A DNA stretch of 64,000 nucleotides from Planctomycetota bacterium. Lineage in GTDB: Bacteria > Planctomycetota > GCA-002687715 > CAIWVZ01. The stretch is taken from the NCBI GenBank assembly GCA_044222185.1, contig JBGANV010000005.1, positions 352,001 through 416,000 on the forward strand, read 5' to 3'. Below the pieces are notes generated by a model. That model saw nothing but the letters and a program-made list of their open reading frames with translations, was not told where the DNA came from and made no database searches. Position numbers and translations under genes: made by a program. Shown piece by piece: positions 1 through 64,000 of the stretch. Numbering within the stretch: the stretch's first letter is position 1; each line of letters begins with the position of its first letter.

Positions 1-1134
1 GAACAGCCCGGTCACCGGATCGAAGCGTTCACACAAGGAAGTGAATTGCGGGAACGACGGTCCGCCGAAGATCGACGGCGTGACGGACCCAAAGATCCCG
101 CCAGAGATGAAGACGCTCCCATCCGGAAGCTGCATCTGCGCGTGCCCGACGCGACGAAGGACCATGTTTCCGGCCGTGGAGTTCCACGTCCCCGTCACGG
201 GATTGTAGATTTCGGCGCTCAACAGGATGCCGTTCATCCGGGCCACGAACTCGGCCTGCGCCGCCGCATAGCTCGGTATGCCACCCGTCGCGAGCACCCG
301 GCCGTCGTTCAAGAGCGTGAGCCCGTGACCAGCGCGTGGCGACAGCATGGCACCGGTCAGCGCGAACGTATTCGTGACTGGGTCGTAGATCTCGCAGCTT
401 GCGGTGACGTTGCCTCCCGTCTGGATTCCGCCCGCGTAGAGGACGCGGCCGTCCTGCAGACGAACGGAGCGATGCAGCATGCGCGACTGCGCCATGGACG
501 GGCCCGGTGTGAACGAGCGCGTCATGGGGCTGAAGATCTCGGTCGAGTTGCCCGCCGTCGGGGCCAAGAGCGTCCCACCGCCGCCTCCGGCGACGACGAC
601 GTTCGTGCGGTTGTCGCCTACGTACCGCTGGAGGCTGTTGGCGGTGTGAAAACCGCGGGCGGTCGCCAGGGCGTTCGTGGTCGGCGTGAACCGGCGCTCC
701 TTGTCGAATTGGATGCGCACCGTCTTGCTGACGGAGATCGACGGGAACGGCAACGACGGATCGAGCACTGCCGCGTAGACGTAGATCGGTGGCGTGAAGA
801 TCAGGGCCGGATCATTCGGGACGAAGGCGACGGCCGTTGCGGCGCCGTTGGAATCCAACGAGAACGGGATGTGGAAGAGTGAAGGCGACGTGAAATCGAG
901 CCAGAACGTGCCCCAGCCCGGGATGACGGTCGGCCCGTAACTGAGCGCGCCGCTGATCGCCGCGGCGCCGTACGGCACGTTCACGGCCCCGAGCGAAATG
1001 GTCAGCGGCTGGCCGATGATCGCCTGGGTCGGGACGATGTAGGCCTGGCCCACACCGTTGCCGTCCTGGCACAAACCGACGGCGGCGACCACGGACGCAA
1101 GCGCGACGGACACCACGAACGACCGAGTTCGCAT
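1..1134 (-). CDS. Secreted Kelch-repeat (galactose oxidase-like propeller) protein, paralogue 1; 3' end runs off the window
   Basis: Missing from the ORF track because it has no stop in the window. Manual translation from ATG 1134 (GGAGA RBS at 1141-1145) gives MRTRSFVVSVALASVVAAVGLCQDGNGVGQAY..., with Kelch motifs (LQDGRVLYAGG, CEIYDP, RAGHGLTLLNDGRVLATGG). Collinear with the next two genes. Confidence 0.88.
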   Translation of the reverse strand, partial: MRTRSFVVSVALASVVAAVGLCQDGNGVGQAYIVPTQAIIGQPLTISLGAVNVPYGAAAISGALSYGPTVIPGWGTFWLDFTSPSLFHIPFSLDSNGAATAVAFVPNDPALIFTPPIYVYAAVLDPSLPFPSISVSKTVRIQFDKERRFTPTTNALATARGFHTANSLQRYVGDNRTNVVVAGGGGGTLLAPTAGNSTEIFSPMTRSFTPGPSMAQSRMLHRSVRLQDGRVLYAGGIQTGGNVTASCEIYDPVTNTFALTGAMLSPRAGHGLTLLNDGRVLATGGIPSYAAAQAEFVARMNGILLSAEIYNPVTGTWNSTAGNMVLRRVGHAQMQLPDGSVFISGGIFGSVTPSIFGGPSFPQFTSLCERFDPVTGLF

Positions 1135-1296
1135 GAGCACTCTCCAAAGGACGGCGGACATCCTACGCCTCCCCTGCCCGCCGAATGCAACCGGTGGATG
1201 GTTGAGACGCCGACGTTCCAGCGGTTGAGTTGCCGCCGACGCCTCCGCGTTGCATCTCAGGTGAAATTCGGCGCGGCGACGCGCTTTGGAACCGGA

Positions 1297-2928
1297 TCAG
1301 TTGTCGTAGGTGACCCAGGCTCCATTTTGGGGCGTCGCGTTCGCGGACCATCCTCCCGCGAGCAGGAACGAGCCGTCGTACAGCCGCGTGCACGTATGTG
1401 CACCGCGACCACCCGGCACCCCGGTGAGCCCGCGCTCGGGGTAGGCGCCGATGACTGGCGTCGACGTCACCGTGAGCCCGGTGTGCCGCACCACCATGGA
1501 CGTCGCGGTGGGTCCGACCATCAGGCCGGTGAGTCCGCCCGCTACCAGCGCCGAGCCGTCGGCGGCCTGGACCTGAGTGTGGAATGCCGCGGCCCATGGG
1601 AGGTTCGGGGCCGGCTGCCAGGACGTTCCGTTGAAGCGCTCGCAGGTCGAAAGCGCGAGGGTCGCGGCCTGGGACCCGACGTTGAATCCGCCGGTTACCA
1701 GCACCTCCCCGCTTGCTCCCACCAGACTCATGCCGTGAAACGCGCGCACGGCCAGCATCGACGGCCGCGGCTGGAACTGCTCCGTCACCGGGTCGAACGC
1801 TTCGCACGTCGCGACGACGTTCGGCACCGCGAGGGTGTTGTAGATCTGGGCGGTGATGTAGGAGTTCGCGGTCGCACCACCGGCGGCTCCGCCCGTGATC
1901 AGGACCGAGCCGTCAGGCATCAGAAGCTGCGCGTGGCCGACGCGAGCCGAAGACATCGGCGCCGCGACGGGGCTCCAGGTTCCGGCGCCCGGGTCGTAGA
2001 TCTCCGCCGAGTTCTGGGCCGAGTTCATGGCCATCAGGAAGTCGACGTTGGCCGCGGTGTAATCGGCAAGTCCACCGGTCGCGAGCACGCGGCCGTCGTT
2101 CAGCAGCGTGAGCCCATGGCCCGCACGTGGGTGCGCCATGCTCCCGGTGGCCGTGAACGTGTTCGACGCGGGGTCGTAGATCTCGCAGCTGGCCGTCGCG
2201 GGTCCGGCCGGAGTGATGCCGCCCGTGTAGAGAACGCGGCCATCCTGGAGCCGCACGCTGCGGTGGACGATGCGCGCCTGTTGCATGTCCGGGCCGGGCA
2301 CGAAGCTCCGCGTGAGCGGCTGATAGATCTCGGAGGTATTCGTCGCCGTGGGCGCGAGCAAGGAGCCCGCACCGCCGCCGGCGACGACGACCGACGTTCG
2401 GTTGTCACCGGCATATCGCGTCAGGCTGTTCGCCGTATGGAGGCCGCGCGCGGTCGCCATGGCGTTCGTCGTCGGGCTGAAGCGCCGCGCGTAGTCGAAT
2501 TGCACGCGAACGGTCTTGCTCACCGAGATCGGCGGGAAGGCCAGCGAGAGGTCCACGACGATGGCGTAGAGGTAGACAGGCGGGAACGAAAGGAGCGCGG
2601 GGTCGTTCGGGATGAACGCGACCATCTGCATCGCACCGTTGGCGTCCAACGTGACCGGGATGTGGAACAGGGTGGGTGACGTGAGGTCGAGCCAGAACGT
2701 GCCCCATCCGGGCACGACCGTCGGGCCGAAGCTCGCGGCCCCGCTCAGGCCGGCGTCACCGTTCGGGACGTTGGCCGCACCGAGGCTGATCGTGAAAGGC
2801 TGGCCGATGATCGCCTGCGACGGGTCGATGTAGGCCTGCCCCTGGCCATTCCCCTCCTGGGCCGGAGAACTCGTGGCGGCATATGCGAACACCAGTGCCC
2901 ACGCGAGGAAACGTCCGCAGCTGTTCAT
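1297..2928 (-). CDS. Secreted Kelch-repeat protein, paralogue 2
   Basis: C-terminal part of ORF 1297..3483. Likely start ATG 2928 (alternative 2934), then signal peptide MNSCGRFLAWALVFAYAATSSPA|QEGNGQG and repeated Kelch blades (R.xH...L.DG.VL..GG, EIYDP). Confidence 0.88.
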   Translation of the reverse strand: MNSCGRFLAWALVFAYAATSSPAQEGNGQGQAYIDPSQAIIGQPFTISLGAANVPNGDAGLSGAASFGPTVVPGWGTFWLDLTSPTLFHIPVTLDANGAMQMVAFIPNDPALLSFPPVYLYAIVVDLSLAFPPISVSKTVRVQFDYARRFSPTTNAMATARGLHTANSLTRYAGDNRTSVVVAGGGAGSLLAPTATNTSEIYQPLTRSFVPGPDMQQARIVHRSVRLQDGRVLYTGGITPAGPATASCEIYDPASNTFTATGSMAHPRAGHGLTLLNDGRVLATGGLADYTAANVDFLMAMNSAQNSAEIYDPGAGTWSPVAAPMSSARVGHAQLLMPDGSVLITGGAAGGATANSYITAQIYNTLAVPNVVATCEAFDPVTEQFQPRPSMLAVRAFHGMSLVGASGEVLVTGGFNVGSQAATLALSTCERFNGTSWQPAPNLPWAAAFHTQVQAADGSALVAGGLTGLMVGPTATSMVVRHTGLTVTSTPVIGAYPERGLTGVPGGRGAHTCTRLYDGSFLLAGGWSANATPQNGAWVTYDN

Positions 2929-3094
2929 GTCCATACCCCCGTCGAGAATCGACGGTCTCCGTGCGAGACCTCGGTTTCGAGCGCGGCACCGCGCCTCCGC
3001 CTGACGCGCGTGCAAGACCCGTGAAGGGCAGCAGATTAGTCGATGAGTCCGGGTCTCGCCAGTGCCCGCGGGTGAAGTGCCGGGGTTGCGGCGC

Positions 3095-4702
3095 TCAGAA
3101 ATCGCAGGACGTGAAGGCGTCCGTGAGTCCCGCGCCGGTGTCCCAGCCGCCTGCGACGACGTACGACCCGTCAAAAATCCGCGTAAACGAGTGCCCGCCG
3201 CGGGGGCGGACCACGCCCTGACCTCGCTCAGGATGGATGCCCAGACTGAAGCTTTGAACGACCGCGCTCCCGTCATGGCGATAGACGAGGGCCGTCGCCG
3301 TGGGATTCGTTGCGAAGTCCGAGATGAGCCCGCCTGCGATGATCGCCTCCCCGGTCTGCGGCGAACGAAGCTGAGTATGGAACGAGGTCGGCGTCGGGAG
3401 GCTGGCCACCAGGGTCCAGCCCAAGCCCGTGAGCTTCTCGCAGACGGGCGTCGCCTCGCAGATCCCGAGGTTCGGGTTCCCAACGATCCCGCCGGTGACC
3501 AGGAGCTCGGTCCCGGCGCCGACGAAGCTGATTCCGTGGAAGGCGCGGGAGAGCGTCATCGTCGGACCCGTCGAGAACGTGGCGGTCGCGGGGTCGAAGT
3601 ACTCACACGTCGGCGTCATGACCGGGATCACGGGGCCGACCAGCGTGGACGTTCCCGTGGCGATGCCGCCGGAGATCAGCACGACGCCGTTGGGCAATAC
3701 GATCTGCCCGTGGCCGGCACGCGGACTCGCCATCACGCCGGTGAGCGACGTCCATTGGCCCGTCGCCGGCGTCCACACCTCCGCCGAGTTCATGATCGAC
3801 GTCATGCGGGTGTGGAAGTAGGTCGCGGCGCCCATGTAGTCCGGGACGCCGCCGGTCGCGAGGACACGGCCGTCGTTCAGGAGCGTCACCGCGTGGGCGG
3901 CGCGCGGCCAGTTCATGGACCCCGTGGGCGACCACGTGTTCGATGCCGGGTCGTAGATCTCGCACGCGCCCGTCACGACGCCAGCGGTCTGGACGCCGCC
4001 GGAAACGAGGACGCGCCCATCCTGCAGCCGGACGCACCCGTGGAATGCGCGCGCATCGTTCATCGGAGGTGCGGGGACGAACGCGTGCGTCACCGGCCGA
4101 TACAACTCCGCGGAGGCCGTGGAGACCGGATTCAGCAGGTCGCCGGTGCAGCCGCCGGCAACGAGGACCGCATTGCGGTTGTCACCGTCGAATCGAGAGA
4201 GGCTCTGGGCCGAGTGGAAACCCCGTGCCGTTCCCATGGGCGACGCCGTGGCGGTGTATCGGCGTTCGTAGTCGAATTGGACGCGGATCGTCTTGCTCAC
4301 CGAGAGGGACGGAAACGGCAGCGAGGGGTCGACGACGGCGGCTTGGAGGAAGACGGGCGGGGCGCCAAGCAGCGCCGGGTCGTTGGCGATGAAGACGGGA
4401 ACGATGGCCTGGCCGTTGGAGTCCAGCGTGTACGGGAGATGGAACACGATCGGCGCGTTGAGCCCGATCCAGAACGTGCCGTAGCCGGCGATCGTAGTTG
4501 GGCCGAGGCTGGACGAACCGCTCAGGATGGCTTGTCCGTTGGGGACGTTCGGCGCGCCCAGGGCGAAGAACAGCGGCCGTCCGATCAGCGCCTGGCTCTG
4601 TTGGAGATATGCCCCGCCCTGACCGTTGCCGTCCTGGGCGCGGACGGATGCCTGCGCGATGAAACAGGCAACGAAGAGCGTGACGAGACGGCGCATCTCC
4701 AT
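3095..4702 (-). CDS. Secreted Kelch-repeat protein, paralogue 3
   Basis: C-terminal part of ORF 3095..6997. Start ATG 4702 after a GAGGG RBS, signal peptide MEMRRLVTLFVACFIAQASVRA|QDGNGQG, Kelch blades as in the paralogues. Confidence 0.88.
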   Translation of the reverse strand: MEMRRLVTLFVACFIAQASVRAQDGNGQGGAYLQQSQALIGRPLFFALGAPNVPNGQAILSGSSSLGPTTIAGYGTFWIGLNAPIVFHLPYTLDSNGQAIVPVFIANDPALLGAPPVFLQAAVVDPSLPFPSLSVSKTIRVQFDYERRYTATASPMGTARGFHSAQSLSRFDGDNRNAVLVAGGCTGDLLNPVSTASAELYRPVTHAFVPAPPMNDARAFHGCVRLQDGRVLVSGGVQTAGVVTGACEIYDPASNTWSPTGSMNWPRAAHAVTLLNDGRVLATGGVPDYMGAATYFHTRMTSIMNSAEVWTPATGQWTSLTGVMASPRAGHGQIVLPNGVVLISGGIATGTSTLVGPVIPVMTPTCEYFDPATATFSTGPTMTLSRAFHGISFVGAGTELLVTGGIVGNPNLGICEATPVCEKLTGLGWTLVASLPTPTSFHTQLRSPQTGEAIIAGGLISDFATNPTATALVYRHDGSAVVQSFSLGIHPERGQGVVRPRGGHSFTRIFDGSYVVAGGWDTGAGLTDAFTSCDF

Positions 4703-5068
4703 GAGTAAACCCTCGATCTTCGACCTCGGTCTGGAAGGTCCGCGGTGGACCCGTCGATCCACGAACGAACCCGACGGCGCGGCGACGGTATACGACGCCG
4801 CCGCATTCCGCCAAACAAACCTCACCGCGGCGGTCGGTGGCGACGTGCGCGGGGCTCGGCCCGACGCCCACGGGGTGACCGAACCTCGGCGCAGCAAATG
4901 CCTTGCGCGAGCGGTGCGGGCCGAGCTCCGCAGCCCGCGCCTTCCCGGGGTGACGTCGCCGCAAATCCGGCGTTCCACCCCGGCTTTTCCTCCGAGGGAC
5001 TCTGTGACGAAGCTGGACGAATCAGGCGGCGCCGCCCCGTGCGGCAGTCCAGAGGAGACATGCGTCCG

Positions 5069-6664
5069 ATGAGTACACGCCATGCGTTTCGATGGGTGAT
5101 TTTCACGCTCGTGCTCGCGATCGCGCCCGCGTGCGGGCAGCAGGGTGATCACGGGCACGAGAAGGCGCCGGCCGTCCATGCGGGGGCGCCGGGCTCGCCA
5201 CACGAAACCTCCAAACCGCCGGCGCACGAGCCGGCGAACGGAGGCGCGCCCGCGAAGGCTCATGACGCTCCGCGACCAGGCGGAGGTGAGAAGGCGCACG
5301 CCCCCGCCGGCAAACCGGACGACCACGCGCCTGCGCACGGCGCCGCGAAGGATCACGCGGCCGACGCGCATGACGCCCACGACGCACATGCGCCCGCGGC
5401 ACCCGCGGACGCGCACGCCGGTACCCACGCAGGCGCTGGCGACCCCGACGCGATCTGGGAAGACCTCGCCGCCGGCAATCGGCGCTTCGTCGACGGCAAG
5501 CCGAAGCCGCGCGAGTTCGTGGAGCTTCGCAAGCAACTCGCGACCGGGCAGCACCCACGCGCGGCGATCCTCACCTGCGCCGACAGCCGCGTCGCACCGG
5601 AGATCATCTTCGATCAGAACCTGGGTGACGTGTTCGTCGTCCGCATGGCCGGCGCGACCGCGGACCCCGTGGCCCTCGGAAGCCTCGAGTACGCCGTCGA
5701 GCACCTGCACGTCCCTCTGATCGTCATCGTGGGACACGAGAAGTGCGGCGCCGTCGCCGCCGCAGCCGGCGGCGAGAAGATGCCCACGGCGAACCTCGAG
5801 GCCGTCGTCTCCAACCTCAAGCCAGCGCTGGCGGATCTCCCGAAGGATCAAGTCCAGGCCCGCGGCGTCGGGGCGTGCGTCGACCTCGTCGCCCAGGACC
5901 TGCGCAAGGACAGCCCCATCCTTCGCGAGAAGCTCGACAACGGCTCGCTGACGATCATGCGAACGGTGTATTCGCTGGAGACGGGCGCCGTGGAGCGCCG
6001 CGACGAGAACGTCGAGACGTCCCCCGAGGCCGTGTGGAAGGAACTGGTCGAAGGAAACGCCCGCTTCGTCGCTGGCGAACCCCGCGCCTACAACCTGGCG
6101 GCCCGTCGCCGTCGCGTCGCCGCAGGCCAGCACCCCCGCGCGATCGTCCTCACCTGCGCGGACAGCCGCGTCGCTCCCGAACTGGTTTTCGACCAGAGCC
6201 TGGGCGACGTGTTCGTCGTTCGCAACGCGGGAAACCTCGCCGATCCGTTGTCGCTCGGCAGCATCGAGTACGCCGTCGAGCACCTGCACGCGCGGTTGAT
6301 CATCGTCATGGGACACGAAAAGTGCGGCGCAGTCGCAGCCGCGGTGGCGGGACAGGCCATGCCGACGCCGAATCTCCAGGCCATCGTCGACGACATCGGT
6401 CGAACGATCGCACCGCTGAAGGCGAAAGGTCTTTCGGCCGAGCTGGCGTCTCGCGGTCCGATCGACAACGTCATGCGCGTCGCGAAGGACCTCGTCGATC
6501 GCAGCTCCATCGTGCGCGAGGCCGTCGAGAATGGGCACGCGGGGATCGTCCGCTGTCTCTATCAGCTCGAATCCGGCACGGTCGTCCGCTTCGACGCGCC
6601 GGCGAAGGAAGTGGGCGCGGCCGAGGCGCCGGCCCACCAGGCCACGGCCGAGGGGCATCGATAG
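5069..6664 (+). CDS. Exported (possibly lipoprotein) beta-carbonic anhydrase with His-rich tether and two tandem catalytic domains
   Basis: Two copies each of LTCADSRV and GHEKCGAV (beta-CA Zn ligands Cys/His/Cys and Asp-Arg dyad). Signal peptide ends IAPAC. AGAGGAG RBS at 5051-5057; start is ATG 5060 or 5069. Confidence 0.9.
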   Translation: MSTRHAFRWVIFTLVLAIAPACGQQGDHGHEKAPAVHAGAPGSPHETSKPPAHEPANGGAPAKAHDAPRPGGGEKAHAPAGKPDDHAPAHGAAKDHAADAHDAHDAHAPAAPADAHAGTHAGAGDPDAIWEDLAAGNRRFVDGKPKPREFVELRKQLATGQHPRAAILTCADSRVAPEIIFDQNLGDVFVVRMAGATADPVALGSLEYAVEHLHVPLIVIVGHEKCGAVAAAAGGEKMPTANLEAVVSNLKPALADLPKDQVQARGVGACVDLVAQDLRKDSPILREKLDNGSLTIMRTVYSLETGAVERRDENVETSPEAVWKELVEGNARFVAGEPRAYNLAARRRRVAAGQHPRAIVLTCADSRVAPELVFDQSLGDVFVVRNAGNLADPLSLGSIEYAVEHLHARLIIVMGHEKCGAVAAAVAGQAMPTPNLQAIVDDIGRTIAPLKAKGLSAELASRGPIDNVMRVAKDLVDRSSIVREAVENGHAGIVRCLYQLESGTVVRFDAPAKEVGAAEAPAHQATAEGHR

Positions 6665-6785
6665 ACGCACCGGGCGCGCGGCCCGAACGCCGCGTGCACA
6701 CGAGTCGACGCATCCCCTCGGTGGCGAGCGCTGCCGCGCGACCTGATACGATCCGCGCCACCGTCCACATCGAGGGGATCGCATC

Positions 6786-8555
6786 ATGTCTCGGACCGCA
6801 TGCGTCGTTCGCGTCTCCGCCATCATCGCGCTGACCGTCTGCATGGCGTCGGCCCAGTCGGCGGCGCCCAAGATTGGGGACCAGGTCGGTGACCTCGGTT
6901 TCGTCGACAGCCGTTTCCTTCCGAGGCGGCTGTCGGACTTCAAGGACGCGAAGGCGATCGTCGTCGTCTTCACCGGCAAGTCCTGCCCGATCGTCAAGCG
7001 TTACCTGCCACGCCTCGCCGCCCTGGATCGAACGCTGCGCGAGAGCGGCGTCCGGTTCCTCGGCGTCAATCCCGTGGACGGCGACACGGTGCTCGACGTG
7101 GCCGCGCAAGCCATGGAATACGACGTGGCATTCCAGGTCGGAAAGGACGAGGGGGGCGCCATGGCGCGGGCGCTGGGGGTCACGCGTCTCGCCGAGGTCG
7201 TGGTCCTCGACGGCACACGGCGCCTGCGGTACCGAGGCCACGTCGACGGTCAGTACAGACTCGGCGGCGCGAGCCCCGCCGTGGGGCGCGAAGACCTTCG
7301 CGAGGCCATCACCGCCGTCGTCGCGGGCAGGGATGTGGAGGTTTCCGAGACCGCCGTCGACGGATGCGCGATCGCCGCACCGGAATCGCGACCGACGGCC
7401 CCGGTCACGTTCCACCGCGACGTCGTGCCCGTGTTGAAACGGAACTGCGTTTCGTGCCACAGCTCGGGCGGGGACGCGCCGTTTCCGCTGACGTCCTACC
7501 TCGACGCCAAGACGAACGGCGGCATGCTTCGCGAGGTCGTGCACGGACGGCGGATGCCGCCATGGCTCGCGTACGGCGACACGTCGGCGTTCGCGAACGC
7601 CCCGACCATCACTGACGCCGAGCGCAAGATCCTCGAGGATTGGGTGAGCGCGGGCATGGCGGAAGGCACGGCGGAGGCTTCAGCCGAATCCCGTCCCACA
7701 CCCCCACTCCGTTGGAAGATCGGCGAGCCCGACCTCGTCCTGCGTTCACCCGAAGCCGTTCGCATCCCCGCGGAAGGCTTCGTGACCTCGCAGACGGTGA
7801 TCCTCCCGCACATGTTCGACGTGGATACCTGGGTCAACGGGATCCAGATCCTCGCCGACAACGCCAAGGTGATGCATCACGCGATCCTCGTCGTCGTGCG
7901 CCCGAACGAGATGCCGACGCCAGACGGACTCCTCGCCACACAGGTGCCCGGCGGGCAGCCCCTGCTTCTCGCCGACGACACCGCCGTCCTGATCCCCCGC
8001 GGAACGGTCCTGGCGCTTTCGCTGCACTACGTGACGACCGGGAAGGTGGAGCGCGATCAGTTGTCCGTCGGTCTCCGTTTCCCCAAGGTCCCCGTGAAGC
8101 ACCGACTCCGCTACCACCTTGTGGTGAACGAGAACTTCGAGATCCCCCCGGGCGATCCAGCGTTCGCCGTCGCGGCGGAGAAGCCCCTGCCGACGGACGC
8201 GAGACTCATGTGGCTCTTCCCGCACATGCATCTGCGGGGCCGCGACATGAGCTTCACGGCGACGCTGCCGGACGGCACGTCGGAGAGCCTGCTGTCCGTC
8301 CCCAGTTTCAGCTTCGACTGGCAGGCGACCTACTACTACAAGCCCAGCGGTCACCCTCTGCCGAAGGGCACCGTGATCTCGTGCCGCGCGCGTTTCGACA
8401 ACTCGCCGTTCAACCCGTTCAACCCCGATCCGAAGGCGAAGGTGCATCACGGCTACGACGTGACGTCCGAGATGATGTACGCGTTCGTCGGGTACCTGGA
8501 TCCGGCCGAATCGCTGAACGTGCTCGTGGACCCGAAGACTGGCCGCGGGAAGTAG
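6786..8555 (+). CDS. Secreted redoxin (AhpC/TSA-like) + cytochrome c + copper type II monooxygenase-like (PHM/DBH fold) fusion
   Basis: Signal peptide; thioredoxin-fold N-terminus (GKSCPIV...LRYRGHVD); heme motif CVSCH plus MPPW; candidate Cu ligands VMHH, LHY, PHMHLRG and SEMM. Confidence 0.82.
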   Translation: MSRTACVVRVSAIIALTVCMASAQSAAPKIGDQVGDLGFVDSRFLPRRLSDFKDAKAIVVVFTGKSCPIVKRYLPRLAALDRTLRESGVRFLGVNPVDGDTVLDVAAQAMEYDVAFQVGKDEGGAMARALGVTRLAEVVVLDGTRRLRYRGHVDGQYRLGGASPAVGREDLREAITAVVAGRDVEVSETAVDGCAIAAPESRPTAPVTFHRDVVPVLKRNCVSCHSSGGDAPFPLTSYLDAKTNGGMLREVVHGRRMPPWLAYGDTSAFANAPTITDAERKILEDWVSAGMAEGTAEASAESRPTPPLRWKIGEPDLVLRSPEAVRIPAEGFVTSQTVILPHMFDVDTWVNGIQILADNAKVMHHAILVVVRPNEMPTPDGLLATQVPGGQPLLLADDTAVLIPRGTVLALSLHYVTTGKVERDQLSVGLRFPKVPVKHRLRYHLVVNENFEIPPGDPAFAVAAEKPLPTDARLMWLFPHMHLRGRDMSFTATLPDGTSESLLSVPSFSFDWQATYYYKPSGHPLPKGTVISCRARFDNSPFNPFNPDPKAKVHHGYDVTSEMMYAFVGYLDPAESLNVLVDPKTGRGK

Positions 8556-8683
8556 CCGGACAGCCTGCGTTTCGGCGAGATCGAGCGGCTGATCGCCCCG
8601 TCGCCCCAACGCCATTGGAAGTCGTTCGCATCCGGGGCAGCGAAATGAGGCGGTCCGGCAGTCGCACCTACGCAGTTCGACTG

Positions 8684-9328
8684 ATGCACCCGGGGGACGC
8701 GCCGATCGACCAGTACACTCTCACCGTGGACGTCGACCGACTGAGCCGCCCGGACCAGTTCATCACGAACGAAGACCGCACCCGCGCGCGACGCCATGCG
8801 CGCATCGGCCCCATCGTCGGGGGCGTCATCCTCGTCGCCCTCGGCCTCTACCCAGGCAGCTTCGTCTCGTTGCCGCTGTGGGCGTCGCTCGGGATGCTCG
8901 CGGTGGGCCTCGTGACGGCCGTTGCATCGTTCGACTGCCTGCACTTCTCGCGGGCGCCGCTCCGAGTCACGGCGGCGATGCTCGCGGCGCTCGTGATCGC
9001 GGTCGCGGCCAGCGTCACCTACGTCCCGACGCGCGTCGCGTTCCCCCTCCATCGGGCCGCGTTCGAGCGCGAGGCGCGATCCCTGCCGCCCGCCGCCGCA
9101 AAGCAGGACGTCTGGATCGGCATCTATCACCTGCAGCAGATCTGGCGCGACGCTGACGGGACCGTGTGGTTCCAGGTGAACCGCTCGACCGCGCTCCCCG
9201 GCGCAATGGCGACGGGCTTCCGATACCGGCCGAGCCACGAAGGAATCGCCCCAGACGGCGACCGCGAGCAATCCATCCCGCTGGACGACTCGTGGTCCAT
9301 CTTCTTCCGCGCGCCGAGCGTCGACTGA
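8684..9328 (+). CDS. Hypothetical membrane protein (about 3 TM helices plus small soluble C-terminal domain)
   Basis: Protein-like C-terminal part of ORF 7640..9328 with hydrophobic segments IVGGVILVALGL, LWASLGMLAVGLV and AAMLAALVIAVAASV. Start uncertain (8645, 8684 or later). Confidence 0.6.
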   Translation: MHPGDAPIDQYTLTVDVDRLSRPDQFITNEDRTRARRHARIGPIVGGVILVALGLYPGSFVSLPLWASLGMLAVGLVTAVASFDCLHFSRAPLRVTAAMLAALVIAVAASVTYVPTRVAFPLHRAAFEREARSLPPAAAKQDVWIGIYHLQQIWRDADGTVWFQVNRSTALPGAMATGFRYRPSHEGIAPDGDREQSIPLDDSWSIFFRAPSVD

Positions 9329-9441
9329 CGCGGATCTGACGGCTCGCGACGAACGACGGAGCCGAGCACGACCGTTCGGACATGCCGCCCGCAGCCATCG
9401 CATCGCTATGATCACGCGACCGCCATCCCGGAGGTCCCACG

Positions 9442-11049
9442 ATTCACCGATCCGATCCCAATCGGCCCACGCGATCCGTCGCTGGTTGCGCGGCACTCGG
9501 GCTCCTGTGTGCTTCGCTCGCGAACGGGCAGTACCTCCAGGTGGTGAGCCAAACCGCGCCCGCTCCGACCACGAACTACGCCTTCGTCGGCAGCCTCGCC
9601 GACGTCAACGGGAACGGATCCCCCGACCTCTTCGTTCAGGCGTTCACCGCGCTCTCGATCGTCGTCGACCCGCGCACGGCGACGACAGCACAGCTCGCCG
9701 CGCCGACGCCGATCACCGCATGCGGCGAGCACGCGATCGGGAACGTCAACGGCGACCCGTTCCCGGACCTCGTCGTCGCGAGCGTCTCCGCGCTGTTCAT
9801 CCTGCTCGGTAACGGCAACGGGACCTTTCAGGTGCCGATCCAGGTCGCCACGCTCGGGAGCATCGGCCCCGTCGGCAGTTCCGGCGTGGCCGGGCCGATG
9901 GAACGGGCGCTGAACATCACGGACATCAACGGCGACGGACTCGATGACGTCGTCGTCGCGGGGGCGAGCGGGCTCGGCGCCTGGGTGAATACCGGCACGG
10001 CGTGGACGAACGTCTGGAGCTTTCCATACACGACGCTGAGTCTCTCTCCTCTCGTGATGCCCGGCCGCTACGTGCAGTTCGCGGATTGGAACGGTGATGG
10101 TCGAAAGGACCTGGCGCTCGGCATGAGCCTGCCGCCGATCCAGACGCAGATCTTCGTCTGGTACGGCGTCGCCGGCGGATTCACGACGACGCCGGCGGTC
10201 CTCGTCACGCCCGCACCAGCCACGTCGTCCGAGACGATCGGGTGCGGCGACGTCGACGGTGACGGGTTCGCCGACATCATCGTCATGACGTACGGCCCGG
10301 GAACCTTCGGGCCCGTTCTCTTCGTGCGCTACGGCTCGCCGGCCGGTCCTGGCGCGCCGGTCGCCATCCCGTCGACGTCCAGCTCGATCTACGGCGGCGA
10401 GACGGACGTCGTCGACGTGGACGCCGACGGGAACAACGACATCGTCGTGCAGGGGTTCGGGTATCCCGCGTCCGTGCTCGTGCGAAACGCCGGCAACCGC
10501 AGCCTGATCTACGCCCCGTTCGGCCCCCCGGTCGCGGCAGGCAACGCCGGGGGCGGCCTCCTGATCTTCGCCGACATGGACGGAGACGGAGATCCCGACG
10601 CCGCGTCCGTTCCGGGAATCGGCAACTACTTCACCGTCCTCGACGACACCGCGCTGCTCGCCAGCGGATGCGCGGGAGCGGGCGGGGTCCCCGTGTTTCC
10701 CATCGGATGTGCGGCGCGCGGGAACGCGAACTTCCAGCTCGGCGTGGCGAGCGCAGCCGCCAACGCCACGGCAGTTCTGGGTGTGTCGACGGCCTATGCG
10801 CCCCTCACCGGTTGCGGCGTCGGACCCGTGTTCAGCCCGGCGACCACGGTGCTCCCCACGCCGACGCTTGGTGTGTTCACCACGTCGGCCACGGGCTCCG
10901 CGAGCCTCGCCTTTGCGCTTCCGAACGTCCCCGCGATTCCGACCGTCCGGGTCTACGCGCAGTGGGCCGTCGCCGACGCATCAGGGACCTTCACGGCGGG
11001 CGCGACGAACTGGTCGCTGACGAAGGTGCGGACGATCGACGTCTTCTGA
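9442..11049 (+). CDS. Secreted FG-GAP/VCBS-repeat protein with C-terminal putative sorting module
   Basis: Repeats DVNGNGSPDL, NVNGDPFPDL, DINGDGLDDV, DWNGDGRKDL, DVDGDGFADI, DVDADGNNDI, DMDGDGDPD. The ORF track starts at GTG 9541, but the frame is open upstream through a signal peptide to ATT 9442, which follows GGAGGT. Confidence 0.8.
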   Translation: MHRSDPNRPTRSVAGCAALGLLCASLANGQYLQVVSQTAPAPTTNYAFVGSLADVNGNGSPDLFVQAFTALSIVVDPRTATTAQLAAPTPITACGEHAIGNVNGDPFPDLVVASVSALFILLGNGNGTFQVPIQVATLGSIGPVGSSGVAGPMERALNITDINGDGLDDVVVAGASGLGAWVNTGTAWTNVWSFPYTTLSLSPLVMPGRYVQFADWNGDGRKDLALGMSLPPIQTQIFVWYGVAGGFTTTPAVLVTPAPATSSETIGCGDVDGDGFADIIVMTYGPGTFGPVLFVRYGSPAGPGAPVAIPSTSSSIYGGETDVVDVDADGNNDIVVQGFGYPASVLVRNAGNRSLIYAPFGPPVAAGNAGGGLLIFADMDGDGDPDAASVPGIGNYFTVLDDTALLASGCAGAGGVPVFPIGCAARGNANFQLGVASAAANATAVLGVSTAYAPLTGCGVGPVFSPATTVLPTPTLGVFTTSATGSASLAFALPNVPAIPTVRVYAQWAVADASGTFTAGATNWSLTKVRTIDVF

Positions 11050-11111
11050 CCGACGATCCGCGCCACCGCCTCGACGGCAGCGACGCGGATCCCGGTCCCG
11101 CGATCAGCGAA

Positions 11112-14100
11112 TCACTGGCCGTTCAGCGAAAGCGTCCAGGAGTTGAGCGTTCCGACGTCCGCTGCCGCCAGGTCCTGGACCTTCAGGCTCCAGTTGCCGG
11201 TGACGCTCTTCCCGACGAACGTCGCGAGCGAGGCCGCCGGCACGGTGAGGTCCGGGAACTCGGTCTGGATGTTGTCGGTCGCCCCGCCCGTACGGTTGTG
11301 CAACAGCACGGCGGTTCCATCGGGCGCGATCAAGGTGACGACGAGGTCACCCTTGTAGGTGTGGGTGATGTTCACCTTCACCTTCACGCCCGAAACGAAG
11401 CCCGAATCGGAGTAGTTCAGGATGCTCGTGATCCCCGTGGCGTTGTTGTCGGGGATGGCCAGCGCAGGCGACGCCGACTTCTCGCCGTTGAACGAGACGT
11501 TCCACGAGTTCAACGTGCCCACGTCGGCCGCCGCCAGGTCCTGCACGCGCAGGCTCCAGCTTCCCGACGTGTTGAGGCCGTTGAACACCGACAACGCCTG
11601 GTTCGGAGTCGTGAGGATCGAGTACGTGGTCACGATGTTGTCCGTGCCGCCGCCCGTGCGGTTGTGCAGGATCGCGGAGGCTCCCGAGGGTCCCGTCAGC
11701 GTCACGACCAGATCGCCCTGGTAGGTGTGCGTGACGTTGACTGAAACCGCCACGCTCGTGATCGCCTGCGAGATCGGCACGACGATCGCACTCGTGACGC
11801 CCGTGGCGTTGTTGTCCGGGATCGCGAGCGCGGGGGACGCGGAGTACGTCTTGACCTGACTCGATCCGGCAGGCGGGCTCACGGTCAGCGACACGGCCGT
11901 CGTGCGCGTGAGGGCTCCGCCGGTTCCCGTGACGGTGATGTTGTAGGTGCCGGCAGGCGTGGCGGCGCTCGTCGTCACGGACAGCGTCGAGCTGCCGTTG
12001 GCCGCCATGGGATTCGGCGCGAAGGCGTAGGTCACGCCCGTGATCGCGGGCGACGCCGACAGCGTGATCGTCGACGCGAATCCGTTCACGGCCGTGTTGG
12101 ACACGGTGTAGGTCGTGGAACCGCCCTGCGTGACGGCGCGCGTCGCCGGGCTCGCGGCGAGCGAGAAGTCAGGCGTCGGCGCGCTGACCGTCCCGTTGGA
12201 GACGACGAGAGCGAAGTCCTGATCCGTCGTGTCGGCATTGCCCGGCACGCCGTCGCCCGCGACGTTCGTCGCGCGCACGGTCACGGAGAACGTGCCCGTG
12301 ACGCCCGCGGGCAGGAACACGAACTCGGCGTTATTGCGCGTGTCCGCGGCCCCGCCCGTGACCGAGCTGGCGCCGGAGAACACGTTGCCGCGGTACAGCG
12401 TCCCGTTGACGGTGACTTCCAGGTCGAGGTCGTTGACCCAGGCGTTGCCCGTCGTGGCCCCCGGCTTGTCCGTCCAGGTGAGACCGACGCGGAACGGCTG
12501 CGCCGACGTGGCGATCGTTCCGCTCACGGTGTACGTCTGCCCGGTCGTGCCGAACACCTGGGACTGATCCACGCGGATGTTCGACGTGCCGTTGAACGCG
12601 CGGCCGAGGTCCACGCTGCCCATGCCCTGGTTGTTCGACCAGAGCGTGTCGTTCGCGCCGACCCCGTTCTCGTAGTGCGCGGCCGTCATGAGCCACGCCT
12701 TCACCATGGCCGGGCTGGGGGTGCCGAATCCCTGGTTGATGAAGAACTGGCGAACGAGCGCCGACGCGCCCGACGTGGCCGGCGTCGAGTGACTCGTTCC
12801 GGACGACCAGGCGTAGAGCGTCTGCGCGGCCGGCCAGAACTGATTGCACACTCCCGATCCGTTGTAGGAGAGCGAACGACTGGCGGCGCCCTGGATGTGC
12901 GTGCCGGGCGCGACGATCTCGGGCTTCTTGCGCAAGTCCGCCGTGGGGCCGCGCGAGGAGAAGTTGATGATGTCGTTCGCGTTGTCGGCACCCGAGTTCG
13001 CGACGGCGCATCCGTCCGTTCCGGTCTGACGGTCGTTCTCGCTGGCGCCGACCGTGATGATGTTCTTGCCGGTCGCCGGCGGACGGACGGTGTTCGCCGC
13101 CGATCCGTCGTTGCCCGCGGCGAAGACGACGGTCATCTCCTGGTTGCCGGCCGTTCCCGCGACGGCGTCGCGCACGATCGTGTCGTGCTCCTGGGCATCG
13201 ACGTTGTAGTTGTTGCCGGAGATGAAGCCCCACGAGTTGCTGCTGATGCGCGCCCCGGCGTTGTACGCCGCGGTCAGCCGCGCCGTGGCCGACTGTGTGA
13301 ACTGGCTCCCGGTGCCGTTGGAGAACACCTTGGAGTTGCCGAGCTGGACGAAGGGGCAGAGTCCCAGCCCGTAGTTGTATCCGCTCGCGTCCTCCGCCGC
13401 GGCGCCCGTCAGGCTGTTGTATCCGCCGACGATCGACGCGTTCAGATTGCCGTGGCCCCCGCCGCCGTCGGCGAGTGCGTCACTGGTGTAGTTGTTGTTG
13501 TAGACGATGCGACCGGCGCCCGCGGCCGTTCCACCCACGCGGAACTCCACGTTGATGTCGGTCGTCGAACCGCGATCGATGCCGTCGTCCGTCACGTCGA
13601 CGACGAAGCCGAACTGCCCGGTCTGGCTGAATCCCTTGGATGCGAGCCACGCCAGGTATCCCGGAGCCGAGGGACTCGCCCCCGTCGCAGTCACGTTGCC
13701 GGCCATGATCTGTCCCTGGCGCTCGTCGAAGCGACGCTCGGCGTACTTCCGCTCGATGGCGAAGACGGACGGGTGCGCGGCGAGGTACGGAAGGATCCCG
13801 TTGGGAACGTGCATGTGCAGGTTCAGGTAGTTCAGCACGAGGCTCGACGGGCGGATCTCGCGATACCCCGCATCCACGAGGCCCATGACGACCGGGACGG
13901 CTTCCTCGTCCGCGATGAACTGGATCGTGACGTCCGACTCGCCGGCGCCGTTGGCGGCGTCGTCGCGGAGGTCCGGTGCAATCTTGAACACGGGCTCATA
14001 GGTCCCCGTCCAGCCCACGAAGTCGCGGGCCGAGAGGTCGTCGAACGCCGCCTGCGACGACGGCGGGACGGCGACGACGTACGTGTTCTGCGGCACGTAG

Positions 14101-14597
14101 GCGATGATCGTCACGCCGGTGGCGGAGAGTTCGTCGAGCCACTGGTCCTTCACGGGTCCGATGAATTGCACGAGGCGGAGTTCGCGTCCCGTTTCGGCAG
14201 CGACGGCGACGCCGCCCTGGCGCAGGATCGCCGGCACGCCGGCGAGCTGAGTCGACACGCTTCGGCCGCCGCGCGTCCCGATCGGCAGACCGTTGAAGCC
14301 GATCACTCCCTGTTCGTCACGGACCTCGACGCCGAGCGCCCGCAGCGCCTCGGTCCCACCGAGGGCCGTGCTGTCGACGAGCACGGCAGCGAACGATCCG
14401 TAGTCCTCGATGTGCCTGACGACGCCGCGTGAGATCAGCACGTCGAGGGCCCGGTCTCCGTTTCGGACGAACACGCTATCGATGCGCGAACTCGCGTCGC
14501 CCCGACCGTCGCGCGCGATCTGCGCCCAACCGGAAGTCGACGTCACGAGAACCACGGCCAGAAGGAACGACAGGACGGAACCTCGGCGTACGTGCAT
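11112..14597 (-). CDS. Secreted S8 subtilisin-like serine protease (Kp43-like) with two C-terminal proprotein-convertase P-domains
   Basis: Catalytic motifs VTDDGID, GHGNLNAS, FAAGNDG and SGTSHSTP; propeptide; C-terminal AIPDNN...THTY.GDL...W.L.VQD x2. Start ATG 14597 after GGAG, followed by a signal peptide. Confidence 0.92.
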   Translation of the reverse strand: MHVRRGSVLSFLLAVVLVTSTSGWAQIARDGRGDASSRIDSVFVRNGDRALDVLISRGVVRHIEDYGSFAAVLVDSTALGGTEALRALGVEVRDEQGVIGFNGLPIGTRGGRSVSTQLAGVPAILRQGGVAVAAETGRELRLVQFIGPVKDQWLDELSATGVTIIAYVPQNTYVVAVPPSSQAAFDDLSARDFVGWTGTYEPVFKIAPDLRDDAANGAGESDVTIQFIADEEAVPVVMGLVDAGYREIRPSSLVLNYLNLHMHVPNGILPYLAAHPSVFAIERKYAERRFDERQGQIMAGNVTATGASPSAPGYLAWLASKGFSQTGQFGFVVDVTDDGIDRGSTTDINVEFRVGGTAAGAGRIVYNNNYTSDALADGGGGHGNLNASIVGGYNSLTGAAAEDASGYNYGLGLCPFVQLGNSKVFSNGTGSQFTQSATARLTAAYNAGARISSNSWGFISGNNYNVDAQEHDTIVRDAVAGTAGNQEMTVVFAAGNDGSAANTVRPPATGKNIITVGASENDRQTGTDGCAVANSGADNANDIINFSSRGPTADLRKKPEIVAPGTHIQGAASRSLSYNGSGVCNQFWPAAQTLYAWSSGTSHSTPATSGASALVRQFFINQGFGTPSPAMVKAWLMTAAHYENGVGANDTLWSNNQGMGSVDLGRAFNGTSNIRVDQSQVFGTTGQTYTVSGTIATSAQPFRVGLTWTDKPGATTGNAWVNDLDLEVTVNGTLYRGNVFSGASSVTGGAADTRNNAEFVFLPAGVTGTFSVTVRATNVAGDGVPGNADTTDQDFALVVSNGTVSAPTPDFSLAASPATRAVTQGGSTTYTVSNTAVNGFASTITLSASPAITGVTYAFAPNPMAANGSSTLSVTTSAATPAGTYNITVTGTGGALTRTTAVSLTVSPPAGSSQVKTYSASPALAIPDNNATGVTSAIVVPISQAITSVAVSVNVTHTYQGDLVVTLTGPSGASAILHNRTGGGTDNIVTTYSILTTPNQALSVFNGLNTSGSWSLRVQDLAAADVGTLNSWNVSFNGEKSASPALAIPDNNATGITSILNYSDSGFVSGVKVKVNITHTYKGDLVVTLIAPDGTAVLLHNRTGGATDNIQTEFPDLTVPAASLATFVGKSVTGNWSLKVQDLAAADVGTLNSWTLSLNGQ

Positions 14598-14740
14598 GGA
14601 TTCTTTCTCCTGGTGCTTCACTTCACGCTTCACTCGCGCGGCATACGGGGGACCGTCGCGGCGCGGCGGAGAGCGTAGGCGCGCCCCGCGGGAAACGTCA
14701 ACAGTGGAGAAGCGTCGCGTGCGTCGCCGAAGTGACGCGA

Positions 14741-17700
14741 CTATCTGCCGAGCAGGAGCGGCGTGAAGTAGCGGTAGTAGACCTCGAGGCTCAGGACGCA
14801 CATCGCGGTCGTGTACGCCCGGTTGCTCCGCGTGTCGCCGGCGAGACGCGCGTACTCGTCGATGGGCTCGAAGGATCCGTCATCCGACTGCCCTCGAGGG
14901 AGGACCTGCTTCAGGGCTGCATTCCACCGCGTCCAGGTGTCGCCTCCCGCCATGAAACACGCGAGGCTGCCGTAGTACCAGAAGTACACGTTTCCTGCCG
15001 CCATGCGGACGAACTCGTCCGAGCTGAACCGGCGGTAGTCGGTGGGACGACGCTCGAGCGTGAACTCGAGTCCCGCCGTGAGCCGGCCGTCGTCCTTCGG
15101 CGTCCCGAGGAGGAGCAGCGCGAACACGGCGGCTGGCGTGGACGCGGGCAACGTGCGCCAGTTCGATGCGAGCCGGCTGGGTTCCCGGTTGTACAGGAAG
15201 CAGCCGGTTTGAGCGTCGTACTCCTGGAGGAGGAACGACTTGGCGAGCGGCAGCACGTCGTCGCGCACGCGGAATCCGGAGAGCTTCGCCGACTCCAAGG
15301 CCATGACCTGCCACGCGCTGATGGAGGTTCTCGCGAACCCATCCTCCGGCGAGAGGCTGGCGGAGAAGTATCCCCACCCGCCCTTGCTGCGCTTGTCGCG
15401 GGAACGGTTCTGCTGAGAGACGATCCAATCGACCGCGCGCTGGACCGGCTCCTTCAGGCGAGCGTCCTTCGTCAACCCGAAGCATTCGGCGAGTGCGTAG
15501 GTGCTGATGCCGTGGCTGTACGAGGAGGTCTCACCGAAATGCCCGCTCTCCTGATCCTGGATCTTCAGGAGGTAGTTCACTGCCCGCGTCGTGTTGCCGG
15601 CGTAGGGGCCATCTCCTCCGGGAGCGTGGCCCGCACCGAGGAACGCGAGCAGACACAGGCCGGTCTTCCCCACCGTCACGTGTCCGTACTTGGGATCGAC
15701 GGTGCGCGGATCGCCCCATGACCCGTCCTTGTTTTGGATGCGCGCGAGGTACGCGAGGCCCTTGGCGACCGCCGCCTCGGTCTCGCGGGTGCCGCCGAAC
15801 TTCTCGAGCGCTTCGACCTTCCCTGGTCCGAAGCGGTTCTGGAAGACGGTTCCTCCGAGAGCGATCGCCGGCATGGCCGGGGCCCCGCGGGAAGCCCGGG
15901 GCGCCGGCTCCACGAGCGAGCCCGGCAGCGTCACCGAAGCCGCAAGCCCGCCATCGCCACGATCGTCCGTCGGCGCCGCGGTGCGACCGGGCTTCGACAC
16001 CGCGGCTGACGCCGGTCCGCCGAACCCGGGAAGGTCGAGCGGGCGCAGCGCCCCGGCCCCCCCGGTCGACCCCATCGTGCCTGACGCGTCGCGTCCCGGA
16101 CGGTGAGCTCGACCCGTCGCGACGATGGCGTCGCGCAATGGCATGTCCGACGGGCCCGGCAGCGAGCGCGCCGCGAACCTCGCGCCGCCCATGGACGGCA
16201 CGTCCACGGCCGAAGCGAGATGGGCGCCGCCGCGCTCCAGCGCCGAGCCCGGCACGACGACGCTCGCCGGCCGCTCGCCGGAGGTGCCGAGGTCGGACGT
16301 CTGGCGTCGCGCGGCCCCCGCGAGCACCGGCTGCCCCGTCGGGCCGTGACCGCCCGCATCCACCGAGGGCTTGAGCGGCGCAGGTCCGGCGTCGTGTCCA
16401 CCGCGAGTGCCTCCCGCCTCCTTCGCGACGGCCGCGATCCCGTCGGCGACACCGGCAGTTGGCGCGTGAACCCCGCGAGCGACGAGCGGTGTCCCGTTCA
16501 TGGACGGGAGCTCGGGAGCCGCACGGCCCGAGCTCCGGCCACTCTCGACCGCCGAACCCGGCATCGCGACGCCGATCGTCCGGTCCCCGTCGCCGGCACC
16601 GGCCGGTGGCGCTGGCCGCGTCGCCTTCGCCGCGAGTGGTTGCCCCGACGGGCCAGCCGCACCCGCGGTGCTCGAGGGCGCGATGGGAGCAGCGTCGCCG
16701 TCGTGACCGGACCGGCTCGCGATCGCCGACGAGTCCTTCGACGGAGCATCCGACACGCCGGCCTGCGGCGCCGTCATCGCACCGGCCGCGAGCGGTGCTC
16801 CGGAATCCGGCGCGGGAACCGCCGCGCTCCCGACGCGCGCGCCGGAAGCCCCCGACGGCCCCGTCCCGCCGACCGCGCTCCCGGGAACGTTGACGACGAT
16901 CCGCTCGTCGACGGCCGCGGTCGTCCGCCCCGTCGCGGTCACGGACTGGTCCTGTGCGGGCGCAGGCAGGGGCGATGCGGCGACCTCCGTCTGCGTGACG
17001 TCGTGCCCGGACTTCACGTCGGGGGACGGCGCGGCGTCCTTCAGGTCGTTCGTCAGCTCCGCCTTGGCGACGGCGGCGTTCTCCGCGGGCGCGGCGGTCG
17101 TGGGCAGATCGGGTGTGGCCCGATCACCGCTGGTCCGATCGACCATCACGACTTCCGAGCCGGGCGCGACCGCGGTCGGTGCGTCCGCGTGACCCGAGAA
17201 CTGGAGTTCGCGTGCCATTGCGGCGGCGGAATCACCCGCCGCCCCCCCGCTCGAAGGCGAGCCGCCCGAGGCCGACGACACGAGGTCCACCTCGAGTCCA
17301 CCCACGTAGGGCGCGACGGGTTTCAGCGTCGTGACGAGCTGCACGTCGCGCAACAGCCACAGGACGAGGAGATGCACGAGAAGCGAGAGAATCACGCACC
17401 ACGTGATGAAGTCGAGCGTGCGGAACCGCTTGCCAAGCTGGAGGAGCAAGAGGATCAGCACCGCCGCGATCATGGCGAGGATCAGAAGCCGCTCGAGATC
17501 GCGCTGACCTTCCCACCACGGATACACTTCGTGCGCGGAGGCCCGGTAGACGAGGGCCGGGTCGGTGGGCTTCACCAGCATCAGTCCGAAGCCCTTGTCG
17601 ACGGACACGGGCCCGCGGGCCTCGCCGCCGAGTGCGAGCTCGGGCATGGCAAAGGGCTCGACGAACTGGCCGGCATGCCGCCACGTCCGCATCACGACGG

Positions 17701-18430
17701 GCTTCTCGCCGAGCGTGTGCCGGACGAACCACAGGCCCGTCCCGTCGGGCGCGAGCCACGGATCGCGATCGATCCACAGCTCGTTCGGCTTGTCGATCTC
17801 GAAGACCGGCCGTTGCCCACCGGCCGCGTCGACGAGGATGAGCCTGCCATTTTGACCGCGGTTGGCGTTCGGATCGCGTCGCACGAAGACCCAACCGCCG
17901 TCCGGATCCGCGCAGGCGTCCGTCTCGTCCAGCTCCGTGTTGATCCCGTCCGGCAAGCGGTGAACGTCCGTCACGCGCAGCCCCACGAGGCGCGCCGACC
18001 ACAAGTCGAATCCGCCGGCGCCGCCATCGCGATCCGACGCGAAGACGATGCCACCATCGGGCGCGAGCGCGGGGGAAAGGTCGTGGCCAGGTGCGTTCAG
18101 CCCCGGTGGCGCGATGGCGCCCATGTCCCGGTGCGCGGGGTCGAACACCACGAGGTCGGTGCTGCCATCGGCGAGCCGGCGAGCATAGAGATAGCGACCA
18201 TCCGGCAGCGGTTGGACGCGTCCCTCGACGGGCCCCGGCAACTCCGTCTCGGGGCGCGGTCGGTCCCACACGAGCTGTGTCGCGGCGACGAGCTCGGTCG
18301 CGGCGATCGGCGATCGTCCGTCGGTGTAGTAGAGCGGCCGACCCGTTCGGAGGAACACGTAGCCCGCGAGCGCCGCGACGAACACGGCGATCGCACCACG
18401 CATCATCCAGCGACGAGTCTGCGTCGTCAC
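14741..18430 (-). CDS. Membrane protein: PD40/TolB-like propeller + SxxxH TM helix + Pro/Ala/Gly-rich repeat linker + prenyltransferase/squalene-cyclase-like (alpha/alpha)6 barrel
   Basis: PD40 motifs (HDLSPALAPDGGIVFASDRDGGAGGFDLW); TM helix FITWCVILSLLVHLLVLWLL; QW-type repeats (LAYLARIQNKDGSWG, QQNRSRDKRSKGGWGY, GQSDDGSF, TTAMCVLSLEVYYRY). GTG start overlaps the exbD stop (GTGA). Confidence 0.85.
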   Translation of the reverse strand: MTTQTRRWMMRGAIAVFVAALAGYVFLRTGRPLYYTDGRSPIAATELVAATQLVWDRPRPETELPGPVEGRVQPLPDGRYLYARRLADGSTDLVVFDPAHRDMGAIAPPGLNAPGHDLSPALAPDGGIVFASDRDGGAGGFDLWSARLVGLRVTDVHRLPDGINTELDETDACADPDGGWVFVRRDPNANRGQNGRLILVDAAGGQRPVFEIDKPNELWIDRDPWLAPDGTGLWFVRHTLGEKPVVMRTWRHAGQFVEPFAMPELALGGEARGPVSVDKGFGLMLVKPTDPALVYRASAHEVYPWWEGQRDLERLLILAMIAAVLILLLLQLGKRFRTLDFITWCVILSLLVHLLVLWLLRDVQLVTTLKPVAPYVGGLEVDLVSSASGGSPSSGGAAGDSAAAMARELQFSGHADAPTAVAPGSEVVMVDRTSGDRATPDLPTTAAPAENAAVAKAELTNDLKDAAPSPDVKSGHDVTQTEVAASPLPAPAQDQSVTATGRTTAAVDERIVVNVPGSAVGGTGPSGASGARVGSAAVPAPDSGAPLAAGAMTAPQAGVSDAPSKDSSAIASRSGHDGDAAPIAPSSTAGAAGPSGQPLAAKATRPAPPAGAGDGDRTIGVAMPGSAVESGRSSGRAAPELPSMNGTPLVARGVHAPTAGVADGIAAVAKEAGGTRGGHDAGPAPLKPSVDAGGHGPTGQPVLAGAARRQTSDLGTSGERPASVVVPGSALERGGAHLASAVDVPSMGGARFAARSLPGPSDMPLRDAIVATGRAHRPGRDASGTMGSTGGAGALRPLDLPGFGGPASAAVSKPGRTAAPTDDRGDGGLAASVTLPGSLVEPAPRASRGAPAMPAIALGGTVFQNRFGPGKVEALEKFGGTRETEAAVAKGLAYLARIQNKDGSWGDPRTVDPKYGHVTVGKTGLCLLAFLGAGHAPGGDGPYAGNTTRAVNYLLKIQDQESGHFGETSSYSHGISTYALAECFGLTKDARLKEPVQRAVDWIVSQQNRSRDKRSKGGWGYFSASLSPEDGFARTSISAWQVMALESAKLSGFRVRDDVLPLAKSFLLQEYDAQTGCFLYNREPSRLASNWRTLPASTPAAVFALLLLGTPKDDGRLTAGLEFTLERRPTDYRRFSSDEFVRMAAGNVYFWYYGSLACFMAGGDTWTRWNAALKQVLPRGQSDDGSFEPIDEYARLAGDTRSNRAYTTAMCVLSLEVYYRYFTPLLLGR

Positions 18431-18849
18431 CGAGGTTGTCCCTCACCGTCCGGTTGAGCCGCGATCGAGACCTTGCGGAGCGATGCACCCAGGCACGCGT
18501 CGAACGCCTTGGCGACGACGCCGAACTGCGCCGACGTGTCGCCGCGGATGAGGACCTCCTGGTCCTTGTTCCGCTGGGCGGCGGACTTCAGTTTCTGGTG
18601 CAACGCCTCGACCGTCACGACGCGGCCGTCGACGTGGAGCGCCCCATCCCGCGTCACGTTGATGACGAGGAGGTGGGCATCCTTGCCCGCCTTGCCGTTG
18701 CGAGCCTCGGGCAGCGTGAGTCCCATCTCGACCTGCTCGACGGCGAACGTAGTCGACGCCAGGAAGAAGATCAGGAGGAGGAACACCATGTCGATCATCG
18801 GCGTGAGGTTGATCGTCGCCTCTTCCTCCTCGCCGCGGTCAAGACGCAT
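18427..18849 (-). CDS. exbD: ExbD/TolR family biopolymer transport protein
   Basis: INLTPMIDMVFLLLIFF with the conserved TM Asp; periplasmic VLIRGD...V...D motif. Confidence 0.93.
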   Translation of the reverse strand: MRLDRGEEEEATINLTPMIDMVFLLLIFFLASTTFAVEQVEMGLTLPEARNGKAGKDAHLLVINVTRDGALHVDGRVVTVEALHQKLKSAAQRNKDQEVLIRGDTSAQFGVVAKAFDACLGASLRKVSIAAQPDGEGQPR

Positions 18850-19513
18850 GGGTCACCGTCGCCGGGCGGAACGCGATGCGGTCGACGACCGGGCTCAGCT
18901 TCTCCTCCACGAGCGTCACCAGGCGGCGCACACGACTCGTGAGGTGTGCCGAGAGGACGACGACGGGAATGGCCACGAGCAACCCGCCGATCGTCGTGAT
19001 CAGCGCAACCTCGATCCCGTGCGCGAGCTGCTCCGGCTTGCCCATGCCTACCTTGGCCACCACGCTGAACGCCTCGTGGATTCCGACGACGGTCCCGAAC
19101 AGTCCGAGCAGCGGAGCCAGATTGGCGATGATGTTGAGGGGCCGGATGTTGCCTCGAAGGCGTTCCAGTTCCTTCGAAGCCTGATCCTGCATGGCGGTTT
19201 CGATCTCCTGCGTCGTGAAGCCCGCGCGACGCAGGCCGGCGGCGAGGATCCGCGACGCCGGGGCGTCGACCTTCTTGCAGGCGTCCAGGGCCGCCGCCAC
19301 GTCGCCGCGTTCGGCGGTGGCGATCACTTCGTCCAGGGCCCTGGGGCAGACGCGACCCCGCGACAGCTTCGCATACCGTTCGGCCGCGAACGCCAGCGCA
19401 ATGACCGAGCAGATCCCGATGGGGACCATGATCGGGCCGCCGGAGGCGAGGAAGTCCCAGGCGCTCTGCAGCGTCGCCACTTCGTTCATGTTGAGGAGCG
19501 GGAACATCGTCAT
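18839..19513 (-). CDS. exbB: MotA/TolQ/ExbB proton channel family protein
   Basis: GGPIM.PI, APLLGLFGTVVGI and GIEVALITTIGGLLVAIP. ATG 19513 overlaps the stop of the upstream TPR gene (TGATG). Confidence 0.92.
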   Translation of the reverse strand: MTMFPLLNMNEVATLQSAWDFLASGGPIMVPIGICSVIALAFAAERYAKLSRGRVCPRALDEVIATAERGDVAAALDACKKVDAPASRILAAGLRRAGFTTQEIETAMQDQASKELERLRGNIRPLNIIANLAPLLGLFGTVVGIHEAFSVVAKVGMGKPEQLAHGIEVALITTIGGLLVAIPVVVLSAHLTSRVRRLVTLVEEKLSPVVDRIAFRPATVTHAS

Positions 19514-22500
19514 CAGCCTCCGAGTGATCCGAGCCTGTTGCGGGCTTCCTTCGCCGACTCCGACTCGGGGAAGCGCTGCAAGAGCTCCGCATAGAGTTTG
19601 CGAGCCTTGTCTTTCTGATCGCGATCCTCGAAGCACCGCCCCGCGAGGAGGAGGCCCTGCGAGACCCATTGCGGGTGCGTGTAGAGAATCGAGAGTTTCA
19701 GGAACGCGTCCACGGAGCCGTCGAGCTCTCCCCGGTCGCGGCGGGATTCGCCGAGCCGGAACTGGGCCTCGGCCGCCAGTTCGCCGTCACTCAGCTGCGT
19801 GACCTTCGTGAGCGCAGCCTCCGCCGCGGCGTAGTCCTTGAGCTCGATGCGCCCTCGTCCGACGAGCAAATTCGCCCGGGCCGACGCTGCGCGGTCCTTC
19901 CCGTCATCACGGGCGATGAACTGCTCGGCGGCGGCGACGGCCTCGGACGGGCGCCGCAACGCCATCTCGCAGGTCGCGAGCGAAAGGCGTCCACCTTGCG
20001 CTCGCGCGTGGTCGGGAGATTCCTTCACCATCCTGCGGAGCGGCGGTGCTGCCGCCTCCCATTGCCCGAGCCGCGTCCGGGTCTCGCCCACGAGGAACAG
20101 GCCTTCATGGAACAACTCCCCCTCGCCGAGGGCGACGAGCGCCTCGAACGCGGTTGCCGCGTCGGCCAGACGATTCTCGTCCAGCAGGCTGAACCCGGCC
20201 CGATAGAGCGCGCGCGCCTGATGTTTGCCCTTCACCCCGGCGAACATCTCGCGGGCAGCATCGCCCTTCTTCTCTGCGAGGAGCGCCTCGCCGATCTGCG
20301 TGCGGGCCTCACCGGCGAGGTCGTCGTCCTTCGAGGACTCGACGACGTGGCGGAACGCGTCGATCGCCGCCGGCTTGTCATTCAACCTCTGACAGCACCA
20401 CGCGAGCTCGTACCAGACGCGATCCGGCCTCGCCGTCGCGTTCGCTGCGGCGAGCCGCGCAAGGCGAGACCGCGCGGCCTCATCCTTCCCCGAGCGCGCC
20501 TGGGCCACGGCGAGCGCGTAGCTCACGTCCGCGGCGCGGGCATGTTTGGCAAAGCGGCCGAGAAAATCCGTCGCCGACGCCTCGGCCTCCGCCCAACGCT
20601 CCTTCTTCACGTGAAGCGTCGTCAGGAGCTCGAGCAGGCTCGCCGCGAGGTCACCGACCGCGGGGTGCGCGAGGCCGCGCGCGACCTCGCGCCGGCATCC
20701 CCCGTCGTCATCCAGCTCGAAAGCGCACCATGCAAGCCCTTCGATGGCCCGGGCACCGGTCGTGCCCTCGACGGCCGCGAGCTTCGCGTAGGCATCCCGC
20801 GCGCCTTCGAAGTCGCCCTGCTGGAAGAGGATCTCGGCGGCCTGCAGCCGGTCGGTCGTCATCTCCTCGGGCGTGGCGCCGCTGGCGGAAGACGCCGCCG
20901 CAAGCCGTTCCGAGGCTCCCCGGAGATTCCCCTGCTTCTTCAGGACGCGGGCGGCGACGCGTTCCGTCCGCCCCAGGAACGAACCCTGCCGGTAACGGGC
21001 CCGGTACCGATCCGCGGCGGCGAGCGCCGCGTCATCGTCGCCAGCCTGCAATGCGGCCAGCGCGACCATGGAGAGCGCCTCCTCGCCGAGCGCGTCCTTC
21101 TCCTGTCCCGCCGCGAGGGCGCCGAAGGCCTCTGCGGCCTCCTTCGCGCGCCCGGCGAGATACGTGCACCACGCACGCTTGAACGCGGCCTTGCGCGCCA
21201 GCGGATGATCTGCGGGAACGGCGGCGAAAATCGGTGCGGCCTCGTCGAATCTCTTGAGCGCAAAGAGATTCTCGGCCTCGGCGAACTTCGCCTGGACGGC
21301 CAGCCGGTGCTGCGGCTGTGACGACGTCAGCGTTCGAAGCCGCGCGAGCGCGGCGTCGAACTGACCGAGCTTGTGGAGCGCGAGAGCCTCGCCGTACAGC
21401 GCGTCTCCTGCGAGCGCCGCATCCGCGGCGCCGGCCGCCTGCCTGTACTCCGGTGCGGCCTTCTCCCATCGTTCCTGCGCGGCGAGCGCCTCGGCGAGCT
21501 GGTAATGGAGGCGAGTCGTCGTCACCGGGTCCTTGGCGACGGCGAGTGCCTGCTCGAACAAGGGAGCTGCCTCGGCAGCCTTCCCGCCGTCGAGCAGAGC
21601 CACCCCGCGCAGCTCGAGCGACGGCGCCATGAGCTCGGGTGACGTCTTGTCGCTTCCGGCGAGCTCGCCCAGCTCCTTCGCCGCCTGATCGGCCTTGCCC
21701 TGCTTGTAGAGGATGCGTCCGATCTCCAGCCTCGCGCGGGCCAGGTGCGGAGAGTCCGGGTATTTCTTGACGATCTCGCGGAGGAACGGAAGCGCGTCGT
21801 CCGGCTTGCCGCCGTCGATGCGGCATCGCGCCAGCCCCATCGCCGCATCGTCCGCGAATTCGCCGCCGGCCTTCTTCGCGATCGCGAGCGCTCGATCAGC
21901 AGCCTCGAAGTCGCCGGCGCGAAGGGCCGCCTCGCCCTGGAGATAGCGACACTCGGCGGCGGCAGCATGTGCCGGATACCTGTCGGCCACGGCGCCAAAC
22001 GCCTGCGACGCGTCCGCCGCCTTGCCCCCGTTCAACAAGATGAAGCCAGCGGCGTAGAGGGCCGGCGCCGCGTACTGGCCATCCTTCGATTTGTCCGATT
22101 GGGCCGACGAGACGAAGGCCGTCAGCGCCTGGTCCGTCTTGCCCGCATCCCGCCAGCACTCGCCAGCCGCGAACTGGGATGCCGCGCTCAAATAGTGATC
22201 GGCCCCCGACTCCTCGACGAGCTTCTGATACTGCTCGGCGGCCTCGCCGTGGCGGTTGGCGACCTTCAACGCGTTGCCGAGTCGATAGCGACACTCGGGT
22301 CGAAGCTCGAAGGCCTCCCCCTTCGCGAGAGCGCGCTGGAACGCGACGATCGCCTGGTCGTTCTGCTTGAGCTCGGCGCGACAGGTGCCGAGCCGATACC
22401 AGCCCTCGGTCGCCATGCGATGACGCGGCGACTCCTTCAGGAACTGCTCCAGTTGCTGAGCAGCCTCGTCGTGAAGGCCGCGCTGGATCAACCCGAGCGC

Positions 22501-22599
22501 GAGCTGGAATTTCTCGGGGGGACGCGCATCGGGCTCCTGCGCGAGGGCGAGTCCGGATGCGAGGGTCAAGGCGAGGAGGACGGCCGGACGGGACACCAT
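19513..22599 (-). CDS. Large periplasmic tetratricopeptide-repeat protein (CpoB/YbgF-like C-terminus)
   Basis: Signal peptide MVSRPAVLLALTLASGLALA|Q after GGAG; TPR helical pairs throughout; C-terminus KARKLYAELLQRFPESESAKEARNRL resembles the CpoB TPR end. Confidence 0.88.
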   Translation of the reverse strand: MVSRPAVLLALTLASGLALAQEPDARPPEKFQLALGLIQRGLHDEAAQQLEQFLKESPRHRMATEGWYRLGTCRAELKQNDQAIVAFQRALAKGEAFELRPECRYRLGNALKVANRHGEAAEQYQKLVEESGADHYLSAASQFAAGECWRDAGKTDQALTAFVSSAQSDKSKDGQYAAPALYAAGFILLNGGKAADASQAFGAVADRYPAHAAAAECRYLQGEAALRAGDFEAADRALAIAKKAGGEFADDAAMGLARCRIDGGKPDDALPFLREIVKKYPDSPHLARARLEIGRILYKQGKADQAAKELGELAGSDKTSPELMAPSLELRGVALLDGGKAAEAAPLFEQALAVAKDPVTTTRLHYQLAEALAAQERWEKAAPEYRQAAGAADAALAGDALYGEALALHKLGQFDAALARLRTLTSSQPQHRLAVQAKFAEAENLFALKRFDEAAPIFAAVPADHPLARKAAFKRAWCTYLAGRAKEAAEAFGALAAGQEKDALGEEALSMVALAALQAGDDDAALAAADRYRARYRQGSFLGRTERVAARVLKKQGNLRGASERLAAASSASGATPEEMTTDRLQAAEILFQQGDFEGARDAYAKLAAVEGTTGARAIEGLAWCAFELDDDGGCRREVARGLAHPAVGDLAASLLELLTTLHVKKERWAEAEASATDFLGRFAKHARAADVSYALAVAQARSGKDEAARSRLARLAAANATARPDRVWYELAWCCQRLNDKPAAIDAFRHVVESSKDDDLAGEARTQIGEALLAEKKGDAAREMFAGVKGKHQARALYRAGFSLLDENRLADAATAFEALVALGEGELFHEGLFLVGETRTRLGQWEAAAPPLRRMVKESPDHARAQGGRLSLATCEMALRRPSEAVAAAEQFIARDDGKDRAASARANLLVGRGRIELKDYAAAEAALTKVTQLSDGELAAEAQFRLGESRRDRGELDGSVDAFLKLSILYTHPQWVSQGLLLAGRCFEDRDQKDKARKLYAELLQRFPESESAKEARNRLGSLGG

Positions 22600-22857
22600 C
22601 GACGGACTCCTGTTTCGGCGGGGCGGCGCGAGGGGGGCGGGACGAGGTCGGAGCGGGCTCGAGCAACAGATCAGTACGCATTCGCGACGACGACACTTCA
22701 TCGCGAAGAACTTTTTTGGGACTCACGACGCGCGAGCGGCATCGTGCATCGAGAGGACCGATGGACGCATCACCGGTGTCGGACGATGACGGGACTCGAC
22801 GGGTAACAGGCCACTACGGTTGACAACGCCGCGAGTCGCGCCACACTGGGGGCCTTC

Positions 22858-24999
22858 ATGGATTTCGCAAGTGCTGAACCCACGACACGACGGCGCGCGG
22901 TCGTGGGAGTGGTCGTCGTCGCGGTTGCGGCGCTGACCGCAGTGGGCCACGTGTCGTGGATGTCGCTGACCGGGTTCCTCACGCGCCCGCCATCCATGGA
23001 CGCTGGCTGGGATCGCCTCGACGCCGATGCGATGCTCGACCGGCTGCGCGATGGGGGCGTCGGTCGGTGGCTCACCGAGGGGATCACTCGCCCGGGGACG
23101 CATCCCCCGCTGCTCCAGATGCTCGTGGGGATGGTGGCGAGCTTCACCGGCGGCGAAGTCACGACGGGCACCTACACGATCGTCATGACGGGCGCCCTCG
23201 TCGCGTTCGTGCTGGGCGCGTGGAGGCTGGCTCGCAGCGTCGCCGGCCCCCGAGCTGCAGCGCTCGCGGCGGCCCTCGCCGCGACCGCGCCGGTCGTGCT
23301 CACCTCGCCGCGCCAGCTCCGACCTCAGTTCGCCATGGCTGCCGCGAGCCTGTGGGCACTGAACGCCATCGTCCGCAGCGAGGGGTTCACACGGCGGGGG
23401 CCGTCCATCGCCGCCGGTTGTCTGGTGGCGATCGCCGCGCTCGTGAAGATGCTGGCACCCGTCGAGGTCGCTGGCGCCGTCATCGTCGCTGCCGCCATGG
23501 GATGGGCGCGCGAGGGATGGAAGCGCGTCTTCGCGAACCTGGCGCTGGCCGGGGCCGCGTGCGCAGCGCTCGCCGCGCCGTGGTACGCCACCAACCTCGC
23601 GAGCGCCCTGCGGTACGCCCGGTGGGTGTCCGATGCCGAAGGCCAGGCCCGATTCTCGGGGAGCCTGGGAACGTTCGACCTCGGGAGGTGGACCTACTAT
23701 CCCCTCAATCTCGTGAACAACGGCTTCGGGGCCATGCTCGCGGCGGGCGTCCTCGCGTCCGCCGTCCTGCTCTTCGTGTGCCGACGCCGCGCTGCGGACG
23801 CGGCGCCAGACGGCGGCCGATCCTCGGCCCTCGCGGTGATGCTCGCCGCTCCCATCGTCGCCTTCCCGGTGATCACGCTGGGCACCGTGACCCTCCACAG
23901 CCACTACGTCGTGGGCTTCATCCCGGTCGGATGCGCTCTCGTGGGAGCGGCCGTCGATCGCCTGAGCGGCAAGCCCCGTACGACGGCCTTCACCGTGGGG
24001 ATCGTGATCGCCCTGCTCGATGGCGTGCTCGCGTTGCGGTCACCGCGAGCCGACGTCCCCCTCGCCACGATCGGGCCGATCGAACTCCTCGGGCAGGCGG
24101 ACCCGCTCACCGCACCCCAAGCCCTGGCGGTCGGGGAGCCGGAACTCCCGGGCAGCGAGGCCTCGACGAACGTCCACGTCGCAGGCCGGATGCTCCGAGA
24201 AACGACCCGACCCGAACCGCGCTTCGTCGTCGTCCACCCGGTCGGCGCCGAACATCCATTCATCAGTCCGCAGAACATCCTCCACGAGATCCACCGCCTC
24301 GGCCGCGAGGCGGAAGCGGTCGACTTCGACGAGTTCCTCTCCGCCTCGGGCGGGGTGACGATGGAGCGGCTGCGGTCCCTCGACTTCGTGGTGCTGGATG
24401 AACGACTGATGGAATCAGGAACGCTTCTGGCAGCGCTCGACGCGGCGAGAGTGCCGGCGAGCTCGGCAGGTCGAGTCTTCATCGGCCCGCGATCGACGAT
24501 CGCGCTGGTGCGCATCGAGCCGGACGACGCCGAACGGCCCGACTCGCGCCCCCTCGAGAAACCCGGCGTCCAGCGAGTGAACGTGCGGTTCTCGCTCGGG
24601 CTCACGCTTCGGGGGTTTGCGATCGGCGGCGGGGTCGGCACGGCGCCAGGTCTCAGGACCATCTGGAGCCAGCACGGAATGGTCCCCACACCCCTCGACG
24701 CCGTCGTCTACCTGGAGCAACCCGGCGAGCCGGCGAGACCAAGACGGTTCCGCCTGCGCGCGGACCCGCTGGGCGAGGGCGAGCTGCGGGTGATCACCTT
24801 CGACGGGTTCGACTCGCCGGGCCGGGGGCCTGCGATCCCGGCGAACGTCCCCGCCCGCTTTCGGCTCGCGCTCGTTCCTGGCGGCGAGCATTCGACTCCG
24901 GCGACGATCGAGTCGTCGGACCTGCCGAAGGTCGGAGGCTCGTGGGTCGCGATCCCGCTCGGTGACGCGCCCGATGGGGCCGCATCGCGCGGTCGCTGA
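22858..24999 (+). CDS. ArnT/PMT-like (GT-C) membrane glycosyltransferase with soluble C-terminal extension
   Basis: About 11 hydrophobic segments; THPPL motif in the first loop; R...G...A and PWY motifs typical of GT39/GT83-like proteins. Confidence 0.7.
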   Translation: MDFASAEPTTRRRAVVGVVVVAVAALTAVGHVSWMSLTGFLTRPPSMDAGWDRLDADAMLDRLRDGGVGRWLTEGITRPGTHPPLLQMLVGMVASFTGGEVTTGTYTIVMTGALVAFVLGAWRLARSVAGPRAAALAAALAATAPVVLTSPRQLRPQFAMAAASLWALNAIVRSEGFTRRGPSIAAGCLVAIAALVKMLAPVEVAGAVIVAAAMGWAREGWKRVFANLALAGAACAALAAPWYATNLASALRYARWVSDAEGQARFSGSLGTFDLGRWTYYPLNLVNNGFGAMLAAGVLASAVLLFVCRRRAADAAPDGGRSSALAVMLAAPIVAFPVITLGTVTLHSHYVVGFIPVGCALVGAAVDRLSGKPRTTAFTVGIVIALLDGVLALRSPRADVPLATIGPIELLGQADPLTAPQALAVGEPELPGSEASTNVHVAGRMLRETTRPEPRFVVVHPVGAEHPFISPQNILHEIHRLGREAEAVDFDEFLSASGGVTMERLRSLDFVVLDERLMESGTLLAALDAARVPASSAGRVFIGPRSTIALVRIEPDDAERPDSRPLEKPGVQRVNVRFSLGLTLRGFAIGGGVGTAPGLRTIWSQHGMVPTPLDAVVYLEQPGEPARPRRFRLRADPLGEGELRVITFDGFDSPGRGPAIPANVPARFRLALVPGGEHSTPATIESSDLPKVGGSWVAIPLGDAPDGAASRGR

Positions 25000-25010
25000 C
25001 GCCGATCGCC

Positions 25011-26471
25011 CTACTGGAACGTGACCGTGAGCGTGTTGCTCAGGACCGTTCGGCCGACGACCCCTCCGCCGCCCTGGGCATACAGCGTCACGCCCGCCAG
25101 GAGCGGATCGTTCGGGATCGCGAACGGGAACGTGAGCCGACCCGGTGCCGGCATGGCGAAGAACGGGAACAGCTCGAAGTAGGCCCCGGGAATGGCGAGG
25201 CTGATCCCGAGCGTCCCGTAGGGAGGCAGCGGCGTGTTGTCCGGCAACGACGACAGGATGACGATCATCCCGTCGTTCACGGCCGACTCGAGCGTGAGCG
25301 TCGCCACGCCTCCGATGGGTGCGGGAGTGGGAGTCAGCGCGAGCCCGGGCGTCTTCAGGAAGGCGACGGAACGGCACGCGGAGATCAGCGTGCTGGCGGC
25401 GGCCGTCGAATACACGTCGGTCTTCTCGCCGGGGCCCGTGCAATCGCCGTTCGAGTCCAGGTCCGCGAGCGCGTACACGCGGTCCGGGCTCTGGTCCTCG
25501 GCGACGAAGAGGCGGCCATCGGAGCCCACGGCCGCGATCCACATGTCGCTGGCGCTCCCCACGGCGTAGTAGAGCCGCTCCTCGGGGCCGCCGAGCGTGA
25601 TCGTCTGGTCGGCGTTCATGTCGCGCACCTTCGTGATGCGCTCGGACGAGTTCCCGCGATCATTCACGTAGAAGGTGTCCGCCCGGTCGATGCTGAACCC
25701 CCACAGGAACGCGGCGGTCGCCGGGGGCGTGGGAATGTAGAACGGCGAGATCTCCCCCGGATCGTTGCAGTTGCCGTTGGGGATCACGTCGTCGTGGAGC
25801 CGGTAGATGCCGCGGGGCCGGCCGGTCGTCGTCCCGTTCTCGAGGAAGTAGACCGTGCCGTCCGAGGCGACGACGACGGACGTGGGGATCGATTCGCCGA
25901 CGGCGCCGCCGGGCGCGATGATCGCGTAGTTCGACGCTTCGCCCGTGTCGTTCGCATCGCCATCGGCGTTCAGGTCCTGGAGCCTGACGACCGCGTCCAC
26001 ACCACCGCTCGTGGTGTTGGAGCTCGCGACCCACAGGACGCCGTCCACGCCGACGGCGATGCCCCAGGCGGACGCGATGCTGACGCCGCTCGCATTCGAC
26101 GACGAGTTGAACCACACCGTGGCCTCGCCCGGTGAACTCGCGAGCCCGTCGCCGTCCTGATCGACGAGACGCAGGATGCGATCCTGGATCGAGGTCGGAT
26201 TGTCGGTGACGAACACCGAGCCGTCCGTCGCGACGGCCATCGCCGTGAGGTCCGTCGCCGTGATCCCGCTGTTCCCCGAGGAGAAGAATGGCTGCACCTC
26301 GCCGGCGTCGTTCCAGTCGCCGTCCAGGTTGAGGTCGCTCATCCGCCAGATCCGGTCCGAACTGGGGTCGGCGACGAGGAGATCGACGGTGTTCAGGAAG
26401 GGCGCGGTCTGCTGGGCTGCGAGGGTCGCCGCGATCAGCGCGGCGCCGAGGAAGAACCGGACGTGGGGCAT
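25011..26471 (-). CDS. Secreted beta-propeller protein with DxNxDGD calcium-blade-like repeats and C-terminal putative sorting module
   Basis: Signal peptide MPHVRFFLGAALIAATLAA|Q. Six repeats such as RMSDLNLDGDWNDAGE, RLQDLNADGDANDTGE and ALADLDSNGDCTGPGE. C-terminal IPNDPLLAGVTLYAQ...LSN. Confidence 0.82.
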   Translation of the reverse strand: MPHVRFFLGAALIAATLAAQQTAPFLNTVDLLVADPSSDRIWRMSDLNLDGDWNDAGEVQPFFSSGNSGITATDLTAMAVATDGSVFVTDNPTSIQDRILRLVDQDGDGLASSPGEATVWFNSSSNASGVSIASAWGIAVGVDGVLWVASSNTTSGGVDAVVRLQDLNADGDANDTGEASNYAIIAPGGAVGESIPTSVVVASDGTVYFLENGTTTGRPRGIYRLHDDVIPNGNCNDPGEISPFYIPTPPATAAFLWGFSIDRADTFYVNDRGNSSERITKVRDMNADQTITLGGPEERLYYAVGSASDMWIAAVGSDGRLFVAEDQSPDRVYALADLDSNGDCTGPGEKTDVYSTAAASTLISACRSVAFLKTPGLALTPTPAPIGGVATLTLESAVNDGMIVILSSLPDNTPLPPYGTLGISLAIPGAYFELFPFFAMPAPGRLTFPFAIPNDPLLAGVTLYAQGGGGVVGRTVLSNTLTVTFQ

Positions 26472-26598
26472 GGGCGAACTCCGAAGGGTCGACGTCGTCT
26501 CGCGTGGTGGGTGCACGCCGTCCGTTCGACGGCGAGGGCGAAGCGTACACGCCGAGGCCCCGCCCAGGTCAATCCGCTCGCGTCGCCGCGCCCCGCTC

Positions 26599-28011
26599 TC
26601 ACTTCCCGACGCTGCGATCGGGGAGCGCCCGGACGGGGTCGACCGGCTCGCTCAACGTCGCGAGCCGCAGCAGCGCCAGCGCCTCGCCGCTCGCCCCGAG
26701 CATGAGATCGATGCCGAATTCGTCCTCGCTGCGCTCGTGCGCGGACGCCCCGTTGCGCCATTTCACGCCGTCGCCGTCGGGGCGCGCCGAGGCCAGGAGA
26801 TAGCTGCCCGCCCGGACGGCGAAGTCGCGGAACTCCGCCTTGCCCGTGGCGCGATAGAGGTCGCAGAAGAAGTCGGTGACCCCGGCGACGCCGCAGCACA
26901 GGCTCGGCGGAACGTCCTTGGGCTTGACGCCGCGGGCCGTGGCCGCGTCCGCGTAGCCCACGAGCCACCGCGCGGCCGAAAGCGCCGTGTCGAGGTAGCG
27001 CGCGTCACCGGTCTGGGCATGGAGGAGGAGGAAGAGGCGGGCGGTTCCCGGGGGTCCGTGACACCACCCGCCCATCATCGTCTTGGAGCCGTCGACGGCG
27101 GGCCAGGCCTGCGTGTCGCCGGCATGGACGGCGTGATCCATCAACCAGGCGGCCCCGGCTCGCGCGGCCGAAGCGCAGGCGTCGTCCTTCGCCGCGGCGC
27201 CGATGCGCGCGAGCGCGTAGGCGACACCGGCGGTCCCGTGACTGAAGTTCGGCATGTGGCGGTCGCCGGCGATCGGCGTCGTCCAGAACAGCGTCTTGCG
27301 CGCCGAATCGGTCTTCAGCGGGCCCGCCGCGCCGCGCGAGACGAGCCACCGGCCCGCGGCCGCCGCGCCCTCGACGAATCGCGGCTGCTTCGTCTCCGCC
27401 CCCAGGTCCAGGAGGAAGAGCGCCGTTCCCGCCGCGCCGAAGATGATGTCGACCTGGGAGTCGGGCCAATGCAGGCGATCGCCGTCGCGGATGCCCGATG
27501 CCAGGAGCGAATCGCCGACCTCGACTGCCGTCGTGAGCGCGGCGTCGTCCTTGCGGAGCCTCGCGCGAACGAGGAATGCCTGGCCGATGCCCGCGTCGCC
27601 GACGTACAGCGAACTCGCGCCGGGCTGGTCCGCGCTGCCGGCCCACGTGATGGACTTGCCGCTGCGACGGGCCGACGCGAGTAGGCCCTTGGCCGTCGCA
27701 TCCGCGAGCTTGCGAGCCTGTTCGTCGTTCATCACGGCGGCCGCGTTTTCGAGGAAGACGAGGACGCCCGCGCTGCCGCCGTAGACGATCGGTGCGGGGT
27801 CCGCATCGGAGTCGGCGGATGGGCGGAAGCGGACGGCATCCGGAACTCCGTCGACCGGCACCGCCTGGCGGGCGATCCACGACAGGGCGCGAGTCACCGT
27901 GGCGCGGACCTCGCCGACGGCGGGTTTGGAGTCCTGCGCTCGACCGAGGGCCGCGAGCACGAGGCAAGCGAGTGACAGGGTGAGCGACGCACGCGAGCGG
28001 ATGGGGCTCAT
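26599..28011 (-). CDS. Lanthionine synthetase C-like (LanC-like) protein with signal peptide
   Basis: GxxG helix-barrel repeats (YGGSAGV, YVGDAGI, IFGAAGT, FSHGTAGV, WCHGPPGT, LCCGVAGV, LMLGASG). N-terminus MSPIRSRASLTLSLACLVLAALGRA|Q. Confidence 0.85.
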   Translation of the reverse strand: MSPIRSRASLTLSLACLVLAALGRAQDSKPAVGEVRATVTRALSWIARQAVPVDGVPDAVRFRPSADSDADPAPIVYGGSAGVLVFLENAAAVMNDEQARKLADATAKGLLASARRSGKSITWAGSADQPGASSLYVGDAGIGQAFLVRARLRKDDAALTTAVEVGDSLLASGIRDGDRLHWPDSQVDIIFGAAGTALFLLDLGAETKQPRFVEGAAAAGRWLVSRGAAGPLKTDSARKTLFWTTPIAGDRHMPNFSHGTAGVAYALARIGAAAKDDACASAARAGAAWLMDHAVHAGDTQAWPAVDGSKTMMGGWCHGPPGTARLFLLLHAQTGDARYLDTALSAARWLVGYADAATARGVKPKDVPPSLCCGVAGVTDFFCDLYRATGKAEFRDFAVRAGSYLLASARPDGDGVKWRNGASAHERSEDEFGIDLMLGASGEALALLRLATLSEPVDPVRALPDRSVGK

Positions 28012-28126
28012 GAGGGAACTCCGGTTCGGGAATGGGAACGACAGGTTGGGCACGATCGGGCGCCGGCGCAACGGATGGGTCGGCGGCGGGACATTCGATG
28101 GCGCACAAGACGCATTGCCACGTTCG

Positions 28127-28169
28127 CGCGGGGCGGAGCCCCGCGGTCCGGCCGGGGATGAACCCCGGC
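28127..28169. repeat. Pair of GC-rich intergenic inverted repeats (REP-like hairpins)
   Basis: CGCGGGGC-gga-GCCCCGCG (28127-28145) and GCCGGGG-atgaa-CCCCGGC (28151-28169), between divergent genes. Confidence 0.4.
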
Positions 28170-28240
28170 GCTCCGGCGCTCGCGCGCTCCGGGGGCGCGT
28201 ATCATCGGCGTTCCCTTCTCACCCAGCAGGAGCCCGACTG

Positions 28241-29281
28241 ATGACCGACGATGCCGTTCCGCCCCAAGCCGCCGTGATGCAAATGGTCATGGGAGCGTGG
28301 ATCTCACAGACGATCTCGACCGTGACGCGGCTCGACCTGCCGGACATCATCCACAAGCATGGCCCGCTGTCGGCCTCCGAGATCGTCGCGCGGCACGGCA
28401 TCCGCGCCAACGTCCGCTTCCTCGAGCGTGTGCTCCGCGCCTGCGCCAGTCTGGGCATCTTCAGCGAAGCGGCCGACGGCCGTTTCGGCGCCACGCCCCT
28501 GACGGAGCCCCTCACGCGCGGGTCGCCCGTGTCGGTCAAGAAGCTCGTCGAGATCATGGGCGCCAGCTGGTGGAAGGTCTGGGGCGGGCTCGAGAACGCC
28601 ATCCATTCGGGCGAGTCCCAGGCGAAGGCGCAGCTCGGGCTTCCCTACTGGGATTACTGCAAGGCGAATCCCAAGGAGATGGAGGCCTTCGGCGAGGCGA
28701 TGAAGTCGAACAGCCACAACTCCATGCGGGGCGTGCTGGAGCAGTGCGACTTCTCCCGCGCGGCGACCGTCGTCGACGTCGGCGGCGGCCTGGGTCATCT
28801 CGCCGTCGCGTTGCTGCGCAAGTACCCCGAGTTGCGCGCCACCGTCCTCGACGTTCCGGATCTCATGCCGCTGGCCCGGGAGCGGGCCGCGGAGGAAGCG
28901 GCCGACGTCCTCGCGCGCCTCACCTTCGTCGGCGGCGACATGTTCGCCCAGGTTCCGCCGGCGGACGCCTACGTGATCAAGCACATCATCCACGACTGGG
29001 ACGACGAGCGCTGCGTCAAGCTCCTGCAGAACTGCGCCCGCGCGCTCAACAAGGACGGCCGCGTCCACTGCGTCGATTCGGTGCTGCCGCCCATGGGCAA
29101 CACGACCGGCACTGCCGCCAAGCTCTTGGACCTCGACATGATGGTGTTCGTTCCCGGCAAGGAGCGGACGGAGGCGCAGTGGCGCTCGCTCTTCGGCAAC
29201 TCGGGCTTCAAGCTCCAGTCGATGACGCCGATTCACGACAACTTCGGCACGAGCATCCTGACGGGTGTGAAGTTGGCGTAG
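28241..29281 (+). CDS. SAM-dependent O-methyltransferase (Methyltransf_2 with dimerisation domain)
   Basis: VVDVGGGLG, GDMF, KHIIHDWDD and GKERT motifs; AGGAG RBS before ATG 28241. Confidence 0.93.
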   Translation: MTDDAVPPQAAVMQMVMGAWISQTISTVTRLDLPDIIHKHGPLSASEIVARHGIRANVRFLERVLRACASLGIFSEAADGRFGATPLTEPLTRGSPVSVKKLVEIMGASWWKVWGGLENAIHSGESQAKAQLGLPYWDYCKANPKEMEAFGEAMKSNSHNSMRGVLEQCDFSRAATVVDVGGGLGHLAVALLRKYPELRATVLDVPDLMPLARERAAEEAADVLARLTFVGGDMFAQVPPADAYVIKHIIHDWDDERCVKLLQNCARALNKDGRVHCVDSVLPPMGNTTGTAAKLLDLDMMVFVPGKERTEAQWRSLFGNSGFKLQSMTPIHDNFGTSILTGVKLA

Positions 29282-29333
29282 GCGAACGCCGCTCGCCCGG
29301 TTTGGAGGCCGCGGTGATAGGCTCGCGCGGCAG

Positions 29334-31344
29334 ATGGGTCGATCGCACGTCCTCTCCCTCGTGATCGCGGCAGCCCTGGCGGCGTCGCTGCGGTCGCAGG
29401 ACGACGCGCCGAACGTCGAGTCGCTCGTCCTCGGCGCCCGAACGGACGAGGGCCGCGCGCGCGCCCAGGCGATCGACGCGATGTATCGGCTCGGGCCGCG
29501 GGCGGTGGCGTGGCTCCCGGCGCTCGCGCGGCTCGCGGCGGATTCCGACCTGCCGGTGCGGAGCCTCGCGATCCGGCTCATGCGCGGCGTCCTGACGTCG
29601 GCCGGCGACGCCGTCGCCGAGACCGCGCTGAATGCGGACGCGGAGGACCACGCCGTTCGTCCGCGACATGCTGCGCGCCGATCCTGATGGAACCGTCGTC
29701 GTCCCGGCGCTCGTCCGCGTCTGGCGCCGGGCCGACGCCGCGGAAAAGCCGCAACTCGCGGAGGTCCTGTCTCGATGGGACACGCCGATCCCCGGGTTGG
29801 GAGACGCGCTCGTCACTCTGATCGAAGAACTCGATGCGACGCAGCCAGCCACGACGCTGCCGACGAAAGAGCTGCGCACCCGTTCGGCTCTGCACTCCAA
29901 GCTCAGGTGGAGGATCCTCGCATGTCTCGCGAGGCAGGGCCCAGCGGCGAGTGGCGCGCTGCCCCGCGTTCTCACCATCCTCGAGCGCGAGCCCGAGCCC
30001 CGCTGGCGCACGCAGATCCTCACGGTGCTCGGCACGATGGACCCGAGCGGATCGGTCGTGCGGCCGGTCTTCGATGCCTACCTGCGCGACGGTCCGACTC
30101 CCTCCGAACGGAGAATCGCGTGCGAATGGCGGGCCCGTCTTCGACCGGTGTCGAGCGAGGCGATCGAAGATCTCCTCGACCGCAGCCCGTGCGACTCGAT
30201 CGACGAGATCGCAAGAGCCGCGCTGGTGATTCAGGACCTGGGACCCCGTGCGATGGCGGCGACTCCCATGCTCCTGTCAGCTCTGTCCGACGCCCAACGA
30301 TGGCAGCTCTCGACGATCGTGGGTGCGCTGACCGCGTTGAAGACGGACGTCCGTCCGATCCGCGGCGCACTCGCGACCAGACTCGCGCGAGGCGACGTGA
30401 TCACCGCCACCGAGCTCCTGCCGATCCTCGATCGCCTGCCGGCGCCTCCGACGCCCACGCGTGCCGACGTCGAGCGAGCGATGTACGCCGCGGAGCCTGA
30501 CGTCGAATTGGCCTTTGCGTTGTATGCCCTGGGATGTTCGGGCCTGGACCCGGCGACCCTCGACACGTGCGTCGGAGCCCTCTCGCACCCGATCCCGAAC
30601 ATGCGTTGGCTCGCCGCACTCGCGCTGCGTAATGCCGGACCGCGGGGCCTTTCCGCACTGCCCGCTCTCGTCGCAGCGCTCGAGCGTGAGCGGCCTCGCG
30701 AGTCGGCCGAGTCGGCGCCGCACGGGCGCGGGCACGGAATGCTCGTGGGGTACCGATGGGACCACATCATCGGGCTGGAAGTTCTCAATGTCCTCGCCAG
30801 CCTCGGGCCGGCGGCGAAAGACAGCCTCCCCCGTATCTCGAGCGCGCTTCGCGCGATCTTCAACCTCGAAGCCGACGAAGTCGCAAGTTGCTTCCCGCGC
30901 CAGATCCATCGCATCGCTCCGATTCCACGGGGACGCGTGGAAGTGATCGCCGACCCGGAGCTGATCGTCACGGGGAATCGCCGTCACACCGCGACGGCGC
31001 GCGGCGATTTCATCCGCAACATGGCTGCGGACTCGGAACGCGAACCGGACGGAACCTGGAGCGTCGCGCTGCGCGAGTTGCAGTTCCCCGGCGAGGTGTA
31101 TTGGTCCGGACCTCCGCCCGACCTCACGCTGTTCCTCCGGCGGGACTCTGCTGGAACCCTCGTCGTCGACGCGGAATGCCGCCAACTCAATCACGACGGA
31201 ACGACGAAGGAACTCTCAACCCCCCGGTTCGTGCACTTCCGGCCCGCCGACCTTCGAACCGCCGACCGGCTCGAATTCGCCTACCGCGACACCTTCGATC
31301 CCGACTCCTGGATCGAGTTCTCGATCGCCAACCCGTTTCGGTGA
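29334..31344 (+). pseudogene. Secreted HEAT/PBS-lyase-repeat protein split by a +1 frameshift near 29645 (sequence error or pseudogene)
   Basis: ORF 29334..29687 has a signal peptide and a HEAT repeat (AIDAMYRLGPRAVAWLPAL). ORF 29632..31344 continues the HEAT repeats (GPAASGALP, LGPRAMAATP, LGPAAKDSLP). Removing one base joins them. Confidence 0.7.
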
Positions 31345-31732
31345 GTTCGTGGCGCCGCGCCGCGTTCCACGCGGAGGAACCGACCGGGCTCCAGCTCCGA
31401 CCTCCGGGCGACGCGCGACCGGCCTTCCGGTACGTCCGAAAAAACCCCGCGATGTGCGCACCGCGCGACTTTCTCAAGCCTCGTGACGGATCGGACGCAC
31501 CGTTTCCGTCTGCGGGACATCCCTGCGGGAACACGGGTGCGCGATCACTGACGTCGAGCCGACGGGCACCGCACCGCATCCCGCCATAGCCGGAGGTTCG
31601 CCCGTGCACAGCCGCCACACCGTCCCCGCGCCGTCAAATGCATCAACGTCCGCTTCGCGTTTCGGGTTGTTCGACATCCATGCGCAGGCGAACGCACTCG
31701 GCCAGCGCTCAGCGCTCACCCCGGTCGGCAGG

Positions 31733-34700
31733 ATGACGCGCGTCCTTGCCGGCCTGTGGCTGCTGAGTGTGTCGACGGCCGCACAGGCGACGCTCGTCAG
31801 CAGCAACGTCTCGACCAATCCCAATTACGCCAACATCCAATTCGACTTCTATACGAAGTACACCGCACGCCTCGCGCCGGACGGACTGACGGCGTTCGTC
31901 ACGGCCACTTCGAACAACCGCGTCCAGATCGCAGCGGAGACACGAACGGCCATCGGGCAGCCGTTCACGACGCCGTCCTTCATTCCCGAGTTGCTTGCCC
32001 CAAATACGAGTCGCATGTGCATCACGGTGACCGACGGCGGTCGGCGGATGTTCTTCTACGACTTCGACTCCACGGCCGGAGCGGAACATTGGTACGTCAT
32101 GGAGACCACGCGCTCGTCCCAGGCAGCACAGTGGGGGCCGGCCCAGCAGGTCTGGGTCTTTCCAGCGCCGAGCGCGCGCTTCGCATCATTCGTGACGTAC
32201 TTCTCCAACCACGTCGGCACCGCACCCGACGATGGACTGGAGCTCTTCATCACCCTCGATCCGACCTGCTGCACTTGTCAGACGGCGCCGTACGTCCTGC
32301 GGCGGAGTTCGCCTGGATCTCCCTTCACGTCGTTTGGCCAGGTGACCGAGTTCCCATCCTGCGGCGGATACCTGGATCATGTGCAGGCACTGCTTTGCAG
32401 TCCCGACGGGCTGACCATGCTCTACAGCACCGGGACCTCCGCGACCATGTTGTTCCTGCGGGCGTCGCGCGCGAGCGCATTCGTGAGCACGTCGTCGCAG
32501 ATCGTCACGCCGGGCCTAAACTGCATGACCGTGATGTCGGGGACGTCGGATTGGCGCGAGCTTCTCGTGTGGAGCCAGTTCTCCTGTCTCACGCCGGGGT
32601 ACAAGCTCGGCCGGACCACGGTGAACGGACTGGTGAACACGGGACACCTGTCGTCGACATCCAGCGCGGATCTCGTCTATCGCGACCTGAGCGCTGCACC
32701 CGGAACGGCCGCCGGCGGAGCGATCGCGTGGGGCTTCACCCCTGGGACCACCAGCGGTGGTTCAACATGGCCGCTGACGAACGACGCGCTCTTCCAGCAG
32801 ACGTACCTCACGAATCTGCCTGGCTTGACGGCGGGATTCCTCACGGCGCTCGACTCGCTGGGCGAAGCTCACGCGGCCGTCGGCCCGCTCCCACCGCAAA
32901 CCGAGGGAGACACGTTCTACTGCGCGTTCGCCACGCTGAACGCGTCGAGCCCGTCCGCGAGCGTCGTCCGGATGTCCAATGCCATTGCCATCCGCATGCA
33001 GCCCGCGTCGGCGGCCGCCCAGGTGCAGCACCCATGCGCGACGGGCACAGGGTGCACCGCGCCGCCCGTCGGCCCGGGGCCCTACGGCGTCCAGTACGGA
33101 CCGCCCGTCGTGCTCCCGCAAGGCCCCCTGAGCTTCGCCGACGCCGTCCATGCGCCCGTGCAGGAGGGCACCTACTACAGCGCCGCATCGACGTTCTGCA
33201 ATCCCTGTGACGCCCTGGGTGCTCCCGACTACGACTCGGGCGACCCTCTGCAGCCTGGTCCCGGGACCGGACACGTGGCGACGCAGCAGCACGGCGCGTA
33301 TTCGCTCGGACATCGCGGTTCGATCGAGCTCGCGTTCACGGACAATGCGCTGACGAACTCCGGATCCAGTCAGCCCGACCTCTACGTCTGGGAAGCCGGC
33401 AACCACGCCGAGGACTTCTTCGTCGCGTTGCACCCGGCTGACGCCTATACGACGACTGTCATGGCCGGGACACCGCCAGGTCTGGACACCGACGGCAACT
33501 TCCCGCTGCCACTCGTGACGGGTCCGTCGTTCGTCCACGGGATCGACATCGACCAGAGCCTTCCCGGGTTCAGCGCTGGATCTCTGCGCTTCGATCGCGT
33601 CAAGCTGAAAGACTCGCCGGGATGCCCGCTCCCGCCGTGTGAGCCACCGACGACATCGGAGACTCAAGCCGGTGCCGACATCGATGCCGTGGCGGCCGTC
33701 GGATTCCCACCGGTCTCGGGGCCACCCCCATTCGTCAGCCTCGTGACGCCGTCCTGCGGCAGCACCGTGGGCGGAACGACGATCACGATCAACGGAGCGT
33801 CGTTCACCGTTCCTGGAGCCGTCGCCGCACCCACCGTGGCGATCGGAGGTTTCCCAGCTCAGGTCGTCTCGTTCACGTCGACTCAGATCGTCGCCGTCAC
33901 GCCGCCATCTCTTCAAATCGGCAACGCCGTCGTCACGGTCACGGCTCCGACTGGCATCGCGACGGCGTCCGCACCGTTCGTGTACACCGCTCAACCGGCC
34001 ATCTCATCGGTCACGCTCGGACAGTCGTGCCCGGTCGTCGGGCAGCCAACGGCCATCACGATCACGGGCACGGGATTCCTTCCGACGTGCACGACGGCAT
34101 TCGTGAACGGCTCCCCCATCGTCGGCACGTCCTCCGGCGGGCCGAACATCACGTCCACCACGTTGACCGGTCAATTCACGGCCGCGACGGCCGGTCCGAT
34201 CACGATCTCGCTCCTGAATCCCGGCTGGCCTGTCGCGCAGTTTGGCGTGCCTGGTTTCGCGGCGAACGCATCGGACGTCGTCCTGACGCAGCCGGTCACC
34301 ATCGACGCGAGCAATCTCGGGGTCTTCACCAATGCGTCGGTCATCGTCTGCAACACCACGCTGACCATCGCGACGCCGACCACCCTGCAGTCGATCGCGC
34401 TCGTAGCCGGTTCGACGCTGACCCACCCTGCCGGGATCACGGGTGGCGCAACGGTCACGGTGTCGGGCAACGCGTACATCGATGCCGGAAGCGCGGTCGA
34501 CGTCAGCGGCCGTGGCGCACTCAGCGCAGCCAGTGGCAGCACCGGTGGAAGTCACGGTGGGCTCGGTGGGCTCGCGGCGACGAACGCCGCTCACGGGAGC
34601 ATCGTCGCTCCCATGGACTGCAGCGCCGGCGGACGCGGTGGTGGCGCGCTGCAACTGATCGTCACGGGAACGCTCACCCACAACGAGGTCATCCGCTCGA

Positions 34701-37700
34701 ACGGAGCGAACGGAACGGCGTGCAACGCCGGCGGCGGATCGGGCGGGAGCCTTTGGATCCAGGCCGCCTCCCTCACCGGCCTGGGCACCATCACCGCCAA
34801 CGGAGGTTCTGGCAGCGGCGGCGTTGGTGGCGGCGGATCGGGCGGGCGCATCGCCGTGATCTCGCCCGCCAACACGTCCGCATTCACCTACGCCGTCTCC
34901 GGTGGCGCTGGATTAGGCGGACGCGGCGGAGCCGGCACCATCTACACACAGTTCAACGGGGCGACTCTCGGCGACCTCGTCGTCGACAACGGCGGCAACG
35001 CCGGCAACCGCACGATCCTCAACGGCACCGTCACCCAGTTCGCCAACGTCCTCGTGAAGGGAGCGGCCACGCTCTCTCATGAGTTCGCCGTCTCAGGACT
35101 GTTCCTCGATGTCCCCGGCACCATCATCGTCGAGGCCGGTGCCGCCATCGACGCGAGTGGGTACGGCAACACGGGCGGCGGCATCACGGCCGGCGGAAGC
35201 CATGGCGGCCAGGGCGGCGGAGCCAGTGGCGCGGTCCACGGCTCCATCGCCAACCCCACGGACTTCGGGACCGGGCGGCATGGACTGCAACGCAGGCGGC
35301 CGCGGCGGTGGAGCCCTCCACCTGCGTTCAGCCTCGGGCCTCATCACCATCAGCGGCGCCGTCCGCGCCAACGGGTTCAACGCGACGGGATGCAACGCCG
35401 GTGGTGGATCCGGCGGCATCTGGATCGAAACGCCTCTCCTCACGGGTGCCGGTGCCATCATCCAACGGCGGAAACGGTAACGGCGGTGGCGGCTGCGGCG
35501 GTGGCGGCGGCCGCATCGCGGTGTTCTCGCCGGTCCCGATCTCGGCGTCGCGTTGACTGCGTTCGGTGGAACGGAGTGCAGAAGGGTGGCGCGGGCACGA
35601 TCTACACCTTGATCGGAGCGGCCACGATCGGAGATCTCGTCGTCGACAACGGCGGCACGACCGTCGGCAACATGACGGACGTCAACGTCGATGGCGTGAT
35701 CAACGTGTTCCAGAACGTAGCCGTTCACGGGGGCGGCGTGTTGATGCTCAGCGGCACGCCGGTGTTCGCGAGCCTCGTCGTCGACACGTCCGGCATCGTC
35801 ACGCACCTCGTCGGGCCCGCGAGCGGACTGACACTCCAGGTTCTCGGCCCCGCGACGATCGCATCCAGTGGATCCGTCGACGTCAGCGGCCGTGGCGCAC
35901 TCAGCGCAGCCAGTGGCAGCACCGGTGGAAGTCACGGTGGGCTCGGTGGGCTCGCGGCGACGAACGCCGCTCACGGGAGCATCGTCGCTCCCGTGGATCT
36001 GGGCAGCGGCGGCGGCATGGACTGCAGCGCCGGCGGACGCGGTGGTGGCGCGCTGCAACTGATCGTCACGGGAACGCTCACCCACAACGGAGTCATCCGC
36101 TCGAACGGAGCGAACGGAACGGCGTGCAACGCCGGCGGCGGATCGGGCGGGAGCCTTTGGATCCAGGCCGCCTCCCTCACCGGCCTGGGCACGATCACGG
36201 CCAACGGCGGTAGTGGGTCTGGCGGCGGCGGTGGCGGAGGATCGGGCGGGCGCATCGCGGTGATCTCGCCCGCCAACACCTCCGCGTTCACCTACGTCGT
36301 CTCCGGTGGAGCTGGTGTGGCAGGTCGCGGCGGAGCCGGCACCATCTACACGCAGTTCAACGGGGCGACTCTCGGCGACCTCGTCGTCGACAACGGCGGC
36401 AACGCCGGCAACCGCACGATCCTCAGCGGCACCGTCACCCAGTTCGCCAACGTCCTCGTGAAGGGAGCGGCCACACTCTCCCATGAGTTCGCCGTCTCAG
36501 GACTGTTCCTCGACGTGCCTGGCACCATCATCGTCGAAGCGGGCGCCGCCATCGACGCGAGTGGGTACGGGAACACGGGTGGCGGCAACATCACGGCCGG
36601 CGGAAGCCACGGCGGCCAGGGCGGCGGAGCCAGTGGCGCGGTCCACGGCTCCATCGCCAACCCCACGGACTTCGGGACCGGAGGCGGCATGGACTGCAAC
36701 GCAGGCGGCCGCGGCGGTGGGGCCATCCACCTGCGTTCAGCCTTGGGCTCCATCACCATCAACGGCGCCGTCCGCGCCAACGGGTTCAACGCGACGGGAT
36801 GCAACGCCGGTGGTGGATCGGGCGGCAGCATCTGGATCGAGACACCGCTGCTTGCCGGCACGGGTGCGATTACGTGCAACGGCGGAAATGGGTCGGGAGG
36901 GAATGGCAATGGCGGTGGCGGCGGCCGCATCGCGGTGTTCTCGCCGATCCCGATCTCGGGCGTCGCGTTGACTGCGTTCGGTGGGAACGGAGTGCAGAAG
37001 GGTGGCGCGGGCACGATCTACACCTTGATCGGAGCGGCCACGATCGGAGATCTCGTCGTCGACAACGGCGGCACGACCGTCGGCAACATGACGGACGTCA
37101 ACGTCGATGGCGTCATCAACGTGTTCCAGAACGTAGCCGTTCACGGGGGCGGAGTGTTGATGCTCAGCGGCACGCCGGTGTTCGCGAGCCTCGTCGTCGA
37201 CACGTCCGGCATCGTCACGCACCTCGTCGGGCCCGCGAGCGGACTGACACTCCAGGTTCTCGGCCCCATGACGATCGCATCCAGTGGATCCGTCGACGTC
37301 AGCGGCCGTGGCGCACTCAGCGCAGCCAGTGGCAGCACCGGTGGAAGTCACGGTGGGCTCGGTGGGCTCGCGGCGACGAACGCCGCTCACGGGAGCATCG
37401 TCGCTCCCGTGGATCTGGGCAGCGGCGGCGGATCGGGCGGGAGCCTTTGGATCCAGGCCGCCTCCCTCACCGGCCTGGGCACCATCACCGCCAACGGAGG
37501 TTCTGGCAGCGGCGGCGTTGGTGGCGGCGGATCGGGCGGGCGCATCGCCGTGATCTCGCCCGCCAACACGTCCGCATTCACCTACGCCGTCTCCGGTGGC
37601 GCTGGATTAGGCGGACGCGGCGGAGCCGGCACCATCTACACACAGTTCAACGGGGCGACTCTCGGCGACCTCGTCGTCGACAACGGCGGCAACGCCGGCA

Positions 37701-40564
37701 ACCGCACGATCCTCAGCGGCACCGTCACCCAGTTCGCCAACGTCCTCGTGAAGGGAGCGGCCACGCTCTCTCATGAGTTCGCCGTCTCAGGACTGTTCCT
37801 CGATGTCCCCGGCACCATCATCGTCGAGGCCGGTGCCGCCATCGACGCGAGTGGGTACGGCAACACGGGCGGCGGCAACATCACGGCCGGCGGAAGCCAT
37901 GGCGGCCAGGGCGGCGGAGCCAGTGGCGCGGTCCACGGCTCCATCGCCAACCCCACGGACTTCGGGACCGGAGGCGGCATGGACTGCAACGCAGGCGGCC
38001 GCGGCGGTGGAGCCCTCCACCTGCGTTCAGCCTCGGGCCTCATCACCATCAACGGCGCCGTCCGCGCCAACGGGTTCAACGCGACGGGATGCAACGCCGG
38101 TGGTGGATCCGGCGGCAGCATCTGGATCGAAACGCCTCTCCTCACGGGTGCCGGTGCCATCACATCCAACGGCGGAAACGGTAACGGCGGTGGCGGCTGC
38201 GGCGGTGGCGGCGGCCGCATCGCGGTGTTCTCGCCGGTCCCGATCTCGGGCGTCGCGCTGACGGCGTTCGGTGGGAACGGAGTGCAGCGCGGCGGCGCCG
38301 GGACGATCGACGTCGTGTTGGCCGGCCAGCATGGAACGTTCGTCGTCGACAATGGTGGTTCGAGCGGGAACGTCACTCCGATCACCGGACCCGTAACCTT
38401 CGACGCCGATCTGATCGTCACGGGCGGCGCGACTCTCCAGATTCCCTCGGGAACGCTGACCTACCTCGGCAACGCCGTCCTCGGCACTGGCCAACTCTCG
38501 GGGTCGGGGACACTGGACGTCGATGGAAGCGTCACCTGCAACGGAATGGCTCTGGCGTCGACGCCGCCTTCCATCCGCTGCGGCGGCAACTGGACTGCGG
38601 ACGCCTCGTTCGCTCCGACCGGTGGCACCATCGAACTGGACGGTGCGGCGCCGAGCACCATCGGCGCGTCGACCTCGGGCGGCGTCGTCAAGTTCTTCAA
38701 CCTCGTCATCCGCAATGGCGTGCGTGGTGCGATGAACTCTCCCGTGGTGAGCGCATCGAGCATCCTGGTCGATGCCAGCGGAACGATCGACGTCGGCACC
38801 GGCCAGGCCCTGACGATCAATCGCGCGCCGGCCCCCACGACCGTCACGATCGACGGAGTCCTATCCGTCGGGACCGCGCAGCTGCTACTTGGCCCAACGA
38901 CGGCACTGAGCGTGACGGCCGCGGGAACCTTGCGGCTCCTGGGCTCGCCCTCGACACGTGCCACGGTGGCGGGCACCGCAGGCGGCGGCTTCGGGTTGAC
39001 GGTGAACGGAACCATCGCAGCCCGCAACTTCGCCGTGCGTGACGTGAACTCGAGCGGCGTCGTCATACCGGCGACCGCGACGATTGCCCCCTTCCCCAAC
39101 GACTTCCGTGGTGGAACGTTCGACCTGCGTGCGGGTGCGACGGCGGGTTCGACGCTCCTCGACATCCAGAGACCGGCGCCGACCACTCTCGCGTACCTGG
39201 ATTTCCGGAACACGCCGGGCGCCGCGGGCGTGACGAACGTCCGCTGCACGAGCGGTGCCCCGATCACGCTGAACAACTGGACGGGGCCATTCGGCGGTTC
39301 CGCGTTCGAGTCCGATCCGGGGAATCGAGTCACCTGGAACGCAGAACAGCACACGACGCTCGCATCGTTTCGAGCGCGTGGACTCGCCGAGAAGGCCGAC
39401 ATCGTCTGGACGACGTCGGTCGAGGTCGACGTCGCCGCGTTCATCGTCGAGCGCGCAAGCACGTCGCTTGGCCCATGGATGACGATCGCGAGTTTCTCTC
39501 CGGCGGGTCCATCGTTCTATGGGATGACCGACGCGGGCCTCACGGCAGGACAGACGTACTACTACCGCCTGTCCGAGCGGCTCACGCATGACCCGGTGAA
39601 CGAGCTCGCCACCGGCCAGGCGACGCCATACAGCTCCGCGCCACCCGCCAACGTCTTCAAGGTCGGCGCGGGCGGGCCCTACGCGACGATCCAATCGGCG
39701 ATCAGCGCCGCGACGGCCCCGACGTCGATCGTCTGGGTGACACCGGGTACGTACCCCGCGTTCATCGTCGACGGCAGTGCTCCGCCCAACCTGAAGGTGA
39801 TCGGCGGCGGATCGGGTCCCGTCATCATCGATACGACGGCTGCAGCGGTGCTGATCTCGGGCGTGCCGGCGGGTCGAACGGTCGAGATCGCGGCGCTCTC
39901 CATCGGTTCCACCACGTCAGGCCACGACGCCGTCGACATCGTCGGCTGCGGGGGCGCCATCGTCCTCGACGCCCTCACGGTGATCGGAGGCTCGGGAATG
40001 CGCGGAATCGACGTCGCCGCGTCGACCGGTGTGGCCATCCAGAGATCTCAGATGTCGGGGACTCCAGGCCTTCGGCTCGCGGGAGGGTCCAACGTCGCGG
40101 CAAGCCGTGGGTCGTTGGATGCTCTCGCAGTCATCACGGGATCGAGCCTCCAGGTCACCGATCTGGTGCCGGGTGCCGTCACGGTCGACGGGACTCAGAC
40201 CCTCGTCGCCAACGCGGGACTCATGCCCGACCTGAACCTCCCACGGTTCCCCTCGCTCGGCGCCTACGAATCGTTCGACCTGACGACGTTCCCGAACAGT
40301 GTCGTCCTGATCGGGATCTCGACGGGTGCGGGATTCATCGGAGGTCTTGCCCCGATCCAGATGCCGTTCCTTCTCGACCCGGCAAGTCTGGCGATCCTGC
40401 CGATCCTTGCGGCTGACGCCACCGGCCACCTCGGATTCGGGTTCGAGTTGGAACCGAACGTCGCACTCCTCGGATTGACGTTCGAAGTGCAGGTGACTTC
40501 ACAGGACCCGTCCACGGGCGTGATCCGATTCTCGAACCTCGCGACGATGGTGGGACTGCCGTGA
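31733..40564 (+). CDS. Giant (~2,940 aa) secreted surface protein/adhesin: N-terminal propeller-like region, IPT/TIG domains, tandem Gly-rich repeats, FN3-like domain, beta-helix, C-terminal sorting-like module
   Basis: Signal peptide MTRVLAGLWLLSVSTAAQA at ATG 31733; IPT motif (VTPSCGSTVGGTTITINGASF); repeated GGSHGG/GGRGGG/GGGSGGSIWI/GGRIAV modules; YYYRL FN3-like motif; YATIQSAI. Segment 35274-35570 is transiently frameshifted. Confidence 0.85.
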   Translation: MTRVLAGLWLLSVSTAAQATLVSSNVSTNPNYANIQFDFYTKYTARLAPDGLTAFVTATSNNRVQIAAETRTAIGQPFTTPSFIPELLAPNTSRMCITVTDGGRRMFFYDFDSTAGAEHWYVMETTRSSQAAQWGPAQQVWVFPAPSARFASFVTYFSNHVGTAPDDGLELFITLDPTCCTCQTAPYVLRRSSPGSPFTSFGQVTEFPSCGGYLDHVQALLCSPDGLTMLYSTGTSATMLFLRASRASAFVSTSSQIVTPGLNCMTVMSGTSDWRELLVWSQFSCLTPGYKLGRTTVNGLVNTGHLSSTSSADLVYRDLSAAPGTAAGGAIAWGFTPGTTSGGSTWPLTNDALFQQTYLTNLPGLTAGFLTALDSLGEAHAAVGPLPPQTEGDTFYCAFATLNASSPSASVVRMSNAIAIRMQPASAAAQVQHPCATGTGCTAPPVGPGPYGVQYGPPVVLPQGPLSFADAVHAPVQEGTYYSAASTFCNPCDALGAPDYDSGDPLQPGPGTGHVATQQHGAYSLGHRGSIELAFTDNALTNSGSSQPDLYVWEAGNHAEDFFVALHPADAYTTTVMAGTPPGLDTDGNFPLPLVTGPSFVHGIDIDQSLPGFSAGSLRFDRVKLKDSPGCPLPPCEPPTTSETQAGADIDAVAAVGFPPVSGPPPFVSLVTPSCGSTVGGTTITINGASFTVPGAVAAPTVAIGGFPAQVVSFTSTQIVAVTPPSLQIGNAVVTVTAPTGIATASAPFVYTAQPAISSVTLGQSCPVVGQPTAITITGTGFLPTCTTAFVNGSPIVGTSSGGPNITSTTLTGQFTAATAGPITISLLNPGWPVAQFGVPGFAANASDVVLTQPVTIDASNLGVFTNASVIVCNTTLTIATPTTLQSIALVAGSTLTHPAGITGGATVTVSGNAYIDAGSAVDVSGRGALSAASGSTGGSHGGLGGLAATNAAHGSIVAPMDCSAGGRGGGALQLIVTGTLTHNEVIRSNGANGTACNAGGGSGGSLWIQAASLTGLGTITANGGSGSGGVGGGGSGGRIAVISPANTSAFTYAVSGGAGLGGRGGAGTIYTQFNGATLGDLVVDNGGNAGNRTILNGTVTQFANVLVKGAATLSHEFAVSGLFLDVPGTIIVEAGAAIDASGYGNTGGGITAGGSHGGQGGGASGAVHGSIANPTDFGTGRHGLQRRRPRRWSPPPAFSLGPHHHQRRRPRQRVQRDGMQRRWWIRRHLDRNASPHGCRCHHPTAETVTAVAAAAVAAAASRCSRRSRSRRRVDCVRWNGVQKGGAGTIYTLIGAATIGDLVVDNGGTTVGNMTDVNVDGVINVFQNVAVHGGGVLMLSGTPVFASLVVDTSGIVTHLVGPASGLTLQVLGPATIASSGSVDVSGRGALSAASGSTGGSHGGLGGLAATNAAHGSIVAPVDLGSGGGMDCSAGGRGGGALQLIVTGTLTHNGVIRSNGANGTACNAGGGSGGSLWIQAASLTGLGTITANGGSGSGGGGGGGSGGRIAVISPANTSAFTYVVSGGAGVAGRGGAGTIYTQFNGATLGDLVVDNGGNAGNRTILSGTVTQFANVLVKGAATLSHEFAVSGLFLDVPGTIIVEAGAAIDASGYGNTGGGNITAGGSHGGQGGGASGAVHGSIANPTDFGTGGGMDCNAGGRGGGAIHLRSALGSITINGAVRANGFNATGCNAGGGSGGSIWIETPLLAGTGAITCNGGNGSGGNGNGGGGGRIAVFSPIPISGVALTAFGGNGVQKGGAGTIYTLIGAATIGDLVVDNGGTTVGNMTDVNVDGVINVFQNVAVHGGGVLMLSGTPVFASLVVDTSGIVTHLVGPASGLTLQVLGPMTIASSGSVDVSGRGALSAASGSTGGSHGGLGGLAATNAAHGSIVAPVDLGSGGGSGGSLWIQAASLTGLGTITANGGSGSGGVGGGGSGGRIAVISPANTSAFTYAVSGGAGLGGRGGAGTIYTQFNGATLGDLVVDNGGNAGNRTILSGTVTQFANVLVKGAATLSHEFAVSGLFLDVPGTIIVEAGAAIDASGYGNTGGGNITAGGSHGGQGGGASGAVHGSIANPTDFGTGGGMDCNAGGRGGGALHLRSASGLITINGAVRANGFNATGCNAGGGSGGSIWIETPLLTGAGAITSNGGNGNGGGGCGGGGGRIAVFSPVPISGVALTAFGGNGVQRGGAGTIDVVLAGQHGTFVVDNGGSSGNVTPITGPVTFDADLIVTGGATLQIPSGTLTYLGNAVLGTGQLSGSGTLDVDGSVTCNGMALASTPPSIRCGGNWTADASFAPTGGTIELDGAAPSTIGASTSGGVVKFFNLVIRNGVRGAMNSPVVSASSILVDASGTIDVGTGQALTINRAPAPTTVTIDGVLSVGTAQLLLGPTTALSVTAAGTLRLLGSPSTRATVAGTAGGGFGLTVNGTIAARNFAVRDVNSSGVVIPATATIAPFPNDFRGGTFDLRAGATAGSTLLDIQRPAPTTLAYLDFRNTPGAAGVTNVRCTSGAPITLNNWTGPFGGSAFESDPGNRVTWNAEQHTTLASFRARGLAEKADIVWTTSVEVDVAAFIVERASTSLGPWMTIASFSPAGPSFYGMTDAGLTAGQTYYYRLSERLTHDPVNELATGQATPYSSAPPANVFKVGAGGPYATIQSAISAATAPTSIVWVTPGTYPAFIVDGSAPPNLKVIGGGSGPVIIDTTAAAVLISGVPAGRTVEIAALSIGSTTSGHDAVDIVGCGGAIVLDALTVIGGSGMRGIDVAASTGVAIQRSQMSGTPGLRLAGGSNVAASRGSLDALAVITGSSLQVTDLVPGAVTVDGTQTLVANAGLMPDLNLPRFPSLGAYESFDLTTFPNSVVLIGISTGAGFIGGLAPIQMPFLLDPASLAILPILAADATGHLGFGFELEPNVALLGLTFEVQVTSQDPSTGVIRFSNLATMVGLP
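34496..38287 (+). repeat. Intragenic tandem repeat, ~1.4-kb unit, ~2.7 near-identical copies
   Basis: GTCGACGTCAGCGGCCGTGGCGCACTCAGC starts at 34496, 35876 and 37292 (spacings 1380 and 1416 bp). Copies 1 and 3 carry deletions relative to copy 2. Confidence 0.95.
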
Positions 40565-40695
40565 TGCTGGTGCGAGGTGAATCCGGCCGGCGTCGACGGC
40601 CGCCCACGCCTCGCCGATGCCGTGGCATAATCCCGCCCGCGCGTCGTGGGTCGCCAGGGGTCGTTGGCCCCTGGGGTCCCGCTCGCGCGGGCCGA

Positions 40696-41265
40696 ATGTC
40701 TGATGCGCTGATCCCGAGCCCTGAAGATGTCGTCCGCACGTTGAGCGACGGCCTGCCGCTCGACTCGGCCCAGCTTCTGCCGCTCGTCTATGGCCGCCTC
40801 CGACGATTCGCCGAGGCGTTGTTGGGCCGAAGCGCCGCCGGCTTCACGCTGAGCCCGACAGACCTGGTCCACTCCGCATACCTGAAGATTTGCGGATCGG
40901 GCGTCGTGACCTTTGAAAGCCGCTCCCACTTCTTCCGCGTCGCCGCCCGCGCCGTCCGCCAAGTGCTGAGTGACCATGCGCGACGCCGCAGCTCGCAAAA
41001 GCGGGGCGGCGGGAAGGCGGCACTCCCGGTGGAGGACACGATCCTCGGCGATGCGGTCCGCGACGAGACGCTCGTCCAGCTGGACGACCTCTTGAGTGAG
41101 CTCGCGGCGGCCGACGACGTGGCCGTGCGGATTCTCGAGCTCCGCTTCTTCGGCGGACTCTCCGTGGAGGAGATCGCGACGGTCCTCGGGGCGTCGAAGG
41201 CGACGGTCGAGCGGCGATACCGAGCGGCGAAGGCCTGGCTCGCCGCGGAAATGCACGCGACGTGA
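40696..41265 (+). CDS. ECF sigma-70 factor, kinase-associated (TIGR02999-like) type
   Basis: LLPLVYGRLRRFA, TLSPTDLVHSAYLK, SRSHFFRVAARAVRQVLSDHARRRSSQKRGG and ELRFFGGLSVEEIA; lies directly upstream of a Ser/Thr kinase. Confidence 0.92.
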   Translation: MSDALIPSPEDVVRTLSDGLPLDSAQLLPLVYGRLRRFAEALLGRSAAGFTLSPTDLVHSAYLKICGSGVVTFESRSHFFRVAARAVRQVLSDHARRRSSQKRGGGKAALPVEDTILGDAVRDETLVQLDDLLSELAAADDVAVRILELRFFGGLSVEEIATVLGASKATVERRYRAAKAWLAAEMHAT

Positions 41266-41286
41266 CGTCCGGGAGCACGAGCACAG

Positions 41287-43983
41287 ATGCCCGGTAGCTT
41301 CGACGCGAAGTCGACGCGCCGCCTGCTCGCCATCTTCGAAGACGTATGCGACCTGCCGGCCGCGGCGCGCGATGCCGCGCTTGCCGAGGCCTGCGGCAAC
41401 GATCACGTCCTGAGAACGCGCGTCGAACGGTTGCTCGACGAAGACCGCGGGTCACCCTGCAGGGAGGCAGTGTCGTCGTGGGACGAACTGCGCGCCGCCG
41501 TGCATCACATCGCCGCCGACGGTCCGACATCCCCGTCGTCGCAGGTGTTCCCTTCATTCCTCGGCGCCTATCGCCTGATCCGCAAGATCGGCGAAGGCGG
41601 CATGGGCGTCGTCTACGAAGCCGAGCAGCCGAGCCTCGCCCGCCACGTCGCCCTGAAGGTGATCCGAGGAGGGTGGCTCACACCCGGCGGCGTTCGACGC
41701 TTCCGGCGCGAGACGGACGCCCTCGGTCGCCTGGATCACCCGGGCATTGCGCGCATCTTCGAGGCGGGCACGACTCAATCGAATGGACAACCGCTCCCCT
41801 ATTTCGCGATGGAACTCGTCCACGGGGAGGCCATCGATCGCTACGTGACCTCGCACGCTCTGCGTCCGGTGGAGATCGTCCGCCAGATGATCGAGATCTG
41901 CCGAACCATCGACTACGCCCACCAGCGCGGTGTGATCCACCGGGACTTGAAGCCCGCGAACATCCTCGTCGACGCCGACGGGCACACCAAGATCATCGAC
42001 TTCGGAGTCGCGGTCGCACGCCCGGGGCCGGGCGAACAGCCACAGACCACCGCCACACTCGCCCCCTTCGCTGGCACGCTGGCATACACGAGTCCGGAGC
42101 AGGTCTCCGGCGTGGGAGACGGCGGAGACGCCCGTTCGGACATCTATGCGCTTGGGATGGTGTTGTTCGAACTCCTCGCGGGCCGCCCCGCCTTCGATCT
42201 CGCGGGGCGCGGCCTGCTGGACGCGCTGCGTGCGATCCGTGACGACGAGGTGCCCCGACTGAGGACTCTGGCACCGGGCATCCCAGCCGACCTCGAAGCG
42301 ATCGTCGCGAAGGCCACGGAGAAGCCGCGAGAGCGCCGTTATCAGTCTGCGCACGAGTTCGCCGACGACTTGCAGCGATACGTGGACGACGTCCCGGTCG
42401 CCGCGCGCGTCGGAGGAACGTGGTACGGACTGTGGAAGCTCGCGCGCCGCAACCGAAAGGCCGTGATCGCCGCGGCGGCCGTGCTCGTCGCGCTCCTCGC
42501 CGGCGCAACCGCGACGACGATCGCCTGGCAGGCCGCCCGGAAGGAGAAGGCGCTGCGATCGGAGCAGTACTCGGCCGCGCGCCAAGCCTTCACGGACCTG
42601 GTCCGCCAGATCACCAAGGGGGAAGAGAGCGCCGTCCAAGTCGGGTTCCGCCGACAGCTGCTGGACGCCATGCTTCGCCACATCGAGGACCTGTGTCGCG
42701 CCGATCCCAGCAACGCAGGTCTGACTGCATTGCGCGCCGAGGCGCTCGTTCGACTGGGTTCGGCGCAGCGCGAAGCGGGGGATTTCCGCGGAGCTCGCGT
42801 CAGCCAGGAGTCGGCGCTCGCCATTCGCCAGGAACTCGCGTCCGGCGGCACGCCTGAAGTCGCAGCGCGACGGGACCTCGCCGAAAGCGAAGTCAAGCTG
42901 GGGGATCTCGACAAGGAAACCGGCGCGATCATGGACGCGTTCGCGCAGTACGAGCACGCGCTCGCGTTGCACGAACGCCTCGCATCCGAGCATCCGGACG
43001 ATCTCGCAGTCATCGACGACCTGGCGTGGAGCCACGAGCGGATCGGGGCCCTCTGCATGACCCTCGGTGACTTGCGTGCTGCCGATCGACACTTCGAGCT
43101 GCGTCGAGGCCTGGTCGACCGGCTGGCACGTGAACGGCCCACCCAGGCCGAGGCCGTTCACGCGCAGTTCACCAGCGCTGAATATCGCGCGGGACTCTGC
43201 GACCTGCTCGGTGAGACCGAGGAGGCGCGCCGCCTGCGCCATGAAGCCCTCGCGCACGCCCAGCGCATGCTGGAGATGAAGCCCGACTATCCCTCGTTCG
43301 TCCATGCGGCGGACTCCGTGCGCGCGCAGCTCTTCGGCAGAGACAGTCGCCCGGAGTCGCGGATCGCGCCTCGCGACCCGATCGACCAGGCGCTCGTGCA
43401 CGCGGAGAGGCTCCAGCGCGAAGACCCGATCAACCCGTACCTCGCAACGATGCTCGGCAGCGCGCTTCGCGATGCCGCGATGCGGGACGAAGCGGAAGGC
43501 CTTTGGGCTCGCGCTCGCCAGCACGTGACCCGAGCCAACGACGTTCTCCGCTCCGCCCTCTCCATCGCACCCGAGAACGTGGAGGTGATGCACGCGGCCA
43601 TGACGACCCGTCTCCATCTGGCGGCGATCGAGAAGCAGGCCGGCAATTCCGAGGCGGCGCGCGCACTCGACGAGGAGGGGCGGACCCTCGCGACACGACT
43701 CGCCAGCATTTGCCCAAGTCCCCCGATCATCGCTGAGGTCGCCGCGCTGATGCTCGACCCACGCGTCACCGCGCCGGCCGATCCGCGAAGCGTCATCCGC
43801 ATGATCACCCAATCGCCGCCAGGCCGCCGACGACCGGGCTTCCACCTTCTGATGCTCCTGCGCCGCCTGCACGGTCAGACGGGAGACCGCGCCGCAGTGG
43901 CCGAGGACGAACGGGCGCTGCTCGAGGTGATTCCGGAACGCGACACGCCGCTTCGGCGCGAATTGCAGTCCGCAGCTCGATGA
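41287..43983 (+). CDS. Membrane Ser/Thr protein kinase with C-terminal TPR sensor region
   Basis: IGEGGMGVVY, VALK, HRDLKPAN, DFG and GTLAYTSPEQ; TM helix AVIAAAAVLVALLAGATATTIAW; TPR-like helices follow. Confidence 0.93.
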   Translation: MPGSFDAKSTRRLLAIFEDVCDLPAAARDAALAEACGNDHVLRTRVERLLDEDRGSPCREAVSSWDELRAAVHHIAADGPTSPSSQVFPSFLGAYRLIRKIGEGGMGVVYEAEQPSLARHVALKVIRGGWLTPGGVRRFRRETDALGRLDHPGIARIFEAGTTQSNGQPLPYFAMELVHGEAIDRYVTSHALRPVEIVRQMIEICRTIDYAHQRGVIHRDLKPANILVDADGHTKIIDFGVAVARPGPGEQPQTTATLAPFAGTLAYTSPEQVSGVGDGGDARSDIYALGMVLFELLAGRPAFDLAGRGLLDALRAIRDDEVPRLRTLAPGIPADLEAIVAKATEKPRERRYQSAHEFADDLQRYVDDVPVAARVGGTWYGLWKLARRNRKAVIAAAAVLVALLAGATATTIAWQAARKEKALRSEQYSAARQAFTDLVRQITKGEESAVQVGFRRQLLDAMLRHIEDLCRADPSNAGLTALRAEALVRLGSAQREAGDFRGARVSQESALAIRQELASGGTPEVAARRDLAESEVKLGDLDKETGAIMDAFAQYEHALALHERLASEHPDDLAVIDDLAWSHERIGALCMTLGDLRAADRHFELRRGLVDRLARERPTQAEAVHAQFTSAEYRAGLCDLLGETEEARRLRHEALAHAQRMLEMKPDYPSFVHAADSVRAQLFGRDSRPESRIAPRDPIDQALVHAERLQREDPINPYLATMLGSALRDAAMRDEAEGLWARARQHVTRANDVLRSALSIAPENVEVMHAAMTTRLHLAAIEKQAGNSEAARALDEEGRTLATRLASICPSPPIIAEVAALMLDPRVTAPADPRSVIRMITQSPPGRRRPGFHLLMLLRRLHGQTGDRAAVAEDERALLEVIPERDTPLRRELQSAAR

Positions 43984-44260
43984 ATGTCGACGCCGAGCCC
44001 GCACGACCGAAGCGGGGTCCGCAGGCGGCACGGCTCGACGACGACGGCGCATCCCCGCGTCGATCCAGGCCCGGCGAACGGCCGGGCGGGGCCCGTCATC
44101 TCGGCTCACCAACTTTTTTTTCCGGGGGCCTGTAATGCCGAGGCAACTCGACGCACCGGTAAGACTGTTGTGATCGGGGAACCGGTTGCAGTTGGAGCCG
44201 TCGAGCGACGGTTCGGCTGACCGGATCCTGCCCTCGATCCTCTCCCGACATGAGGTCGCC

Positions 44261-46369
44261 GTGAATACACGCATGGATCGCCGTCTGTTCGCAGTCGTCA
44301 TCGTGGCCGGACTGGGGCTTCTCGCCACGGCGCGGCTGATGACGAACACCTCCGGGCGGGGCGGCCGACCTTCGGCGGAAGCCGCGCCGACGCCGATGCG
44401 ACCGGAGTCCCGGCCGACGGTCGCGGCCGAGCGGATCACCGCAAACGCGTTCGCGTCGACGGAGAATGCCGCACTGCGTGGCCAGGCGACCTCCCTGACC
44501 GGTCGCGTGATCGACACCAGCGGCGTCCCGATCGAGGGCGCCCTCGTCGCAATCCACGCGGACCCGACCCGCGGACGCGGCACGCCCGCGGAGACGACGG
44601 CGCTCACCGAGACGATCTCGAACGAGGACGGCCGATTCACGTTCGACGGCATCCTCTGGAGCCAGGTCTACGCCTTGCGCGTGGAACACGACGGATTCCG
44701 CATCAAGCGCGTGCGGCCGATCCACGTGGACGACCCCGCATCGCTGAACCAGACGGTGACTCTCCAGCGCGGCGCTGACCTCACGGGGACCGTCCGGAGC
44801 GACGACCACACGCCGCTCGCCGACGTGGACGTCTCCGTGTTCGAGTCCATCGGTCCTTCAGCGCGCCCGACCCCTCTCTTCGAACGCCACGTCCGCACGG
44901 CCCGCGACGGAACGTTCCGCATCCCGGCGATCACGCCCGGCGTGAAGCGCCTCGTCGCGGAGAAGGCGGGATTCGCCACGGAGATCGTCGAAGAACACCG
45001 CTTCGGCGGAGCGGCGGACGAACCACCCGTCGAGATCATCCTCAGTCATGGCGAGACGGTCTGCGGTCGCGTCATCGATGCGATCGCGGGCGGCGGGCTC
45101 GCCGGCATCCGCATCGGGCTGCGCATGCGCGGCCCGTGGGCACCTCCATCCGGCGTGACGAAGCCCGACGCCGGAACGCCGGCATCCTCGCGCGCCGTCC
45201 CCGCCGGATCGTGCGAGCGCATCGACCCGCACGTCGTGATGAGCTCCGTCGGAGCCGACGACGGCGCGGCCCTGGTCTCGCGCTTTCCGGACGCGATCCG
45301 CTCGCGGGCCCTCTTCGATCTGTTCACCGTGTCCGGCGAGAACGGCGCGTTCAGGTTCACCGGCCTGTGCCGCGCCGAGTACGTCGCATTCATCGCCGAC
45401 GACACGGCGTCCCAGGGCACGGAGTGGATCGTCCACGCCGGAGAAACGGACGTGACGCTCGACATCGCGCCCGGCGGAACGGTGGCGGGCCGCGTCATCG
45501 ACGCTGACTCGGGCTCACCCGTGACCGGCTTCGCCATCGCCGCATCGTGCGCAGCGGAGTCGGGATTCGTGACCGGCGACAAGCGTCGTCAGCTCACGAG
45601 CCGTGACGGCCGCTTCCTCCTGCGGACGGCCGTCGGCGCTGCCGTGAACGTCTTCGTCTGGGCGAATGGGTTCACGGACGGCTACGCCGGCCCGTTCGAG
45701 ATCCGCCCGAACACCGCACTCGCCGACGTCACGATCGCCATGCACCGCGCCGCCCGCGTCCACGGACTCGTCACGGGGCCGCGCGGCGAGACCGTCCGGG
45801 GCGCGATCGTCACGCTCGTCGATCCGTTTCCAGCCGTCGAATCAGGCATGATCCGTTTCATGACGCGCCGCTCGCTCGGCGCCCTCGCGGGGCTGACGAC
45901 CCTCACGGACGACACGGGGAACTTCACGCTCTGCGGCGTCCCCGCCGGGGAGTTCGCGCTCCGCATCCGCCACGCGGAATTCGCCGAGTCGGAAACCCCG
46001 AGCTTCGTGTGCTCCGGCCGCGGAGACCACCAGGTGCAAGACACCACGCTGCATCGCGGCGCCGCACTCGAAGGCAAGGTGCTCGGCATGGAAGGCACGA
46101 CGACCCACGTGATCGTCCGCGGCATGTGGCCCAACGCGCCCATCCGCGAACTCGACGGCGCTGCCGGCACGACCCTCCGCTGCACCGGCCTGCCGGCCGG
46201 CACGTACCAGATCCTCACGTCGACGGGGCAGACACCGGACCCGGCGACGTTCCTGAAACAAGCTCGAACGGTCCCCACCATCGAGCTGCGCGACGGTGAA
46301 ACCACCACGGGATTGTTCTTCGGCGAAGCACCTCCGCAGGAGGCGCCGCCGCGGAGCAAGAACCGATAG
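44261..46369 (+). CDS. Membrane-anchored protein with multiple carboxypeptidase-regulatory-like (transthyretin-like beta-sandwich) domains
   Basis: N-terminal TM helix; repeated G.V.D..G.P..GA.V ... T..DG.F motifs; GTG 44261 after GAGGT. Confidence 0.82.
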   Translation: MNTRMDRRLFAVVIVAGLGLLATARLMTNTSGRGGRPSAEAAPTPMRPESRPTVAAERITANAFASTENAALRGQATSLTGRVIDTSGVPIEGALVAIHADPTRGRGTPAETTALTETISNEDGRFTFDGILWSQVYALRVEHDGFRIKRVRPIHVDDPASLNQTVTLQRGADLTGTVRSDDHTPLADVDVSVFESIGPSARPTPLFERHVRTARDGTFRIPAITPGVKRLVAEKAGFATEIVEEHRFGGAADEPPVEIILSHGETVCGRVIDAIAGGGLAGIRIGLRMRGPWAPPSGVTKPDAGTPASSRAVPAGSCERIDPHVVMSSVGADDGAALVSRFPDAIRSRALFDLFTVSGENGAFRFTGLCRAEYVAFIADDTASQGTEWIVHAGETDVTLDIAPGGTVAGRVIDADSGSPVTGFAIAASCAAESGFVTGDKRRQLTSRDGRFLLRTAVGAAVNVFVWANGFTDGYAGPFEIRPNTALADVTIAMHRAARVHGLVTGPRGETVRGAIVTLVDPFPAVESGMIRFMTRRSLGALAGLTTLTDDTGNFTLCGVPAGEFALRIRHAEFAESETPSFVCSGRGDHQVQDTTLHRGAALEGKVLGMEGTTTHVIVRGMWPNAPIRELDGAAGTTLRCTGLPAGTYQILTSTGQTPDPATFLKQARTVPTIELRDGETTTGLFFGEAPPQEAPPRSKNR

Positions 46370-46424
46370 GAATCCGCAACCGGAGCCACACCCGGCTCCA
46401 CTCGATCCACAAGGAGTCACGCTC

Positions 46425-47783
46425 ATGAATCGCAGTCTGTCCACACTCGTCGTCTTCGCAGTTCTCGCCGCAGCCGCCTCCGGCCAGACCGGCATCCTCG
46501 TCGGCCAGGCGATCTCCCTCAATCAGCCGATTCCGCCGCAGGGGACCGGTGGCACATGTGGAACGCCGCAGTCGACGGCGGTCGTCGGCTTCACAGTGAC
46601 CACGCTCGGAGTCGTCCACGCACCGGCCATCACCCTCAACATCGACCACACGTTCGTCGGTGACCTCACGATGACGCTCTCGCACGGCGGAACGTCGGTG
46701 ACCCTCTCGAACGGGAACTCCTTCTTGGGACTCCCCGCGACGCGCGAGCTGCACGGCAACTACACCTTCCAGGATTCAGCGCCGACGGCGTTCTTGAACG
46801 CCCCGTGGACCGGGGTCACGTTCAACCCGGGCGCGTACCGTCCCGCGTCGCCGCTCGCCGTCTTCAACGGCATGGCGATCGCCGGCACGTGGACGCTCAC
46901 GATCTGCGACGAGGCGCCCAGCGACTCGGGGGTGCTCCACAGCCTCGAAGTCGTTTGCGAGTTCGGCGGCGCTGCCGTGGCGGACGTCGGTCTGCCGGCC
47001 GCGATCCCGCCGCAGGGAACCGGCGGTGTGTGCTCGTCGCCCGGCAACACGACCGTTCGCACGGTGAACATCGGCACGCCCGGACGCGTCGCCTACATGT
47101 GGGCCGATCTGAACATGAACCACACCTTCTCGAGCGACCTCCGCATCTCCATCAGCCACAACGGCGTCACACGCATGCTCTTCGACGGCGACAACGACGG
47201 AACGGGCAGCGCCGCCTTCGCCGGGACGTACTCGTTCAACTCCGGACCAGGTCCCCAGATCAACGGCGCGAGCGTCAGCGGCGGCACGGTGCAGCCCGGG
47301 AGCTACGCGGCGAGGGAGTCGCTCTCGGTCTTCACCGGCATGGAGATGAGCGGGGCGTGGACCCTCAGCATCTGTGACCAGTACTCGGTCGACACGGGGA
47401 GCTTGAACGGCCTCGTGCTGCGCCTCGCGAGCGAAGGGTTCACGCTCTCGCTTGCGCAGCCGTCCGGGTCGGCGTCGATCTCGGCGCATGACGCCAACGG
47501 GTCCGCAGTCGGCAACGGCTACTTCAACGCGTTCACGACGACGGCCGGTGCCTATCCCTACGGCTGGTTCGAGGGCATCGACATCCTGCAAAGCGAGCTG
47601 CTCTTCCAGTTGAACCTGCCGCTGCCGCTCTTCGCCGGCACGCTCGGCGCCAACGTCGATGCGACGCCGACACTGACTGCGACGATCCCGGGCGGCATCA
47701 CGCTCTACGGCGTCGCCCTCGAGATCGGCGGGAACCAGATCCGCCAGGTCGCTCCGCCGATCGCCTACACGACGGCCCCCTGA
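46425..47783 (+). CDS. Secreted non-catalytic protein with two proprotein-convertase P-domains and a C-terminal GWF.GIDI module
   Basis: AAGGAG RBS; signal peptide MNRSLSTLVVFAVLAAAASG|Q; two IDHTFVGDL/NHTFSSDL...G.W.L.ICD....D.G.L domains. Confidence 0.85.
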   Translation: MNRSLSTLVVFAVLAAAASGQTGILVGQAISLNQPIPPQGTGGTCGTPQSTAVVGFTVTTLGVVHAPAITLNIDHTFVGDLTMTLSHGGTSVTLSNGNSFLGLPATRELHGNYTFQDSAPTAFLNAPWTGVTFNPGAYRPASPLAVFNGMAIAGTWTLTICDEAPSDSGVLHSLEVVCEFGGAAVADVGLPAAIPPQGTGGVCSSPGNTTVRTVNIGTPGRVAYMWADLNMNHTFSSDLRISISHNGVTRMLFDGDNDGTGSAAFAGTYSFNSGPGPQINGASVSGGTVQPGSYAARESLSVFTGMEMSGAWTLSICDQYSVDTGSLNGLVLRLASEGFTLSLAQPSGSASISAHDANGSAVGNGYFNAFTTTAGAYPYGWFEGIDILQSELLFQLNLPLPLFAGTLGANVDATPTLTATIPGGITLYGVALEIGGNQIRQVAPPIAYTTAP

Positions 47784-47852
47784 TTCGTCGCGCGGCTCGC
47801 GGCGTCCGCATCAAGACGCCGCCAGAACCTCGCTTCACGAAGGAAGAACATC

Positions 47853-49214
47853 ATGCTTCGCAACGACACGCTCCGACTCTCGGCTCTCATCCTCGTCCTC
47901 ACCTCTTCACTGGCGGCCCAGACGGCGGCGACGCGCGCGTTCCATTTCACGCCCAACGCCACGATCCCACCCAGCGGATCGGGCGGCGCCTGCGGCACGA
48001 CCTCATCGACGTTCACCGTTCCCATGCCGATTTCGGCCGTGGGACTCGTGAGCAGGGTGAGCGTCACGCTCGGAATCGACCACACGTACGTCGGTGACCT
48101 GGACATCTCCCTCCAACACGATGGCGTGACCGTTCCGCTGTGCAGCGGCTCCAACGCCTCCAACCCGACGCTCCAGCTCCACGGGCAGTACACGTTCGCG
48201 GATGCAGCGGGCGCGGCGTTCGTGCTCGCGTCCTCGGCGGGATCTCCGCCCACGATCGTGCCCGGCACGTACCGTCCGACGCAATTCCTCTCGGCGTTCA
48301 ACGGCACGAGCGCTGGCGGAGTGTGGAGCCTCACGGTGTGCGATCAAGCGTCCGCGGACGTGGGCGTGCTCCACGACGTCACCGTCACGGTCGGACTCGC
48401 GGGGCCGACGATCATCGACCCCGCGCCGCCCTCCGCGATTCCGCCCACCGGCACCGGCGGCACCTGCGGCCTGCCGTCGACGACGTTCACGCGAACGATC
48501 GGCGTGCCAGCGTCCGGTCACGTGGCTGAAGTGCGAGTCCGGCTGAACATGGGCCACAGCTGGGCGTCCGACCTCGTCATCACCCTGAGCCACGACGGCG
48601 TCTCGCGGCTGTTGTTCAACGGGCCGGGCTCGGGGCTGAGCGACCAGGATCTCTCGGGCAACTACACGTTCGCGGACACGGACGGCGTCTCCATCGCGAC
48701 CGGCGTCGTCAACGGAGTCGTCCAACAAGGGACGTACCTGCCGTCCGCGAGCTTCGTCCCATTCCGGGGTCGGGAGGCCGCGGGCACGTGGCAGCTCACG
48801 GTGTGCGACCGCGCGTCGAGCGACGTGGGTTACCTCTCCGCGTTCGAACTGGACCTGGTGATGGAGGGCTTCACGATGGCGATCCAGCAGCCGGCGGGCG
48901 CGGCCTCGGTGTCGACCCGTGACCAGAACGGCGCGCAGGCCGGTGACACGTACTTCAACGCGCTCACGCTCACGGCGGGCAGCTACCCCTACGGGTGGTT
49001 CCACGGAATCGACATCGGCTTCGACGAACTCACGTTCCAGTTGAACCTGCCGATCCCGTTCTTCAACGGCACGCTCGATGGTTCGGTGACGGCCGTGGGC
49101 ACGATCCCGGGACCGATCCCGGGCGGCATCCACGTCTATGCCGTCGGGATCGACTTCCGCGCGGGCGCCGCAGCGCAGACGTCGGTGCCCGTCAGCTACG
49201 TGACGGCGCCCTGA
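47853..49214 (+). CDS. Paralogous secreted tandem P-domain protein
   Basis: Same architecture as the previous gene ([23 protein letters not shown]; C-terminal YFNA...[11 protein letters not shown]...FQLNLP). Confidence 0.87.
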
Positions 49215-49893
49215 TCGCCCGCGCAACGAGATCGCCGGCGTCGCGCTCGACCACGATCGCGAAGTCGAATCGGTCGATCTCCGTCGCGAGACGGAGGTCG
49301 GCGGCACTGATCCAGTCGACGGCCGGGTCCTGCGCCCGTCGACCCGCGGGCGATTCGACGACGCGCCGGACCACCTCGCGTGGATCGCACGGCTCTCCGC
49401 GGAGCCGCGCGCGGATCAACTCGGCGCACGCCACGTCCTCGTCGCCGTCCGAACCGTCGGGCATGCCCGTGGCGACGAGCAACACCTCTCGCGCTCCGAC
49501 CGCCTGCAGGTAGCGCGCCGTGGCACTGGCGACGCTGAGGCTCGCGACGAGGAGGCCCCGCGCCGCCGTCGCGCGCACGACGCCCTGAGTGCCGCTGCTG
49601 CTCCGCAGGATCACGGTGCGCCCGCGCAAGTCCGCACGGCTCACGACATCCGGCGAGTTGCCGAAGTCGAACCCGGGGATCGGCCGACCGTCGACCTCGC
49701 CGACGGCGACCGAGCCCGGAGTGGACGCGCGACGGGCGAGCGCCTCCTCGACGCTGCCGACGAGGACGATCCGCTCCGCCCCCGCCGCAAGCGCGTGCGC
49801 CGTCGTGGTGAACGCCCGGAGCACGTCGATCACGACGACCCACCCGCGCCCTTCCCCGGCGGAAGCCGCCCCTTCCCTGATGCTGATGTTCAT
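49192..49893 (-). CDS. comB: 2-phosphosulfolactate phosphatase (ComB) family protein
   Basis: [34 protein letters not shown] and EDVACA. Convergent overlap of 23 bp with the previous gene. Confidence 0.88.
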
Positions 49894-50043
49894 GGTTCGA
49901 GCGAATCGCCGCCCGGCCCCGTCGATCTGAGCGACTTTCGGGGCGGAAGCAGTTATCGGCGCGGACGATACGAAGCCCGGCAAGACGCCCGATCCGCGAA
50001 TCGAGAATCGTTCGGGAAGCTTCCGGCATCGGAAAGGGTTGTG

Positions 50044-50670
50044 ATGATGAGGCCCAACTCCATGAGACCCCAAACCGGAACGTTGTTTCACTCGATGGCG
50101 TCGATGCTCGCGCTCTCCGTGCTCCTTTCGGGATGCGCTCGCGAACCGGCGGCGACCGCGAAGATCTCGGCGCCCACCCCCGGCGAGGCGCGATCGTCGA
50201 GCGCCGCCAGCGCCCTCGAAACCACTCCTTCCAACGCGGAGTCCCAACCCATGCCAGAGAAAATCACCAAGTCGGACGCAGAGTGGCGAAAAGAGCTCAC
50301 GCCCGAGCAGTACCACGTGCTTCGTGAGAAGGGCACGGAGCGAGCGTTCACCGGCAAGTACTGGAACACGAAGACCAAGGGCGTCTACAAGTGCGCCGGT
50401 TGCGGAGCCGAGCTGTTCACGTCCGACTCGAAGTTCGACTCCGGCTGCGGGTGGCCGAGCTTCGACCGCCCGATGGCCGGCCAGGGAATCGAGGAACACG
50501 CGGACCGCAGCTTCGGGATGGTGCGGACGGAAGTGACGTGCGCCCGCTGCGGCGCACACCTCGGACATGTCTTCGACGATGGCCCGACGCCCACGGGCCT
50601 GCGTTACTGCATCAACTCGGTGTCGATCGACCTGAAGGCCGACGAGAAGGCGGCGGACGAGAAGAAGTAG
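50044..50670 (+). CDS. msrB: Peptide-methionine (R)-S-oxide reductase MsrB with probable lipoprotein signal
   Basis: [41 protein letters not shown] and [19 protein letters not shown]; upstream lipobox LLSGC. Exact start uncertain. Confidence 0.93.
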
Positions 50671-50703
50671 ACGAACGCGCGCCGCCAACGGCGCGCAGCC
50701 GAC

Positions 50704-52386
50704 TCACACGCCGAGTTCGAGGTCCAGACCGTTGGTCACCTGGTAGATGGGATTCTGTGACGCCGGAACCAGGATGGCCTGAAGGCGGAAGGTCACGCAT
50801 TCGACGGCGGGATCGCTCGGAAGCGGCCCCGTCAACGACCAACCGCCGCTGGCGTTCGTCGTGAATGCCGTGAGGATGTCGAGCCCCAGGACCCAGAGGT
50901 AGCCCTGGCACCCTCCAACGAGTTCGGTCGGCCCGGGCGGAATGGCACTCACGAGGAGGAGCCCCGCGGTCGACGGAACGGCCCCCGAGACCGACAACGT
51001 GCCGATCGAACCGAGGACTGGCGGCGTGCCGCTCAGTGATGGCCCGGGGAGACCGCCATAGGAGCATCCGAAACCCACCGTGAACACCAGCGCGGTGTGC
51101 CGGACGACGGACAGCTTGAACGTCCCTTGCTGGCCGTTGTAGCCAGCCACGCGAATGAAGTACGCATGGCCCGCGATCGTCGGGAACGTGACGTCGGTCA
51201 GGAATCCCTGCGGCCCGCATCCCGAATCGTCGGCACACCCGACGATGTCCCCCGCCGAAGGACACGTGGGCGAATCATAGACCGTGATCTGAGAGTCCGT
51301 CATCGTGCCCCCGGCCGCGACCGTGGGACACGTGGAGACCGTCGCCTCACCGGTGCATCCGGCGATCCAGAAGAAGAAGACGTCGCTTCCTCCCAGGTTG
51401 CCGAGCGCACCGCACGCGGTGGCGAACGTCGGTGAATTCGAGAGGGTCGCGCCGACGTTCGTGTACAGACCCGACGCCGGGTTGAGACCCTCGGCGAGTT
51501 GGATCGCGCCGAAGCACTCGTCGTTCGGGAGCTGGACGAGGAGCGCGATGAGCCCGGTCGCCGTCCGGTTCGAGGAATCCGTCGCCGTGAGGGGCAGGTT
51601 GTAAGGAGCTGCCTGCACGCCGGGCGGCAGGACGTAGGCGAGCGAGAACGTGCGGTCGCCGGCCACGGCGTCGCCATGCGTTCCGTCGTCGAAGAACGTG
51701 GCGTTGGCGGATCCGCCGACTGCGGCGAGGTTCGCGTGCACGCTCACGGCGGTCGGCGGGTTGGGTGGTGCCGTCGCCGTGACGGCGGCCGTGAGCAGAA
51801 CGTTGTTCGCGATGACGACCGCGCTCGGCGACGCCGCTCCGGCCACCTGGAGAGTCGGGGCGGTCACGACGGCGAGCGTGTAATCCTCCGTATTGCCGAA
51901 TCCCGCGCTGCCGCAGGCGGACGGTGGCCCTCCCGGGCAGCATCCGTCGAACACCAAGCGCACGCGCATGCGGACCGACGCGGCGCTCCCAGCAGGCGGC
52001 GTGACGTTCGCGACGAACGTCCGCGTGGTTCCGCCGCCGGCCGTCAACGAAAGCGGGATCGTCTCGTTGGAATCGAGGAAATCACCGTCGGCGTTCCAGT
52101 CGCAGAACGCGGTGACCTGATCCCCGGGGAGATAACGGCTCACGGTGACCGTCATCGGTGACGGAACGCCGGGCACGAGCGACGTCGACGTCGACGTGTA
52201 ATCCTCGTAGCCAGGCGGCGCGACACACGCGGAGCTTCGGTCGATGGACGCGAGCTGCACGCGGCTGATGTACTCGTCGCTCCCGCAGTTGAATCCCGTG
52301 TTGGGAGCGCTGCAGTACTGGGCGCGTGCGACTGGAACGCTGAGGACGATCGTCGCACACAGTGCGGCGAGTTGGGACGACTTCAT
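50704..52386 (-). CDS. Secreted GEVED-domain protein with choice-of-anchor-X-like domain and C-terminal putative sorting module
   Basis: EYISRVQL...DWNADGDFLD.NE...RMRV...GNTEDYTL (GEVED); FFDDGTHGDAVAGD; PNDEC...DVFF module; signal peptide. Confidence 0.85.
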   Translation of the reverse strand: MKSSQLAALCATIVLSVPVARAQYCSAPNTGFNCGSDEYISRVQLASIDRSSACVAPPGYEDYTSTSTSLVPGVPSPMTVTVSRYLPGDQVTAFCDWNADGDFLDSNETIPLSLTAGGGTTRTFVANVTPPAGSAASVRMRVRLVFDGCCPGGPPSACGSAGFGNTEDYTLAVVTAPTLQVAGAASPSAVVIANNVLLTAAVTATAPPNPPTAVSVHANLAAVGGSANATFFDDGTHGDAVAGDRTFSLAYVLPPGVQAAPYNLPLTATDSSNRTATGLIALLVQLPNDECFGAIQLAEGLNPASGLYTNVGATLSNSPTFATACGALGNLGGSDVFFFWIAGCTGEATVSTCPTVAAGGTMTDSQITVYDSPTCPSAGDIVGCADDSGCGPQGFLTDVTFPTIAGHAYFIRVAGYNGQQGTFKLSVVRHTALVFTVGFGCSYGGLPGPSLSGTPPVLGSIGTLSVSGAVPSTAGLLLVSAIPPGPTELVGGCQGYLWVLGLDILTAFTTNASGGWSLTGPLPSDPAVECVTFRLQAILVPASQNPIYQVTNGLDLELGV

Positions 52387-52611
52387 CGATTGAGCACCTC
52401 TGGCGGCGGATCGCGGTGCGGGGTCGGCACCGCCTCAGCGCGGGACCACGGGTCACGCCAGTTGCGCGCTGAAGGCACCGGCCACTCCGTCTGCGCGGCA
52501 GTGGCACGACGCCAGGGAACGGCGACAGGTTACCGTCCACGCCGCGCGCCCGCCACTCGCCTGCCGCGCCGTCCTCTGGGGCGATTGCACGCCGCGAGAT
52601 ATCACCGCACG

Positions 52612-53787
52612 GTGGACTCTATTTATCGAAGTGAGATCAACCGCGACGTCCGCGCGCCACTCCCCGGCGAGTTCAAACCGATCACGGTCGGAAGCTTGCG
52701 GATCTGGCCACCGGTCGTTCTCGCGCCCATGGCGGGAGTGACGAACTACCCGTTCCGCGCGCAATGCCGCAAGTACGGCGCGGGCCTCTACGTCAGCGAG
52801 ATGATCACGGCACGACCGCTCGTCGAGGGGCATCGCAAGACGCTGAAACTCGCGGACTTCGGTCCGGACGAATCGCCCCGCAGTCTCCAGCTCTACGGGG
52901 TCGATCCGCACTACGTGGGCGAGGCCGTCCGGTTGCTGGTGTCGGAGGGTCGCGTCGACCACATCGACATGAATTTCGGCTGTCCCGTACCCAAGGTGAC
53001 GCGTCGCGGCGGCGGCGCGGCGTTGCCCCTGAAGCGCAACCTCCTGCGCGCGATCGTCCGATCGGCCGTGCGGAACGCGGGATCGGTCCCCGTGACGATC
53101 AAGTTCAGGATCGGCGTGAATGACGGGCTGATCACGTACCTGGACGCGGGCCGCATCGGCGAGGAGGAAGGATGCGCGGCGGTCGCGCTGCACGCGCGGA
53201 CCGCGGCCCAGCTTTACCACGGCGAGGCCCGCTGGGACGCGATCGCGCGCCTCAAGGAACACGTCAGGAAGATCCCCGTGCTCGGGAACGGCGACATCTG
53301 GGAGGGGCACGACGCGCTCCGCATGATGCGCTCGACGGGCTGCGACGGCGTCGTCGTGGGACGCGGGTGCCTGGGCCGGCCGTGGCTGTTTCGTGATCTC
53401 GCCGATGTGTTCGAGGGGCGCGAACCGCAGAACCCTCCGCGGTTCGGTGAAGTGACGCAGATCATGATCGAACACGCAGTCTTGCTCGCGGAGTGGGTCG
53501 GCGAGCTGAACGCCATGCGGATGTTCCGCCGTCACGCGGCCTGGTACACGAAGGGGTTCCGGGGAAGCGCCGCCGTGCGTGAGCGACTCAGCGCCATGGA
53601 AACGCTGGACGACCTGCGCCGGTGCGTGGCGACCATCGACGCCGACGAACCGTTCCCGCCGGCCGCCATGCGCGTCGTCAGGGGCAAGTCCACGGGGACG
53701 CAGTCCGTCGCACTCCCGCCCGGGTTCCTCGACGACCTGGAAGACCTCACGCCTCCGTGCGCGGAGGAGCCGGGTGACGGCGGCTGA
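52612..53787 (+). CDS. dusB: tRNA-dihydrouridine synthase DusB (NifR3 family)
   Basis: LAPMAGVTN, IDMNFGCPVPKV, VTIKFRIG, LHARTA, GNGDI and GRGCLGRPWLF. Start approximate (GTG 52612). Confidence 0.92.
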   Translation: MDSIYRSEINRDVRAPLPGEFKPITVGSLRIWPPVVLAPMAGVTNYPFRAQCRKYGAGLYVSEMITARPLVEGHRKTLKLADFGPDESPRSLQLYGVDPHYVGEAVRLLVSEGRVDHIDMNFGCPVPKVTRRGGGAALPLKRNLLRAIVRSAVRNAGSVPVTIKFRIGVNDGLITYLDAGRIGEEEGCAAVALHARTAAQLYHGEARWDAIARLKEHVRKIPVLGNGDIWEGHDALRMMRSTGCDGVVVGRGCLGRPWLFRDLADVFEGREPQNPPRFGEVTQIMIEHAVLLAEWVGELNAMRMFRRHAAWYTKGFRGSAAVRERLSAMETLDDLRRCVATIDADEPFPPAAMRVVRGKSTGTQSVALPPGFLDDLEDLTPPCAEEPGDGG

Positions 53788-53805
53788 CGGCGAGCGTCGC
53801 GTCCG

Positions 53806-56800
53806 TCACCGCTCCGGGATCAACGCTTCGGCTTCGCGGAGGAACGCGGCGATGTCGCCGTCGGTCGCGAACTCCGGTTCGCGAATCCGCTCGCGCGCGA
53901 GTTGGAGCGTCGCTCGCGCCTCGTCCATCTTCCCCGCCTTGAACTGCGCCATGGCAAGCACGACGAGATCGAGCGGATGCGGCGCGCCGATCAGCGTGCG
54001 CTGCATCTGATTGCACCGTTCGAGCGTCGCGATCGCGTCGGTGAACTTGCCGGCTCGATACTCGGCCACTCCACGCGTGTTGAGGAACCCCGCCTGCTCG
54101 GGCCAGGCCTTGCACACGATCTCCGCGGCGCGCAGCGCGAGTGCCACGCCGTCCGGGTCCGTCGTGCGATTGCGGGCCAGGTCCCAGGCTTGACTGTTGA
54201 GCTGCGTAGGATGGTCGCCCCGCGCGCGCGCCCGCGCCACCGCATCCGCCCGCACGTCGTCCGGCAGTGAGGCGTCGTCCTCCAGCGCGCGTGTCACGCG
54301 CTCGACGAGGACACGCGTGCCGAAGAGCGGCTCGACGAGGTCGCGTGTCGCGCGCACGCGCTCCCGCGCGACCAGATCGGCGTCGGGAACGGCGCCCTCG
54401 CAGAACCGCAGCCCATTCCCCGTGGACGCCACGAGTGCGCCCGCGACCCACGCGATGGCGTTGACCGACAACGCGCGCGGTGGTCGGTCCAGCAGCAGCG
54501 GCGCCGTGTCGTCCATGTCCCACAGGTAGAGGGCGCCGTCGGCACCGGCGAATGCCACGCGAGACTCTTCCGGCAGGTACGTCGATGCGACGACACCGCC
54601 CGCCGGCAGGCTCGTCGTCGCGGTGGCGGCCCCCGTATCGACGTTCCACGAGAACACCCGCCCATCGTCGCCGCCGGAAGCAACGTGTCCTCCGTCGGGC
54701 GTGGCCGTCAGCGTGCGGACCGAGCCCGCGTGTCCCGCGAGGACGTGGACCGAATCCCCGCTCGCGAGATCCCAGATCTCGAGAGGCCCGTGCACGATCT
54801 CGGCTGATGGTCGCGACACCGGTGCCGCGGCAGGGTCGGGTGCGTCGGCCGCGACGGCCACGAGTCGCCCGTCGCCGACGACGATCATTCGGCGAATGGC
54901 CCCCGAGCAGGTTCCCAGTCGCGTCGTTCCGCCCGCTTGCGCCCGGCGGATCACCACGACGGAGCCGTCTCCGCATCCCGCGAGGATCGCCGTGCCATCC
55001 GGCAACCACGCGAGCGCCGTGCACGTCGCCGGGAGCCGCTCGTTGGCGAACGCGATCTCGCGCCCGTCGATGCCGAGCACGTGAACCCGGCGGCCATCGC
55101 CGGCCACCGCGACCATCGATTCGTCGGGCGAGAACGCACAGGCATGAAGCCATGTCGGCGAGGGGCTCGCGGACCAACGCAGCGCGCCCGTAACCAGATC
55201 CCAGAGCGTGATCGAACCCCAGCCGACGCTGACCCCGAGGCGAGATCTGGGGGCGAACGTGCCCGCGAGCGAAACGTCACCCGACGGTGGAACGACCGGC
55301 GTCGCCTCGTGCAGCGCCGTTGGCCACAGTTTCACCGTGCGGTCTTGGGCGGCGGAGACCAGCCAGCCACCGGCGTGCGAGTAGGCGACGCGAGTGACGA
55401 CGGCGACGTGGCCTTCGAGCATCGCCACGACCGTCCCGGTACTCGGGTCGCGCAGCGCGATTGCGCCCGACGCCTCGCCCGACGCGAGCCCTCGCCCGCT
55501 GGGTGAGCGCGCGTGTGCGCCGGCGGAGAGGCTCGTCGCCGGCTGGCTGGACCACTTCGGAACACCATCCTGAACGCCGAGGAGCTTCAGACCGGTCTGT
55601 CGCTCGATGGGATCCGCCAGAACGAATCCCCCGCCGAACGTCCGCCCCGACGCTTCCGGACTCCGCCATCGCAGCGACCCAGTTCGTGCATCCAACGCGA
55701 ACGTGCCGTAGGCGCTCGCGAGGATCACCGAAGACTCGTCACCCGTGATTTCCGGTGTCTCGACCGTGTTCACGCTCACGGGCCACGACGCCACGTCGTC
55801 GCCCGAATCGCTCGCCACTCGCACGACGCGTCCACCGTTGTCCGTGAGGAGTGTGAGCGTCCGTCCGTCCGTCGAGAATGCCCCGCGGACCACGTGATGC
55901 ACGTCGGGCCGCTGCCAGATCTCCCGCCCCGTCTGCAGATCGAATGCCGCCGGCGGGTCGAACGTCATGCCCAACCGGCCATCCGGCGAGATCTCGTCGA
56001 TCCGCAGCCCCCCGTTCGTCGGGGAAACGACGTCCTGCCGCGCACCCGTGGCCAGATCCCACCGAGAGACGGAATGATCGACGCCCAGGGTGACGAGCGA
56101 GTCGTCGTCGGCCGTGAATGCGAGACGCACGACGACGTGAGGCGCCTGCAGCGTCTTCGCGCTGCGGTCGGCGATCCAGTTCAGTCGACGCCACTCGAAC
56201 CGCCGCAGGTCGGGTGCGGCCAGATCCAGGTGCGTCCGACACGCGCGGTAGTCGTGGCTGGCAAACGCCTGGAACGCCGCCGTGTAGTTCGCGCGATAGG
56301 CGTCGCGACGGCTGCGGGCCTCGGCGCTTCGAGCAGCCGTCTCGCTCGCGTTCGCCGCACGCAGGAGGTCGAGTGTGACGATCAGCGCAACCGTCAGAAC
56401 GAGGATGATCCCGGCGAGGCTCGCCGCGAGCCACGGGTTCCGCTCGGCCCATCGACGGGCGCGACCGAGGGACGTGATCGGCCGCGCGAGGATCGGCTCG
56501 TGCTCGCGCACACGGCGCAAGTCCTCCGCCAAGGCGAGCGCCGTCTGGTACCGCTGGTCCTGGTTCTTCTCGAGGGCCGTCTCGACGACGACGCGCAGAT
56601 CTGCCGGTGCCGACGGCTCGAGTCTCCGGATGTCCGGCGGGTCGTCGTTGAGGATGGATCGGTACAGGCCCTGGCGCGTCGGCGACGCGAACGGTCGTTC
56701 GAGCGTGATCGCCTCGAAGAGCGTGACTCCGAGGGCCCACACGTCGGCCCGTCGATCGACCGTGGCGTGCTGGCGCGAGATCTGCTCGGGCGCCATGTAG

Positions 56801-57624
56801 ACGGGCGTGCCGAGCACGTCTCCGGACCGGGTCAGCGCCGCGCTGGCGTCGTCCTCGTCGCGCGCCAGGCCGAAGTCCATCAGCACGGGCTCGCCGTCCG
56901 CGCGCACCATGATGTTGCCGGGCTTGATGTCGCGGTGGATGACGCCCGCTTCATGCGCCACGTGCGTGGCGCGGCAGACGGACTCCATCAACCGGAGCGT
57001 CGCGAGCACGCGGGCGCGCCCCGCCGCGCCGCGGCGGCTCGATGGCGTGACCGGAGTCGTGGGCGTTCGGGACGACGCCTCGCCGTCGTGGGTCGCACCT
57101 TCGGAGCCGGGGGTACGCTGGAGCTTGTCGCGTGAGATCCGCGACGCCAGCGACTGTCCCTCCACGTACTGCATGACGATGTAGGGCGTGCCGTTTTCGG
57201 TTCCGGCATCGTGGATGGTGCAGAGCGCCGGATGCTGCAGCCGCGATGCGACGAGCGCTTCCCGCTTGAAGCGCGACAGGAGCTCCGGCGACATCGGCCC
57301 GCGATTGCGAAGCACCTTCACGGCAACTCGTCGCCCGAGGTTCGGGTCCTCCGCGAGCCAGACCACGCCCTGGCCACCACGACCCAGTTCGCGAATCAAC
57401 CGGTAGGACCCGAACGTTCCGTCGGCGCTTCCGGGAAGGTCCGACGGGAACGGCTTTCCCCGCGCGAAGCTCGCGAACATGGAGTCTGCGTGCGCGAGCA
57501 GAGACTCCATCTTCGAGCGCAGCTCCGCGTCATTCCCGCAATGTTCGTCGAGGAACGCCCGGCGTGCGTCGCCGTCGAGCGTCAACGTCTGCCGGATCAG
57601 CGACTCGATCTGGGTCTCGTCCAT
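53806..57624 (-). CDS. Ser/Thr protein kinase with TM helix, WD40 repeats and C-terminal TPR
   Basis: LGRGGQGVVW, VAVK, HRDIKPGN, DFG and GTPVYMAPEQ; TM helix; WD40 blades (LEGHVAVVTRVAYS, LAGHAGSVRTL); LNSQAW/LNTRGVAEYR TPR. Confidence 0.93.
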   Translation of the reverse strand: MDETQIESLIRQTLTLDGDARRAFLDEHCGNDAELRSKMESLLAHADSMFASFARGKPFPSDLPGSADGTFGSYRLIRELGRGGQGVVWLAEDPNLGRRVAVKVLRNRGPMSPELLSRFKREALVASRLQHPALCTIHDAGTENGTPYIVMQYVEGQSLASRISRDKLQRTPGSEGATHDGEASSRTPTTPVTPSSRRGAAGRARVLATLRLMESVCRATHVAHEAGVIHRDIKPGNIMVRADGEPVLMDFGLARDEDDASAALTRSGDVLGTPVYMAPEQISRQHATVDRRADVWALGVTLFEAITLERPFASPTRQGLYRSILNDDPPDIRRLEPSAPADLRVVVETALEKNQDQRYQTALALAEDLRRVREHEPILARPITSLGRARRWAERNPWLAASLAGIILVLTVALIVTLDLLRAANASETAARSAEARSRRDAYRANYTAAFQAFASHDYRACRTHLDLAAPDLRRFEWRRLNWIADRSAKTLQAPHVVVRLAFTADDDSLVTLGVDHSVSRWDLATGARQDVVSPTNGGLRIDEISPDGRLGMTFDPPAAFDLQTGREIWQRPDVHHVVRGAFSTDGRTLTLLTDNGGRVVRVASDSGDDVASWPVSVNTVETPEITGDESSVILASAYGTFALDARTGSLRWRSPEASGRTFGGGFVLADPIERQTGLKLLGVQDGVPKWSSQPATSLSAGAHARSPSGRGLASGEASGAIALRDPSTGTVVAMLEGHVAVVTRVAYSHAGGWLVSAAQDRTVKLWPTALHEATPVVPPSGDVSLAGTFAPRSRLGVSVGWGSITLWDLVTGALRWSASPSPTWLHACAFSPDESMVAVAGDGRRVHVLGIDGREIAFANERLPATCTALAWLPDGTAILAGCGDGSVVVIRRAQAGGTTRLGTCSGAIRRMIVVGDGRLVAVAADAPDPAAAPVSRPSAEIVHGPLEIWDLASGDSVHVLAGHAGSVRTLTATPDGGHVASGGDDGRVFSWNVDTGAATATTSLPAGGVVASTYLPEESRVAFAGADGALYLWDMDDTAPLLLDRPPRALSVNAIAWVAGALVASTGNGLRFCEGAVPDADLVARERVRATRDLVEPLFGTRVLVERVTRALEDDASLPDDVRADAVARARARGDHPTQLNSQAWDLARNRTTDPDGVALALRAAEIVCKAWPEQAGFLNTRGVAEYRAGKFTDAIATLERCNQMQRTLIGAPHPLDLVVLAMAQFKAGKMDEARATLQLARERIREPEFATDGDIAAFLREAEALIPER

Positions 57625-58032
57625 TCTTTGCAGCGGGGTGCGCGGGCCCCATCCGCTGGTGGCGACCCGGTCGTCACGCCGAGCCGCCGCCACGGATCCC
57701 ACGCGGGGGGCACTCTACATGACGAGGCGCGGGGGACGACGCACCCGCCCACGCGTCGAGCGGCCTCCGTCGCGCGGTCGAATCGGCGCGCCCCAAGGAA
57801 ATTCCTCCGGGTCGAGCGGGTTGGCGGCGCCAGCACCGAACCCCCGCTCGCCGGCGTCCGACGAAGGGGTGACGCACCCGACCGATGGCGACCGCCGATC
57901 CCCGGGGCGACTCCGGCGAATTCCGCCTGACGGAGTCCCAGCTCCGCGCCATCGGCGCGAACGCGACGGGGGCTCGCCTCGCCGGCCCGAATGAGGCTTG
58001 CTTCGTCGAGCGCCGTTCCGTGAAATGCTCCG

Positions 58033-60696
58033 GTGCTTCGGAGGACATTCATCAGTGGGCTGGTCCTGGCGGGGGCCATCGTCCTGGCGGCGATCGTGGC
58101 GTGGGGCCTCGCGTCCGCCGGCACCAGGGACGAGATCACGGCGCGCCCCGGCGAAGCGACTCCCGCGGCGCCCGACGATCGGGCTGCCGAATCGCGCCGC
58201 GCGCCGACCCCCGCGGCACCGGTACGTGCGCGCCCGTTCACGGAACCGATCGATCCGGATCTGGGCGACGCGCCGCTCCAACGACCGCCGAACGAGGGCG
58301 TTCGCATCGTCGTGACGGACGGTCCCGGCGGCCCGCCCGTCGCGCACGCCGACGTGCACTGCGGGTCCTATCTCGGCGCGGAGTCGGACTTCCGGTTCGG
58401 GACGACGGTCCTGCAACTCGGCAACTCCGAGGACGCGGCGCTCGACGGATTTCCACCGGCGGTCGCGGCGGAGCGGCGACTGCGGGAACGCGGATGGCAC
58501 ACGCGCACGGGGCCGGACGGTGTGGCGATCGTCCCTCGCGCGTCGCTGGCGCGCTCCGTCCTCGCCCGCACGGGGTCCAAGTCCGCGCTCATGCGTCTCG
58601 ACGTGCGCGAGGACTCGCTCACCGTCGCGCTGCAACCCGACCTTCCCTGCGACGTGCGCGTGGTTCAGGCGGATGGCGCGCCGGCACCGGGGATCGACGT
58701 CGTGATGGGCATCGTGCGCGGCGGCACGACGTCCTTCGACGAGCGACCCACCAGAAGCGGTCCCGATGGCGTGGCGAAGCTCGGGAACCTGCGCTTGCTG
58801 CCATTCATCGGTCCAGGCATGGCGATCGCCTGCGAAGCCCGCGGCGTCATCGCGCCGGACTGCCGCCTCGTCGTCCCTTTCGAGTCGATCGAGGCCGAGC
58901 GCCGCCGGCCCCTCGGCGATCTTCGACTTCCGGCGATGGGTAGGCTCCTCGTCTCCATCGTCGACCGCCGCGGGCAACCGATCCAGGGACGGGCGACGGT
59001 GCGCGTATCGCTCGACGCTCGTCAGCGGGTCCCCCCACGTGCGATGCGCACACCGGTCACGCGCGCCCAGGAGTTCGACGCCGTGGAACCGATCCTGATC
59101 CCAAGGATCGCCCTGGGGGAACCCGTGATGGTCGAAGGCCGACGGGCCGGACTCCCCTCCCTCCGGAAGACCGTGACCGTCACGGACCCGGACGAGCCAT
59201 TGGTCGTCGCACTCCGCCTCCCGTTCAACGTCGTCCCCGTCGTCGGACGCCTCGTGGATGACGCGAGCCGACCGCTCGGTCCGGAGTGGCGAGTCGACGC
59301 AACGGTCGTGACCGAGAGCGGCGCGTCCGCGACGGCGAGCGCGCGAATGCTCGATGACGGAGCCTTCACCTTCCCGCACCAGCTGAAGCGCGACGATCCT
59401 CCGCGGCGAGTGCAATTCGTGGTGCACCGCTTCCTGAACCCACTGTCGTTCGAAGGCGAAGGTTCGTTCACGGCACCGATCCCGGAGGACGCTGCCAAGA
59501 TCGACCTGGGGACGATCGTCCTCGCACAGATCCCCGTCGTCGCGGCCGGTCTCGTGGTCGACGAAGACGGTGAGCCGGTCGAGGGTGCGAGCGTCGACGT
59601 GGTGCGCCCCGATCGCGCGGAACTCACGAACGAGGACGGTTCCGAATGGACCGTCGACGCGGAGCTTGGCTCACCTACGGGATACGACGGCCGATTCGTC
59701 CTCCGCGGCCGCATGAAGGTGCCGACGCTGCGCCTGCGCGCGTCCGTCGACGGGTTCACGTTCGAGCCCGTCGAGGTCGCAAACGGAGCGAAGGACGTCC
59801 GGCTCACCGTCTCACGCGGCGTCGTGCTCTCAGGGCGACTGGCGCCGCCGAGCGGATTCCGGCCGACCGAGTTCACGCTGGTTGCGCGCGTCACGCCCAC
59901 GCGAGCCGAGCGCGCCGTCGACTCGACGCGGTTCGCCACGATCCTGCCCGACGGTCGTTTCCGGTTTCCGCCGTTGCCTGTGGGCGAAGCGACGGTCTAC
60001 CTGCGACACGAGAACGCGGCCACGATCGCGCTCAGGGTCGTGGACGGCGTCGTCCTGCCCAAGGCTGGATCCGTCATCGACTCACGGCTCGACCCGCTGC
60101 TCGTGCCCGCCGGATTCAACGCATTCACGCTGAATGCGGCCAGCGCCGACGGAAGGCCGCTTTCCGAAGTGCTCGTCGTCGCCCATTCGCGCGAGGCCGA
60201 GCGCGTGCCGCGGGGCGTCCTCGACGAGCACGCGCCCATCGATCCCGCCGTGCGGCTCGTGCGCGCTCTGCATTTCATCTTCCCGGACTCCACGCCTCGA
60301 TCGTTCACGGTCTCGGCCGTGGGATTCAGGACCCAGACCATCACGGACGTGGTCACGGATCGCACCGTGATCGTGGAACGCGGCATGCCCGTCGCGATCA
60401 CGGTGGAGAACCTTCCGCCGATGAAGGCCGGATTCGCGGCCGGGGTGACGCTCGAGCTCGAAGGGCAGTCCGTTTCCACGTCTGCGCCGTGTGACGGCAA
60501 GGGCGTGGCGTTGCCCGCGGTGACGGTCCCGGGCACCTATCGCGTTTCGCTGACGCTCGCCCCGCCGCGGTCGAGCCTGTTCATGGTGCCCGAGCCCGTT
60601 CCGCTCGGCAGCGTGACGGTCGGCACCGTGCCGCCTGCGCCGGCGACGTTCCGACTGACGGACGAGCAGGTGAAGGAGATCCTCAGCTCGATGTAG
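58033..60696 (+). CDS. Membrane-anchored carboxypeptidase-regulatory-like domain protein
   Basis: N-terminal TM helix; repeated beta-sandwich motifs (GLVVDEDGEPVEGASV, TGYDGRFVL, PDGRFRFPPLPVG). Confidence 0.8.
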   Translation: MLRRTFISGLVLAGAIVLAAIVAWGLASAGTRDEITARPGEATPAAPDDRAAESRRAPTPAAPVRARPFTEPIDPDLGDAPLQRPPNEGVRIVVTDGPGGPPVAHADVHCGSYLGAESDFRFGTTVLQLGNSEDAALDGFPPAVAAERRLRERGWHTRTGPDGVAIVPRASLARSVLARTGSKSALMRLDVREDSLTVALQPDLPCDVRVVQADGAPAPGIDVVMGIVRGGTTSFDERPTRSGPDGVAKLGNLRLLPFIGPGMAIACEARGVIAPDCRLVVPFESIEAERRRPLGDLRLPAMGRLLVSIVDRRGQPIQGRATVRVSLDARQRVPPRAMRTPVTRAQEFDAVEPILIPRIALGEPVMVEGRRAGLPSLRKTVTVTDPDEPLVVALRLPFNVVPVVGRLVDDASRPLGPEWRVDATVVTESGASATASARMLDDGAFTFPHQLKRDDPPRRVQFVVHRFLNPLSFEGEGSFTAPIPEDAAKIDLGTIVLAQIPVVAAGLVVDEDGEPVEGASVDVVRPDRAELTNEDGSEWTVDAELGSPTGYDGRFVLRGRMKVPTLRLRASVDGFTFEPVEVANGAKDVRLTVSRGVVLSGRLAPPSGFRPTEFTLVARVTPTRAERAVDSTRFATILPDGRFRFPPLPVGEATVYLRHENAATIALRVVDGVVLPKAGSVIDSRLDPLLVPAGFNAFTLNAASADGRPLSEVLVVAHSREAERVPRGVLDEHAPIDPAVRLVRALHFIFPDSTPRSFTVSAVGFRTQTITDVVTDRTVIVERGMPVAITVENLPPMKAGFAAGVTLELEGQSVSTSAPCDGKGVALPAVTVPGTYRVSLTLAPPRSSLFMVPEPVPLGSVTVGTVPPAPATFRLTDEQVKEILSSM

Positions 60697-60754
60697 GCGA
60701 CCGTGGTCGCATCGACCTCCGCAAGCATTCGCCGCCGCCGGATGAAATGCCCCC

Positions 60755-61701
60755 GTGGGAATCAGGTCGACTCGGGCATGGATGGGCATCGGAGCCATCG
60801 TCGCGGCGATCGCCGTCTTGGCGTGGCTGGCGTGGCTGGCGTGGCTGGCGTGGTTGGCGTGGCCGGGCGGCGATGCACCGGCCGCCCAAGAGACCTATGG
60901 CCCGAAAGCGCCCGCAGAGCGCCTGATCCTCTCCGCAAGTTGCATCTCCTACGACGAGCCGCGCGAGGCCGACATCCCGTTCAAGCCGCTGGCGGATGTC
61001 GCGCCGCCCGGGTCGTTGGACCTGGGGACGATCGTCATCCACGAGTCGCGGGTGGTGGCGGCCGGCCAGGTCGTCGACCAGGACGGCAAGCCAGTCGGGG
61101 GCGTGCAGGTCGAGGTCGCGACCCAGGCCGCCATTCCGTCGGCCGAACCCTCTGAGTTCTCGCCAGTTCCACCGCCTGAGCTTCGAGCCTCGACGAACTA
61201 CGATGGGACCTTCGTGATCCACGGTCACGCGACGACTCCGACGATCACGCTGCGCGCTTCCCGGCTCGGCCTTCCCGACCAGCGCCCGATCGCCGTCGAC
61301 GTCGGTTCACGAGCCGTCCGCGAAGGGGTCACCTCCGACCTGACGGTGGTGCTGAAACACAGCCTGACCGTCACCGTTCGGATCACGAATCTCCCGAGCC
61401 TTCGCGAGACCGTTCAGGCGTACCTTCGTCTCTCGCCGTCACACGCCGAGCCGGCGCTGAACGCTCTGGCACCGAAGAACGGTGGGGGGAGCTGGGGCGC
61501 GTCGACTCGCCGGGAGAATCCACGTGGCTGGTCGACCGCCCGGGCATCCATGTCGTCGAGCTCACGCTCAACCGTGGATCGCTGACGTCCATCGAACGCG
61601 GCACGATCGACGTCACCGAACCCGACGGCGCGACGGCCGAGTTCCGCCTCACCGACGCTCAGCGCGCGCTACTGGTCGGGCCCACGCCGGCGCGTCGATA
61701 G
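60755..61701 (+). pseudogene. Shorter paralogue of the preceding gene, frameshifted at or near a G6 tract (61484-61489)
   Basis: Shares DLGTIV...VVAAG.VVD.DG.PV.G..V and YDG.FV with 58033..60696. The -1 frame after ~61489 reads ELGRVDSPG...PGIHVVELTL...AEFRLTDAQR to TAG 61701, matching the paralogue C-terminus (PGTYRVSLTL...ATFRLTDEQV). Confidence 0.7.
60818..60862 (+). repeat. 9-bp tandem repeat (YTGGCGTGG)x5 encoding (LAW)5 in a TM anchor
   Basis: ttggcgtgg ctggcgtgg ctggcgtgg ctggcgtgg ttggcgtgg, read directly from the sequence. Confidence 0.9.
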
Positions 61702-61710
61702 CATGGCACG

Positions 61711-63861
61711 ATGACCGGCTTTCAGATTGCGATGGTCGTGATCGGCGTCGCCGTCCTCGCGTGGCTCTACGAGCGATGGCGCGCGGGGCGCGGGCAGGAT
61801 CCGACGCGCGCTCCCATCTCCGGCGGCGAGTACCTCACGCCACCGAGTCCGTGGGTGAAGCCGGGTGCGAGCGTGACCGTCGCCGGTTTCGTGATCCCGG
61901 ACGGCATGATCTACGTGGGCTCGCGGCTCTCCCGCGTCGCCGGTGGCGACAAGCCGGACCCGGCGTTGATCGACCCGGCGCTGCCCGTCGATCGGAAGCA
62001 CCCGGACCGCCAGGGCGACGACCTCTCGCCGTCGCCGAGCTACGCCGCGCTCTCGCCCGCGGGACGCGCCGCCTTCCTCGAATGGCTCGCGGGTGGCCGC
62101 GCGGCGCCCGAGATGCCGGCCGGCTACGTCCAGCTCGCGTTCTTCGCCATCGAGCGCCGCGTGCTTCACGAGACCGCGGACGTCCGTGCCAGCGGCGAAT
62201 GGCCCGCGCTGCGTCGCGAGGTCGAACGTCTCGAAGCGCTCTACGGCGGGCACCGCGCATTCGCCCGTCGCTGCCGTGAGTTCCTCGACGTCGCCGTGCC
62301 GCTGCTGCAGGCTGCGGCGCTCGAGGACCTGCGCCCCGAGGCCCTCGGCGACGGCGTCTCGCCCACGACCCGTCTCGCGGTGCTCGGGCGCTTCGCCGCC
62401 AGCGGTCGCCCGCTTCCTCCATCCTGGGCGTTCGACTGGCTCACGCACCAGGAGGATGCGCCGCTCTCGAAGACCGCGGAGCGATGTCTGCCGGAGCTGC
62501 GCACGCTCTTCGGGCTGCGCTACGCGGCGACGTTCGGCGACGGGTTGCGAGTCGCCCCGTCGACGACTCCGCTCGCCGTGCAGTATCGGCCTGCGAGTCG
62601 CACGTTCGGCGGCGAGATCGAGATCGGGCTCGGCGTTCCCGACTCGACGGCATCCGCCGTGGCCCTCCGTCCGCTGCGCGCGCTCTTCGAGTCCTGCCTG
62701 ACCGATCTCGAAGCGCTCGGCCGATGGCTCGGACGGAACCCCGACGGACGCCAGTCGCCACAAGCCATCGCCCTCCTCCCGGCCGAGTTGCTCACTCGCG
62801 AGACGCCCGCCGCGCTCCGCCCCCTGCTCGATCTGGCGACGCGCATCACGGCGGGCGACGTCGTCGGGACGATCGCAGGTCGCATGGTCCTCGACGTCTG
62901 GCCGGGCGCCGCCGACGGCAAACTCTCGAAGGCCGAAGCCGTGACGCTCGCGCGCGTCCTCGAATCGCACGGATTCGGCGTCGTGCCCGACGTGCGCTTC
63001 GGACAGCCGCCGCTGAACGCGGGGATGACGGCGGCGATGTTCAAGCTTCCGCCGAATGCCCCTTCCGCGCCCACGGCCGACTTCGCCGCGGCGTCGCTCC
63101 TCGTGGAGATGGCGGCCGCAGTCGGCGCCGCCGACGGCACCGTCTCTCCGGCCGAACTCCGCCACGTGGAGGGTCATCTCGCGCTCGGGCTCAAGCTGTC
63201 ACGCGGCGAGCAACCGCGCCTGTTGGCGCAGCTCCAATGGCTCGCGGCGGATCCGCCCAAGCTCTCGACCATCCGCCGGCGGGCGTCGCAGATCGATGCG
63301 AGCCGCCGGACGGACGTGGCCCGCTTCCTCTTGGACGTGGCCGCCAGCGACGGACAGCTCGAGCGCAACGAGATCGCGCTCCTCGAACACGCCTATGCCG
63401 CGCTCGGCCTTCCCGCGGAGGCGCTCCACCGCGACCTCCACGCCCGCACGCTCGGCACCGAGACGAAGGCGCCCACGGCCGGCGGACTCACGCTCGACAC
63501 GGACGTGATCGCCGCGAAGATCCGCGAGAGCGCCGCCGCGTCGGCGATCCTCGGGCAGATCTTCGCCGAAGCGGAGGCGGCGCCGCCCGCGCCGCCACCC
63601 GCGCCCGCGACGACGACGATCCCCGGCCTGGACGGGCGCCACGCCACGCTGTTCACGCAGCTCGCGGCCAGGACGTCGTGGCCCCGTGCGGAGGTCGACG
63701 CACTTTGTCGCGCGCTCGGCTTGATGCCGGACGGCGCCATCGAGATCCTCAACGACGCCGCGATCGAGCGCTCGGGTCAGCCGTTGTGTGACGGCGAGGA
63801 TCCGATCGTCGTCGACGCCGCCGTAGCCCGGGAGATGCAGTCGTGCCCGACCCAGTCGTGA
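61711..63861 (+). CDS. TerB-N / TerB / TerB-C domain protein (Shango SngA-like)
   Basis: N-terminal TM helix; WV.PG..V.VAG..IPDGMIYVG, PALIDP.LPV and PSYA.LSP..R.AFLEWLAGGR (TerB-N); AADGTVSPAE and ASDGQLERNE (TerB); GLMPDGAIE.LND (TerB-C). Confidence 0.88.
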   Translation: MTGFQIAMVVIGVAVLAWLYERWRAGRGQDPTRAPISGGEYLTPPSPWVKPGASVTVAGFVIPDGMIYVGSRLSRVAGGDKPDPALIDPALPVDRKHPDRQGDDLSPSPSYAALSPAGRAAFLEWLAGGRAAPEMPAGYVQLAFFAIERRVLHETADVRASGEWPALRREVERLEALYGGHRAFARRCREFLDVAVPLLQAAALEDLRPEALGDGVSPTTRLAVLGRFAASGRPLPPSWAFDWLTHQEDAPLSKTAERCLPELRTLFGLRYAATFGDGLRVAPSTTPLAVQYRPASRTFGGEIEIGLGVPDSTASAVALRPLRALFESCLTDLEALGRWLGRNPDGRQSPQAIALLPAELLTRETPAALRPLLDLATRITAGDVVGTIAGRMVLDVWPGAADGKLSKAEAVTLARVLESHGFGVVPDVRFGQPPLNAGMTAAMFKLPPNAPSAPTADFAAASLLVEMAAAVGAADGTVSPAELRHVEGHLALGLKLSRGEQPRLLAQLQWLAADPPKLSTIRRRASQIDASRRTDVARFLLDVAASDGQLERNEIALLEHAYAALGLPAEALHRDLHARTLGTETKAPTAGGLTLDTDVIAAKIRESAAASAILGQIFAEAEAAPPAPPPAPATTTIPGLDGRHATLFTQLAARTSWPRAEVDALCRALGLMPDGAIEILNDAAIERSGQPLCDGEDPIVVDAAVAREMQSCPTQS

Positions 63862-64000
63862 TCCGGCCGAAGGACCGCGATGCCGTCATCCAGTCGCTTC
63901 GCGCCGGCGTCGTTCCCCGCGCGGGTCAGCACCTGATCCAGGTGGGACGCGTCGCCGAGATCCAGGAGATGGTGCGCGACATCGACCGCCTCGCCGACGG
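63843..64000 (+). CDS. DUF2791/BrxD-like P-loop ATPase, N-terminus only (Shango SngB-like); runs off the window
   Basis: GTG 63843 after GGGAG (alternative GTG 63858 overlapping the upstream TGA) gives (M)PDPVVIRPKDRDAVIQSLRAGVVPRAGQHLIQVGRVAEIQEMVRDIDRLAD, the characteristic N-terminus of ATPases encoded after TerB-N genes. Confidence 0.8.
   Translation, partial: MPDPVVIRPKDRDAVIQSLRAGVVPRAGQHLIQVGRVAEIQEMVRDIDRLAD

Follow-up and report, generated by a model that had tools for sequence, protein, structure and literature searches.

Why should secreted proteins as unlike as Kelch, FG-GAP, propeller, GEVED and giant adhesin-type proteins carry a similar segment at one of their ends? The question is raised by a 64,000-nucleotide stretch of DNA from a Planctomycetota bacterium (hereafter the window), in which the initial annotation had noticed seven such segments, four of them C-terminal and three following the signal peptides of Kelch proteins, and had proposed that they form a recurrent module marking cargo for an undescribed export or surface-attachment pathway. 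The evidence assembled here indicates that this module is likely a new kind of tether holding proteins on the cell surface.

All seven segments lie where they had been placed (Table 1), and profile searches combined with HH alignment assign every one of them to a single superfamily of 110–135 amino acids. Pairwise similarity is weak, and it is the profiles that settle the common family: Smith-Waterman z scores against 500 shuffles are 3.4–6.0 for most cross pairs of segments, while the tail of the giant protein scores between -0.5 and 1.9 against the GEVED, FG-GAP, propeller and two of the Kelch segments. Five jackhmmer seeds (FG-GAP, propeller, giant, GEVED and Kelch 1), searched against the 45,997 six-frame open reading frames (ORFs) of G000, the genome to which the window belongs (7.08 Mb, 93.8% complete), converged on sets of 139–219 ORFs, with 121–184 shared. 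A profile of family A (131 positions), collected by profile-anchored iteration, matches 218 of the 45,997 ORFs at E<1e-3 and none of the reversed decoys. The giant tail is not picked up by this profile and joins family A through the alignment of its subfamily, c31, its score against the c31 profile itself being a match by construction. Family B, seeded from one P-domain protein of the window and including its neighbour, comprises 70 ORFs, all with the module at the C-terminus; its alignment to family A is weak (HH probability 68, E 4.8e-5) and came from a re-alignment that had drifted, and subfamily c13 bridges the two (HH probability 95.8 to A, 66.5 to B). At least ten subfamilies occur within this one genome, and mean column identity in the alignment is 21%. 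The list of carriers first drawn up for the window is sound in its seven entries and incomplete, having missed both subtype B copies and an internal copy in the giant protein.

Table 1. Copies of the module in the window and the proteins that carry them (positions in the window).
Feature	Carrier protein	Position	Strand	Evidence
Subtype A module after signal peptide	Kelch protein 3	703..1098	-	Profile E 8.7e-24
Subtype A module after signal peptide	Kelch protein 2 (1297-2934)	2494..2880	-	Profile E 5.2e-23; Kelch Pfam matches
Subtype A module after signal peptide	Kelch protein 1 (3095-4702)	4271..4651	-	Profile E 5.0e-23; Kelch Pfam matches
Subtype A module, C-terminal	FG-GAP protein (frame 9412-11049)	10645..11043	+	Profile E 1.0e-19; FG-GAP_3
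Subtype A module, C-terminal	NHL-type propeller protein (25011-26471)	25014..25406	-	Profile E 1.4e-18; NHL
Internal partial module copy	Giant protein (31733-40564)	32726..33004	+	Profile E 2.4e-8
C-terminal module (divergent subfamily c31)	Giant protein (2943 aa)	40160..40561	+	c31 vs family A HH probability 98.4, E 6.1e-15
Subtype B module, C-terminal	P-domain protein 1 (46425-47783)	47394..47777	+	Family-B E 3.3e-28
Subtype B module, C-terminal	P-domain protein 2 (47853-49214)	48825..49208	+	Family B seed; AlphaFold pLDDT 89.3, predicted Ig/Fn3-like
Subtype A module, C-terminal	GEVED / choice-of-anchor-X protein (50704-52386)	50707..51096	-	Profile E 4e-28; GEVED, NF041940

Searched with twelve profiles together (reversed decoys, 0), the module is found on 464 of the 4,727 genes called in G000 with a purpose-built codon model, in 394 C-terminal, 41 N-terminal and 34 internal copies; in 394 of the 464 carriers (85%) it lies at the extreme C-terminus, at most 15 residues from the stop. 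By inspection, two proteins consist of three modules and nothing else, and roughly a dozen others combine a signal peptide with a single module only. A 66-row alignment detects the module in all 22 genomes of the same family or order (27–132 matches each among the matches listed) and in 2 of 8 other genomes of the phylum (22–25 matches, again among those listed). Across a phylum sample of 121 genomes, G000 included, 25 are module-rich (at least 12 matches), two have one or two matches and 94 have none, as the lineage restriction first suggested would have it; among the best 20 matches from other genomes, 18 end within two residues of the stop and two are N-terminal.

The module is also uncatalogued: 66 copies share no family in Pfam or NCBIfam (E≤0.1; five stray single-member matches), PDB sequences give no match below E 0.7, and the ESM Atlas returns unnamed clusters only, among which Planctomycetota are commonest (score 0.96–0.97). 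No description of the domain was found in the literature within reach of the search, which excluded most subscription papers; the main text of a preprint on Saltatorellota (10.1101/817700) contains neither the word ‘secretion’ nor ‘S-layer’.

The beta-sandwich-like character foreseen for the module agrees with AlphaFold models, in which the copy from the GEVED protein, used for subtype A, is predicted to form an eight-stranded Ig-like sandwich (pLDDT 95.8) and the subtype B copy a similar one (Table 1). Foldseek gave no match to the module at E≤0.001, and a VIA fold search retrieved generic Ig, macroglobulin and Fn3 domains (best Z 8.1–8.2); cohesin is absent from the 50 VIA matches listed for either model, and no match specific to cohesins, CBMs or the T9SS was conspicuous in either search. 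Nor did a carbohydrate-binding module emerge from Pfam, the PDB sequences or Foldseek at the thresholds given above. Two cysteines of the module covary over 146 alignment rows (both present in 60, neither in 59, one in 27), which suggests a disulfide between them. Three strands are hydrophobic on both faces (profile columns 47–50, 73–77 and 104–106). A homodimer prediction (score 0.02, mark 0.42) gave no answer and is evidence neither way.

Carriers have the N-termini of exported proteins, insofar as heuristic calls of signal peptides and lipoboxes can tell. A permissive signal-peptide test is passed by 431 of the 464, as it is by 44% of non-carriers, and the 33 that fail look like miscalled starts or fragments, with the exception of one ORF that joins a kinase, a transmembrane (TM) helix and a module-bearing part and has an internal signal-peptide-like segment. 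Within the window, the Kelch protein 3 gene extends past the window start, and the signal peptide of the FG-GAP protein lies upstream of 9541, where there is no in-frame ATG, GTG or TTG. The initial annotation had most carriers cleaved before Gln: in a Gln-blind test, Gln stands at +1 in 110 of 227 carriers over a background of 2.6%, and also in 133 of 408 non-carriers, so that a Gln start, found genome-wide, is not a mark of carriers. Type I glutaminyl cyclase (PF05096) has no match in G000.

The proteins to which the module is attached are of many kinds, including FG-GAP, Kelch, GEVED, DUF7948/SBBP, TIG, Ig, CHRD, M10 peptidase and cytochrome c peroxidase (60 carriers sampled), in addition to GBD_T9SS_assoc, CARDB, and adhesin-, lectin- and propeller-type passengers. 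They are poor in charge, with a median K+R+E of 4.8% (n=446) versus 17.2% in other proteins with a signal peptide and Gln start (n=593) and 17–18% in other groups, and rich in Gly+Ser (20.4% versus 14.4%; other groups 13–14%). Between homologous stretches, K+R+E is lower in the carrier in 47 of 56 pairs, about 19 of which compare kinases with the one fusion ORF. Extracellular proteins are built from cheaper residues than periplasmic ones, according to PMC2932507, and the composition of the carriers is consistent with, rather than proof of, an extracellular location. A further 75 non-lipoprotein proteins with signal peptides are charge-poor without a detected module (in a relaxed search 12 scored, versus 4 reversed), an example in the window being its S8 protease.

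What the module does is best approached through proteins in which something else takes its place. The conserved lipoprotein L081 of G000, with orthologues in 4 of 4 same-order genomes tested and no Pfam or NCBIfam family, has a C-terminal passenger domain that occurs on 12 proteins, nine of them lipoproteins and three non-lipidated, a ratio that is not a population estimate since the loci were fetched by passenger match. The nine (two in G000 and seven in G001, G005, G006, G009, G062 and G108) have a lipobox, a Gly-rich tether and a longer N-terminal stalk, and no module; in the three, an ordinary signal peptide precedes the module (E 3.8e-24, 3.7e-20 and 3.5e-6), which stands in place of the lipobox and its Ig stalk. 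Both forms are present in G006 and G062. For the Kelch proteins of the window, too, there is a lipoprotein relative that lacks the module (BLASTP E 3e-19 to 9e-15). Module and lipobox hardly ever coincide, a lipobox being found in 1 of 464 carriers versus 110 of 1,100 non-carriers that are soluble and have a signal peptide, and versus 8 of 83 when only charge-poor non-carriers are taken (p 1.6e-6 for this second comparison). Among 12 charge-poor lipoproteins of G000, only two share a passenger with a carrier, and two match OmcA/MtrC above cut-off, with the same Cys-Gly tether; OmcA/MtrC proteins are surface-exposed and have been implicated as type II substrates, as stated in PMC1974784. The module thus resembles a surface lipoprotein anchor (lipobox Cys and Gly-rich tether) in occupying the same N-terminal slot before the same passengers, and differs from it in being a folded protein domain without lipid that can also be used at the C-terminus. 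L081 itself, considered as a scaffold, proved a passenger-sharing relative rather than a demonstrated partner; as a query it matched 4 of 4 same-order genomes, 2 of the 12 remaining module-rich genomes with weak scores, and 0 of 22 others.

We therefore propose a scheme that we think has an even chance of being right: Sec export, probably followed by type II secretion, and non-covalent anchoring at the surface by the module. Carriers would be exported by Sec with cleavage before Gln, fold in the periplasm and use the type II secretion system to cross the outer membrane; the module would then bind outer-membrane lipid, LPS or a surface partner, probably by its two-faced hydrophobic sheet and a Pro/Gly hairpin, and so stand in, on the outside of the cell, for the lipid anchor of lipoproteins. 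Because binding would be by a folded domain and not by a cleaved tail, the module could sit at either end of a protein or be repeated. Its freedom of position and the triple-module and module-only proteins count for this anchoring; its place at the extreme C-terminus in most carriers, as in export signals, counts against, as do the 75 charge-poor signal-peptide proteins in which no module was detected and the small share of charge-poor lipoproteins that have a passenger in common with a carrier.

G000 has a type II operon in which GspE and GspF score above cut-off, the tandem GspD-like secretins and GspG fall just below it, and a GspH-like component is present. The query for a GspD-like N-domain matches all 16 module-rich genomes searched, but also 18 of 20 module-free ones, so that the link to type II secretion is one of availability only. 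The speculative link between the module and the ExbBD operon is not supported: of 3 module-rich genomes, only 1 has the operon's 1221-aa partner at full length, and the C-terminal domain of that partner is also found in 2 of 2 module-free ones.

The main rival to an anchor is an export address, that is, a folded tag read by a secretin system or an unknown translocon, the cargo then being released or otherwise attached. The swap with the lipobox does not tell the two apart: in T9SS-bearing bacteria, too, one passenger may be a lipoprotein or tailed cargo. An address of this kind would suit the C-terminal position of most copies in G000 and of the best matches elsewhere, the many-or-none distribution across genomes, the eight secretins of G000 (two tandem pairs among them) and the overlap of passengers with T9SS cargo (GEVED, DUF7948/SBBP, GBD_T9SS_assoc, CARDB, M10). 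It sits poorly with the 75 N-terminal or internal copies, with proteins made of the module alone or in triplicate, and with replacement of a lipobox and stalk; moreover, a heuristic screen yielded no large barrel candidate, and C25 peptidases, examined for a PorU-like sortase partner and set aside, do not track the module (11/17 versus 12/20 genomes). On balance we regard an export address as unlikely, if deserving of serious attention. The pathway first envisaged was either export or surface attachment, and the evidence leans to the latter, because the module works at either end, alone and in triplicate, replaces a lipoprotein anchor and coexists with an ordinary type II operon.

Two further alternatives appear improbable, each to much the same degree. 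The module might self-assemble into an S-layer-like mosaic coat in which each subunit shows a different passenger; Ig domains build some S-layers, and the module-only and triple-module proteins, the very low charge, the strands hydrophobic on both faces and a weak Foldseek match to Deinococcus HPI (E 0.025) would all agree with this. A single lattice is, however, hard to fit to such low column identity and so many subfamilies in one genome, and no abundant dedicated subunit was identified. Alternatively, the module might tether its carriers inside the envelope, to peptidoglycan or to the inner face of the outer membrane. As numerous lipoproteins are oriented towards the periplasm, the swap alone leaves the side of the envelope unfixed, and the ORF combining kinase, TM helix and module would be at home there. 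That same ORF, however, has its internal signal-peptide-like segment, and a periplasmic location is at odds with adhesin-, lectin- and propeller-type passengers and with a composition sharply unlike that of other Gln-start exported proteins, homologous stretches included.

We think it very improbable that the module is a T9SS C-terminal domain that has diverged strongly and depends on a T9SS that went unrecognised. The predicted Ig-like fold, its match to the C-terminal domain of PorZ (5m11 residues 686–776; Z 7.2, rmsd 2.6, 79 residues aligned) and Gln-start signal peptides, as described for Bacteroidota in PMC5837995, would fit. In VIA, however, dozens of Ig domains unrelated to PorZ score level with it, a search of 5 genomes yielded no PorV while its positive control was detected, PorP and SprA had no match in G000 (their controls also being silent), and the module is almost free of Lys (0.2% of residues), the conserved last-strand Lys reported for T9SS tails in PMC11285876 being absent from its column profile.

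In the membership tests run, the module grouped with none of T9SS tails, dockerins and PEP-CTERM. The T9SS type A C-terminal domain (TIGR04183/Por_Secre_tail) is comparable in being a small Ig-like sandwich that ends hundreds of Sec-exported, Gln-start proteins with overlapping passengers, but it has 70–80 residues against about 125, its family profile matches none of the 66 copies (Pfam and NCBIfam, E≤0.1), and the module occurs at N-terminal, internal and tandem positions as well. Dockerin type I (PF00404) and the GC-type dockerin tails of other Planctomycetota are similarly modules for non-covalent docking that sit at the ends of proteins and have expanded in particular lineages; dockerins, however, are helical calcium-binding domains with a cohesin partner, whereas the module is predicted to be all-beta, a search for internal repeats that might betray a scaffoldin in 224 charge-poor non-carriers turned up a single, unrelated match, and PF00404 has no match in G000 (control detected in two genomes). 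PEP-CTERM and GlyGly-CTERM sortase-type tails, which are linked to type II secretion, are also terminal determinants of surface display on Sec cargo. They comprise a TM helix and a basic tail, whereas among 374 C-terminal carriers a hydrophobic window in the last 40 residues occurs in only two, in agreement with the earlier remark that carriers lack a TM anchor, and a basic tail in 24; PF07589 (PEP-CTERM) has no match in G000, its control being silent. None of 17 module-rich and neither of 2 borderline genomes shows an expansion of dockerin or PEP-CTERM (at least 10 matches), against 4 of 20 module-free ones; this absence where the module is abundant is suggestive (p 0.11), in a comparison confounded by the probable relatedness of module-rich genomes. 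Finally, the Solibacter C-terminal domain TIGR03437 and the cell-wall-binding modules SLH and CWB2 also stand at the ends of many exported proteins in restricted lineages, and SLH and CWB2 can attach to envelope polymers from either end; none of them matches the 66 copies, SLH having been compared by NCBIfam and Pfam scans. As an uncatalogued predicted beta-sandwich ending exported proteins, the module does fill the slot of sorting and anchoring domains, as anticipated, and by analogy it could, on evenly balanced chances, act in the manner of dockerins, of SLH domains or of that half of a T9SS tail which does the anchoring.

The module marks about 10% of the genes of this genome, and from tens to more than a hundred in every relative tested, and yet it has no family model. 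We suggest, with slightly less than even confidence, that a whole branch of the Planctomycetota uses an uncatalogued Ig-like anchor, independent of position and interchangeable with the lipid anchor, to show about one-tenth of its proteome on the surface, which would amount to a general diderm display system needing neither sortase nor T9SS. The exchange with the lipid anchor offers a way to study the display of adhesins and enzymes by such cells in the absence of a T9SS, and a portable anchor for either end of a protein would be useful in surface display. A profile of the module would delimit the surface proteome across a large section of the Planctomycetota that is mostly uncultured.

Export in the window's own genome (G000) bears a recurrent signature at the signal peptide: Gln directly follows it in 133 of 408 proteins without the module, against a background of 2.6%, a strong excess. 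These Gln-start signal peptides resemble the Q-rule of Bacteroidetes, which PMC5837995 reports as specific to that phylum; no PF05096 cyclase was found in G000, despite the genome-wide occurrence of such peptides. The FG-GAP gene's signal-peptide-like stretch, which also ends before Gln, has no in-frame ATG, GTG or TTG upstream of it, and the gene may start at an ATT (9442) or else carry a sequencing error there.

Features of the window and of G000
Feature	Location	Strand
Exported protein with two repeats	window 5096-6664	+
FG-GAP gene 5' region, signal-peptide-like stretch ending before Gln	window 9412-9560	+
S8 protease with P-domains	window 11112-14597	-
Sigma-factor-like and Ser/Thr kinase genes, directly 3' of giant gene	window 40696-43983	+
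716-aa protein, then ATPase-like gene	window 61711-64000	+
Kinase-module fusion ORF	G000 C14:150418-153957	
Example c4 ORFs	G000 C11:7842-12362; C6:644344-648694	
Secretin-pair loci (one pair each)	G000 C1:1541589-1552520; C7:76435-90831	
L131, OmcA/MtrC-family decaheme lipoprotein	G000 C1:2026002-2029031	
L132, OmcA/MtrC-family decaheme lipoprotein	G000 C7:112225-115158	

The fusion ORF joins two parts: one with a Ser/Thr kinase, a TM helix and a TPR-like region, the other with the ORF's second signal-peptide-like segment, its passenger and the C-terminal module. Distinct from the module, the unnamed C-terminal domain of cluster c4 caps exported proteins encoded by 32 ORFs in G000, and in 15 of these the module lies upstream of the cap. 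The window's S8 protease is charge-poor (0.08) but lacks the module, which a close relative elsewhere in G000 possesses. Five to six secretins are kept even in relatives with genomes of 2.4-3.3 Mb.

Among other window genes, both repeats of the exported protein appear, by motif, to resemble beta-carbonic anhydrase. Just downstream of the giant gene, a Ser/Thr kinase is encoded alongside a putative ECF-like sigma factor. The 716-aa protein appears to resemble TerB-domain proteins, and its gene may form a TerB/ATPase defence-island operon with the ATPase-like gene that comes after it.

A predicted beta-barrel gene adjoins one of the two decaheme lipoprotein genes, and these lipoproteins may serve extracellular electron transfer in G000.
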